A program made the translations under genes and the position numbers. A stretch of DNA of 51,957 nt, from NCBI GenBank assembly GCA_937884085.1, contig CAKZYD010000408.1:1-51957 (forward strand), read 5' to 3'. Of this stretch, positions 1-51,957 are shown in pieces; the stretch's first letter is position 1; each line of letters begins with the position of its first letter. Source of the DNA: an uncultured Sphingomonadales bacterium (lineage in GTDB: Bacteria > Pseudomonadota > Alphaproteobacteria > Sphingomonadales > CAKZYD01). Under the pieces are notes generated by a model that worked only from the letters and a program-made list of their open reading frames with translations, was not told the origin of the DNA and searched no databases.

Positions 1-288
1 GTCAAAGTTCAGGACCAAAGTGAAGGGATCGCACCGGAGCACATTCCCCGACTTTCAGAGAGATTTTATCGCGTGGATACGGCGCGGTCGAGGCAGATTG
101 GCGGTACGGGCTTAGGCCTTGCCATCGTTAAACATATCATGGAGCGCCACGGTGGAGAGCTCCTGATAGACAGCAAGCTTGGGATAGGGTCCACCATGGA
201 ACTGGTCTTTCCTTCGGTGCGCGAAGATACCAGCGCCGCTCTCGCCCAGCCAACCTTGGCCGCATCGAATGGGCGAATTGCCCAATGA
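1..288 (+). CDS. phoR: Phosphate-regulon sensor histidine kinase PhoR, C-terminal fragment (5' end outside window)
   Basis: Frame 1 is open from base 1 ([52 protein letters not shown]...), which shows the HATPase_c G1/G2 boxes. Its TGA overlaps the pstS ATG (ATGA). It heads the pst-phoU-phoB cluster. Confidence 0.85.
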
Positions 289-1337
289 CGCCGTGCGCCA
301 GCCTGCTAATTGTGGTTGTTGGTCTTTTCCTCTTCACCAGCACACAGGCCACGGCACGGGATTTCATTCGCATTGTCGGTTCGTCCACGGTGTTTCCTTT
401 CGCAGCGCTGGTGGCAGAAGAGTTTTCACTGAAGACGCCTTATGCAACGCCAATTATTGAGCAACTTGGGACTGGGGGCGGCTTTAAGCTCTTTTGCGGA
501 GGCCTCGGAACGTCTGGTCGATTTGATTACCCCGATATCGCCAATGCGTCTCGCACAATAAAGCCCGACGAACGCGCAGAATGTTTACGCAACGGCGTCC
601 AAGACATCATGGAGCTAAAGATTGGCTATGACGGCATTGTCCTTGCCAACGTGAGAGGCGGGTCACCGGTAAGCCTATCTCTCACGCAACTGTATTTAGG
701 CTTGGCTGCGCGGATTCCGCGAAAGACGCTGAACGGCTATGCGCTGATCGACAATCCCCACCAGTTGTGGAGTGATGTAGGGCCAGATTTGCCAGATATT
801 CCTATTTTAGTCTATGGGCCGCCGCCGAGTTCCGGCACCAGGGATGCTTTTGTTTCAGGTGCTCTGCTGCCTGGATGCTTAAAGTATATGGAGACACTCG
901 GCGCTGTTTCGCTGCGGCCAGACTGTGAGAGGCTGCGCGCGGATGGCCGTTTCATTGAGGCCGGAGAAAGCGATAATTTTATCGTCCAACGGCTGAGGCA
1001 AAACCCAAATGCTGTCGGCATTCTACCGTTTGCAAGCGTGGACCAAAATCCAGGCATTATGCAAAGCTTTGCGATTGAAGGCATTATGCCGGACCAGGAT
1101 TCAATTTCCTCAAGACGCTATCCAATCGCCCGGCCCATGTACATTTATGTGAAAGTTGCACACGCGTCTGCAATTCCCGGCCTGACGGGTTTTGTAGAAG
1201 AGTTTCTTAGTCGCAACGCAATGGGACCCTATGGATATCTAATTGATAAAGGTCTGGTTAGGTTGCCCCAAAACGAGTGGGTCGATAGCCAAGTTGTAGC
1301 GTCCCGGCTACAAAAGAATGTCTCTGCCAGCCCATGA
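285..1337 (+). CDS. pstS: Phosphate ABC transporter substrate-binding protein PstS
   Basis: 350-aa ORF with a signal peptide and a PstS-family PBP-like sequence (GSSTVFPF..., GTGGGFK..., SGTRD). It is followed by pstCAB with overlapping stop/start codons. Confidence 0.9.
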
Positions 1338-2713
1338 CACCTTCCCATCTGTTGTCACTGGGCGTGATCATAAGCGCCTGTTTTTTTCTCTTCGCGCGCT
1401 TCCGCATTCGCGCTGCCACGTTGCAAGAGCAGGCGCCATCCACATCACTGCCGCGATTTTACGGCTGGTATGCCGCCGTTTTGGCGTTTGTGCCGATTTT
1501 TCTTGGCGTGTGCATTTGGGTTTTTGCAAGCACCACCATAGTAGAAATCCTGCTAGTAAACCGACTTGACAGCTTGTTTGCATCCCTTCCTGAGGGTGGG
1601 CGAGACCGGTTTTTGGCTGAAATGTACAGCTTTTTGGATGGTCAACCGCTCAGAACACCATCGCCGGATATTGCGGCAGCAGCAAATATGCTGATCGGTT
1701 TGCGCACGCCTGTTGTTACCACGATTATCGCCCTTTCTACCGTCGGGGCTTTGAGCCTAGGGTTCTTAGCGCTGCGCTTCATAGAGCCTCGTTTCAACGC
1801 CCATGCGCATATCGACAGGACAGTAGTATTTTTGCTCTTGCTGTGCAGCATTCTGGCTATAATCGCCACTCTTGGCATCATTCTGTCCTTGCTATTCGAA
1901 ACTGTTCGATGTTTTGAATTCGTTTCTATCTGTCAGCTCTTCTCAACCGACTGGTTGCCGAGGGCTGGCAATCAAACGGCGTTAGATGGAGATGCGGGTA
2001 AATACGGCGTCTTAGCCTTGTTTTCGGGAACCTTTTTGATCAGTTTTGTTGCGATTTCCATTGCTCTACCAATTGGGCTGTTGGTGGCTGTTTATCTATC
2101 TCAATATGCCAGTCACAGCACGCGTCGGATCAGTAAGCCAATGCTGGAACTGCTCGCCGGAATTCCAACTGTGGTCTATGGCTTTTTCGCAATTGTCTTA
2201 GTTGGGCCTTTCCTCCAACGCATCGGCGGTTTCTTGGGGCTAGACGTTGCACCCCAAAGCGCGATGGCAGCCGGCGCTGTTATGGCAATTATGATAATAC
2301 CTTATGTTTCCTCCTTGTGCGATGACGCTTTAAGCGCTGTCCCAAGCGCCCTTCGCAATGGCTCTCTGGCACTGGGTTCGACCACGGCAGAAACAGTCCT
2401 AAACGTCTTGCTTCCTGCGGCTTTACCAGGAATTTCGAGCGCAGTGTTGCTTGCAGTCTCTCGGACGATCGGGGAAACCATGATTGTCTTAATGGCCGCT
2501 GGACTTGCGGCCAACCTCACGCTCAATCCCCTGGCTTCGGTGACCACCGTGACCGTCCAAATTGTTCAATCTGTAACAGGCGATGTTGAATTCGACAGTG
2601 TCAAAACGCTCTCAGCATTCATGCTTGGAATGCTCCTGTTTGTAACGACCTTGATGATGAATGTGTTCGCGTTCTCGTTGCGCCGCCGTGGCATATCACA
2701 TGGCGAGGTTTGA
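1334..2713 (+). CDS. pstC: Phosphate ABC transporter permease PstC (long alphaproteobacterial form)
   Basis: 459-aa polytopic membrane ORF with an ATGA overlap onto pstS. It has a BPD-transporter EAA-like loop (LGSTTAETVLNVLLPAALPGI). Confidence 0.9.
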   Translation: MTPSHLLSLGVIISACFFLFARFRIRAATLQEQAPSTSLPRFYGWYAAVLAFVPIFLGVCIWVFASTTIVEILLVNRLDSLFASLPEGGRDRFLAEMYSFLDGQPLRTPSPDIAAAANMLIGLRTPVVTTIIALSTVGALSLGFLALRFIEPRFNAHAHIDRTVVFLLLLCSILAIIATLGIILSLLFETVRCFEFVSICQLFSTDWLPRAGNQTALDGDAGKYGVLALFSGTFLISFVAISIALPIGLLVAVYLSQYASHSTRRISKPMLELLAGIPTVVYGFFAIVLVGPFLQRIGGFLGLDVAPQSAMAAGAVMAIMIIPYVSSLCDDALSAVPSALRNGSLALGSTTAETVLNVLLPAALPGISSAVLLAVSRTIGETMIVLMAAGLAANLTLNPLASVTTVTVQIVQSVTGDVEFDSVKTLSAFMLGMLLFVTTLMMNVFAFSLRRRGISHGEV

Positions 2714-2716
2714 GAC

Positions 2717-3988
2717 ATGACGTTCGCACAGACCGTTAGCACAAAGCGAAAGCTATCAAGCCGCAATCGGGCGGATACAGCTTTCAAAATGCTTGGTCGC
2801 GGCGCGTTATTGCTCGCTTTCTGCAGCCTCCTAGCGCTGGCAATCGCAATTTTTTCAAGGACACTGCCAGCCTTGACACATCATCAAATCACGCTTGATG
2901 TGGCATTCGAGCCCGATGCATTTGACTATCAAACATCGGCGCCAAGCGGGACTGACGCATCCTATCGTCTGATTTATGCCAACTATGGCCAAATTGTTGG
3001 GAGGAGTTTGGAAAAAGCCTTTCCAGAGATTGTAGACCCCGCTGAAAAACGGGCGTTACGCAGGCTCGTGTCTCCAACGGCGCGCATGCAATTGCGTGAT
3101 CGCGTTCTGGCGAACCCGAGCTGGATCGGAACGAAACAGCGGGTGGCACTCTATGTTTCGAAAGGCGCGGAGAATATTTTAGACGCCAACGAAGAAACCG
3201 TTGATCCACAGCTTACACTTTGGCTTACCCAACTACAGGATCGCAGAGCGTTATCCACAACGTTCAAATCCACCCTGTTTACGCGCGGAGATTCGCGTGA
3301 ACCGGAGTCTGCCGGCCTTTTGGCTGCCTTGGTCGGCTCCTTATTAACGATCGCCGTATCTGTTGCGATATCCTTCCCAGTTGGCTTGTTAAGTGCCGTC
3401 TATCTGGAGCAATTTGCCACGCGCAGCAGACTCACCGACATCATTGAGGTCAATATCAACAACCTGGCTGCGGTGCCTTCCATCCTGTTTGGGTTATTGG
3501 GACTTGCGGTCTTTATCAACGTATTTCATATGCCCCGGTCTTCTCCGCTTGTCGGCGGACTAACGCTTTCATTGATGATGCTGCCAACGATCATCATAGC
3601 ATCCAGAGCAGCTTTGTCGGCCGTGCCGAACGCACTGAAAGCAGGGGCTTTAGCCGTGGGTGCAAGCCCTGTTCAGGCAATATTTCATCATGTCGTCCCG
3701 CAAGCCATGCCAGGCATTATAACTGGCACTTTGTTAGCGATCGCCCAAGCGCTTGGTGAGACAGCGCCGCTCCTGCTGCTAGGCATGGTCGCCTTCATTG
3801 TGGATCTCCCTTCTGAGTTCACAGATGCAGCGACAGCATTGCCGGTGCAAATCTATATGTGGGCAGAAAGTCCAGAAACCGCGTTCTCAAACAATGCGGC
3901 AGCGGCTGTTGTTGTCTTGTTGTGTCTGCTACTAGCCCTTAATTCACTAGCTATGATCCTACGATCCCGGTTTCAAAAGCGCATATGA
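2717..3988 (+). CDS. pstA: Phosphate ABC transporter permease PstA
   Basis: 423-aa membrane ORF ([27 protein letters not shown]). It lies between pstC and pstB and has an ATGA overlap with pstB. Confidence 0.9.
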
Positions 3989-4803
3989 ACGTCGACCCAT
4001 CCAACGCGTTAATGAGAGACGCTGAAGCGGCTTCCGCAGAGGGCATCCCGCCAAAGATGGTCGCACGCAGCGTGAATGTGCATTACGGCGCAACCCATGC
4101 GCTAAAGGACGTCAGCTTAGATATCCAAGGGTATGAAGTGACGGCGCTCATTGGGCCCTCAGGATGCGGCAAATCCACAGTTTTGCGATGTTTCAATCGC
4201 ATGAACGAGATGTTTGAAAATACGCAGACATCTGGGCAAGTGACCATCGATGGTATGGACATCTACGCACGCGACATAGACGTCGTCGCCTTGCGCGCCC
4301 GCGTTGGTATGGTGTTCCAGCGCCCTAACCCGTTTCCAAAGTCAATTTTCGACAATATTGCTTACGGACCACGCATTCACGGACTTGCAGAGACGAAAGA
4401 GGATTTAGAACAAATTGTTGAAGCGTCTCTGCAACGCGCTGGCCTCTGGGATGAAGTTAAAGATCGCCTGAAGCAATCGGGCACAGCATTATCAGATGGT
4501 CAGCAGCAACGCCTCTGCATAGCCCGCGCAATTGCTGTGCAGCCGGAAGTCATCTTGATGGACGAACCCTGTTCTGCCCTAGACCCTATCGCGACCGGGA
4601 AGATTGAAGAGCTCATTGAAGAGTTGCGTACCGGGTTCACCATCGTGATTGTAACCCACTCCATGCAGCAAGCCGCACGCGTCTCGCAACGCACCGCCTT
4701 TATCAGTCGTGGTGAACTTGGTGAATACGGCCCGACCGTAGAAATGTTCACAAAACCGAGACATGAACGCACTAAAGACTACATAATGGGCAGGTATGGA
4801 TAG
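3985..4803 (+). CDS. pstB: Phosphate ABC transporter ATP-binding protein PstB
   Basis: Walker [13 protein letters not shown] signature LSDGQQQRL, Walker B ILMDEP, and a typical PstB C-terminus ([10 protein letters not shown]). Confidence 0.95.
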
Positions 4804-4840
4804 CCTGTACATCTGCCAGTAGCTCTGGAATAAGCGCGCC

Positions 4841-5560
4841 ATGTTACCGAAACACAATCTCAAGGCGTATGATGCCGAGCTGACAGAGCTGCGCGCGCTT
4901 ATCAGCCAAATGGGCGGTATGGCGCAGTCGCTGCTCGAAGATGCCGTGGCAGCACTGCTATCCAGAGACAGCGCGCGGGCGCAATCGCTAATTAGCGATG
5001 ACGAAGCCATTGACGCTTTGGAAATTGAAGTTGAACGCCTGGCTGTTCAAACAATCGCTTTACGCGCGCCGATGGCCGATGATTTGCGAGAAATTATTTG
5101 TGCGCTCAAAATTTCATCGATCCTAGAGCGCATTGGCGACTATGCGAAAAATATCGCCAAACGCACTACAGCGCTGAGCGATGATGACATATCAGATCAC
5201 ATCTCGATTTTGCCGGAGATGGCAAGGTTGGCCAGCGGTATGATCCAAGCGACATTAGATGCGTTTGTGGAGCGAGACGCAGAAAAGGCCGCAGATGTCC
5301 GCGACAGAGATATCCGAATCGATACGATCTACAATACCCTTTTCCGGGATATGCTCAGCCATATGACTGAAAATCCGGACGCAATCACACCATCAACACA
5401 TGTACTTTTTATTGCGAAAAACATTGAACGCATAGGGGATCACGCCACAAACGCTGCAGAAATGGTCTATTACAGCGCCACCGGTAACATTCTTGAAACA
5501 GATAGACGAAAGAACGATAGCACGTCCTATACGACGCGTGATGAAATAGACCAAAATTAA
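4841..5560 (+). CDS. phoU: Phosphate signalling complex protein PhoU
   Basis: 239 aa with two PhoU repeats carrying E(R)IGDxA motifs (LERIGDYAKNIA, IERIGDHATNAA). It lies between pstB and phoB. Confidence 0.95.
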   Translation: MLPKHNLKAYDAELTELRALISQMGGMAQSLLEDAVAALLSRDSARAQSLISDDEAIDALEIEVERLAVQTIALRAPMADDLREIICALKISSILERIGDYAKNIAKRTTALSDDDISDHISILPEMARLASGMIQATLDAFVERDAEKAADVRDRDIRIDTIYNTLFRDMLSHMTENPDAITPSTHVLFIAKNIERIGDHATNAAEMVYYSATGNILETDRRKNDSTSYTTRDEIDQN

Positions 5561-5588
5561 CAAAGCCTGGGAAGCAGGGTAGGAAGCG

Positions 5589-6323
5589 ATGGAAACAGCA
5601 ACACTTGCACCAAATCCAAGTACGAGCGGGATCAAACCGCGCATCTTAATTGTGGAAGACGATCTGCACATAGCCGAACTCGTCAGATATAATTTGGATC
5701 GCGAAGGCTTTGACGTTTCGCATTGCGATGACGGAGAGGAAGCGCTCCTCAAAGCGGAGGAAGATAGTCCCGATTTAATCGTTCTGGATTGGATGCTACC
5801 GCATGTCTCGGGGATCGAGGTTTGTAGGCAGTTGCGCCGCCGCGCTGGCACACTCAGCATCCCAATCATCGTGCTGACCGCGCGGACTGAGGAATCCGAC
5901 AAAATTCGCGGCCTAGAAACGGGCGCGGATGATTACATGACCAAGCCGTTTTCGCCGCGCGAACTTATCGCTCGCATCAATGCTGTACTCCGGCGAACAC
6001 GCCCTGCGCTAACCGGCGCTACATTGAACTACGCTGATATCGCGATGGACACGACAACCCACAAAGTAACCCGCGGCGATAGGCAGGTGCGGCTTGGACC
6101 GACAGAATTACGCTTGCTGCGGCATTTTTTAGAGCATCCAGGGCGCGTGTTTTCACGCGAGCAGTTGCTCGATTCTGTCTGGGGTCACGATGTTTATGTA
6201 GAGCAGCGGACTGTTGACGTCCATATCCGGCGCCTGCGCAAGGCGTTGAATCAGAAAGGCGAGTCTGACATTATTCGCACGGTCCGAAGCGCTGGATACG
6301 CACTGGACGCCAGTATCCATTAG
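5589..6323 (+). CDS. phoB: Phosphate regulon response regulator PhoB (OmpR family)
   Basis: Receiver domain (ILIVEDD..., DLIVLDWMLP, phosphoacceptor Asp context) plus a winged-helix domain (RTVDVHIRRLRKAL...IRTVRSAGY). Confidence 0.95.
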   Translation: METATLAPNPSTSGIKPRILIVEDDLHIAELVRYNLDREGFDVSHCDDGEEALLKAEEDSPDLIVLDWMLPHVSGIEVCRQLRRRAGTLSIPIIVLTARTEESDKIRGLETGADDYMTKPFSPRELIARINAVLRRTRPALTGATLNYADIAMDTTTHKVTRGDRQVRLGPTELRLLRHFLEHPGRVFSREQLLDSVWGHDVYVEQRTVDVHIRRLRKALNQKGESDIIRTVRSAGYALDASIH

Positions 6324-6329
6324 ACTTGT

Positions 6330-6995
6330 TCAGTCAGGATCTAATAACGCTGGCCCATCGTTGCGCACATTGCCAACCGCCTGATTGGCTGGACGAATGC
6401 TAAAGCGCTCCAAGTCTGGAAGCAGATCCATCGACAATGGGTTTGGCGGACGATGCGTCTCATGGTCCATCCACACACGCGTTCCCTCAGCGCTCAGCAC
6501 CAAAGGCATTCGTCCATGGACATTTTCCAAATCACCTATGGCTGGGCGTGTCACTATTGTCGCCGACAGAAGGTGTGAAGCGCCATCTGGCCCAGTCCAC
6601 AGATCACAAAGACCGGCGAAGACAATCGGCGCATAGTTATCGCTCGCCATGACATACGGCCTTTTTCCATCTCCTAAATCCGCCCACTCATACCAGCCGT
6701 TGGCAGGGATTAGGCAGCGGTGATGCCGATAGGCCCCGCGGAAATAGGGCTTTTCATGAACCGTTTCCGCCCGTGCATTGAATACAGCCGTTTTGGGTAG
6801 CGTCTTCATCCAAAAGGGAACAAGGCCCCAACGCATTGGCACCAGGCAGGGGCCTATTTCCGGCTGTATAGAGTAGACCAAGATGCTTTGGGTTGGCGCG
6901 AGGTTGTAATGCGGGCTCCAATCAAGACCCGATTTAATCCTGAATAGGTTCAAAAGGTCGCTGACGCTTGAGATGCAAAGGAAACGGCCACACAT
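6330..6995 (-). CDS. SOS response-associated peptidase (SRAP/YedK family, abasic-site sensor)
   Basis: The family signature requires N-terminal Met-Cys. MCGRF is found at the internal ATG at 6995. The track ORF extends to 7067, which would bury the catalytic Cys2 and overlap the NUDIX gene. Confidence 0.85.
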   Translation of the reverse strand: MCGRFLCISSVSDLLNLFRIKSGLDWSPHYNLAPTQSILVYSIQPEIGPCLVPMRWGLVPFWMKTLPKTAVFNARAETVHEKPYFRGAYRHHRCLIPANGWYEWADLGDGKRPYVMASDNYAPIVFAGLCDLWTGPDGASHLLSATIVTRPAIGDLENVHGRMPLVLSAEGTRVWMDHETHRPPNPLSMDLLPDLERFSIRPANQAVGNVRNDGPALLDPD

Positions 6996-7039
6996 AGCAG
7001 AAGTATCAAGCACAGCTTGCCTGTTTAAGGGACCCTTTT

Positions 7040-7480
7040 TTGAAACGCAATTACCCTGAAAGACCAATTGCAGCGGTCGGTGTCGTGCTTTTAAGGCAGG
7101 ACATGGTGGCGCTTATACAGCGTGGCAACCCGCCCAAAAAAGCCCAATGGAGTTTGCCTGGCGGTGCGCAGTGCGTTGGCGAAACCATTCAAGCAGCTGT
7201 TCAACGAGAAGTCTTTGAGGAAACAGGTCTGCGCATTACGGCGAATGGCTTGGTCGATGTTGTCGACTTTGTTGAGCGGGATGAGGCTGGACTGGTTCAG
7301 TATCATTATACGCTTATTGACTATTGGGCAGAGACCGAGGACACCGACCTCACAGCAGGTGATGATGCAAGCGACGCCCGGTGGGTCCCCCTTGCCGAGC
7401 TGGATGCGCTGCCTATTTGGTCTGAGACTAAGCGAGTCATACTGAAGGCCGCAGAGTTGCGAGAGAGAGCCCATGGTTGA
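7040..7480 (+). CDS. NUDIX hydrolase
   Basis: Nudix box GGAQCVGETIQAAVQREVFEETG. TTG start at 7040. Divergent from the SRAP gene. Confidence 0.85.
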   Translation: MKRNYPERPIAAVGVVLLRQDMVALIQRGNPPKKAQWSLPGGAQCVGETIQAAVQREVFEETGLRITANGLVDVVDFVERDEAGLVQYHYTLIDYWAETEDTDLTAGDDASDARWVPLAELDALPIWSETKRVILKAAELRERAHG

Positions 7481-7700
7481 CCGTCCCAATAGCCGCAACT
7501 TGATTGGAACGCTCGCTTTACTGGCCGGGCTAGGACTTTATGGCCTGATTATCGCGGAGCTATCTGTTCGGATGGGAGATCTGCCTTTCCTCGTTGAAAT
7601 GGTCTTCTACATCATCGCGGGCTTGGTTTGGTTATGGCCCGCACGCGCGCTGGTGCGATGGATGCTTGCTCCCGGTGTTGAGGGCGATGGAACCGACTAG
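7473..7700 (+). CDS. DUF2842 small membrane protein
   Basis: 75 aa with two TM helices. The sequence pattern (LIGTLALLAGLGLYGLII...IIAGLVWLWPARALVRWM) is typical of alphaproteobacterial DUF2842. Its start overlaps the NUDIX stop. Confidence 0.7.
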   Translation: MVDRPNSRNLIGTLALLAGLGLYGLIIAELSVRMGDLPFLVEMVFYIIAGLVWLWPARALVRWMLAPGVEGDGTD

Positions 7701-9349
7701 CTGGCCACTTCTGCCACAGCGGTGGGCAAGACATAATCCTTAAATTGCTCTCGCAGCCTCAACTTTTGGATCTTTCCAGTGGCCGTATGCGGAATGTCAT
7801 CAACAAAGGCTACGTCATCAGGCAGCCACCATTTCGCAACTTTTGGGGTGAGGAACTCAAGAATATCCGCCTTAGAAACCGTCATCCCGTCTTTTTTTAC
7901 GATTACTAGAAGGGGCCGCTCGTCCCACTTTGGGTGCGCGACACCAATCACGGCTGCCTCCGCAACCGCAGGATGGCCAACGGCTGCATTCTCCAAATCA
8001 ATCGATGAACTCCATTCGCCGCCGGATTTGATCACATCTTTCGCACGATCAGTGATTTGCAAGAAGCCAAGCGGATCAATGATGGCAACGTCTCCGGTGT
8101 CAAACCAACCATCCTTGTCTAAAATCGAACCACCTTCAGATTTAAAGTACTCGCCGGCAATCCAGGGGCCACGCACCAGAAGATTGCCATATGACTTGCC
8201 ATCACGCGGTAGTTCATTGCCCGCTTCGTCGACAATTTTCATCTCGACACCATAGATCGACCGGCCTTGCTTGGCTTTGACATCCAATACGGTGTCGTGC
8301 GGCGCATCTTTCAGCGCGTGGTTTACGCTGCCGACAGACCCAAGCGGACTTAACTCGGTCATGCCCCAAGCATGATTGACTTGGACATCATATTTGGTTT
8401 CAAACGCTTCAATCATCGACCGCGGTGCCGCTGAACCGCCTATCGTTACGCGCTTGAGGTGCGGCAGCTTAGCGCCTGTTTTTTCCAAATGTTGCAGCAA
8501 GCCCAGCCAAACGGTTGGAACCGCCGCTGTAATTGTGATGCGTTCATCATTTAAGAGCTTTAGCAGTGTGTCTCCATCAAAGTGCGGCCCATTTAAAACC
8601 AACTTGGCCCCTGTAACGCTGGTTGCATATGGCACGCCCCATGCGTTTGCATGGAACATTGGAACAACTGGGAGCATCGTGTCCGTAGCGCTGACGGCAA
8701 GCGTATCGGCCATGCATGCCGCATACGTATGAAGAACCGTTGAGCGGTGGGAGTATAAAACACCCTTGGGGTTTCCAGTGGTCCCAGAGGTATAGCACAG
8801 ACCTACCGCTGCATTTTCATCCTCAACGTCCGGCCAGCTATAGTCACCCGACTGTTCTGCGATAAGGCTTTCATAAGCAAGGACTTCGAGCCCACCGATG
8901 TTTGGACAATGAGCCTCGTCCGTCATTGCCACAAAAACTTTGGTTGACGTGAGTGCTGACGCGATATTTTCGATGATAGGCGCGAAGGTGATATCAAACA
9001 GCAGGACTTTATCTTCTGCATGATTGATGATGTAGGTAATTTGATCAGCAAACAGGCGCGGGTTCACTGTGTGAATGATGGCCCCCATACCTGTGGCGGC
9101 GTACCAACACTCCAGATGCCGGTGCGTATTCCAGCCGAGAGTCGCAACTCGGTCTCCAGGCTCGACCCCAAGAGCAGTTAAGGCTTGGGCCAATTGTTTT
9201 GCCCGTTTAAGGCAAAGCCCGTAGTTACCGCGAAACGTCTTTCCTTCTGGAGTCAGACTCACAACGGGCACGTTCGCGTGGTTCAGCTCACAGTGATTTA
9301 AAATACTGGCAACGGAAAGCTTGAAGTCTTGCATAAGCCCACGCATCAC
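7697..9349 (-). CDS. Long-chain/medium-chain fatty acid--CoA ligase (AMP-dependent synthetase family)
   Basis: AMP-binding motif [12 protein letters not shown], plus GWFDTGD and a C-terminal [10 protein letters not shown]. 550 aa. Confidence 0.9.
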
Positions 9350-9549
9350 AATCTCCCCAATGAGGTGTTTTTTCTTATTTTGGCGAAATGCCAGCGGGGA
9401 TCAAGAGCAGGCCGAAACCGTCCTGTGCTTCCTCTCTAAATTTTTTAAAATACACGGTCACAGTCTTGCCCTTGTCGCCCCCTAGCCTTTTCAGCGAAAA
9501 CACAATATGTTGAATTTCTGAGAAAGCCTGACACAAGGACTAGAGAACT

Positions 9550-10239
9550 ATGCACGAACGACATGATCGTCGATGGGTCGTTAAGACAGCAAGCGCAGCT
9601 GGGCTTTTTGCCGCTGCAAGCTGCTCAACGGGACGATCACAAGCACCGTCGCAGCCACCGCAGGGCAACGCAGCACCGCCTGGAACGGTCACGGCACAAA
9701 CCATCGACCCAAATACCGGCCAGCCCATAGACCCCAATACGGGTGCACCAGTTGATTCAACCTATGATGAAGAAACCATTCTGGATGCAGCCCGCGATGT
9801 CTTTGGGGACGGGGCTGAAGGCCTTGCCGGGCTTATAGAGCGGTTATTCTCAGAGAACGGACGGCCAAATGCGTATATTACGGGCGAAGAAGCAGGCGGA
9901 GGCTTCATTGGCGCCCTGCGCTATGGCGGCGGTGCACTTTATCACAAAGTAGAAGGCGAACGGCCAATCCACTGGACGGGTCCATCCATAGGGCTCGAGC
10001 TGGGAGGCAATGCGGCCAAGAGCTTCATGCTGGTTTACAGCCTATATGATACGGAGGAAGTCTACATGCGCTTCCCAGCGGTCGAAGGCCAGGGCTATTT
10101 TGTCGGCGGGATAGGCGTGAACTACCTGCAGCGCAAGAAGATCAAAGTCGCCAATGTGCGCTTAGGCATAGGCCTGCGCTATACAGCAAACCTCGGCTAT
10201 GTGAAGTTCACTAAGTCCTCGACGATAAACCCGTTTTAG
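9550..10239 (+). CDS. DUF1134 (EipA-like) periplasmic protein
   Basis: An N-terminal RRW...AAASC signal/lipobox-like segment, then a conserved DUF1134 core (GGFIGALRYGGGALY...GPSIGLELGGNAAKSFMLVY...GGIGVNY). Confidence 0.75.
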   Translation: MHERHDRRWVVKTASAAGLFAAASCSTGRSQAPSQPPQGNAAPPGTVTAQTIDPNTGQPIDPNTGAPVDSTYDEETILDAARDVFGDGAEGLAGLIERLFSENGRPNAYITGEEAGGGFIGALRYGGGALYHKVEGERPIHWTGPSIGLELGGNAAKSFMLVYSLYDTEEVYMRFPAVEGQGYFVGGIGVNYLQRKKIKVANVRLGIGLRYTANLGYVKFTKSSTINPF

Positions 10240-10456
10240 CAAACGGGCCGACTTCAAAAGTCACAAAGGTCACACCTGGATTATTAAAGAGCGGTCGTAC
10301 CTATCAAAGAGCGGCTGGCGCGAAAGCACCTGTATCCGCCATTATATGAAGGTTGAAGGCTGTAGGAAAGTTTGACCCAGCCCATCGGTTCCAACCATCG
10401 CCTCTCATGCTCATCCCATAGACATGTTTTGTCGCTTCTGATCTAGGCTAAGCGGC

Positions 10457-11500
<1,044 letters not shown>

Positions 11501-11520
11501 CTAAAAAATTTGGATGTCGT

Positions 11521-12036
11521 CTAAAGTGCTTCCGCGCCGCGCGCAATGGCCGCGACGCCTGTTCGGGATATTTCCACCAGGCCAAGCGGCTGCATGAGCG
11601 AAATGAAGGCCTCAATCTTTTCGGTCGGGCCGGTGATTTCGAAGATGAAACTCTCAGTCGACGTATCGACCACCCGGGCGCGAAAAATATCGGCAATGCG
11701 GAGCGCTTCAACCCGGATATCGCCGGTGCCGCGCACTTTCACGAGGGCCATTTCCCGTTCAACGGATGGGCCTTCAACCGTCAAGTCGCGCACAGCGCGC
11801 ACCGGGACGAGCCGCTCAAGCTGCGCCGTGATTTGGTCAATGACCATGGGCGTGCCGGACGTGACGACCGTTATACGGCTGACCGTGTTGTCGTCACTGA
11901 TCTCAGCAACAGTCAGGCTTTCGATATTATAGCCGCGCCCTGAAAACAGGCCGATGACGCGGGCCAAGACACCCGCCTCATTGTCTACGATGACAGACAT
12001 TGTATGGCGCGCGATATCCTCGCTGGCAGCGCTCAT
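11521..12036 (-). CDS. ilvN: Acetolactate synthase small (regulatory) subunit
   Basis: ACT domain (HTMSVIVDNEAGVLARVIGLFSGRGYNIESLTV) plus an ALS_ss_C domain. 171 aa. Confidence 0.95.
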   Translation of the reverse strand: MSAASEDIARHTMSVIVDNEAGVLARVIGLFSGRGYNIESLTVAEISDDNTVSRITVVTSGTPMVIDQITAQLERLVPVRAVRDLTVEGPSVEREMALVKVRGTGDIRVEALRIADIFRARVVDTSTESFIFEITGPTEKIEAFISLMQPLGLVEISRTGVAAIARGAEAL

Positions 12037-12090
12037 GTCTTCTCTTTCCTTCTGTATTTGATGGCCTGTTGGCCAGGCCAGACTGCCGCC

Positions 12091-13917
12091 TTAAACGAGC
12101 GCCTGACCCTCTTTGGATATTTTTCCAGATGCCCCCTCAGGACCCAGAATCATTTCATTATGCGCGGCCCCTGATGGCACCATCGGGTAGCAGTTTTCAA
12201 GTTTTTCAACCACACAATCGACGAACACAGGACCATCCGTCTCCATCATCTGCTTGATGCCGTCATCCAGGTCACTGGCTTTCTCAATACGAATGCCGGT
12301 CCAGCCGAAGCTTTCCGCCAGTTTAACGAAATCTGGCAATGAGTCGGAATAGCTACTGGAATAGCGCCCTTCATAGGTTAGCTGCTGCCACTGGCGCACC
12401 ATGCCCATATACTCATTGTTCAAGGTGAACACCTTGACCGGCAAGCGGTACTGCGTAGCAGTGCCCATCTCCTGCAGATTCATCTGAATAGACGCCTCGC
12501 CCGCAATATCAATCACCAAAGCATCGGGATAGGCCAGCTGCGCACCAATCGCCGCTGGCAGGCCATAGCCCATAGTGCCGAGGCCGCCGGACGTCAGCCA
12601 CTTATTGGGTTTATCAAAGCCGAAATACTGCGCGGCCCACATCTGGTGCTGGCCCACTTCCGTGGTAATGATAGGGCTCTTGTGATGGGTTAAATCAAAC
12701 AGGCGCTTGACGGCATGTTGCGGCAGGATGCCCTCGCCTTTTTGCGCATAGGCAAGGCAATCGCGTGCGCGCCAGTCTTCAATCTGAGCCCACCAGTCTT
12801 TCACCTGCGGACGCGCACGATAGGCTTTAGCGCGCCATAGCTTCAGCATGTCTTCAAGAACATGGCCCACATCGCCAACGATGCCGATATCGACGTGGAT
12901 ATTCTTGTTGATGGAAGACCGGTCAATATCCACATGGATTTTCTTCGAGCCCGGTGAGAAGCCATCCACCCTGCCCGTCACCCGATCATCAAAGCGCGCA
13001 CCCAAGCAAACCATCACATCGCAGCCGTGCATGGACATATTGGCTTCGTAGGTGCCATGCATGCCCAGCATGCCAAGGAATTGCTGGTCATCATGCGGCA
13101 TGGCGCCAAGACCCATCAGTGTTGATGTGACGGGAAAGCCGGTTGCATGGGCGAATTCCCGCAGCAATTGACTTGCCGCAGGGCCAGCATTGATGATGCC
13201 GCCGCCGGTGTACAAAATTGGCCGCTCTGCTTCGGCCATCAGTTCAAGCGCCTCTTCGATCAGCGCGCGATCGCCTTTGATCTGCGGCTTATAGGTGCGA
13301 TGCTCAACTTGGCCAATCGGCTTTACATAAGGTGCGTCTGCGACTTGGATGTTCTTGGGCAGGTCAATCACAACAGGACCAGGCCGGCCAGTTGTGGCGA
13401 TGTGGAAGGCCTCAAACATGATTTGGCACAGGTCTTCTGACTTGTCGACGAAGTAGTTGTGCTTCGTGCAGTGCCGTGTGATGCCAACCGTATCGGCCTC
13501 CTGGAAGGCATCCGTGCCAACCAAGTGGGTCGCAACCTGCCCCGTCAGAACCACCATCGGAATCGAATCCAGCATCGCATCGGCAATGCCCGTGACCGTG
13601 TTAGTAGCGCCAGGACCTGACGTCACCAGGACAACGCCCGGTTTGCCAGTTGAGCGCGCATAGCCTTCCGCCGCGTGCGCAGCGCCTTGCTCATGACGCA
13701 CGAGCACGTGATTGATTTTGCTGTGCTGGAATAGCGCATCATAAATCGGCAGCACAGCGCCGCCGGGATAGCCGAAAATCGTATCGACGCCCATGTCTTC
13801 GAGCGCGCGAATAATCACTTCCGCGCCGCTCATGATTTCAGGCTTTGCGGTCATGCCAGAGCGGCCAACAAGGCGGGGCCCGGCATCTTTCGGTGCGACA
13901 CTCTTTAGGCTAGTCAT
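12091..13917 (-). CDS. ilvB: Acetolactate synthase large subunit (biosynthetic type)
   Basis: ThDP-enzyme motifs (GYPGGAVLPIYDAL, GGLGTMGYGLPAAIGA, NNEYMGMVRQWQ). The start is uncertain: ATG 13917, or the internal ATG at 13854. Confidence 0.93.
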   Translation of the reverse strand: MTSLKSVAPKDAGPRLVGRSGMTAKPEIMSGAEVIIRALEDMGVDTIFGYPGGAVLPIYDALFQHSKINHVLVRHEQGAAHAAEGYARSTGKPGVVLVTSGPGATNTVTGIADAMLDSIPMVVLTGQVATHLVGTDAFQEADTVGITRHCTKHNYFVDKSEDLCQIMFEAFHIATTGRPGPVVIDLPKNIQVADAPYVKPIGQVEHRTYKPQIKGDRALIEEALELMAEAERPILYTGGGIINAGPAASQLLREFAHATGFPVTSTLMGLGAMPHDDQQFLGMLGMHGTYEANMSMHGCDVMVCLGARFDDRVTGRVDGFSPGSKKIHVDIDRSSINKNIHVDIGIVGDVGHVLEDMLKLWRAKAYRARPQVKDWWAQIEDWRARDCLAYAQKGEGILPQHAVKRLFDLTHHKSPIITTEVGQHQMWAAQYFGFDKPNKWLTSGGLGTMGYGLPAAIGAQLAYPDALVIDIAGEASIQMNLQEMGTATQYRLPVKVFTLNNEYMGMVRQWQQLTYEGRYSSSYSDSLPDFVKLAESFGWTGIRIEKASDLDDGIKQMMETDGPVFVDCVVEKLENCYPMVPSGAAHNEMILGPEGASGKISKEGQALV

Positions 13918-13974
13918 CTGATTTATCTCAAGTTTTTTGCGCGTTTTTAAACCAATTACTCAGCGAGGCTGTGG

Positions 13975-14002
13975 GTTATATACAGACTTTACAAGAGTTC
14001 AA
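13975..14002 (-). promoter_or_regulatory. Candidate sigma70-type promoter for ilvB-ilvN-ilvC
   Basis: The minus strand reads TTGAAC-N16-TATAAC about 60 nt upstream of the ilvB ATG. It sits inside an AT-rich intergenic tract. The call rests on sequence pattern only. Confidence 0.3.
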
Positions 14003-14085
14003 GTCGGTCGTCCCTATGCAATATAAGACTAAGTGTCAATAAATTATTGAAATAATATATCTCTGAAGAGAATTATTTTCTAATT

Positions 14086-15027
14086 TTATTGTGATAGACG
14101 TGTCCAATCAGCGAATTGATGACGGAACCACGTCAGTTGCCGCTTCGCAAACCGCCGCGTATCACGTTTTGCAAGCTCCACCGCCTCCTCAAAAGACAGC
14201 GCCTCACGCATATACTGCGCCAGCGGCGGCACGCCGACAGCCCGCAATATCGGCGTATCTGAAGCCAGGTCTTTGCGCATCAGCTCAGCCAGTTCGTCCA
14301 GTGCCCCAGCCGATAGCATAGCGTCCAGCCGGCGTTCACAGCGCGCATAGAGCGTCTCCCGATCCATCTCTGCTACCACGCGCAGCGCCGTCACACCTGG
14401 CTGATCGAGCAAGCCAGGCGCTGCTTGCTTTTGCCACTCGGCCAAGAGCGTGCCTGTCGCCAAGACCACCTCCAAAGCCCGGGCGATGCGCTGGCGATCA
14501 TTCGGGGACAAACGCGCGGCGCCATCCGGGTCGAGCGCGGACAGCTGCTCATAGAGCGGCGCTGGTCCCTCCGCCTCCAGCTGCGCGCGCACAGACGTGC
14601 GAATGGCTGGGTCAATATCTGGAACATCGGCGATGCCCCTTAATAAGCTTCGCAGATATAGGCCCGTCCCACCGACCAATATGGGCAGCCGCCGATCGTC
14701 CCACGCTGACTGGATAGCCTGGAGCGCTAAAGCCGACCATCGAGCAGCAGAGCAAGCATCGTCCGGCGGCAGAAAACCATATAGGGCGTGCGGCGCTTGT
14801 GCGCGCTCCTGCGCTGTTGGCTGCGCAGTCAAAATCGGAATAGCGTCATAGACCTGCATGCTATCGGCGTTGATGATGGTGCTTGGCATATGGTCTGCGA
14901 GGTCAAGCGCGAATGCAGACTTGCCGGTCGCCGTTGCCCCTGCAATAACCACCAGCGGCTGGTCGGCGTCCTTCAGCGCAGACACCGTGTCTTTCAGTTT
15001 CACCAATGAGGTGGCTTGCGTGTCCAC
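14086..15027 (-). CDS. miaA: tRNA dimethylallyltransferase
   Basis: P-loop AGATATGKS and an IPPT-family sequence throughout (TAQPT..., LVGGTGLYLRSL, RQLTWFR). Confidence 0.95.
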   Translation of the reverse strand: MDTQATSLVKLKDTVSALKDADQPLVVIAGATATGKSAFALDLADHMPSTIINADSMQVYDAIPILTAQPTAQERAQAPHALYGFLPPDDACSAARWSALALQAIQSAWDDRRLPILVGGTGLYLRSLLRGIADVPDIDPAIRTSVRAQLEAEGPAPLYEQLSALDPDGAARLSPNDRQRIARALEVVLATGTLLAEWQKQAAPGLLDQPGVTALRVVAEMDRETLYARCERRLDAMLSAGALDELAELMRKDLASDTPILRAVGVPPLAQYMREALSFEEAVELAKRDTRRFAKRQLTWFRHQFADWTRLSQ

Positions 15028-15874
15028 TCCTACCCTCGTCTTATGCGCCGCGCATGGTCAGCTCACTAGGGATGTCTTGGACCGGCTGCCACTAAAAAAG
15101 TCCAGCCTCACTTGGATTGAGCCAGAGACAGCCGCCTATACGGCAATACCCGCAACCGATGAGGACGCCTTAAAAAGCGCTCTGACGGCGGCCCCTCTCG
15201 ACTGGCACATCCTACCGGGCGCGCCGAAGCCCAAGCGGCTTTTCCTGGCCGACATGGATAGCACTATGATTGAGATTGAGTGCATTGATGAGCTGGCGGA
15301 CTATGCAGGCGTTAAAGCCGAGGTTTCCGCTGTCACCGAACGCGCAATGCGCGGTGAACTGGATTTCAGAGAAGCGCTCAACGCCCGCGTTCAGCTACTA
15401 GAAGGCCTCTCAGAAAGCGTTCTACAAGACTGTTACGAAGAGCGCGTCCGCTTTTCAGAAGGCGCCAAGGCGGCGGTGACAACGATGGCCGAAAACGGCT
15501 GCCGCTGCGTCCTCGTTTCAGGCGGCTTTACCTTCTTCACCAGCCGGGTAGCTGAAGCGCTAGGCTTTCATCGCCACCGCGCCAACGTGCTGGAGGTGAG
15601 GGATGGACGCCTCACGGGCAAGGTCATGCCGCCAATTTCAGATGCGAATACAAAACTGGAGACCCTCACTGAGGAAAGCCAGGCTCTCGCCCTTGCACGG
15701 GAGGATATCCTAGCTGTAGGCGATGGGGCCAACGATATTCCGATGCTACAGGCGGCAGGCCTAGGCGTCGCCTACCGCGCCAAGCCCAAAACTGCAGCGG
15801 CGGCACACTGTGCGCTGGACAATGCAGACCTGCGCGGACTGCTGTATCTGCAAGGTCTCATGCTCACCCCTTAA
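15020..15874 (+). CDS. serB: Phosphoserine phosphatase SerB (HAD family)
   Basis: HAD motifs DMDSTMI, SGGF, and GDGANDIPMLQAAGLGVAY. The track ORF starts at 14858 inside miaA. GTG at 15020 (or 15011) gives a normal-length protein, so the start is uncertain. Confidence 0.85.
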   Translation: MSTPTLVLCAAHGQLTRDVLDRLPLKKSSLTWIEPETAAYTAIPATDEDALKSALTAAPLDWHILPGAPKPKRLFLADMDSTMIEIECIDELADYAGVKAEVSAVTERAMRGELDFREALNARVQLLEGLSESVLQDCYEERVRFSEGAKAAVTTMAENGCRCVLVSGGFTFFTSRVAEALGFHRHRANVLEVRDGRLTGKVMPPISDANTKLETLTEESQALALAREDILAVGDGANDIPMLQAAGLGVAYRAKPKTAAAAHCALDNADLRGLLYLQGLMLTP

Positions 15875-15889
15875 ATGCCCCACCCCGCT

Positions 15890-15910
15890 ATGCTGGACTT
15901 AATCCAGCAT
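15890..15910 (+). terminator. Hairpin downstream of serB
   Basis: ATGCTGGA-cttaa-TCCAGCAT is a perfect 8-bp stem followed by CTCTTTC. There is no long U-run. Confidence 0.35.
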
Positions 15911-15944
15911 CTCTTTCAGGGAAAGGCTCACGCAGCTCCAGAAG

Positions 15945-15965
15945 ATCCTGACTCAAGTTCAGGAT
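15945..15965 (-). terminator. Hairpin downstream of degP
   Basis: ATCCTGA-N7-TCAGGAT is a perfect 7-bp stem lying 10 nt past the degP stop. The U-tract is weak. Confidence 0.3.
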
Positions 15966-15974
15966 TGCCGGTGA

Positions 15975-17462
15975 TCAGCTTTCGTCTTTATCCAACTTCA
16001 CCGGATAGTGCAGGAAGGTGTCTTCCGCCTGCTTATAGATGCGCAGGAGGATCATGTCGCGATCTTCCATCTCGGCAACTTTGTCCACTTGCTTTTGGAC
16101 ATCGGCGACAGAGCTGACTTTAACGCCATTGGCCTGATCAATGATGTCACCCGGCTGCAAGCCTTTGCGCGCTGCGTCGGTGCCTTGCTTGACCCGTGTC
16201 ACCACAGGACCGGTTGTCTTTTCGCCAAGCCCTAGACCTTCAACTTCTTCATTTGTCAGGTCTTTCAGCTGCATGCCAAGAACTGCACTGGTCTTCGACT
16301 TATCGCTGGAGCCACCCGGCGCGCCAGCAGCGGCGATAACATCGCGTCCCGGACGTTCAGCCAACGTCACTTTAATGGTCTTCTCTTTGCCATCACGAAC
16401 GACTTTAACGGGCACAGTGGCACCAACTTTAGAGCGTGACAGCATCAGAAGGAGTTTGTTGAGGCTTTCGACCTTCTTGCCCCCGAGCTCAATGATGACA
16501 TCGCCTGGCTGGAGCCCTGCCTTGGCGCCTGGACCGCCTTCGCTAACAGAAGAAACAAGCGCGCCCTTGGCATCTTTCAGGCCAAGGCTATCTGCTATGG
16601 CGTTGCTGACATTCTGGGCAGCAACGCCAAGATAGCCGCGCTCGACCTTGCCCTTTTCGCGCAGTTGGTCGACGATGTATTTTGCTTGGCTGGACGGAAT
16701 GGCGAGGCCAATGCCCACATTCCCGCCGGTGGGCGACAAGATGGCTGTGTTCACACCGATAACCTGGCCTTGCATATTAAAAGTCGGGCCGCCGGAATTG
16801 CCGCGGTTGATGGAGGCGTCGGTTTGCAGATAGTCGTCAAACGGACCGGCGTTGATGTTGCGATGCCGTGCTGAGAGAATACCAGCGGTGACCGTTCCAC
16901 CCAGACCAAAGGGGTTGCCGATGGCCATCACCCAATCGCCGACGCGGATTTTGTCGCTATCGCCCCATTTGGCATAGGGCAGCTTTTTGCCGGCATCGAT
17001 TTTCAAAAGCGCCAAATCGCCTTCCGGGTCCGTTCCGATAACTTCCGCGTCAAACTCTTGGTCGTCGGAAAAGCGGACGGTGATTTCTTCGGCTTCATCA
17101 ATCACGTGATTGTTGGTGACAATATAGCCATCCGGATCAATCACAAAGCCAGAGCCCAGTGAGCGCGCTTCGCGCTCGGCAGGTTCTTCCTCGTCTTCTC
17201 GGTCGCGGAACGGCCGCAGAAAATCTTCAAAGGGAGATCCTGGCCCAAACTGCGGAAAATTCGGGCGGCGCATTTCTACCCGGCTAATCGTGGAGATGTT
17301 CACGACCAGCGGGCTCAAGTCTTCCGCCAAATCGGCAAAGCTATCAGGCGCGGCCATGGCCGGCGCTGACATGACGGGCGCGGCAACGCCGATGACCGTT
17401 GCGGCAACGGCGGCGCGCAGCCAACGCGCGGATGAACCGGTGTTCTTAATTGTGTGAATCAA
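15975..17462 (-). CDS. degP: Periplasmic serine endoprotease DegP/HtrA (Do family, two PDZ domains)
   Basis: Catalytic-triad context (TNNHV, D..LALLK, GNSGGP) and two PDZ segments. A TTG at 17462 is preceded by AAAGGAA and followed by a signal peptide. The track ORF extends to 17600. Confidence 0.9.
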   Translation of the reverse strand: MIHTIKNTGSSARWLRAAVAATVIGVAAPVMSAPAMAAPDSFADLAEDLSPLVVNISTISRVEMRRPNFPQFGPGSPFEDFLRPFRDREDEEEPAEREARSLGSGFVIDPDGYIVTNNHVIDEAEEITVRFSDDQEFDAEVIGTDPEGDLALLKIDAGKKLPYAKWGDSDKIRVGDWVMAIGNPFGLGGTVTAGILSARHRNINAGPFDDYLQTDASINRGNSGGPTFNMQGQVIGVNTAILSPTGGNVGIGLAIPSSQAKYIVDQLREKGKVERGYLGVAAQNVSNAIADSLGLKDAKGALVSSVSEGGPGAKAGLQPGDVIIELGGKKVESLNKLLLMLSRSKVGATVPVKVVRDGKEKTIKVTLAERPGRDVIAAAGAPGGSSDKSKTSAVLGMQLKDLTNEEVEGLGLGEKTTGPVVTRVKQGTDAARKGLQPGDIIDQANGVKVSSVADVQKQVDKVAEMEDRDMILLRIYKQAEDTFLHYPVKLDKDES

Positions 17463-17604
17463 AGCGGTGGTTCCTTTTAAAATCAAAATACGCAAGCTTT
17501 GCCCCTCATGCCTATGCCAGTTGGCGGTCAAATGTGGCAAAATCTGGCAAAATCCTTCACGCAACGCGGCGAAGCGGCACTCTGCCGCGATAAAGTGCAC
17601 AACA

Positions 17605-17790
17605 TCATAACACCAACCAGGCTAAGAAAAGGCCTAAACACGCAGTCATGAGCCCAATGCCCCTAATGCGCTCGGTTGGTTCCTCCAATATTTTGGCGAC
17701 AAGCCCGCGCATTTGGTCTGGAAACAAGGCATAGACAATGCCTTCAAAAACCAATGCGATTGCCAAGCCAAGAAGAAGCTTTTCGGCCAC
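17605..17790 (-). CDS. DUF2065 small membrane protein
   Basis: 61 aa with two TM helices (LGLAIALVFEGIVYALFP...). It has the conserved position between hflC and degP. Confidence 0.7.
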   Translation of the reverse strand: MAEKLLLGLAIALVFEGIVYALFPDQMRGLVAKILEEPTERIRGIGLMTACLGLFLAWLVL

Positions 17791-17823
17791 GGGGCATCAT
17801 GCCTTTCTTGCCTCTGCGCAGTC

Positions 17824-18690
17824 CTAATTGCCGCCACCTTGCAGGTCAAAATACTCAAAAAACTCACTGTCAGGCGACAGCACCATGCTGGTGTCATCTT
17901 AGCGCAATGCTTTGCGATAGGCCTGCATAGAGCGATAAAACCCGAAGAATTCCTCATCGCGCTGGAAGGCGTCGGCAAAGATTTTAACCGCCTGTGCGTC
18001 GCCATCACCGCGAACTTTTTGAGAATTTTCTTCGGCTCTCGCGAGCATCACGGTACGTTGCTTATCAGCTTCAGCGCGAATACGAAGTTTCTCTTCTTCC
18101 CCTTCCGCGCGGATTTCACGCGCCTCTTGCTCGCGCTCCGTCTGCATCCGGCGGTAAATAGCGTCGGAGTTTGCCTTCGGCAGTTCGGCGCGCTTAATAC
18201 GCACATCGACCAGTTCCACGCCTAAGTCCCGCGCTGCGCGATTGGCGCCAGTGCGGATTTGCTCCATCAAAGAGCCACGTTCAGCAGACAAGAGGGTTGT
18301 AAAAGTTTGCTTACCGAGCGTTTCGCGCAGTTGCGAGCGGATTGGGGTCGACAAGAAGTCGCGGGCGCCGTTTTCGTTGAAAACACGCTGATAGAGCTTC
18401 AGCGCATCGGTAATTTGAAAGCGGGCAAACGCATCCACCACCAGACGCTTTTGGTCCGATGTCGTGACCTCTTCAGGCGGGACATCCAAATTAAGCACCC
18501 GGCTATCCAGCAGCACAACATTTTGCCAGGGCGCTTTGAACTTAAGGCCAGGCTCCACATGGGTGCGAACTGGATTACCAAATTGCAGAACAATGGCCTG
18601 CCGGGTTTCGGGAAGCGTGTAGACGCTCAAGGACGCTGCAAACAGCGCCAGACCCAGGACAATGAGAGAAATTATCGTTTTGACGTTCAT
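17824..18690 (-). pseudogene. hflC: Protease modulator HflC carrying an in-frame TAA (17899-17901)
   Basis: SPFH/band-7 sequence. The ORF 17899-18690 ends ...FYRSMQAYRKALR*. The same frame continues DDTSMVLSPDSEFFEYFDLQGGGN to a TAG at 17824-17826, which is the normal HflC C-terminus. Confidence 0.9.
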
Positions 18691-18711
18691 GATACTTAAC
18701 TTTCCTGGGCC

Positions 18712-19830
18712 TTAATTCCGTGACCGTTGCGCTGCGACTTCAGGCAGCGGCAGATAGGGCACCACGCCAGAGCCAGCAGACCCATCGATGATGATTTTGT
18801 TCATGTCTTGCATGATGTCTTCCATCGTTTCGAGATAGATGCGTTTGCGGGTCACGTCTTTCGCATCCTTGTACTGGTCATAGACTTGATTGAAGCGGTC
18901 GGCTTCACCGCGGGCTTTTGCCACGGTCGATTCTTTATAGGCTTCCGCCTCTTCGAGCATCTTGGTTGCTTCACCGCGTGCCCGTGGCACCACATCATTG
19001 GAATAGGCTTTGGCTTCGTTGATAGAGCGTTCTCTGTCAGCTTCAGCAGCCTGCACATCCCGAAAGGCATCAATCACGGCCTCAGGCGGCGTCGTTTGTT
19101 CTAGGGCAACCTCTTTGACCGAGATGCCAGCATCATATTGATCGAGCGAATCTTGAATAATCTGCTGCACTTCCACTTGGATTTTATCGCGTGCATCGGT
19201 CAAGGCGTCACGAATAGGGCGGCGGCCAATGACTTCGCGCATGGCGCTTTCGGCCACATCTTTTACCGTCTGCTCTTGCGGTTCTTGAATGTTGAAGAGG
19301 AATTTTTCGGCATTCCCAATCCGCCAGAAGACTGTGAAGGCCACATCGACGATGTTCTCATCGCCCGTCAGCATTAGGCTTTCATTGTCGTAGCGGCTGT
19401 AATCCGCGCTGCCATTCACATTGCTGCGGAAACCCACATCAATCCGGTTTTGCCGCTCAACATTGGGCGTTAGCGCCGTTTCGATCGGCGATGGCAGTTT
19501 CAAATGGAAGCCCGTGCCTTCGGTGCGCACATATTCCCCAAAACGTAAAATGACGCCTTGCTCGCCCGGTTTAACGGTGTACCAGCTGGTCAGGCCAATC
19601 CATATCAGCGCCAGCAGCGCCAAGATGAGCATGATGCCGCCGCCGCCAACACCGCCCGGAACCGCGCCCTTCAGCCGTTGCTGGCTTTTGCGGATGAGGT
19701 CATCCAAATCAGGCCCGCCAGCGCTGCCGCCGCCGCCACTGCCGCGTGGGCCGCTGCCCCAAGGGTTTTTTCCGCCACGGTTGCCGCCTGTATTCCAGGG
19801 GCCGCCATTGTTGTTGTTCTGCCAGGGCAT
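18712..19830 (-). CDS. hflK: Protease modulator HflK
   Basis: Gly-rich N-terminus, one TM helix and an SPFH domain. It lies immediately upstream of hflC. Confidence 0.95.
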   Translation of the reverse strand: MPWQNNNNGGPWNTGGNRGGKNPWGSGPRGSGGGGSAGGPDLDDLIRKSQQRLKGAVPGGVGGGGIMLILALLALIWIGLTSWYTVKPGEQGVILRFGEYVRTEGTGFHLKLPSPIETALTPNVERQNRIDVGFRSNVNGSADYSRYDNESLMLTGDENIVDVAFTVFWRIGNAEKFLFNIQEPQEQTVKDVAESAMREVIGRRPIRDALTDARDKIQVEVQQIIQDSLDQYDAGISVKEVALEQTTPPEAVIDAFRDVQAAEADRERSINEAKAYSNDVVPRARGEATKMLEEAEAYKESTVAKARGEADRFNQVYDQYKDAKDVTRKRIYLETMEDIMQDMNKIIIDGSAGSGVVPYLPLPEVAAQRSRN

Positions 19831-19954
19831 ACAGCTTCCTTTGCGTGAATCACTTTTATGTCAGAGTTGACAGACATGTTGTTTGCGGCACAGACACCGC
19901 TCTCGACGCTCTATATAAGAAGAGCGAAAGCGTTCGCAAAGGATTGATTGTCCC

Positions 19955-21046
19955 GTGTCAAAGCTTGCCCCCGATGATGTATTGACTGTGCTGAGCGATA
20001 TAACCCTGCCAGACGGCTCTACTTTAACGAAATCCCCGGTTTTCACCGGACTTGTGGTCAGGGACGACCATGTGGCTTTCGCTATCGATGCATCCTTGCA
20101 CGATGCCTATCAAAACAATCCCGGGCTACTCGCCCCCGTCCGCGCGGCTGCAGATGCCGCCCTCAAGCGAGACAAACGCGTTGGCCGCGCCACGGTTGTT
20201 TTAACCGGGGGGCCGTCGTCAAACCCAATACCGGCGCCAGCAGCCAAGCCAAACCCTGACCCAAAGCCAAAGCAAATTATTGCTGTCGGGTCTGGGAAAG
20301 GCGGCGTTGGCAAATCGACTGTGGCCGTTAATCTGGCAGTCGGGCTGGCGCGGCTCGGTAAATCCGTAGGCTTGCTAGATGCCGATGTTTATGGCCCTTC
20401 TGTACAGCACCTGCTTGGCCTAACAGGCGACCCGCGCGCCGATGGAGACAAAATCACGCCAATGGACGCCTTCGGCATCAAGGCCATGACCATGGGGCTT
20501 CTGGTTGACTAATCGACACCGATGATTTGGCGCGGACCAATGGTGGGCTCTGCCATTCTGCAGCTCCTCAATGACGTGGATTGGGGGCCACTTGACGTTT
20601 TGGTGGTGGATATGCCGCCTGGTACCGGCGATGCCCAGCTCACCCTAGCGCAGCGCACGCCTTTGGCAGGCGCCGTCATCGTCTCTACCCCGCAAGATTT
20701 GGCATTGATCGATGCTCGCAAAGCCATCGCCATGTTTGAGAAGGTGCAAGTGCCTATTCTAGGCCTTGTGGAAAATATGAGCGTGTTCATCTGCCCAAAA
20801 TGCGGCCATGAGAGCCATATCTTTTCCCACGGCGGGGCGGAAGACGCCGCCAAAAGCTTGGGCATTTCTTTCTTAGGCGGGCTGCCGCTGGATATAGACG
20901 TCCGCATGGCCAGCGATGATGGGAAGCCTATCGCTGCCAATTCAGGCGCGCCGCAAGCGGCCGCGTTTCTTAATTTGGCCAGCGCCGTCTTGGACAACCT
21001 CGCTGCCGATACTGCGCTACCGCCACCGCGTCTCGTGATGGATTAA
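19955..21046 (+). pseudogene. apbC: Fe-S cluster carrier ATPase ApbC/Mrp (NBP35 family) carrying an in-frame TAA (20510-20512)
   Basis: Track ORFs 19955-20512 (deviant Walker [12 protein letters not shown]) and 20522-21046 ([10 protein letters not shown]...[15 protein letters not shown]...CPKCGH) are in the same frame. They are separated only by TAA-TCG-ACA-CCG. GTG start at 19955. Confidence 0.9.
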
Positions 21047-21098
21047 AAAAATCACGGACATAGCCCTTTAAATTTATATATCAAATCTATATATATCG

Positions 21099-21104
21099 TA
21101 TAAT
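21099..21104 (+). promoter_or_regulatory. Consensus -10 hexamer (TATAAT) in an AT-rich tract upstream of the TM2 gene
   Basis: cgTATAATat lies 32 nt upstream of the ATG at 21136. The SD is GGAGGG at 21124-21129. The -35 element is not convincing. Confidence 0.3.
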
Positions 21105-21135
21105 ATACACACCCAGATTTGATGGAGGGTTTTGA

Positions 21136-21444
21136 ATGTCCGGTCGCTATGACAGCTTCGAAGCGGAGAGGATGATGCGCTATGACGCGCGCCGCAAATC
21201 GCTGCTCATCACGTATTTGCTTTGGTTTTTCCTGCCGATGATGGGCATTCACCGGATGTATTTAGGCAAGTGGATTTCCGGCTTCATGATGCTCGCGCTA
21301 TCAGTAATCGGCGGTGCCTTGACCGTCATCTTCATTGGCTACATCCCGCTCGCCTTAGCCGGTCTGTGGTGGGTGCTTGATGCAGTTCTGAATTACATCA
21401 ATGTAGAAAACTACAATGAAGCATTGGCTTACCACTTGTCTTAA
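21136..21444 (+). CDS. TM2 domain-containing membrane protein
   Basis: YLLWFFLPMMGIHRMYLGKWISG... and ...GLWWVLDAVL form the TM2 domain pattern. A good SD is present. Confidence 0.75.
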   Translation: MSGRYDSFEAERMMRYDARRKSLLITYLLWFFLPMMGIHRMYLGKWISGFMMLALSVIGGALTVIFIGYIPLALAGLWWVLDAVLNYINVENYNEALAYHLS

Positions 21445-21454
21445 AGACATTACC

Positions 21455-22300
21455 TTAAGGCGCGAGTAGGAAGTCCCGCGTCATTTCTTTGGCTTGCTTT
21501 GAGTTTCGCAGCCAGGTGTGCTGCGCGCGCACCGTATGGAAATGATGCGGCCGCCGCGGCCGCGTTTCCCGCACGGCCACGGTTCCATCGTCATCCCCTT
21601 CGATGAGGGGATTAAAGCCTGCATGCTTCCCGCGCGCGCCGGCAATCACCATCAGGTCGATGTCATTGGGCAAGTCAGGCGCATTTTTCGGCGCCTGCAA
21701 AAAGGTCAGCGGCGGACCGACAATGGGATGAAGCAGCTTTACCTGCGCAAAGAGGCGCGCGATGGACGCCCCGCGCAGTGGCGGCGCCAGCATCACCACC
21801 TTCTCCAGCTTTGGTGCGTCCGGCCAATGGCTTTGCGCGAAGGCGTTACAGAGGACCAGCCCGCCCATGGAGTGGGTGACCGCGTCCAGCCGCTCAACGC
21901 CCTCCAACCGCTCTACCAAGGCGGCAAGACGTCTGCCATGGGTGTTTAAGTCAGCACGCGTGGTAGCATAGTTGATGAGTGCGCAGCTCAGGCCTGCATC
22001 CTGCAAAGTCGTCGCCATTGGCTGCAAGAAGCGCCATGTCGCTAGAAGACCGTGGACCAGCAAGATCAAACGTTTGGGGTTGTCGCCTGGTGCTTCACTC
22101 TGAAGCGCTTCAAAGCAAGCGGCATAGGTACCCTCTTCAATCCGGCGATTTTTAGCATCGATGAGACGGTAATGCTCGTTCGAGGCATTGCGCTGAATGC
22201 GCCATCCGGCCTGCCAATGCACATCGGACCAAAACTGTGCACCGCCAAGGGTATAGGGCCGAAACTTAATATCAAAATCTAAGTCAGGGAAGTCGATCAT
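21455..22300 (-). CDS. Alpha/beta hydrolase (lipase/esterase-like)
   Basis: Nucleophile elbow HSMGG and an oxyanion region LLVHGL. The ATG at 22300 was chosen; the track's TTG at 22378 lies deep inside folA. It overlaps the folA 3' end by 17 nt. Confidence 0.7.
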   Translation of the reverse strand: MIDFPDLDFDIKFRPYTLGGAQFWSDVHWQAGWRIQRNASNEHYRLIDAKNRRIEEGTYAACFEALQSEAPGDNPKRLILLVHGLLATWRFLQPMATTLQDAGLSCALINYATTRADLNTHGRRLAALVERLEGVERLDAVTHSMGGLVLCNAFAQSHWPDAPKLEKVVMLAPPLRGASIARLFAQVKLLHPIVGPPLTFLQAPKNAPDLPNDIDLMVIAGARGKHAGFNPLIEGDDDGTVAVRETRPRRPHHFHTVRAQHTWLRNSKQAKEMTRDFLLAP

Positions 22301-22784
22301 AAACGAGAAAACGGAAGCCGGGGGTCTGTGGACCTGATGGGTATACCTCTTCCGCTGATTTTTGCCATTCCCTCTCAACTAGTTCTGGAAAATAAGTATC
22401 GCCGTCTGGCGCAGCATCCACCTCAGTGAGGTAAATCCGACCCACATGCGGCATGGCAAGCCGGTAAATCTCTGCGCCGCCAATAATCATGATGTCTTCA
22501 GTGCCAGACGCCGCGTCAATGGCATCATCCAGCGTATGAACGACGACGCAACCCTCGGCCGCGAACTGTGTATCGCGGGTCAACACGATGTTTTTCCGGC
22601 CAGGCAAGGGCCGCCCCAAGCTGTCCCAAGTCTTGCGGCCCATGATAATCGGTTTGCCCAGGGTGATGGCTTTAAAGCGTTTGAGGTCTTCCGGCAGGCG
22701 CCACGGCAAATCGCCATCTTTACCAATAACGCCATTGCTGCCGCGGGCAACAATAGCGCTGATGAGGGGAGACCCCTCAGTCAT
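22284..22784 (-). CDS. folA: Dihydrofolate reductase
   Basis: ISAIVARGSNGVIGKDGDLPWRLPEDLKRFKAITLGKPIIMGRKTWDS..., 166 aa. Confidence 0.95.
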   Translation of the reverse strand: MTEGSPLISAIVARGSNGVIGKDGDLPWRLPEDLKRFKAITLGKPIIMGRKTWDSLGRPLPGRKNIVLTRDTQFAAEGCVVVHTLDDAIDAASGTEDIMIIGGAEIYRLAMPHVGRIYLTEVDAAPDGDTYFPELVEREWQKSAEEVYPSGPQTPGFRFLVYDRLP

Positions 22785-23659
22785 TCATACCGCCCAAACT
22801 TCTTTTCAAACTCATAGACCTCGTCAAACCCAATCTCGCTGCAGAAGGCCTTGAAGTCATATTGCGGCGCTGTCAACTGCGCTGGATCGCCCGTCTCGCG
22901 CATCACACGATAGGTTTGGTCTGCCGCGGCCATCATTTGGACGGACGGCAGCGCGGGGAAGATGGCGCAGGCAAAGCCAAGCGCTTTAATCGCTTCAATG
23001 GACTTAATGGGCGTGTCGCCCCCAAAGGCCATATTGACCATATTTGGTCCGTCGACATCGCGACAGATTTGCTCCATCTCTGCATCACTTTGCGGGCCTT
23101 CTACGAAGAGGATATCGGCGCCGGCTTCGCGAAACGCATTCGCCCTCTCCAAGGCCGGGCCAAGGCCCTGCCCTTGCCGGGCATCTGTCCGGGCGATGAT
23201 GAGAAAATCGTCAGATAGCCTTGTGTCGACCGCTACCTTTACCCGGTCCAGCATCTCTTCCAAGGGAACCACTTCCTTATAAGGTGTATGCCCACATTTT
23301 TTTGGGAAGACTTGGTCTTCAAGCTGAATGGCGGTGACACCAGCGCTCTCATAACTCTGCACCGTGCGGCGGACATTGAGAAGACCGCCAAAGCCCGTGT
23401 CTGCATCGGCAATCAATGGCGCTTTGGCGACGCTCGCAATAGCGCGAATACCGTCGAGGAACTCGCTGAGCGTCGCAACGCCCACATCAGCTTGACCAGA
23501 CCGGCTCGCCGTCGTCCAGAAGCCAGAGATATAGAGCGCGTCAAAGCCATATTTGTTGGTAATGATGGTGCTGGTGCAGTCGGGCACGCCAGGAGCGTAG
23601 AAGAATTCTTTTGCGTCAAGTTTCTGTTTTAGTTTTGGATCGGCCATAGTCTCTCTCAA
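22781..23659 (-). CDS. Isocitrate lyase / PEP mutase superfamily enzyme (methylisocitrate-lyase / oxaloacetate-decarboxylase-like)
   Basis: DADTGFGG, EDQVFPKKCGH and IIARTDA motifs. Its stop overlaps the folA ATG (ATGA). Confidence 0.85.
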   Translation of the reverse strand: MRETMADPKLKQKLDAKEFFYAPGVPDCTSTIITNKYGFDALYISGFWTTASRSGQADVGVATLSEFLDGIRAIASVAKAPLIADADTGFGGLLNVRRTVQSYESAGVTAIQLEDQVFPKKCGHTPYKEVVPLEEMLDRVKVAVDTRLSDDFLIIARTDARQGQGLGPALERANAFREAGADILFVEGPQSDAEMEQICRDVDGPNMVNMAFGGDTPIKSIEAIKALGFACAIFPALPSVQMMAAADQTYRVMRETGDPAQLTAPQYDFKAFCSEIGFDEVYEFEKKFGRYE

Positions 23660-23660
23660 G

Positions 23661-24770
23661 CTAGTCCATCACAATGACGGAGCGAATGGCCTCTCCTCTA
23701 TGCATCAAATCAAAGGCTGTATTGATCTCTTCCAGCGGCATTCGGTGGGTGATTAAAGGATCAATCTGAATATCGCCCGACATATACATATCGACGATTT
23801 TTGGCACATCAGTGCGGCCTTTGGCGCCGCCGAAATAAAGCCCTTCAATCTTGCGACCCATGACCAACTCTACGGCAGCAACGGGAATGACATCGGTAGG
23901 CGACGCAACACCGATCGCAAGCGTATGCCCCCAAAACATGTTGCTGGCTCGGATTGCCTGACCAAGCACAGCAGCGACGCCCGTGCATTCAAAACAGGTA
24001 TCTGCGCCGCCGTTCGTCACGCTTTTAATGGCGCCCACGACGTCCTGTTCTGACTTTGCATTGATGAAATGCGTCATGCCGAGCTGGCGGGCGATGCCCT
24101 CACGGTCTGAGTTTATGTCGATGCCAACGATGGTTTCTGCCCCGGCGATACGCGCGCCCTGGATGGCGTTCAGCCCAATGCCGCCCAGGCCAAAGATGGC
24201 GGCACTGCCGCCAGGCCGGATATCTGCCACATAAATCGCTGCGCCCACGCCAGTTGTCACAGCGCAGCCAATTGCGCAGACGCTGTCAAATGGCGCTTCG
24301 GGATTGATCTTGGCCACAGCATTTTCAGGGACGACCGTCATTTCAGCGAAGGTAGACGTGCCAAAGAAGTGGTGAATTGGCTGATTGCCAAGGCGTAACC
24401 GCGTGGTGCGATCCTTCATCAGCCCCTTCATGGGCGCCATCGTATTGCCAATACAGACATTTGTGCGGCCGGACACGCAGTTGGAACAGGTGCCACATTC
24501 AGGCGCATAGAGCGGAATAACGTGATCACCCGGTTTTACGCTGGTGACGCCAGGCCCCACGTCTGCAACGACTCCCGCGCCCTCATGGCCTAGGACTTGC
24601 GGCAGCGCTGCGCCTGGGCCTGTGCCTGTCATGGCAAGGCCGTCTGTATGGCACACACCCGTAGCCTTTAGATCAATGAGCACTTCGCCAGCCTTAGGCC
24701 CGTCAAGCTCAAGCGTTTCGATGACGAGAGGACTATTGGGCTCAAAGGCCACAGCGGCTTTAATCTGCAT
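23661..24770 (-). CDS. Class III-like zinc alcohol dehydrogenase (S-(hydroxymethyl)glutathione dehydrogenase family)
   Basis: GVCHTD, GHEGAGVV, a structural-Zn Cys cluster (CGTCSNCVSGRTNVC), GLGGIGL, and the C-terminus INTAFDLMHRGEAIRSVI. Confidence 0.88.
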   Translation of the reverse strand: MQIKAAVAFEPNSPLVIETLELDGPKAGEVLIDLKATGVCHTDGLAMTGTGPGAALPQVLGHEGAGVVADVGPGVTSVKPGDHVIPLYAPECGTCSNCVSGRTNVCIGNTMAPMKGLMKDRTTRLRLGNQPIHHFFGTSTFAEMTVVPENAVAKINPEAPFDSVCAIGCAVTTGVGAAIYVADIRPGGSAAIFGLGGIGLNAIQGARIAGAETIVGIDINSDREGIARQLGMTHFINAKSEQDVVGAIKSVTNGGADTCFECTGVAAVLGQAIRASNMFWGHTLAIGVASPTDVIPVAAVELVMGRKIEGLYFGGAKGRTDVPKIVDMYMSGDIQIDPLITHRMPLEEINTAFDLMHRGEAIRSVIVMD

Positions 24771-24896
24771 GGATGCGGGTCCTTGTGATGACGCAGAGCA
24801 TCACCCTAGTGTCAGGCGGCAGGTGCATCCAGTATCGCTTTGGAGAGCGTTGCTTACTGCGTCATCGACGGCTGGCCCAACCACCGACGCTCAGGC

Positions 24897-24928
24897 ATGG
24901 GCCTCTGTGACGAGCACAGAGGTGACGG
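24897..24928. repeat. REP-like hairpin element, copy A
   Basis: ATGGG-CCTCTGTG-acgag-CACAGAGG-TGACGG. It is related to two copies at 30861-30962. Confidence 0.8.
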
Positions 24929-24939
24929 GACTGGCGGGG

Positions 24940-25734
24940 CTATACAGCCACAGCCGCTTTGATATGCGGATGCGGCTCATATCCAATGAGCTCAAAGTCC
25001 TCATATTTGAACGCAAATAGGTCTCGCACCTCAGGATTTAGGTGCATCTCCGGCAGCGGCCTTGGCTCCCTGGAGAGCTGTATATCGGCCTGCTCAACAT
25101 GGTTGGCATAAAGGTGCGCATCGCCAAAACTATGGACGAATTCGCCTGGCTTTAGGCCGCAAATCTGCGCCACCATCATAGTGAGCAAAGCATAAGACCC
25201 GATGTTGAAGGGGACGCCCAAAAATATGTCGGCAGAGCGCTGGTAAAGCTGGCACGAGAGCTTGCCCTCAGCGACGAAGAACTGAAACAAACAATGGCAG
25301 GGCGGGAGCGCCATTTGATCCACATCGCCCACATTCCAAGCAGACACCATTAGGCGGCGGGAGTGCGGATTGGTTTGGATCTGCTCCAAGACATTCGCAA
25401 CTTGGTCGACAACGCGGCCATCGCCCGTTTGCCAGCGCCGCCACTGCTTGCCATAAACAGGGCCGAGCTCGCCCTCATCATCAGCCCATTCATCCCAAAT
25501 GGAAACGCCATTCTGCTTCAGATAGCCAATGTTGGTATCGCCGGAGAGAAACCATAAAAGCTCATGAATGATGGACTTCACATGGAGCTTCTTGGTTGTG
25601 ACGAGGGGAAAGCCGTCTGCCAGGTCAAAGCGCATCTGATACCCGAAAACGCCATATGTGCCGGTGCCGGTTCGGTCGTCGCGATAAACGCCGGATTGCC
25701 GCACATGGCGCAAAAGGTCGTGATACTGCTGCAT
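24940..25734 (-). CDS. thyA: Thymidylate synthase ThyA
   Basis: [11 protein letters not shown]...DRTGTGT...LPPCH...DAHLY. The internal ATG at 25734 gives the canonical 264 aa; the track ORF starts at 25830. Confidence 0.95.
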
Positions 25735-25825
25735 AAGTCCACCCGCTTTTAGGGTCTTATAGTGTCTGATACACCCGGATGACACAATATATAGTGCGCC
25801 AATATGTTGTGAAAAACGCGGCCTC

Positions 25826-25854
25826 TTCAAATGTTAAGCTTCTGAGCGTATATA
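25826..25854 (+). promoter_or_regulatory. Candidate sigma70-type promoter of ssrA
   Basis: TTCAAA-N17-TATATA would place a transcription start near 25861. That is about 80 nt before the encoded CCA end of the acceptor piece. Confidence 0.4.
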
Positions 25855-25860
25855 GGTCGT

Positions 25861-26270
25861 GTCGTTTCGGCGACTATGGCGATAAACGCGCCGTGCAATA
25901 GGCATATTGGACCCGGGGGCAGTACCCGGCGGCTCCACCATAAGTGTCCTGACCCAATAGGGTCTTTGTGACAGGGTATTTATGATGGGGCCGAACCAGG
26001 ATCGACAAGTGCTGAAAGACGGTTTTGCTTTCGCTCGGTATGATACCACCGTGATGGGTCATTTTTACAAATGCCAATGATAATGAGGCATTCGCTGTTG
26101 CAGCCTAACGATTAGCGCGAGCTAAGACTTAGAATAGCATTAAGCGCGGCCCAGGGGGCGCCGGGCAACAGAAGCCCCCTACCAACAAAGAAGCGGGCGC
26201 CGGGCAACAAAAGCCCTCCACCAATAAAAATGCGGGCGCCAGGCAACACCAGCCCCTTCACTGTGTGCTC
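25861..26270 (+). ncRNA. ssrA: Circularly permuted (two-piece) tmRNA gene; boundaries approximate
   Basis: Order along the gene:
- The acceptor piece ends ...CCGGG-GGCAGTA-CCCGG-CGGCTCC-ACCA at 25940.
- The coding piece starts GGGGCCGAACCAGGATCGAC at 25987.
- 5' GGGGCCG pairs with CGGCTCC, giving a G3:U70 pair.
- The tag ORF at 26073-26108 encodes ANDNEAFAVAA*. Confidence 0.8.
26154..26262 (+). repeat. Three tandem ~39-nt units inside or after the tmRNA coding piece
   Basis: Units start at 26154, 26193 and 26232 and read G(G/C)GGGCGCC(G/A)GGCAACA..AGCCC... Each can fold as GGGC...GCCC. Confidence 0.8.
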
Positions 26271-26528
26271 GCGTGCGTGACATCTGTTTGCGCTACAATC
26301 GCTTTTAGCCGAATATCGGCGCAGTACAGTGCTCCTTTTAAGACCTGTTGCAGCACTTCCATTGGCGCAACCTATCGAAAAATATTGACAGTCTTATTTG
26401 GTGATTTGAACCAGTTTGCATATTTTTGCGTATAGAACTTGAAACCCCAAGTTTTGGGACAACCTAGCAAATAAGGAGTTCGGAGAAGCGTCGTGTGGAA
26501 CTGCTTTTCCAGGTCCTAGAGAACAGAG

Positions 26529-27044
26529 ATGACACGTGAAAATTGGGGCGCGACCATCCCCTATGACGCACTTGTAAAAGATGCGCTCAAGCAGGTCGCC
26601 ATTCGGGTGTTATCAGACGCTGCGGAAGAAGGTCTCCGCGGCGACCATCACTTTTATATAACTTTTTATACAAGCCAGCCGGGCGTTCAAATTCCAAGGC
26701 ATCTGATGGCGAAGTACCCGTCGGAAATGACCATTGTAGTCCAGCATCGATTTTGGGGCCTTAAAGTACACGACGATCATTTTGAAATCGGGTTGAGCTT
26801 CAACCAGAGGCCAGAGCGATTGGTCATACCGTTTGAGGCCATTATTGGATTTGTTGACCCATCGGTTCACTTTGCGTTGCAGTTTGAAACCGAGCGCGCC
26901 GCCGAAGATCAAAACAATGCGGCCTTAATGGACGAAGCGCCGGCAAAGGTGGCTGCGGCTGCCGAACGCGCGAAACCCAGTGAAAAAGGCAGTGATGGCA
27001 ACAACAAGGTTGTCACGCTGGATGCTTTCCGTAAAAAGTCCTGA
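26529..27044 (+). CDS. sspB: ClpXP adaptor SspB (alphaproteobacterial type)
   Basis: Conserved core GDHHFYITFYT..PGVQIP..L...YP.EMTIVVQHRFWGL.V....F...LSF......LVIPF.AI..FVDPSV.F.L.F, followed by a disordered tail. It lies next to ssrA. Confidence 0.75.
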   Translation: MTRENWGATIPYDALVKDALKQVAIRVLSDAAEEGLRGDHHFYITFYTSQPGVQIPRHLMAKYPSEMTIVVQHRFWGLKVHDDHFEIGLSFNQRPERLVIPFEAIIGFVDPSVHFALQFETERAAEDQNNAALMDEAPAKVAAAAERAKPSEKGSDGNNKVVTLDAFRKKS

Positions 27045-27097
27045 CTTTCCGGTGCTCCGCGCCGGTAAGAGTATGACTGGTACAGGAGAGTGGCGCT

Positions 27098-28585
27098 ATG
27101 GCGGTCAAAGTCAAAAAGAGCAGCAAGACAGCAAAGCCTAAGGTAAAATCCAAAAAGGCACTGCTTGCAGAACTGCCGACGTCAAAACTATCGGCGAGCA
27201 AAATCCGCACTGAGAGTGACACCTTCGGCCCCATCGATGTGCCCGCCAATAAGTATTGGGGTGCGCAGACCCAGCGGTCGATCCAGAACTTCCCCATCGG
27301 CACCGAGACGATGCCTGTACCGATCATCCGTGCGCTCGGCATCGTTAAGCAGGCCGCAGCCAAGGCGAATATGCAGCTTGGCAATATGGACAAGAAGACG
27401 GGCAAGGCCATCGTCACCGCTGCTCAAGATGTCATTGACGGGAAGCTGAATGACAATTTCCCTTTGGTAGTTTGGCAGACAGGGTCTGGCACGCAGTCTA
27501 ACATGAATTCTAACGAGGTCATTTCAAACCGGGCTATTGAGCTGCTAGGCGGTAGGCTTGGGACGAAAGACCCGGTCCACCCCAATGACCATTGCAATCG
27601 CTCCCAGTCTTCAAACGATACCTTTCCAACGGCCATGCATGTGGCTGCTGCGGAAGAAGCGGTGCACTCGCTTATCCCTGCCCTCACCTATCTGCGCGCT
27701 GAATTGGCCAAAAAATCCCGCAGCTGGTCGCGCATTATCAAAATCGGCCGCACCCATATGCAGGATGCGACCCCGCTGACCCTGGGCCAAGAGTTCTCCG
27801 GTTATGCACGCCAGATTGAGCTTGGCATCGCCCGCGTGAAAGCCACCTTGCCGCGTGTCTATGAGCTGGCCCAAGGCGGTACGGCGGTTGGCACGGGCCT
27901 GAATTCCAAGCCAGGCTTTGATGTAGCCGTTGCAGATGAGATTGCAAAAATCACGGGCCTACCGTTCAAAACGGCCAAGAACAAATTCGAGAGCCTGGCC
28001 GCGCATGACGCCATGGTGGAACTGTCCGGCGCGCTGAACGTTATCGCTGCATCCCTCATGAAAATCGCAAATGACATCCGCCTCCTCGGCTCCGGCCCCC
28101 GCTGCGGCCTTGGTGAGCTACGCTTACCTGAAAACGAACCAGGCTCATCCATCATGCCAGGCAAGGTGAACCCAACGCAGGCGGAAAGCCTTACCATGGT
28201 GGCAAGCCAGGTCATGGGCAATCATGTCACCGTGACTGTGGCAGGTTCCAACGGCCATATGGAACTCAACGTGTTCAAGCCCGTCATCATCTTCAACGTC
28301 TTGCAATCCATCCGCCTCATCGCGGACGGGGCCCGCTCCTTCACGGACCGCTGCGTCGTGGGCATTGAGCCAAACCGCGAGCGCATTACCAAGCTTATGA
28401 ATGAAAGCCTTATGCTGGTCACAGCCCTGGCGCCGGAAGTCGGCTATGACAATGCAGCCGCCATTGCGAAGAACGCGCATAAGAAAGGCACCACCCTTCT
28501 GGAAAGCGCCTTGGAAATGGGGCTCGTCACGGAAGAACGTTTTTATGAAGTGGTGCGCCCACAGGATATGACTGGCCCTAAATAA
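27098..28585 (+). CDS. fumC: Class II fumarate hydratase with a Lys-rich N-terminal extension
   Basis: [25 protein letters not shown]..., [13 protein letters not shown] (the SS loop). SD GGAGA lies upstream of ATG 27098. Confidence 0.93.
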
Positions 28586-28588
28586 TTC

Positions 28589-30860
<2,272 letters not shown>

Positions 30861-30861
<1 letters not shown>

Positions 30862-30896
30862 TCGTCATCTCTGTGCTTGTCACAGAGACCCATTCC
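30861..30896. repeat. REP-like hairpin element, copy B (inverted orientation)
   Basis: GTCGTCA-TCTCTGTG-cttgt-CACAGAGA-CCCATTCC is the reverse complement of the copy A/C consensus. Confidence 0.8.
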
Positions 30897-30926
30897 TGAG
30901 AGGCAAAGGCCCACATTAAACGCTCC

Positions 30927-30962
30927 GGAATGGGCTCCTGTGACGAGCACAGGAGTGACGGA
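30927..30962. repeat. REP-like hairpin element, copy C
   Basis: GGAATGGG-CTCCTGTG-acgag-CACAGGAG-TGACGGA. Together with copy B it forms a ~100-bp composite inverted repeat between ligA and the P450 gene. Confidence 0.8.
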
Positions 30963-30970
30963 GGAGGTTG

Positions 30971-32212
30971 TCAGGCCTTCTTATCAAAGGTGATGTGCAA
31001 GGACTTAAGACCGCGCAGCATCATGTTCGGCATATGCGTCAGGCAGTTCTTGCCTTCCGCCAGCTTGATATTCTCCATCCGGTCGAAGAGGATATCGTAG
31101 GCTACGGCGAGTTCTTTGCGCGATAGCATCTGTCCTACACAGACGTGGATACCCTGGCCGAATGCCATCTGCTTGTTGGCGGTTTTACGGTCGGCAATAA
31201 AGGCACTAGGATTTTCGAACTCCTCAGGGTCACGGCTGCCGGCGGCATAGCGCAGATGGAGCATCGAGCCTTTGGGAATTTGCACGCCCTCAAGCTCCGT
31301 ATCGTCCAAGACCACGCGCCACATGCCTGAGGTGGCCGACTCCAAGCGGAGGATTTCCTCCACCATATTTGGAATGAGCTTCCTGTTATCCCGCGCTTTG
31401 GCTTGCTCAGCGGCATTCTGGATGAGCAGCAGGAGACCGCCCGCCATGGTATTGGTGGTGGTCTCATTGCCGGCCACCATCAGCTGTTGGCAAATGGAAA
31501 GGAGTTCTGCATCCGTGAGCGGCTGTTCGCCATCGATGCGCGCTTGAACAAGATCGGTAAGCAAATCATCTTGTGGATTGGTTTTGCGCGCTTCCAGCTT
31601 TTCAAACATATAGTGCTGGAAGTCGACGACGAGCTGGGCGCACTCAAGCTCACGCTCTTTGCCCATGGTTCCAGCAATGCGGTCCTCGAAGGCATCAGTC
31701 CAGCGCTTGAAGGTTTTCCATTCTGATTTATCGGCGCCCAATTGCTCGGCAATCATCATAACTGGCATGGGGATGGCCATGGACTGCATGAACTCGCATT
31801 CCCCATCATCAATGAACTGGTCAATCAGCGCATTGGCGGTTTGACGCATATAGTCTTCCATCGTGGCCACGCGCTTCATGCTGAAGGCGAGGTTGACCAG
31901 CTAGCGAAAACGGGTGTGGCTTGGCGGGTCGTTAGTCAGCAGCGTGTTGGCTTGAGGCCAGCCTTTTTCTAAGACGGACTGAATCTCAGGGTCTTTCGCG
32001 CTTTGGCCTTCCAGCATGATGCCAAAATTGTTGGAGAACACATCATAGCGTTTCAGGGCGCCGGCGATGATGTCGTATTTGGTGACAAGGAAAATATTTG
32101 TGCCGGGGATGTTGTAGACCGGCGCCTCCTCCATCGCGGCCTGATAGAAATCAAACGGGTCTTCAATCAGCTCTGGATCGAAGAAGTTGTATTCAGAAAG
32201 CGGTTTGTTCAT
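30971..32212 (-). pseudogene. Cytochrome P450 carrying an in-frame TAG (31901-31903)
   Basis: The N-terminal ORF 31901-32212 ends ...NDPPSHTRFR*. The same frame continues LVNLAFSMKRV... into ORF 30971-31879. That ORF has an intact I-helix AGNETT, the ExxR motif (EILRLES) and the haem loop FGQGIHVCVGQ. Confidence 0.9.
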
Positions 32213-32465
32213 GGCGCGCTCCTCTCACCTGACCTTGTGTGGTTTAGAATAGTCCTAGTTGACTGACATGAGGACTACTGAAACTAAGGGGCTGATAGGC
32301 AGGAGATGTCGTCGTCCCACGGCTTGACCGGGGGACCCATTTGGCCGCTGGGCTCCCACTTTCCGAACAAATCCACCCAGTCTTACCATGGATTGCCCGA
32401 TCCCCCGCCTCCGCGAGGGCAGGCAAGTCGGGCAATGACGATGGTTGAAACATTTGGAGGCTCAA

Positions 32466-32846
32466 TTAGGACGACTGCCCGCCTTGCATTTGGGCCATGA
32501 ACTGGCCCAGGTCGAAATAATCCCGCCAGGCTGAAATTTTCCCATCTTCCACTTCAAACGTCCCCATCACAGCGATTTCCAAGAGTTGTCCAGATGCAAA
32601 GGCGAAACAATCGACCCGCTCGGTTAGAACCACATTGCCGTTTTCGGCAATGTTGGTGATTTTCCAGTCGACACCTTTGATTTCACCCATGCTTTCGATA
32701 ACGCCGCGGACGCCATCGGGCCCAGTGACGGGTTGCATTGGGATGTTGTGATAGACGCAGTCCTGGGTGACCATCTCCGTCACACGGCCCCAGGCCATGC
32801 GGTTCCAGGCGTCGATGAACATTTCAACAGTTTCGCGGGGTGTCAT
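32466..32846 (-). CDS. Limonene-1,2-epoxide hydrolase family (SnoaL/NTF2-fold) protein
   Basis: 126 aa. The VYHNIP, LTERVD and WRDYFDL motifs match the Tyr/Asn and Asp-Arg-Asp catalytic positions of the LEH family. Confidence 0.8.
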   Translation of the reverse strand: MTPRETVEMFIDAWNRMAWGRVTEMVTQDCVYHNIPMQPVTGPDGVRGVIESMGEIKGVDWKITNIAENGNVVLTERVDCFAFASGQLLEIAVMGTFEVEDGKISAWRDYFDLGQFMAQMQGGQSS

Positions 32847-32861
32847 AAGGGCCTCCTCGAT

Positions 32862-33602
32862 TTACGGGTGACTGGTTGCGCCGCCGTCGATGAGGATGCC
32901 CTCACCCGTCAAAAAGCGCGCTTCTTCGCTGGCGAGAAAGCTAATTAGCGGCGTCACATCTTCAGGCTCGCCGATCCGGCCAATGGCGGCCCGGTCAATC
33001 CAATAGTCCTCGAAACCAGGCTCATTTGCAAATGTGGGCTTGGTGATCCCCGTCCGGATGGCGCCGGGCTGGATGTAATTGACGGTGATGCCATCAGGGC
33101 CAAGCTCATTGGCTAGGGACTTTGTGAGACCGGCCACAGCGTGTTTCGACGTTGAATACGCCGCCATACCTGCCGCTCCGAAATCGGACATGATAGACCC
33201 GACATTGATAATGCGCCCAGCGGCCGATTTCTTAAGTGCGGGAATGGCTGCGCGAGACAAGTTGAAACAGGCGTCGGCGTTGATGGTCATCGTCTTGCGC
33301 CAAAGATCGTCAGAATGGGTTTCAACTGGGGAGGGAACGCAGATGCCAGCGTTATTCACCAGGATGTCTATCTGCCCAAAGGCCTCCAGGGCCTTGCCAA
33401 CGATATTTGCAGCAGCGTCAGGTTCACTCACATCTTGGGCCAGTGTTAGGATGCCGTCTGCGGCTTCAAATGGCGATAAATCGACGGCCAAAACTTTGGC
33501 GCCATCCGCTGCAAATTGAGCGGCTGCCGCGTACCCAATGCCACTGGCGGCGCCCGTGACGATGGCCACTTTGCCAGTCATATCGCGTTTGGTTTCACTC
33601 AT
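32862..33602 (-). CDS. Short-chain dehydrogenase/reductase (classical SDR)
   Basis: TGAASGIG, NNAGI and YSTSK motifs. 246 aa. Confidence 0.9.
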   Translation of the reverse strand: MSETKRDMTGKVAIVTGAASGIGYAAAAQFAADGAKVLAVDLSPFEAADGILTLAQDVSEPDAAANIVGKALEAFGQIDILVNNAGICVPSPVETHSDDLWRKTMTINADACFNLSRAAIPALKKSAAGRIINVGSIMSDFGAAGMAAYSTSKHAVAGLTKSLANELGPDGITVNYIQPGAIRTGITKPTFANEPGFEDYWIDRAAIGRIGEPEDVTPLISFLASEEARFLTGEGILIDGGATSHP

Positions 33603-34402
33603 TGGTCTCTCCCCTCAGCCCATGTGCGTGCTGCATCGCTTAGCAGCCAGGTTGTCATATTGGTCAAAAGCTGCGTCACCGCGCTATTGCCATAAGCGCT
33701 GGGTCCATCGCCCATTTGCAGATAACCAATTGGCGCTGCTTTATAGCTGTTCAGCCAGGCCAGGAGATTGCTCCCGGGCGGATGCGGCCAATCCTCTCGA
33801 GAGAACATGGCGCCATTCACGGCGTTGGACGCTGAATAAAAATGCTCCCGGTCAAAGCTATAGTCTGACCAAGCAAGCGGCAGGATATCGTCTTCGAATA
33901 TCTCAGCTAGGTAGAGCTCATCGGTCACTTCAAAGGGCTGCAGCCCGCCGCAAATCTCATGGTCTGCCAGCGTAACTGTGTAAGTGGCTTCATGGCGGTA
34001 ACCGCTATCGAGTTTCTGCTCGCCGCGGACAACGCCTGGCCTATAGAGAAAGCGTCCACCAACGACCTCGCCATAGGTCTCCCAGGTCGGCCATCCAGCC
34101 AAAGCGTGATGCAGGAAGAGGCACGGTCCACCTGCCTCCAAACGCGTCAAGACGGCCGCTTTGAAAGCCTCTGACGGCTCAATGAATTCGACGCCATTGG
34201 GCGGTCCGAAGGCATAGCCGGGCATGTCATAGAAAAGCCAGAGGTCATAGTCTGCGCCCAGGCCCGCCCCGATAAAGGCCTCTGCAGCTGGATGCTCCAC
34301 ATGGGTGACATCCAGGGCTTCAACACCGTCAATCCAGTCGAAGAAAGGGCCCTTTTCAAACGGGTGGCCCTTGGTGACCAGTAGCGTGCGAATTTTGCTC
34401 AC
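33599..34402 (-). CDS. ThuA-like (class I glutamine-amidotransferase-fold) protein
   Basis: 267 aa. KIRTLLVTKGHPFE..., LFYDMPG and FLHHALAGWP resemble the ThuA/trehalose-utilisation domain. It has 4-nt overlaps with both neighbours. Confidence 0.6.
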   Translation of the reverse strand: MSKIRTLLVTKGHPFEKGPFFDWIDGVEALDVTHVEHPAAEAFIGAGLGADYDLWLFYDMPGYAFGPPNGVEFIEPSEAFKAAVLTRLEAGGPCLFLHHALAGWPTWETYGEVVGGRFLYRPGVVRGEQKLDSGYRHEATYTVTLADHEICGGLQPFEVTDELYLAEIFEDDILPLAWSDYSFDREHFYSASNAVNGAMFSREDWPHPPGSNLLAWLNSYKAAPIGYLQMGDGPSAYGNSAVTQLLTNMTTWLLSDAARTWAEGRDQ

Positions 34403-35439
34403 ACACTTTCCGGCGCGATTTGCAAAATCAGTTTGCCATTGTGGTCGCCGCTGAACAGCCGGTTGAAGCTGGTGAGGAAGTTCTCAATGCCTTCATCCAC
34501 ATGTTCTTGGAAAACCAGCTTATCTTCGGCAATCCACTGCGCCATCTGGCCGATGCCTTCGGGAAATTTGTCCAGAAAATCCCTGATCAGAAAGCCCTCC
34601 ATGCGAGCCGTTTTAGCGATCAGCTGCCACACATTGGTCGGGCCAGGCACCGGTTCTGTCGCATTGTACTGGCTAATCATGCCGCACAGTGGGAGGCGCG
34701 CATTGTCATTGATGTTAGCCAAGGCCGCAGCCAGAACGTCGCCCCCGACAGTGTCAAAATAGACATCGACCCCGTCTGGGCAGGCAGCTTTGATATCTGC
34801 AGCAAGGGTTGGAACATCTTTTCCGCGATAGTCCACTGCGGTGTCAAAGCCATAGACATCGGTAAGCCGCTTGCACTTCTCAGGACCGCCCGCAATACCC
34901 ACGGCACGGCAGCCTTGCAGCTTCGCAATTTGCCCAACCAGTGAGCCTACAGCACCTGCCGCACCGGAAACCAGGACGGTCTCACCGGCCTTAGGCTTGC
35001 CCACTTCGAGGAGGCCGAAATAGGCCGTTAGACCCACCGCGCCGAGAATGCTGAGATAGTTGGTGAGTGAGCGCACGAAGCTTGGGTCGACTTTGCTCGT
35101 AAACCCAACTGCATCGGCAACGGCATAGTGCTCCACTCCCGTGAGGGCGACCACGTAGTCGCCGGGCTGATAGTCTGGGTGGTTGGAGGCGGCGACTTGG
35201 CCCACCGTGGTGGCCCGAATAGACTCGCCCAATTCAATTGGCGGAAAATAGCTTTCTGCATCATCCATCCAGCCGCGCTGGGCTGGATCAAGCGAGCAAT
35301 AGATATTGCGGATTAAGATCTGCTCTCTGCCTGGCTCAGGGAGCGGCTCCGTCACCCATGCAAAGTCATCTGCCTTTGGAATACCGGCAGGGCGCTGCTT
35401 TAAAAGGACTCTGGTATTTTCCATCGGCTGTCTCCTCAA
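34399..35439 (-). CDS. NADP-dependent oxidoreductase, zinc-independent MDR (PTGR1/YncB-like alkenal/enone double-bond reductase)
   Basis: GETVLVSGAAGAVGSLVGQIAKLQGCRAVGIAG is the cofactor motif typical of the LTB4-dehydrogenase/ene-reductase subfamily. No Zn ligands are present. Confidence 0.85.
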   Translation of the reverse strand: MRRQPMENTRVLLKQRPAGIPKADDFAWVTEPLPEPGREQILIRNIYCSLDPAQRGWMDDAESYFPPIELGESIRATTVGQVAASNHPDYQPGDYVVALTGVEHYAVADAVGFTSKVDPSFVRSLTNYLSILGAVGLTAYFGLLEVGKPKAGETVLVSGAAGAVGSLVGQIAKLQGCRAVGIAGGPEKCKRLTDVYGFDTAVDYRGKDVPTLAADIKAACPDGVDVYFDTVGGDVLAAALANINDNARLPLCGMISQYNATEPVPGPTNVWQLIAKTARMEGFLIRDFLDKFPEGIGQMAQWIAEDKLVFQEHVDEGIENFLTSFNRLFSGDHNGKLILQIAPESV

Positions 35440-36221
35440 TCTACACCGCGCCCGCCGTCGACGACGAAGGCGGAGCCAGTGATGTAGCCGCTGGCCTCAC
35501 TGGCGAGGAACAAGGCGGCGTTTGCAATATCGATGGCTTCCCCAACCGTCTGCAGCGCATTGCCATCCATGGCAAAGGCTTTGACCTCCGGAGAGTCGCC
35601 ATATTCCTTAGTAATCATCTCCGTCCAGATGACGCCGGGATTGATCGAATTGACCCGGACCGGCGGGTCATAGGTCGCGCCTTCGCTGGCAGCCACCTTA
35701 GCAAGCTGCGTCACAGCCGCTTTGGAGGCGCAGTAGGCCGTGCAATCATCCAGCCCAATGAGCCCGGCAAGCGATGACATCACCATGATGCTGCCAGCTG
35801 TTTTCATCTTCTTCATGTGCGCGAGCGTGTATTTAACGCCTAGGAAAGTGGCGTCCACATTCACCTTCCAAAGCCAATTGAAATCCTCAACACTGGTCTC
35901 AGTCAGCGGCTTTGAGAAGAAAGCACCAGCGTTGTGAACGGCAATATCCAAAACGCCAGTCTTGTTCTCAATAAAGGCGAATAGCTCCGCCCAATTCTCT
36001 TCGCTGGTGATATCCTGCTGGAAGAAAAAGCCTTTGCCGCCCGCGCTTTCAATGCGCTCAACGGTCTTCGCGCCCTCGTCTTCATTGCGGCCTGTGGCAA
36101 TCACCACCGCACCTTCCTCAGCAAACAAGCAAGCGATTTCTCGGCCAATCCCGGAGGTTGCGCCCGTGACGAGTGCGATGCGGCCTTCAAGGGTCATTGG
36201 ATTGCTCATATATCGCTCCAT
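35436..36221 (-). CDS. Short-chain dehydrogenase/reductase
   Basis: TGATSGIG, HNAG and YCASK motifs. 261 aa. Confidence 0.9.
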   Translation of the reverse strand: MERYMSNPMTLEGRIALVTGATSGIGREIACLFAEEGAVVIATGRNEDEGAKTVERIESAGGKGFFFQQDITSEENWAELFAFIENKTGVLDIAVHNAGAFFSKPLTETSVEDFNWLWKVNVDATFLGVKYTLAHMKKMKTAGSIMVMSSLAGLIGLDDCTAYCASKAAVTQLAKVAASEGATYDPPVRVNSINPGVIWTEMITKEYGDSPEVKAFAMDGNALQTVGEAIDIANAALFLASEASGYITGSAFVVDGGRGVD

Positions 36222-36967
36222 CCGCCATCGACGGGCACAGTATAGCCGGTCATGAATTTCGACCGCTCAGAGGCCAGAAAGGCTGCCGCTTCAGCAATAT
36301 CGTTTTTCTCGCCATAGCGTTTAAGCGGTATCAACTGCAGCATTCGATGGTCGCGCTCTTCCCAGGGGGTCGGGTCAACGCCTTCTGTCATGGGGGTTCG
36401 GATTGGGCCAGGCGCGATGGCATTGACGCGAATGAAATCGCCTTTCCGCCCCATCTCAACTGCCAGCGCCTTCGTCAAATTTCCAAGGGCGGCTTTAGAC
36501 GGGCCATAGGCCGTATAAATGGGAAATGTTTTCTTCACGGCCACAGACGTGATGTTGATGATGGAGGCTTGGGCCGGCTGCCCGCCCGCCGCCGCGCGAA
36601 CTCTTTCAATGAACGCTTTGGTGCCAGCAAAAGGCCCCAGCAGATTGACCGCGCAGCTTTTTCTAAACTGCTCCAGGGACATGTCTGGAATAGTCGTCAT
36701 GTCGGCAATGCCGGCATTATTCACCAGGATATCGCAAATACCCTCCTGAAAGGCAGCGCCAAATACAGCGTCCCAGTCTTGCGTTTTCGTCACATCATGA
36801 TGCAAGGCCTCGAAGGCGCCGCCCGCCAGCGCCTTTGTCTCGGCCTGTCCGTCTTCATTGACATCTGTGCCGATGACCGTGGCACCATAGGCCGCCAGGC
36901 GCACACTGATGGATTGGCCAAGGCCCGAGCCAGCGCCAGTGACGATAGCTTTCTTTCCTTCTAGCAA
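36206..36967 (-). CDS. Short-chain dehydrogenase/reductase
   Basis: TGAGSGLG, NNAGI and YGPSK motifs. 253 aa. It overlaps the downstream SDR by 16 nt. Confidence 0.9.
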   Translation of the reverse strand: MLEGKKAIVTGAGSGLGQSISVRLAAYGATVIGTDVNEDGQAETKALAGGAFEALHHDVTKTQDWDAVFGAAFQEGICDILVNNAGIADMTTIPDMSLEQFRKSCAVNLLGPFAGTKAFIERVRAAAGGQPAQASIINITSVAVKKTFPIYTAYGPSKAALGNLTKALAVEMGRKGDFIRVNAIAPGPIRTPMTEGVDPTPWEERDHRMLQLIPLKRYGEKNDIAEAAAFLASERSKFMTGYTVPVDGGWSDI

Positions 36968-36988
36968 ATCAACTGCTCCCCAAATGCT

Positions 36989-37303
36989 TTATTCATCCAA
37001 GACAATGAAAACGTCATCGCCGTCGACTGCCACTTTGTAGGTGTTTATATTTGTAACAGCGGGCGACGCGACCAATGCACCAGTTTTGAGATCGAACCGC
37101 GCGCCATGATGTGGGCACATCAAAGTCTCGCCGCGCACTCTTGCGCCCTTTAAAGATTTAAAAGCGTGTGGACACACAGCCTCAAAGGCATAGACATCAT
37201 CGCCGACCCGGCAAAGCGCGACAGACAGCGCGCCTTCTTCACAAATGACAGCCCGTTTTTGCGGAAGGGCAGCAAATTGTGAGACTTTGATCCGATCTAC
37301 CAA
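36989..37303 (-). CDS. Stand-alone Rieske [2Fe-2S] ferredoxin
   Basis: CPH...(17)...CPHHG Rieske ligand motif. The start is uncertain. TTG at 37303 gives about 104 aa. The track ORF begins at a TTG (37393) inside a 17-bp perfect palindrome. Confidence 0.75.
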   Translation of the reverse strand: MVDRIKVSQFAALPQKRAVICEEGALSVALCRVGDDVYAFEAVCPHAFKSLKGARVRGETLMCPHHGARFDLKTGALVASPAVTNINTYKVAVDGDDVFIVLDE

Positions 37304-37356
37304 CTGCCGCCCCAGATGTAAGAACGAATCAAAACTTGAGAATAAGGCTGCGAAAG

Positions 37357-37396
37357 ACTGCAAAATATCAGCATTTCTGATTTTGCAGTGCAAAAT
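37357..37396. promoter_or_regulatory. Operator-like array of three TGCAAAAT half-sites
   Basis: ACTGCAAAAT-N13-ATTTTGCAGT has 10-bp perfect arms. It overlaps ATTTTGCA-g-TGCAAAAT, a 17-bp perfect palindrome at 37380-37396. Confidence 0.45.
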
Positions 37397-37597
37397 AAAT
37401 TCTTTCGGATGATCACAAACAGGAAGCCTTTTCTATAAGACCTTAGGATGCAAAAAACGCACGTGTTCAACGGGAAATGAAAACAAGATCTTTTATTGCA
37501 GGTCTCAACGTCCTGTCTTCTCTCACATCGTGGATATGTTGCGCCGCACAAAACATACATGCGGGTTTGTTTTTATCTGAAAGTCATGTTAGCCACA

Positions 37598-37613
37598 CTG
37601 GTGAATTCACTAG
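37598..37613. promoter_or_regulatory. Palindrome CTGGTGAATTCACTAG upstream of the luxR-type gene
   Basis: The core GTGAATTCAC (37601-37610) is a perfect 10-bp palindrome, and 14 of 16 positions are symmetric. It lies about 140 bp upstream of the ATG at 37749. Confidence 0.35.
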
Positions 37614-37748
37614 CCAATATTTTCTAGAGGGCAACGAGGCCCAGCGTAACCTGGTTGGCTGAATTCTTCTGAGCGGTGTGACGCCACCCACTTTGAGGAC
37701 TTAAAAACGCGACACACCTCCGGTCGACACAATCCGATGGGGAGATAA

Positions 37749-38516
37749 ATGGGAATCGTTGCCGATCATTTTGAATTTGTCATCAACAGCGTGGATGACA
37801 TCCTACCAGCAGCCATAAAAATGCGGGATATGGCCGAAGCCATTGGCGGCTACCGCGCCGCCGCCTGCGACAACATCGCGTCTAAAATCCCAATGAAAGA
37901 TCACGACGGCAATGTTTTAGCCGAGACGATCTTCGGTTGGACTGAAGAATCAGAGCAATGGTGGAAAAATTCCCGCCTTGCCCTTACCAGCCCAGTCCCG
38001 AGAGCTTGCCGCTATGAGAATGAGCCCTTTTGGTGCAACATAGACGGCTTTTATACGCGCCAGCCCAATCCATTTTTGGACGAGATTGATCTGGCCGATT
38101 TTGAAAAACGCTCCGGCATTCGTTCTGCCATCATTGTGCCAGTGCATTTACCATTAGGGCAGATTGGCGCCGTCTCTCTGGCACCGCGCGACAACCGCGA
38201 AGACCTTGCCGACGACTTCCAGATGCACGCCAATGACCTCCAAGTCTTGGCGCACCGTTTCATCACCGGCTATGTCAAAGTCACCCGCGGACGTTCACTG
38301 GTACCATCCGACTGCCAGCTGACCAAACGCGAAGTCGAATGCCTGCGCTGGGCAGCGGTCGGCAAAACCGACAGAGAGATCTCCAAGATCCTCTCCCGCA
38401 GCCACGCCACCATCCGCTTCCACATCAAATATGCAGGCGAAAAGCTCAACACAGTGAACCGCTCGCAAACCATTTTTAAAGCAGCGCAGCTGGGATACCT
38501 TGGCACTGCTGCCTAG
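37749..38516 (+). CDS. LuxR-family transcriptional regulator (autoinducer-binding-like N-domain plus GerE HTH), no cognate luxI in window
   Basis: C-terminal HTH LTKREVECLRWAAVGKTDREISKILSRSHATIRFHI. The N-domain has IIVPVHLPLGQIGAVSLA and PFW motifs typical of the LuxR ligand-binding fold. Confidence 0.85.
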   Translation: MGIVADHFEFVINSVDDILPAAIKMRDMAEAIGGYRAAACDNIASKIPMKDHDGNVLAETIFGWTEESEQWWKNSRLALTSPVPRACRYENEPFWCNIDGFYTRQPNPFLDEIDLADFEKRSGIRSAIIVPVHLPLGQIGAVSLAPRDNREDLADDFQMHANDLQVLAHRFITGYVKVTRGRSLVPSDCQLTKREVECLRWAAVGKTDREISKILSRSHATIRFHIKYAGEKLNTVNRSQTIFKAAQLGYLGTAA

Positions 38517-38539
38517 GGCTTAGCCCAACGAAAAACAGA

Positions 38540-38571
38540 CCCCGCCTAGGAAGTTCTGGGCGGGGTTTTTT
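38540..38571 (+). terminator. Rho-independent terminator after the luxR-type gene
   Basis: CCCCGCC-loop-GGCGGGG followed by TTTTTT. Confidence 0.8.
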
Positions 38572-38624
38572 AATGCGAAAACCCTTTGGCAGCAGTGACA
38601 CCTTGCACTGAGAGGGAAGCCAAC

Positions 38625-38648
38625 AAAAAAGGGCCGCCAAAGCGACCC
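38625..38648 (-). terminator. Rho-independent terminator after the TonB-dependent receptor gene
   Basis: The minus strand reads GGGUCGC-UUUG-GCGGCCC followed by UUUUUU, 29 nt past the TAA stop. Confidence 0.75.
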
Positions 38649-38676
38649 TCTTCTGATTGTGTTGGTACTATACCGC

Positions 38677-41600
38677 TTAGAAAATGTTTGCGGTGACGCC
38701 GAGGAAGAACTGGCGCCCGATGGGGCTGACTGGGTAAGCCTGCTCTGTAATATACGGCTTGCGGTCAGCTAGGTTATTTACGCCCCCGTAAACGGTGAAC
38801 ATATCATTTACCCGGTAGCTGGCATTGATGTCATGAATGTGGGCTGGCCCAGCAAATGCAGATGGGCCGAACTGCTCAAGACCAACCTCAATCTCAACAT
38901 CACGCAGGCCAGTCTGACCAATGTAGGTCATGCCATAACCAACCAACAGATCGCCATACTCGGCAGTGATGTTAACACCGCCTGACCATTGTGGGCGCTG
39001 AATTTCGCCCAACTCTGGGTCAAAAATGGATGGATCTTGCGGATCAAAGAACTGGTCCAATTCACTTACGTATGACCAGAAGGTTGAAACATTGAAGTCG
39101 ATTTCGCTTACAGCAAACTGATAATTCGCTGTTACATCGACACCTGAGGTCTTCAGGGCACCGAAGTTCAACTGAGACTGACGCAAGAAGTTGAACGTCA
39201 GGAACAAGGATGAGCTCGGATCTCTATTGCGCGAAAACTGCGTACAGAACTGATTGTCCAGGCTTTCACTATCGTAGCAGTTTTCAACAATATCGCGATC
39301 ACTAATCGCCGCAATAGCGTTTTGGATTTCGATATTGAAGTAATCCACTGTGAGGGTGAACCCGTTAAACCACGTCGGTTGGAAGACAGCACCAATCGTA
39401 TAGGTCTTGGCTGTTTCTTCGGTCAGATCAGGATTACCCCCTTCAACACCGACAAAACGACCTGTTGCAGGGTTGATAAAGCCTGCTGGAATTCCATCCG
39501 CTTGGCAGTTCGCTGCACGGCGAGCGCCGGCCGCGGCATCAGAGGCAGTTAGAGTATCAATTGACGCTTGCTCACACGGGTCAAACCTGTCCGTTTCGAA
39601 CGTTGTGCCAACCTCCGGTGAGAAAAGCTCAAAGATGTTGGGGGCACGTACGGCTTTTGCGTAGCTCGCTCTGAATCGCAAGGATTCGATCGGCTGCCAG
39701 TTAAGGTTTGCTGACCAGGTAAACGCACCGCCGATTGTTGAATAATCCGAATACCTTACCGCACCACCGATAGAAAGTTCTTCAGCGAATGCAGCGCCGG
39801 ATATTAAGGGAATACTCACTTCGGCAAAGACATCCCATACGTCGTAGCTGCCTGTCACGTTGTCTTGTAAGACAGTACCATCGATGGGAATGCTATTGGT
39901 GACCCACCCATCAATGGGCACGTCACGAATGAGGCTCCCAGCGGGGACCACTAAGTCTGCCCCACCCTCGCCAGCGCCAGGAATAATACCGTCCTGCGGC
40001 AGGATGCCGAGCGTTAACGGATCGAAGTCGCTCTGGCTACTCTCGTCGCGATATTCTAAGCCGAAAGCGAAGCCAATAGCGCCAGCTGGTAGCTCAAAAT
40101 AGTCGCCAGTATCACCGGTGAGCAGCGCGCGGAATGTGAGTTGTTCCAGCTCAAATGTATTGAACGTGTCAGTAAGAATGAAGTTACGCGCCGCGTCAGA
40201 CACACCGTTCGGACCAGCCAAAATATTGAGTGGTTGACACTGACCATCACCAGGGGTGAATGTGTAATAACCAAAGTTATACTGCGGGAACGGTGAAGTG
40301 GGCGAAACAGTGCTCGGATCGAGGTCAGAACGACAGACTGGCTCGCCAGTTTCTGGATCGGAGACAACATCAAGAGCGGCAAAATAGCGATCACCCAGAG
40401 GATCATTTGCCTGCGTCCTAACCTGCTCAAATTGACCGTAGTTACCAGACAGCTCTAAATCCCAACCGTTATCAAACTCCCAATCGAGACCTGCAATAAA
40501 ACGGATGGTCTCACGTTCGTTTTTCTCATCGCGAGGCGCCATATCGATATGGTCTTTGAAGACCGTCAACCCATCAGCACCGGCGGCGCCAAACTCCTCT
40601 GGAATAAAGGGATTATCTGGCGCTATCGTAAGTTCATCGTGGAAGATACTATAAGGTGACCCAAAAAGAACGCGGTTACGAACATATTTACCCTCTGCAA
40701 AGCCTGTGATGCTGTCGGTAAAGTCATATTTTACGTTCACTTGAACGCCGTATTCCGTTCGATCTGGTATCAGGTACTCATCATCGAAGAACGTAGAAAT
40801 ACCGTCACCGCCAGATTGCTCAACGAGGCTCTGAGTTACTTCTCCATCTTGATATGGCCTCACTGACCCATCGTCGTTGACAACCCAACACCCAACGGGG
40901 CTAACAACGGTTTGGTCGCAGTCGTTGATACCGTTTCCATCTAAGTCCAAGTCGGCCCCAGAATTCAAACCAATGACGCCGCGTTCGGAACTGATTGCAA
41001 ATGTTACATCTGGGCGGAAAGCAAGCTGCGGCGCAGATGCAGCGCGGTCAATTAGTGCCCGCTCACTGGCTGTTAGGGAAGGCGCAGCGGTCCCGAATTC
41101 ATCTTCGAAGGCTGCATTGTAGGCAGCAACACTTGTTGGTATCGTATCGCCGCGTGCGAAAAGCTGTGCAAAGCCCGGAGTACTGCTCGCGGATATCTCA
41201 TTGGCTTGAAACACGAAATCAGGATTGGAAATAGACCGGCTAATGCCGCCGCTACGTGAAAAGTCTCGATCGCGTCCACGGATGTCGTTTTGACGGCCAT
41301 AATAAGCATTAACAAAGATGTTGCCTCGGTCGCCCGCAAAGTTTGTACCGTACAGGACATTAATGCGATATTCTTCGCCGTCGCCTTGGTCAGAAATGCT
41401 CCCTCGGACGTCCATTTCCAGACCTTCATACTCATCCTTCAACAGAAAGTTCACAACACCGGTAACGGCATCGGCGCCATATAGAGAAGAGGCCCCGCCT
41501 GTCAGCACTTCTACGTTTTCAATAAGCCCTTGTGGGATCGACCCAATATCAACCGACTGCTGGCTATCGAGACCGCTGACATGGCGTCTGCCATCGACCA

Positions 41601-41988
41601 AAACGAGCGTTCTATCAACACCAAGACCGCGTAGTTGAAGCAAACTTTGACCGACTGACCCAGCATTGCCGGCAATAATGTCGCTGGACGCATCGATCGA
41701 CGCCTGTGCCCCGATAGAGCTAGATAGCGCAGGCAGTTCACGCAGAACGGCAGTCACATCGCCTGTTCCAGAAAGCTTAAGGTCCTCCCCACCGATTGAT
41801 TGAACCGGAACCGGCGCGACCGCATTAGGGTCCCGCGCAATCAGCGAGCCGGTCACAAAAATCTCTTCAGTACTTGCGGCAGCGGCGTCGGTTTGGTCTT
41901 GCGCCGCTGCTGGCAAGCTTGCCATGGCAGTGGCGGCTGCGCCGCTCATTAATAATGCACGAGTCATGGATGCGTGGCGTGCCCGCAT
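38677..41988 (-). CDS. TonB-dependent outer-membrane receptor (large, 1103 aa)
   Basis: Signal peptide, a TonB-box-like EEIFVTGS, a plug domain (VEVLTGGASSLYGADAVTGVVNF) and a long beta-barrel ending ...LGVTANIF with a terminal Phe. Confidence 0.9.
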   Translation of the reverse strand: MRARHASMTRALLMSGAAATAMASLPAAAQDQTDAAAASTEEIFVTGSLIARDPNAVAPVPVQSIGGEDLKLSGTGDVTAVLRELPALSSSIGAQASIDASSDIIAGNAGSVGQSLLQLRGLGVDRTLVLVDGRRHVSGLDSQQSVDIGSIPQGLIENVEVLTGGASSLYGADAVTGVVNFLLKDEYEGLEMDVRGSISDQGDGEEYRINVLYGTNFAGDRGNIFVNAYYGRQNDIRGRDRDFSRSGGISRSISNPDFVFQANEISASSTPGFAQLFARGDTIPTSVAAYNAAFEDEFGTAAPSLTASERALIDRAASAPQLAFRPDVTFAISSERGVIGLNSGADLDLDGNGINDCDQTVVSPVGCWVVNDDGSVRPYQDGEVTQSLVEQSGGDGISTFFDDEYLIPDRTEYGVQVNVKYDFTDSITGFAEGKYVRNRVLFGSPYSIFHDELTIAPDNPFIPEEFGAAGADGLTVFKDHIDMAPRDEKNERETIRFIAGLDWEFDNGWDLELSGNYGQFEQVRTQANDPLGDRYFAALDVVSDPETGEPVCRSDLDPSTVSPTSPFPQYNFGYYTFTPGDGQCQPLNILAGPNGVSDAARNFILTDTFNTFELEQLTFRALLTGDTGDYFELPAGAIGFAFGLEYRDESSQSDFDPLTLGILPQDGIIPGAGEGGADLVVPAGSLIRDVPIDGWVTNSIPIDGTVLQDNVTGSYDVWDVFAEVSIPLISGAAFAEELSIGGAVRYSDYSTIGGAFTWSANLNWQPIESLRFRASYAKAVRAPNIFELFSPEVGTTFETDRFDPCEQASIDTLTASDAAAGARRAANCQADGIPAGFINPATGRFVGVEGGNPDLTEETAKTYTIGAVFQPTWFNGFTLTVDYFNIEIQNAIAAISDRDIVENCYDSESLDNQFCTQFSRNRDPSSSLFLTFNFLRQSQLNFGALKTSGVDVTANYQFAVSEIDFNVSTFWSYVSELDQFFDPQDPSIFDPELGEIQRPQWSGGVNITAEYGDLLVGYGMTYIGQTGLRDVEIEVGLEQFGPSAFAGPAHIHDINASYRVNDMFTVYGGVNNLADRKPYITEQAYPVSPIGRQFFLGVTANIF

Positions 41989-42159
41989 AAGTCTTCCTCC
42001 AAATTGGCTGCCCCTTGTTTTGCAGCGCGTTTATATTCTGCAGACGCGCAAGCCCAAGTCAGACGATTTGCCCAACCGCACGTCTGCCTTAATTTTCGAC
42101 AGGGCTTTGCAAAGAACGCAACAGGAAATTAAGGATATGTTCAGAATTAGCGCTGCGTT

Positions 42160-42188
42160 GCACAAAAACCACGTATTTCATTTTGTGC
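42160..42188. promoter_or_regulatory. Palindrome GCACAAAA-N13-TTTTGTGC in the TBDR/trmFO divergent intergenic region
   Basis: Perfect 8-bp arms with a 13-bp spacer. The architecture matches the 37357-37389 site. Confidence 0.35.
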
Positions 42189-42301
42189 GATAGGGGCTTA
42201 GCGAAATTTTCTTTTCCTGCCCAAAAACTAGGCAGTGTGAACGGCGTTTCCTTGACCATAAGACCCCGCTACTTTAGCGCGCAAATAAAAAGGAGCAGGC
42301 T

Positions 42302-43630
42302 ATGATTCACATCGTTGGTGGTGGACTGGCAGGGTGCGAAGCGGCGTACCAAGCGGCGCAAGCTGGCGCCGAGGTGACCCTGTATGAGATGCGCCCTCAG
42401 AAGGGCACCGACGCCCACCAGACGGAGACGCTCGCCGAGCTGGTCTGTTCTAATTCCTTCCGCAGCGACGATATGCACAACAATGCCGTCGGCCTGCTTC
42501 ATGAAGAAATGCGCCGGGCTGGCTCTCTCATTATGCAGGCAGGGGAAGGCGCGCGGGTGCCAGCGGGCGGCGCCATGGCGGTTGACCGCGATGTGTTCGC
42601 GCAGGCTGTCCAAACTGCCATTGAGCAACATCCCCGCATCACGCTCAAGCGCGAAGCGGTAGAGACATGGCCGCCTGATACGTGGGAACAGGTCATCATT
42701 GCGACCGGGCCGCTCACGCTGCAAAGCCTCGCTGCCGACATAAAAGAGCGAACCGGCGAAGACGCCCTCGCCTTCTTTGATGCGATTGCCCCCATTGTTT
42801 ATAAAGACAGCATCGATTTCTCGAAGGCCTGGTTTCAGTCGCGCTACGACAAAGGCGATGGCAAAGATTATATCAACTGCCCGCTCGATGAAGCGCAATA
42901 TACAGCCTTTATTGCCGCTCTGCTGGAGGGCGACACGACAGACTTCAAAGATTGGGAAAAGGACACACCCTATTTTGAAGGCTGTATGCCCATTGAAGTG
43001 ATGGCCAGCCGGGGGCCGGAGACGTTGCGCTTTGGCCCCATGAAACCAGTCGGCCTGACCAACCCCAATACGGGCGAGCGCCCCCATGCGGTGGTCCAGC
43101 TGCGCCAGGACAACAAGCTTGGCACGCTCTATAATATTGTGGGCTTTCAGACGAAATTGAAATACGGCGCACAAAGCGACGTCTTCCGCATGATACCGGG
43201 CCTGGAAAACGCCAGCTTTGCCCGGCTGGGCGGCCTGCATCGCAACACCTTCATCAATTCGCCGCGCCTACTGGAGCAGGACCTACGCCTTTCGGCCGAG
43301 CCGCGCATTCGGTTTGCGGGGCAAATCACCGGCGTTGAAGGCTATGTGGAATCAGCGGCGATTGGGTTGCTGGCTGGCCGGTTTGCCGCTGCAGAGCAGA
43401 GCGGACAAGCTCTCAACCTGCCACCGCGTGAAACAGCGCTTGGCGCGCTGCTATGGCACATCACCGGCGAAGCGATGTCTGATACATTTCAGCCGATGAA
43501 CATTAATTTTGGACTGTTTCCAGCGTTGGAGAAAAGGTTGAAAAAGAAAGACCGGCGTCCTGCCATGGCGAAACGCGCGCTTGATGCCTTGGATGCTTGG
43601 TTGGCACCAGAAACTCTGGCAGCGGAATAA
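42302..43630 (+). CDS. trmFO: Methylenetetrahydrofolate--tRNA-(uracil54-C5)-methyltransferase TrmFO
   Basis: [19 protein letters not shown]..., LVCSNSFR and [14 protein letters not shown] motifs. SD AAAGGAG. Confidence 0.95.
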
Positions 43631-43660
43631 AAAAAGCGCGGCCGGATGAACCAACCGCGC
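43629..43660 (-). terminator. Rho-independent terminator after the DUF4332 gene (overlaps the trmFO stop)
   Basis: The minus strand reads GCGCGG-N13-CCGCGC followed by UUUUUUU. Confidence 0.6.
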
Positions 43661-43685
43661 CTGTGCTTAAGGCCTAAGGTTTGCC

Positions 43686-44093
43686 TTAGTATTTCATGAC
43701 CGGGTCAAGCTCTTTGGCTTGACCAACCCAGCCTTCTACGACCTTTTCAGATGGCAAGCTGCGAACCAGCTTTTTCTTCGCGTTCACTTCGGCCATTTTT
43801 GCAGCGAGATTGTCAGGGCGGCGATTGCGGAGCTCTTTAACAGTATCAACGCCAGCGGCTTCCAGAAGCTCCGAATATTCCTCACCAACGCCTTTAATGC
43901 GCATCAGGTCCGCCATGTTGGCAAATTTGAGGATTTTCTTCTCGTCAATACCCGTGTCAGCGGCAACTTGCTTGCGGCCTTTTGGCGTGCAGGCCTGCTC
44001 AAGCAGCGCCCCTGTTGTGCGAATGCCCGCGCCTTTGAGTTTTTCGGCCAATGCTGGGCCAATGCCTTCAATGTCGATAATGCTATAGCTCAT
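43686..44093 (-). CDS. DUF4332 (helix-hairpin-helix) domain protein
   Basis: MSYSIIDIEGIGPALAEKLKGAGIRTTGALLE... and IKGVGEEYSELLEAAGVDTVKELR show repeated HhH-like motifs. Confidence 0.7.
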   Translation of the reverse strand: MSYSIIDIEGIGPALAEKLKGAGIRTTGALLEQACTPKGRKQVAADTGIDEKKILKFANMADLMRIKGVGEEYSELLEAAGVDTVKELRNRRPDNLAAKMAEVNAKKKLVRSLPSEKVVEGWVGQAKELDPVMKY

Positions 44094-44275
44094 GAGATAC
44101 TGTGCTCCCGCGTCCGGTTTCGGTTTATAAATAGGTCACAATGTGGCCCCCTTGGCGGGTTTGTTTATCTCGCTCCAGCATCGGCGCGTTATCCTTCCCC
44201 CAAGATGGCCAGCATCGAACCGGATTTTTTTCGGAAAGGCAATGCCTAACGCGGGATGAGGTCTGATTTATCCGC

Positions 44276-45115
44276 CTACAGTCTGCCAAAACGACTATAT
44301 ATCCAGGCCCGAACGATAAAGCGCGCTACATTGACGGGTGGAGATGGCTGCTCAGGATCAAAGTCGTGCTTGGCAGCGTCACGACCGCTGATGAGGGCCA
44401 AGATAGCAGGTGCGAGGCCAGCGCGCTGACGCTTTGACCATGGCAAACACAAACTCTCCTGAAGCGTCGATAAGGATTGCGTGCCCATCTTCCCTAGCGT
44501 GGCTTTAAGCCCTGGCGTAAACGCGCCTTGAAACAGCATTTCCGGGGCTTGCCCGGCCGCTTCCAGTGCGTCCACAGCCAAATGCACCTCGCGCCGCTGC
44601 GCATGATAGCCAACGGCCTCAACGACTGCCAATTGAGCAGCCGCTGCGCCGAGCGCTCGGCCTTGCTCTTGGGTAGCTTCATCGCCGCCTGTGACGGCAA
44701 TCACTTGTGCGTACAGGGAGCCGCCAATAGCGCGGATATAGTCTTGCGCCGCCGCCATATCGACGGGCGCGTCGTCATAAAGGTCGCCTTCGCGTGCATC
44801 TATCATGGCATTGAGCTGCGTAACGTCTAACCGCTTGTCTTGGATTGGCCCCGCAAGAGCCTCAACGACGGGGTGGCGGCGCGGCTGGCCAGCCACTATG
44901 CCGTCTAACGCCTCTCGCCACCATGTGAGCCGTATTTCGCCAAGCATGGGCTCTGAAACACTGTCGCGGATGCGCGACAACTCCGAATGGAAGGCATGGA
45001 GCGCTATAAGCGGCGCTTGGTCAGCCGGCTGTGCAAAGAGGCACGCGATGTAGCGCGGCTTGTCCAGGTCCTTTAGATGCGATGCGCAGGCCTGTGTGAC
45101 GGCATCAAACGGCAT
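44276..45115 (-). CDS. Squalene/phytoene synthase-family protein (NDUFAF6-like)
   Basis: 279 aa. An all-helical isoprenoid-synthase-like sequence (RLTWWREAL, DLYDD). It lies adjacent to a DUF498 gene, as in other alphaproteobacteria. Confidence 0.75.
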   Translation of the reverse strand: MPFDAVTQACASHLKDLDKPRYIACLFAQPADQAPLIALHAFHSELSRIRDSVSEPMLGEIRLTWWREALDGIVAGQPRRHPVVEALAGPIQDKRLDVTQLNAMIDAREGDLYDDAPVDMAAAQDYIRAIGGSLYAQVIAVTGGDEATQEQGRALGAAAAQLAVVEAVGYHAQRREVHLAVDALEAAGQAPEMLFQGAFTPGLKATLGKMGTQSLSTLQESLCLPWSKRQRAGLAPAILALISGRDAAKHDFDPEQPSPPVNVARFIVRAWIYSRFGRL

Positions 45116-45127
45116 CAGAGCGTCGCC

Positions 45128-45502
45128 TCAAACAGGAAATAGAAGGCAGGCGGCCTGGCGGTCTTCCGTCACCAACACATTATAAGTTCGCGCTGCTGCG
45201 CCGGTGTCCATTACATCCACGGGGATGTGTGCATCGGCAAACGCCTTGCGCAGGGCAGACGGCATTTGCAGCATGGTCTGGCCGGTTCCAATCAGCAACA
45301 CATCGAGCGGTCCGAGCGCTTCGGACATGGTCTTTATGTGCTCATGAGCGAGGTCTGCAAATGCCTCTACAGGTGCTGGCTGGGCATAGTCACTGGCGAC
45401 GAGAACGGCGCCTTTCTGAACCAGCCCAGCCACACGAAAGCCCCCATCCCCATAGCCTCGGATGAGAAACTTGTTGCCGCTGTCCGCCTTCTGAAGCTTC
45501 AT
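45128..45502 (-). CDS. Mth938-like / DUF498 protein (NDUFAF3-like)
   Basis: 124 aa. FLIRGYGDGGFRV..., DVLLIGTG and VDVMDTGAAARTYNVL motifs. Confidence 0.8.
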   Translation of the reverse strand: MKLQKADSGNKFLIRGYGDGGFRVAGLVQKGAVLVASDYAQPAPVEAFADLAHEHIKTMSEALGPLDVLLIGTGQTMLQMPSALRKAFADAHIPVDVMDTGAAARTYNVLVTEDRQAACLLFPV

Positions 45503-45506
45503 CGCG

Positions 45507-46436
45507 TTATGGCGCGGCCTTGGCTTCCTGGGGGATGAAAGCCTCGCGGCTGACGTTCAGCGCGTTGAGTACGGGAGAAGCAACGAAGATTGAGGAATAG
45601 GTTCCAATCACGACCCCCCAAATCATCGCTGCCGTAAACCCGCGAATGACCTCGCCGCCCAGGAAGAAGAGCGCCAGCAAGGCAAGCAAGGTGGTGATAG
45701 ACGTCATCAATGTCCGCGCCAGGGTTTCATTGAGCGATTGGTCGATGATTTCAAGGATGCTTGGTTTTCTAAACTTGCGCAGGTTTTCTCGAATGCGGTC
45801 GAACACAACCACCGTATCGTTCAGCGAGTAGCCGACAATGGTGAGAATAGCGGCAACGATGGAGAGATTGAACTCCAATTGGGTGACAGAGAAAAAGCCA
45901 ATCGTAAGGGCAACATCATGAATGAGGGACGTAACCGCACCCAAACCAAATTGCCATTCAAAGCGAAACCAGATGTAAATCATGATGGCACCGACCGCGA
46001 GAAGCACTGCGGTGATACCTTTCTCCACAAGCTCGCCTGATACTTTTGGGCCAACGCTTTCCGTTCGCCGAACCTGATAGCTTTGTTCCAGCGCCTGGTC
46101 TAATGCGCCGAGGACTGCAACTATGGCTGGCTGTTCGCCCCCATCGGCTTGGCGCTCTAGCCGGATGAGGATGTCATTGGGCGCACCAAATTCTTGAGCA
46201 GCGACATCCCCTAGCCCAAGCGCGAACACGCTCGCTCGAATGACTTCCAAGTCAGCTGGTCCATCGGTTTCAATTTCAATAGTCACGCCGCCGCGGAAGT
46301 CGATGCCGAAGTTGAGGCCATTCATATAAGTGTAGGCGCCAGAGGCGATGACCAACAAAACGGATAAGACCATCGCGATCTTGCGAAACTGCATGAAGGG
46401 GATTTTGGTATTTTCTGGAACGAGCCGGAGGAGCAT
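45507..46436 (-). CDS. secF: Protein translocase subunit SecF
   Basis: FMQFRKIAMVLSVLLV..., NFGIDFRGG and a C-terminal six-TM domain. It follows secD. Confidence 0.95.
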   Translation of the reverse strand: MLLRLVPENTKIPFMQFRKIAMVLSVLLVIASGAYTYMNGLNFGIDFRGGVTIEIETDGPADLEVIRASVFALGLGDVAAQEFGAPNDILIRLERQADGGEQPAIVAVLGALDQALEQSYQVRRTESVGPKVSGELVEKGITAVLLAVGAIMIYIWFRFEWQFGLGAVTSLIHDVALTIGFFSVTQLEFNLSIVAAILTIVGYSLNDTVVVFDRIRENLRKFRKPSILEIIDQSLNETLARTLMTSITTLLALLALFFLGGEVIRGFTAAMIWGVVIGTYSSIFVASPVLNALNVSREAFIPQEAKAAP

Positions 46437-46450
46437 TGAAAAACCCTTCG

Positions 46451-48067
46451 CTAAATCGCGAGCGTTTGCGGGCGGCTGCGCCGCAGCCAGACAGTCAAGA
46501 TCATGCGGGTCACCATGATGGCGCTGAAGACGGATGTGATGATGCCGATGGCCAGCGTAACAGCAAAGCCTTTCACCGGGCCAGAGCCGAACTGGAACAT
46601 CAGGAGAGCAGCGAGAAGCGTCGTGATGTTGGCATCAAAAATAGTACTCATGGCGTTGCGGTAGCCTGCATCGACCGCCTGGACGGGTCGGCGACCAACA
46701 CGCAATTCTTCTCGAATACGCTCGAACACCAGAACATTGGCGTCCACCGCCATGCCAACGGTGAGAACGATGCCTGCAATGCCTGGCAGTGTGAGCGTGG
46801 CCTGCAGGCCAGACATGGCGGCGAATAGAAGTACGATATTCGCAAACAGTGCCACATCTGCCACCAGGCCAAAGCGGCCATAGACCAACACCATGAAAAC
46901 GATGACGGCCACCAAGCCAATGACGCCGGCAATCTTACCGGCAGCGACAGAGTCTGCGCCCATATCCGGACCAACCGTGCGTTCTTCCAGAACTGTCAGG
47001 TCCGCTGGCAATGCGCCCGCGCGCAGCAGCAAAGCCAGTTGAGAGGAAGTTTGGGCATTGAAACTGCCTGAGATCTGCGCCGAGCCACCCAAGATAGGCT
47101 CATTGATATTGGGCGCTGAAATGACTTTTTCGTCCAAAACGATGGCGAAGGGACGACCGACATTTTCACGCGTGACATCGGCAAAGATACGTCCCCCTGC
47201 TGAGTTGAAGTCGATATTGACGACCCAGCGGTTTTCCGAAAAGGAGGCATTGGCGGAATTAAGCTGGTCGCCCGTAATCATCGCGCGCCGCCTTATGGCG
47301 ATCTTGCGGTTTTCGTCTTCCTCAAAGACACGCAGCTCCGAACCTGGGGGGACACGGCCACGGGCAATATCTTCAGCGGACACCGTGACATCAACCAGAT
47401 GGAAAGTTAGACGCGCCGTTTGTGTGAAAATCGCCTTGGCTTCTTCACGGTCTTGCAACCCGGGAAGCTGGACGACAATTCGGTCTTCTCCCTGCCCTTG
47501 AATGGTCGGCTCCCGTGTGCCCAGTTCATCGACCCGGCGCCGAATGACCTCGATGGATTGGCCAACGACTTGCGTCTTACGCGCAGAAATCGCGGCCTCT
47601 GTGAGGACGATCGTGACCTTACCAGTATCGGTGATCCCATATTCGAAATTCGGCTGGCCCGGGCCAAGCTGGCTGGCGCCAACTGGGGAAATTGCCGCGT
47701 TGAGGACTTTTTTGACCACCTCGCTTTGCGCTGAATCGCGCAGCATGAAGGAAATGCCGCTATCCATATCAGCGAAATTCGCATAGCCGATGCGGCGCCC
47801 TTCTGGCGTGCGGGCATCACGGAGCGCCTGCCTGATGGTATCGCCAAGGCTTTCAACCTGTTCGGTGAGTACCGAAGCGCTGTCCACTTCTAACAGAAAA
47901 TGCGACCCGCCTTGCAAATCAAGCCCGAGGTTGACGGTGTTGGTCGGGGCCCAGCTTGGGAATTGGCCGCGCGTGTTTTCATCAAAGACATTGGGCAGCG
48001 CAAAGATCAGGCCGAGCACGCAAATGCCGGTGATCAGCGCAATCTTCCAGGGGGGAAAGTCAAGCAT
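46451..48067 (-). CDS. secD: Protein translocase subunit SecD
   Basis: MLDFPPWK..., LGLDLQGG, a periplasmic P1 domain and a C-terminal six-TM domain. Confidence 0.95.
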   Translation of the reverse strand: MLDFPPWKIALITGICVLGLIFALPNVFDENTRGQFPSWAPTNTVNLGLDLQGGSHFLLEVDSASVLTEQVESLGDTIRQALRDARTPEGRRIGYANFADMDSGISFMLRDSAQSEVVKKVLNAAISPVGASQLGPGQPNFEYGITDTGKVTIVLTEAAISARKTQVVGQSIEVIRRRVDELGTREPTIQGQGEDRIVVQLPGLQDREEAKAIFTQTARLTFHLVDVTVSAEDIARGRVPPGSELRVFEEDENRKIAIRRRAMITGDQLNSANASFSENRWVVNIDFNSAGGRIFADVTRENVGRPFAIVLDEKVISAPNINEPILGGSAQISGSFNAQTSSQLALLLRAGALPADLTVLEERTVGPDMGADSVAAGKIAGVIGLVAVIVFMVLVYGRFGLVADVALFANIVLLFAAMSGLQATLTLPGIAGIVLTVGMAVDANVLVFERIREELRVGRRPVQAVDAGYRNAMSTIFDANITTLLAALLMFQFGSGPVKGFAVTLAIGIITSVFSAIMVTRMILTVWLRRSRPQTLAI

Positions 48068-48079
48068 CAGCTTAGGGGT

Positions 48080-48424
48080 CTACTTCTTCTCAGACTTTTT
48101 ATCGTCAGCCGGCTCGGTTTTGGTCCGCACGTCTGAAATGGTGGACTTGACGGCTTTCACCCGCACGCCCTCGGCCAAATCAATTTCCACATCATCGTCT
48201 GCGACTTTGGCCACTTTGCCAATCAAGCCGCCGGCCGTGACCACAACGTCGCCGCGGCGGATGCCACCGACCATATTCTGGTGGTCCTTGAGGCGCTTTT
48301 GCTGCGGCCGGATAAGCAGGAAGTAAAAGATGACGAACAGCAGCACAATCATGGTAATTGGGCTTGCCAAAATGGCCTGCACGCCGGTTGGCGCCGTTTG
48401 TGCGTAAGCCACATCAATAAACAT
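48080..48424 (-). CDS. yajC: Preprotein translocase subunit YajC
   Basis: The internal ATG at 48424 is preceded by AAGGA. MFIDVAYAQT...LLIRPQQKRLKDHQNMV..IRRGDVVVTAGGLIG. The track ORF is extended to 48523. Confidence 0.9.
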   Translation of the reverse strand: MFIDVAYAQTAPTGVQAILASPITMIVLLFVIFYFLLIRPQQKRLKDHQNMVGGIRRGDVVVTAGGLIGKVAKVADDDVEIDLAEGVRVKAVKSTISDVRTKTEPADDKKSEKK

Positions 48425-48521
48425 GCGAGTTCCTTTTCTAGCCTTCCTGGTCCTGCAGCGATAGACAGGTGGCACACACCACAGCCCAACACCGCCCACC
48501 CCCTGACCTATGAGGTATGCC

Positions 48522-49382
48522 ATGGCAGATAAGGCCAGTCTGCGAACATTACTAGAGCGAATTGCACTTGCGCTGGAAGGTTTGGCCGCGCAGTCCCATG
48601 CCGACGCCTCTCAAACACCTGAATTCGAGACCGCCGATAGCTATGTTTGGCAGGCTGACACAGCAACACTGAAGCCTGTCCGTCATGTCCATGCCGTACC
48701 GCTCGACTTGCTCCTCGGCATTGATCAGCAAAAGGCGACCTTAAGCGAGAATACCCGGCGGTTTGCCGCCGGCTATCCGGCGAACAATGCGCTTCTCTGG
48801 GGCGCGCGTGGCACGGGGAAGAGTTCGCTGGTGAAAGCCATCCATGCGGCTCTGCCCAGTCCCAAACCTGCCTTGGTGGAAATCCATCGGGAAGACATCA
48901 CCAGCCTGCCCGCGTTAATGGAGATTCTGAGCGGATTAGAGCGCCGCACACTCCTGTACTGCGATGACCTCTCTTTCTCCAAGGATGAGAGCAGCTACAA
49001 ATCCCTGAAAGCCGTCCTTGACGGCGGGCTGATGGGGCGGCCGGATAACGTCATCTTCTATGCGACCTCCAATCGGCGCCATCTGATGCCGCGCGATATG
49101 ATGGAAAATGAACGCTCAACCGCGATCAATCCAGCAGAAGCTGTCGAAGAAGCTGTGTCCCTCTCCGACCGGTTTGGCCTTTGGCTTGGCTTTCATAGGG
49201 TTGACCAAGCGCTGTTTTTAAAAATGGTGCATGGCTATGCGAAACGCTTCGACTTGCCAAGCGAGGGCTTGGAAGACGCGGCCAAAACTTGGTCTGTGAC
49301 GCGCGGCACGCGGTCAGGCCGGGTAGCGTGGCAATTCATTCAGGATTGGGCCGGCGCGCATGCGCAGCGGCTGGAGTTTTAG
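48522..49382 (+). CDS. DUF815 AAA-type ATPase
   Basis: Walker A GARGTGKSS and Walker B LLYCDDLSF. The ATG at 48522 has SD GAGGT; an alternative ATG lies at 48510. Confidence 0.8.
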   Translation: MADKASLRTLLERIALALEGLAAQSHADASQTPEFETADSYVWQADTATLKPVRHVHAVPLDLLLGIDQQKATLSENTRRFAAGYPANNALLWGARGTGKSSLVKAIHAALPSPKPALVEIHREDITSLPALMEILSGLERRTLLYCDDLSFSKDESSYKSLKAVLDGGLMGRPDNVIFYATSNRRHLMPRDMMENERSTAINPAEAVEEAVSLSDRFGLWLGFHRVDQALFLKMVHGYAKRFDLPSEGLEDAAKTWSVTRGTRSGRVAWQFIQDWAGAHAQRLEF

Positions 49383-50392
49383 CGGCCAGCGGCAGCCATT
49401 TGTGTGCGGCCTAGATAGCGCATGGGGTCAATCGCCCTGCTGTCGCGGCGCAGCTCAAAATGCAGCTGCGGGCTTTGCACCAAACCGGTGTTGCCAACGC
49501 GCGCGATTTGCTGGCCTTGCACAACCCAATCCCCAGGCTGCACGGCATAGCTAGATAGGTGCGCATAGGCGCTGACCATACCGTTGGAATGACGCAGGAG
49601 GATGAGATTTCCAAATGCCCGCAGCTTTTTCCCTGCGTAAATGACTTCACCCGCTGCCGCGGCATAGACCGGCGCGCCAGAGCGAGCCGCGATATTGACG
49701 CCATCATTGCGCAAACCGTCCGCTTTCACGCCATAACCCGACACCACTTTGCCAGTGACCGGCCAAATGAAGGTCGCTGACCCCGCTTTAGGTGACAACG
49801 GCGCTTTGACCACAGCCTTCGTCGCTGACGCACCTGGCAACCGCAGTGTCTGTCCAGGCTTTAAGACGTAGGGCTTTTTCAGGCTGTTGATGCGAATGAG
49901 CTCCGCTGGAACAACACCATGACGGCGCGCGATTGCGTATACGCCGTCGCCTTTGCGCACCCGGTAGATGGGTTTTGAAGGCGCGGAGACCTTAACAGCT
50001 TTGACAGGAGCAGGCTTGGCCACCTGTCGCGGCGCTGGTGCGCCGGAGAAAACAAGCGTTTGGCCGCGTGCCAAGTGATAAGGCGCTTTCAAACCATTCA
50101 GCTGAATCAGCGTTTGGGCGGACACGCCATAGCGTCTAGCCAGGCCATAGACCGTATCGCCCGCTTGAACGGTGTAAACCGCTGCTGAGCGCTTTGGCTG
50201 GGCTGGTTTTGGCGTCCAGGTCACCCGCTGAACGGCCGGTTTCGCTTTTGGCGTTGGTACTGGGATGGGACTGTTCGTGATTTGCCAGCGTGGGCTTACG
50301 GCGCGGTAGTCATAGGGTTGCGCACAGGCGACTGCCAGGAACGACCCGAGGATGAGCACAAGGCTCCGCGATATGAAAACCGAAGCAAGCAT
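49379..50392 (-). CDS. LysM-repeat / M23 family murein endopeptidase (NlpD-like)
   Basis: Signal/lipobox-like N-terminus (VACAQ), three LysM-like repeats (YTVQAGDTVYGLARRYGV..., YRVRKGDGVYAIARRHGV...) and an M23 core (HSNGMVSAYAHL, GNTG...PQLHFE). Confidence 0.9.
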   Translation of the reverse strand: MLASVFISRSLVLILGSFLAVACAQPYDYRAVSPRWQITNSPIPVPTPKAKPAVQRVTWTPKPAQPKRSAAVYTVQAGDTVYGLARRYGVSAQTLIQLNGLKAPYHLARGQTLVFSGAPAPRQVAKPAPVKAVKVSAPSKPIYRVRKGDGVYAIARRHGVVPAELIRINSLKKPYVLKPGQTLRLPGASATKAVVKAPLSPKAGSATFIWPVTGKVVSGYGVKADGLRNDGVNIAARSGAPVYAAAAGEVIYAGKKLRAFGNLILLRHSNGMVSAYAHLSSYAVQPGDWVVQGQQIARVGNTGLVQSPQLHFELRRDSRAIDPMRYLGRTQMAAAGR

Positions 50393-50464
50393 ACGGATAA
50401 AATAAAGTCGCGCGAATCGGCTGTCTAGCCGTCCAATCGAGATTCGCCTTTTGGACTCAAGGCT

Positions 50465-51106
50465 TTAGGCCGATGGAGCGGGACCTTCGTTAACCATGGG
50501 AACGAATTTTGCCGGCGTGACCGTCAGGCGCTTCATTTGGCCCTCGACCTTTGAGAGGCGCACCACATCCTGCGGGCCGTCTTCCGGTCCAATGGGAACT
50601 ACCATATGTCCGCCTTCAGCCTATTGTTCCCACAACTTTTGTGGCAGCTCAGCTGCAGCGGCAGGCACCATGATGCGATTAATCGGCGCTTGTTCCGGCC
50701 AACCTTCCCAGCCATTGCTGAGACGGCAGACTATGTTGCGCAAACGCAACGCTTCAAAACGTTTTTCAGCTGGGCTCAGAAGGTTCTTGAAACGTTCTAC
50801 GCTAAACACGCGGCGCGCGAGGCGAGACAGGATGGCGCATTGATAGCCAGACCCGGTTCCTATCTCCAAGACTTTATCGGTTTTGCTGACCTCCAGCGCC
50901 TGTGTCATCAACCCAACCATAAGCGGCTGGCTAATGGTTTGACCGCTCGCGATGGGCAGCGCCAGATTATCCCACGCATAGTCCGCCATCTCTTCGTCAA
51001 CAAAAGCATCCCTGGGAATGTCAGCCATAACGTTCAAAACAGCATCATTGGTCACGCCGCCGCTGCGCAGGCTTTCGAGAAGCTCTGTTTTGGCCGGGTC
51101 AGCCAT
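50465..51106 (-). pseudogene. pcm: Protein-L-isoaspartate O-methyltransferase carrying an in-frame TAG (50621-50623)
   Basis: SAM motif VLEIGTGSGYQ. The ORF ends ...ELPQKLWEQ*. The same frame continues AEGGHMVVPIGPEDGPQDVVRLSKVEGQMKRLTVTPAKFVPMV to a TAA at 50465. The likely start at ATG 51106 overlaps the surE stop. Confidence 0.9.
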
Positions 51107-51875
51107 TCTCAAACCGGCGGGAAAGCGTCCCTTCCATGCGCTGCCGCGTTGCCTCATGGGTCAGGTTTAAGTGGAGCGGCGTGACGGAAATGAAGCCATC
51201 GCGCACCACCTGCAAATCGCTATCCTCAGGCTGCGCCCCCAGCGCCCGGCTGAGCGCAAACCAATAGTAGGGAAGCCCGCGCATATCATGGCGCGCTTCA
51301 ATCCGCATATCCGTCACGTCGCGCTGTCCTTGATGGGTGACTTCAATGCCCTTCACGCTCTCCGCGCCAAGGGCCGGGAAATTCACATTCATAAGAACGG
51401 TCTCAGGCCAGCCCTCTTTGAGCAAATCACGCACAATGGAGGCGCCAAAGGTTTCAGCGGGCGCCCAATCGATGCGCCCTTCCTGGACATTCACCGCTTG
51501 GCTCAAAGCAATGGAGGGCACACCGGCCAGGGTGCCTTCCATGGCCGCAGCGATCGTCCCGGAGTAAGTCACGTCCTCGCCCAAATTCGAACCGCGATTA
51601 ACGCCGGACAAAACCAAGTCCGGCGCACCATCTTGAATGATGTGGTTGGTGGCCATCATCACGCAGTCCGTCGGTGTGCCGCGCACAGCATAGCGCCGCG
51701 ATGCGAGTTTCACATAGCGCAGAGGTTGGTTAAGCGTGAGCGAATGCCCGGCCCCGGATTGCTCGGCTTCCGGGGCGACTACCCAGACATCGTCACTCAA
51801 TTCGCCGGCAATTTTTTCCAAAACGCCAAGGCCGTCCGCGTGAATACCATCATCGTTGGTTACTAAAATCCGCAT
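51099..51875 (-). CDS. surE: 5'/3'-nucleotidase SurE
   Basis: MRILVTNDDGIHADG..., GVNRGSNLGEDVTYSGT. Confidence 0.95.
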   Translation of the reverse strand: MRILVTNDDGIHADGLGVLEKIAGELSDDVWVVAPEAEQSGAGHSLTLNQPLRYVKLASRRYAVRGTPTDCVMMATNHIIQDGAPDLVLSGVNRGSNLGEDVTYSGTIAAAMEGTLAGVPSIALSQAVNVQEGRIDWAPAETFGASIVRDLLKEGWPETVLMNVNFPALGAESVKGIEVTHQGQRDVTDMRIEARHDMRGLPYYWFALSRALGAQPEDSDLQVVRDGFISVTPLHLNLTHEATRQRMEGTLSRRFENG

Positions 51876-51878
51876 AAG

Positions 51879-51957
51879 CTACTGATTTTCCAGTCTCGTA
51901 AGACCGTCCATATAGGGCTGAAGAACGGACGGGATAGCGACGCTGCCATCTTCATTC
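51879..51957 (-). CDS. serS: Seryl-tRNA synthetase, C-terminal fragment (5' end outside window)
   Basis: The minus-strand frame reads NEDGSVAIPSVLQPYMDGLTRLENQ*, which resembles the conserved SerS C-terminus. It has the usual serS-surE-pcm context. Only 25 codons are visible. Confidence 0.6.
   Translation of the reverse strand, partial: NEDGSVAIPSVLQPYMDGLTRLENQ

Follow-up and report, generated by a model that had tools for sequence, protein, structure and literature searches.

The four in-frame stop codons that interrupt hflC, apbC/mrp, a cytochrome P450 gene and pcm in a 51,957-bp contig are most likely artefacts of low-coverage assembly and sequencing, the visible part of a background of random base-call errors, and would reflect neither recoding, nor suppression, nor gene decay. 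Among the assemblies compared, only this one carries the stops, and the private substitutions among which they occur look unselected and are clustered and rich in transversions. From this pattern we infer that read error at low depth produced the stops.

The window (one complete contig of 51,957 bp, from a metagenome-assembled genome [MAG] of an uncultured alphaproteobacterium) contains about 50 protein genes and one tmRNA, where an earlier note on this DNA had counted about 55 genes, and its coding density is as expected for a normal genome. Comparisons drew on sister assemblies from the same population, which are 99.6 to 99.9% identical to the window, and on a further group at 97%; GCA_039027515.1, GCA_039191525.1, GCA_038745905.1 and GCA_050042825.1 are sister MAGs. 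The closest contig, NODE_376 of ERZ4903314 (k-mer coverage of 3.4x according to the contig name), differs from the window at 38 positions across the 35.8 kb compared. The survey of private substitutions begins after base 4755, and in bases 1 to 4755, a segment with no relative for comparison, every ORF is intact; private substitutions are termed well covered when at least two other assemblies cover the site. Beyond these assemblies, no GTDB species genome contained the exact 40-mer across the hflC stop, an HflK search of the same genomes returned other species only (at most 85% amino-acid identity), JGI metagenomes yielded no close relative (best, 50% identity), and a literature search on the sample and assembly accessions found no paper. 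Truncated products are present in the public protein collection (HflC of 263 aa, ApbC of 185 and 167 aa, and P450 of 103 and 302 aa), so the stops are part of the deposited record. The idea that they had been planted or edited into the sequence was ruled out because these products are publicly deposited from the 51,957-bp contig.

The description of the interruptions in the earlier note holds: each of the four genes has one in-frame TAA or TAG (Table 1), none has a frameshift (alignments to relatives contain zero indels in all four genes), and homology runs on past the stops both in Pfam models and in alignments to distant species. The Pfam matches cross the stops as single stretches (ParA/NUBPL, residues 106 to 345; PCMT, residues 6 to 206), and more distant species align continuously across the hflC and apbC stops. 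At all four sites, every sister assembly covering the position has a sense codon: AAA in hflC (L001, L009, L010 and L011), CAA in apbC (L001, L009 and L010, with Gln also in the related species L014 and L015, whose HflK proteins are 85% and 76% identical), AAG in the P450 gene (L002, L003 and L032), and TTG in pcm (L004, L006, L007 and L008). Members of the 97% group likewise have sense codons at the stop sites. In two of the four assemblies covering the hflC site, the contig ends at 17770 or 17783, ~120 to 130 bp from the stop, and the L005 scaffold has a 10-N gap exactly at the pcm stop base. No sequence context, methylation motif or other, is common to all four sites. Both Lys-to-stop sites share the context CGC-AAR to CGC-TAR, an observation that we count against reading the stops as errors.

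Table 1. Interrupted reading frames, their internal stops, and patches of private substitutions in the window
Feature	Position	Strand	Details
hflC reading frame	17824..18690	-	Band_7; spans 24 codons beyond internal stop; relatives 288 aa, intact
hflC stop TAA, K264*	17899..17901	-	Codon 264/288; private + strand T>A at 17901; isolated singleton
apbC/mrp reading frame	19955..21046	+	ParA/NUBPL, 322.9 bits; relatives 363 aa, intact
apbC/mrp stop TAA, Q186*	20510..20512	+	Codon 186/363; private C>T at 20510; isolated singleton
Cytochrome P450 reading frame	30971..32212	-	Relatives 413 aa, intact
P450 stop TAG, K104*	31901..31903	-	Codon 104/413; private + strand T>A at 31903
pcm reading frame	50465..51157	-	True stop 50465-50467; relatives 213 aa, intact, start at ATG 51107-51109
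pcm stop TAG, L179*	50621..50623	-	Codon 179 from longest ATG; private + strand A>T at 50622
Patch in pcm	50622..50683	unspecified	Five private transversions (A>T, A>T, G>T, T>G, A>T): F159I, T165P, M174K, L179*, one synonymous
Patch in P450 gene	31182..31236		Four private changes: N344T, N336S, K331E, N326S; L002, L003 and L032 agree against window
Patch in P450 gene	31670..31686		Two private G>T changes: one synonymous, A176E
Patch in zinc alcohol dehydrogenase gene	34730..34793		Eight private transversions, six missense
Patch in degP	16593..16621		Five private transversions, three missense
Patch in LysM/M23 peptidase gene	50254..50258		Two private A>T changes

The contig has 40 private substitutions, the four stops among them. 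The 33 that are well covered, found in 40.6 kb (a private density of ~0.08%), comprise 11 synonymous, 18 missense and 4 nonsense changes, are spread over codon positions 1, 2 and 3 as 7, 14 and 12, and include 27 transversions, with A>T, A>C and G>T classes mixed and packed in patches of 30 to 100 bp. Clustering is pronounced: 37 of the 40 have a neighbor within 60 bp, whereas 5,000 random trials gave 3.8 on average and never more than 15. Only three private substitutions are isolated, and two of these are the hflC and apbC stops. No indels relative to other assemblies occur in 47 kb of alignment. Nor are the interrupted genes otherwise pristine, as had been claimed: the P450 gene has five more private missense changes and pcm has three, the latter all within 62 bp of its stop (Table 1). 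The 62-bp pcm patch has the stop at its end, and at each of its sites the relatives with coverage (four for the stop, five for the remaining four sites) share a base that differs from that of the window; it ends precisely at the scaffold gap in L005.

Two of the P450 patches have features of their own. The stop sits at the edge of a 44-bp patch with five differences (31903-31946), of which the other four are synonymous third positions, some also polymorphic in L032; these four look natural, and we count them against the error reading. In the patch at 31182-31236, each change falls on a coding-strand A. A diversity-generating retroelement was considered for this patch and rejected, there being no template repeat and no second copy of any patch in the window; the Pfam labels of syntenic genes include no reverse-transcriptase family.

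Natural variation in the same population looks entirely different. In a control assembly (GCA_039027515.1), 29 of 39 private substitutions are synonymous, 29 of 36 coding substitutions fall at third positions, and 29 of 39 are transitions. Between the window and L001 there are 129 synonymous versus ~23 true amino-acid differences (what is left of 28 nonsynonymous codon differences once two stops and the HAD codons that precede the actual start of that gene are taken out), and within hflK the natural differences are 27 synonymous and 0 nonsynonymous; natural differences are ~85% synonymous. The private substitutions of the window look unselected, opposite to this control. A second noisy MAG, GCA_050042825.1, shows the same signature as the window, with 78 private substitutions in 31.8 kb, and has in-frame stops of its own (ilvC Q27, CAA>TAA; M23 peptidase K56, AAG>TAG).

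How these stops could arise can be sketched as follows. A MAG contig assembled at low read depth would in places rest on just one or two reads, often low-quality read ends or reads derived from a minor strain, and raw base-call errors would be kept in the consensus, yielding the ~0.08% of private substitutions, mostly in patches of 5 to 100 bp. Because such errors ignore the reading frame, ~4% of them would create a stop codon. A reader working with no reference would notice the stops only, the ~20 accompanying missense errors staying invisible, and the organism's own hflC, apbC, P450 and pcm genes would be intact. A small residue of doubt attaches to the hflC and apbC stops, which are isolated singletons.

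The number of stops accords broadly with such a process. The substitution spectrum predicts 3.8% nonsense changes, so that 1.25 stops are expected in the window and 4 are observed (P[≥4] = 0.034, uncorrected for the choice of this window for its stops), a weak excess; when both noisy MAGs are pooled, there are 6 stops among 105 private coding changes, with ~4 expected. The chance that two of three singletons are stops is roughly 0.01 if singletons are random, and such coincidences are inflated by the selection of the window for stops; the excess and the two singleton stops both count against the error reading. The stop density, which the earlier note held to be far above expectation for a free-living bacterium, is ordinary for a low-coverage MAG.

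That note had offered three explanations, which fare differently. Substitution-type errors are supported, the changes being private, clustered, rich in transversions and blind to codon position, with sense codons in the sister assemblies; a mutator or decaying lineage is disfavored by the patches and by the purifying pattern of natural differences, and a suppressor tRNA has no support in the 52 kb scanned.

Among the alternatives, the one that survives best, albeit unlikely, is that the stops are real and very recent mutations, as yet unselected, carried by a minor strain or single cells (e.g., a mutator lineage or damaged environmental DNA), and captured by single-read assembly. Brand-new mutations would also be expected to look private and unselected, and some of the changes in the P450 patch are natural variants between strains, implying that the assembler followed minor haplotypes in places. 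However, a private density of ~0.08%, set against a sister contig only 38 bases off in 35.8 kb, far exceeds the unselected load of any bacterial lineage. Known mutators produce a single substitution class or indels (transitions in mutS/L, G>T in mutY, A>C in mutT), unlike the mixture of A>T, A>C and G>T in 30- to 100-bp patches seen here. The absence of indels and the abutment of the pcm patch on the scaffold gap of another assembly also argue against recent mutation.

A second alternative is that the stops are real and tolerated, either through an ochre or amber suppressor tRNA (e.g., an anticodon mutant of tRNA-Lys or tRNA-Gln) or through programmed readthrough. Two of the stops replace Lys and one replaces Gln, the residues that the classical ochre suppressors of Escherichia coli insert (supG/supL and supB/supE); the stops are TAA and TAG only, and two of them are isolated changes. 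We regard this alternative as very improbable. The 52-kb window contains no tRNA genes, only the tmRNA, and hence no CUA or UUA anticodon, and with 32 of the 49 genes scored at their true stop ending in TAA or TAG, a suppressor would be costly. In any case, the codons from which a single base change leads to a stop are mostly those for Lys, Gln, Glu, Leu, Ser and Tyr. As reported earlier, none of the four stops is TGA, but this absence carries no information, because TGA makes up only 13.5% of the new stops expected under the window's spectrum, and zero TGA arises by chance with P = 0.56. Suppression also leaves the patches and the ~20 private missense transversions unexplained. If stops were neutral, one would expect more synonymous than nonsense changes among the isolated ones, yet zero isolated synonymous changes were seen. 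Finally, the other noisy MAG of this population has its stops elsewhere along with the same noise signature, and the stop alleles are not common to related genomes, contigs 99.6 to 99.9% identical being without them. In its narrower form, in which a strain that tolerates TAA and TAG via a Lys- or Gln-inserting ochre suppressor encoded elsewhere truly carries the hflC and apbC stop alleles, and perhaps all four, the idea has a correspondingly slim chance; if true, it would describe a natural free-living alphaproteobacterium with genome-wide nonsense suppression.

Also highly doubtful is the proposal that the four genes are true pseudogenes in a lineage undergoing genome decay, such as a host-associated population. 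Four interrupted conserved genes per 52 kb does match the density in a decaying genome, but the great majority of natural differences in these genes are synonymous (27 versus 0 in hflK), frameshifts, deletions and IS elements are all absent, coding density is normal, and all four genes are intact in sister assemblies that are 99.6 to 99.9% identical.

Reassignment of TAA and TAG to sense codons in this organism has practically no probability: the four stops are all that speaks for it, TAA and TAG terminators are positioned at the ends of homologues, and at the four sites relatives up to 99.9% identical have plain sense codons. The use of TAA and TAG as terminators in the window refutes it. Among the 49 of 50 gene models scored at the true stop (the pcm model, which ended short of its true stop at 50465-50467, was left out), 17 end in TGA, 17 in TAA and 15 in TAG, bearing out both the earlier rejection of a global reassignment and the ordinary terminators cited at the time (TAG in pstB; TAA in phoU, ilvB and miaA).

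The stops are most likely not a real biological feature and hold little for biology, and base-call error at low depth remains the preferred reading. When conserved genes of a metagenome contig show several clean in-frame stops, this should raise concern over base-level quality and is not evidence of recoding. Even without reads, error can be told apart from biology by comparison with sister assemblies, the diagnostic question being whether private substitutions are even across codon positions, rich in transversions and clustered. For annotation, the four genes are best regarded as intact genes that contain suspected sequence errors, and the substitution error of the MAG is best taken as about 0.1%.

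Among known systems, nonsense suppression in E. coli (supB/supE and supG/supL) resembles the present case in having in-frame TAA or TAG at Lys and Gln codons of otherwise functional genes; here, in contrast, the stops are private to one assembly and lie amid unselected noise, TAA and TAG terminate normally, and the 52-kb window holds no suppressor tRNA. The parts of Schirmer et al. 2016 (PMC4787001) concerned with error profiles describe Illumina errors as mainly substitutions, at ~0.0008 to 0.0015 per base and rising toward read ends, with wrong G calls and G read as T favored. The window is similar in its substitutions without indels, its ~0.08% (the low end of those raw rates), its clustering as expected from read ends, and its many T>G and G>T changes; it differs in that A>T/T>A are as common as A>C/T>G, a class that those parts of the paper do not single out. 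A further parallel is the report by Cooley and Wright 2024 in BMC Genomics (PMC11017572) that counts of internal-stop pseudogenes differ among near-identical assemblies and track coverage, assembler and platform. There, as here, near-identical assemblies disagree on which genes have internal stops, and clean substitution stops in conserved genes go together with an overall drop in identity to the true sequence and, in our case presumably, with low coverage; their data come mainly from isolate genomes, whereas ours come from a MAG contig of presumably low coverage in which strain mixtures add patches of natural variants.

Four genes of the contig, hflC, apbC/mrp, a cytochrome P450 gene, and pcm, are each interrupted by a single in-frame TAA or TAG, found in the window at the positions that the earlier note had reported; as a sequence observation, the four stops are confirmed. 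That family-typical sequence resumes in frame also holds: Pfam confirms all four families, and the ParA/NUBPL and PCMT models each form one continuous stretch over their stop. The hflC and apbC stops lie in uninterrupted alignment with more distant species as well, and there are no indels in the four genes relative to any relative, in agreement with the claim that no frameshift is involved. The truncated products (HflC of 263 aa, ApbC of 185 and 167 aa, P450 of 103 and 302 aa) were recovered by exact look-up in the public protein collection and belong to one contig of exactly 51,957 bp deposited in NCBI and ENA, so the window is an entire contig of a metagenome-assembled genome (MAG) and the stops are part of the deposited record.

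Sister contigs of the same population were found by looking up intact window proteins. NODE_376 of ERZ4903314 (47.2 kb; label coverage, 3.45) is 99.87 to 99.97% identical to the window over the fetched stretch (window 4756–43602), differs from it at 38 bases in 35.8 kb, and, from its record coordinates, should cover window 4756–51957. GCA_050042825.1, ERZ23487739, and GCA_039027515.1 share 99.6 to 99.7% identity with the window, and a group at 97% includes GCA_039191525.1, GCA_038745905.1, and SRR22824305. All of these align ungapped except for one scaffold gap; a 97%-group contig fetched later for the P450 region (L032) aligned with six gaps. At each of the four sites, every assembly covering the site has a sense codon, and each stop is a one-base change seen in the window contig only. 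An HflK search of GTDB, with one genome per species, did not find a same-species genome (best match, 85% amino-acid identity); at least four MAGs of the window's species are in NCBI, and the GTDB species representative may lack the hflK region.

Coordinates of in-frame stops, patches of private substitutions, and other features (window positions)
Feature	Position	Strand	Gene or region	Detail	Codon in relatives
Stop TAA	17899–17901	-	hflC	codon 264 of 288	AAA (Lys)
Stop TAA	20510–20512	+	apbC/mrp	codon 186 of 363	CAA (Gln)
Stop TAG	31901–31903	-	P450	codon 104 of 413	AAG (Lys)
Stop TAG	50621–50623	-	pcm	codon 179 counted from longest ATG	TTG (Leu)
Patch	16593–16621		degP	5 changes	
Patch	31182–31236	-	P450	4 changes	
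Patch	31670–31686		P450	2 changes	
Patch	31903–31946		P450	5 changes	
Patch	34730–34793		zinc alcohol dehydrogenase	8 changes	
Patch	37013–37112		intergenic	6 changes, all transitions	
Patch	50254–50258		M23 peptidase	2 changes	
Patch	50622–50683		pcm	5 changes	
Stop in GCA_050042825.1 (contig L013)	equivalent to 11396–11398		ilvC	Q27, CAA>TAA	
Stop in GCA_050042825.1 (contig L004)	equivalent to 50192–50194		M23 peptidase	K56, AAG>TAG	
tmRNA	25822–26199	+		two-piece (permuted)	
Gene cluster	30971–41988		P450 to TonB-dependent receptor		

Over the 47.2 kb covered by relatives, 40 substitutions are private to the window (i.e., differ from all other assemblies covering the site), 33 of which remain when coverage by two or more further assemblies is required. 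This stricter set (0.08% of 40.6 kb) comprises 11 synonymous, 18 missense, and 4 nonsense changes, spread over codon positions 1/2/3 as 7/14/12, and 27 of the 33 are transversions (9 A>T/T>A, 9 A>C/T>G, 7 G>T/C>A, and 2 C>G/G>C). In the control, GCA_039027515.1, 29 of 39 private substitutions are synonymous, 29 are transitions, and 29 of 36 coding changes fall at third positions, a pattern typical of sequence diverging naturally under selection. The divergence between the window and L001, a 97%-group relative, also looks natural: 129 codons differ synonymously, and about 23 differ by a real amino-acid change (28 scored as nonsynonymous, from which the two stops and the HAD codons upstream of the real HAD start are subtracted); hflK alone has 27 synonymous and no nonsynonymous differences. 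The lineage is therefore under strong purifying selection, which the window's private changes disregard.

These changes are also strongly clustered: 37 of the 40 have a neighbor within 60 bp (random placement: mean 3.8, maximum 15, in 5,000 trials), and the clustered ones form eight patches. The patch in pcm has the stop as its last base and yields F159I, T165P, and M174K as well, and all relatives covering these sites, the 97% group included, are united against the window. Exactly at this stop base, the ERZ23487739 scaffold (L005, 1342–1351) has a 10-N contig join with a 5-base duplicated overlap (GGCTG), indicating that coverage of that spot was thin beyond the window's own assembly. In the P450 gene, the stop lies at one edge of its patch, and the four changes that accompany it are all synonymous and at third codon positions, some being polymorphic also in the 97% relative; this patch looks like a minor-strain haplotype, to which the stop is an additional private change. 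The same gene carries five further private missense changes (A176E, N326S, K331E, N336S, and N344T), the last four of which make up patch 31182–31236 and all strike a coding-strand adenine in AAY/AAG codons. The likeness to retroelement-type adenine-directed mutagenesis is superficial only, there being neither a template repeat nor a reverse transcriptase in the window. The stops in hflC and apbC are private changes that stand alone; two other assemblies' contigs end at 17770 (GCA_039027515.1) and 17783 (a Logan contig, SRR22824308), at the DUF2065/hflC junction some 120 to 130 bp from the hflC stop.

Two patches have features of their own. The intergenic one, called against NODE_376 and covered by one relative, lies within 100 bp between an SDR gene and the LuxR-type regulator and looks natural, as a recombined or minor-strain patch. 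The degP patch is overlapped by a weak inverted self-match (16586–16637; 71% over ~52 bp); inverted repeats have been reported to provoke Illumina errors of the sequence-specific kind.

The excess of stops is mild, in a window picked for its stops. Given the spectrum seen in the window, 3.8% of random coding substitutions would create a stop (TGA accounting for only 13.5% of new stops), such that 36 private coding changes predict 1.25 stops against 4 observed (P[≥4] = 0.034). Pooled with GCA_050042825.1, there are 6 stops in 105 private coding changes, with ~4 expected. As slight oddities, stops make up two of the three isolated private changes, and the two changes from Lys to stop have the context CGC-AAR in common.

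GCA_050042825.1 is itself noisy: its 78 private substitutions in 31.8 kb (45 missense, 25 synonymous, 2 nonsense, and 6 intergenic; codon positions 20/24/28; 51 of 78 transversions) include two stops of its own, as a result of which gene callers missed ilvC and shortened the peptidase. In-frame stops thus recur in this population's noisy assemblies, at other sites, tracking private noise. A run of X>A changes occurs at the end of one of its contigs.

Genuine new mutations, or a mutator lineage, are an unlikely source of the stops: the rate would be too high for a window that differs from NODE_376 at only 38 bases in 35.8 kb, the spectrum spans several classes of substitution instead of one, and the changes are patchy and free of indels. 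Genome decay into true pseudogenes is very improbable, with natural differences strongly purifying and all four genes intact in the sister assemblies. Equally hard to credit is a suppressor tRNA encoded outside the window: it would leave the missense patches unexplained, and it predicts that isolated synonymous changes outnumber isolated stops, whereas no isolated synonymous change was seen. Within the 52-kb window, a search for tRNA genes, suppressors included, returned none, only an alphaproteobacterial tmRNA (ARAGORN; Rfam alpha_tmRNA, 252 bits; tag peptide ANDNEAFAVAA), whose type places the contig in Alphaproteobacteria. Reassignment of TAA/TAG, rightly dismissed in the earlier note, is refuted by ordinary terminator usage (TGA 17, TAA 17, and TAG 15 in the 49 of 50 gene models for which the true stop was scored; that of pcm had ended short of its real stop at 50465–50467).

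Two further aspects of the region concern its structure. Assemblies break repeatedly at the window's end (51957), which lies 82 bp upstream of surE: contigs L004 (GCA_050042825.1) and L005 end directly at the same base, as does NODE_376 by record coordinates, while three 97%-group assemblies continue beyond it, two (L006 and L008) reaching serS and tatC. The break may mark a repeat or a junction that varies between strains. The cluster at 30971–41988 (P450, SnoaL-like, SDR, ThuA, zinc ADH, SDR, and SDR genes, then a LuxR-family regulator and a 1,103-aa TonB-dependent receptor) looks like a catabolic island; identity to the 97% relative drops there to 95.5% (6 gaps) and 89.6%, making it more variable than the rest of the window.

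Substitution-type sequence error, one of the options in the earlier note, is favored by private changes that are unselected, clustered, and transversion-rich and by the sense codons in the sisters. Raw substitution errors kept in a low-depth assembly probably explain the stops, and we infer low depth together with read error as the cause. If one or two reads bridge a thin spot, their errors would be carried into the consensus and appear there as a patch, and ~4% of the retained errors would become stop codons. As a biological feature, the stops are most likely not real but an artifact of a known kind; the slim possibility that something real is involved hangs on the two isolated stops, in hflC and apbC. 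Among the error figures given by Schirmer et al. (PMC4787001) are Illumina substitution rates of 0.0008 to 0.0015 per base, with errors that climb toward the ends of reads and that include wrong incorporation of G and misreading of G as T; the window's private density falls at the low end of that range. Cooley and Wright (PMC11017572) found that internal-stop “pseudogenes” vary between near-identical assemblies and that their counts depend on coverage, assembler, and platform, serving as a proxy for assembly accuracy, and the window's stops would be exactly the kind of artifact that they describe.
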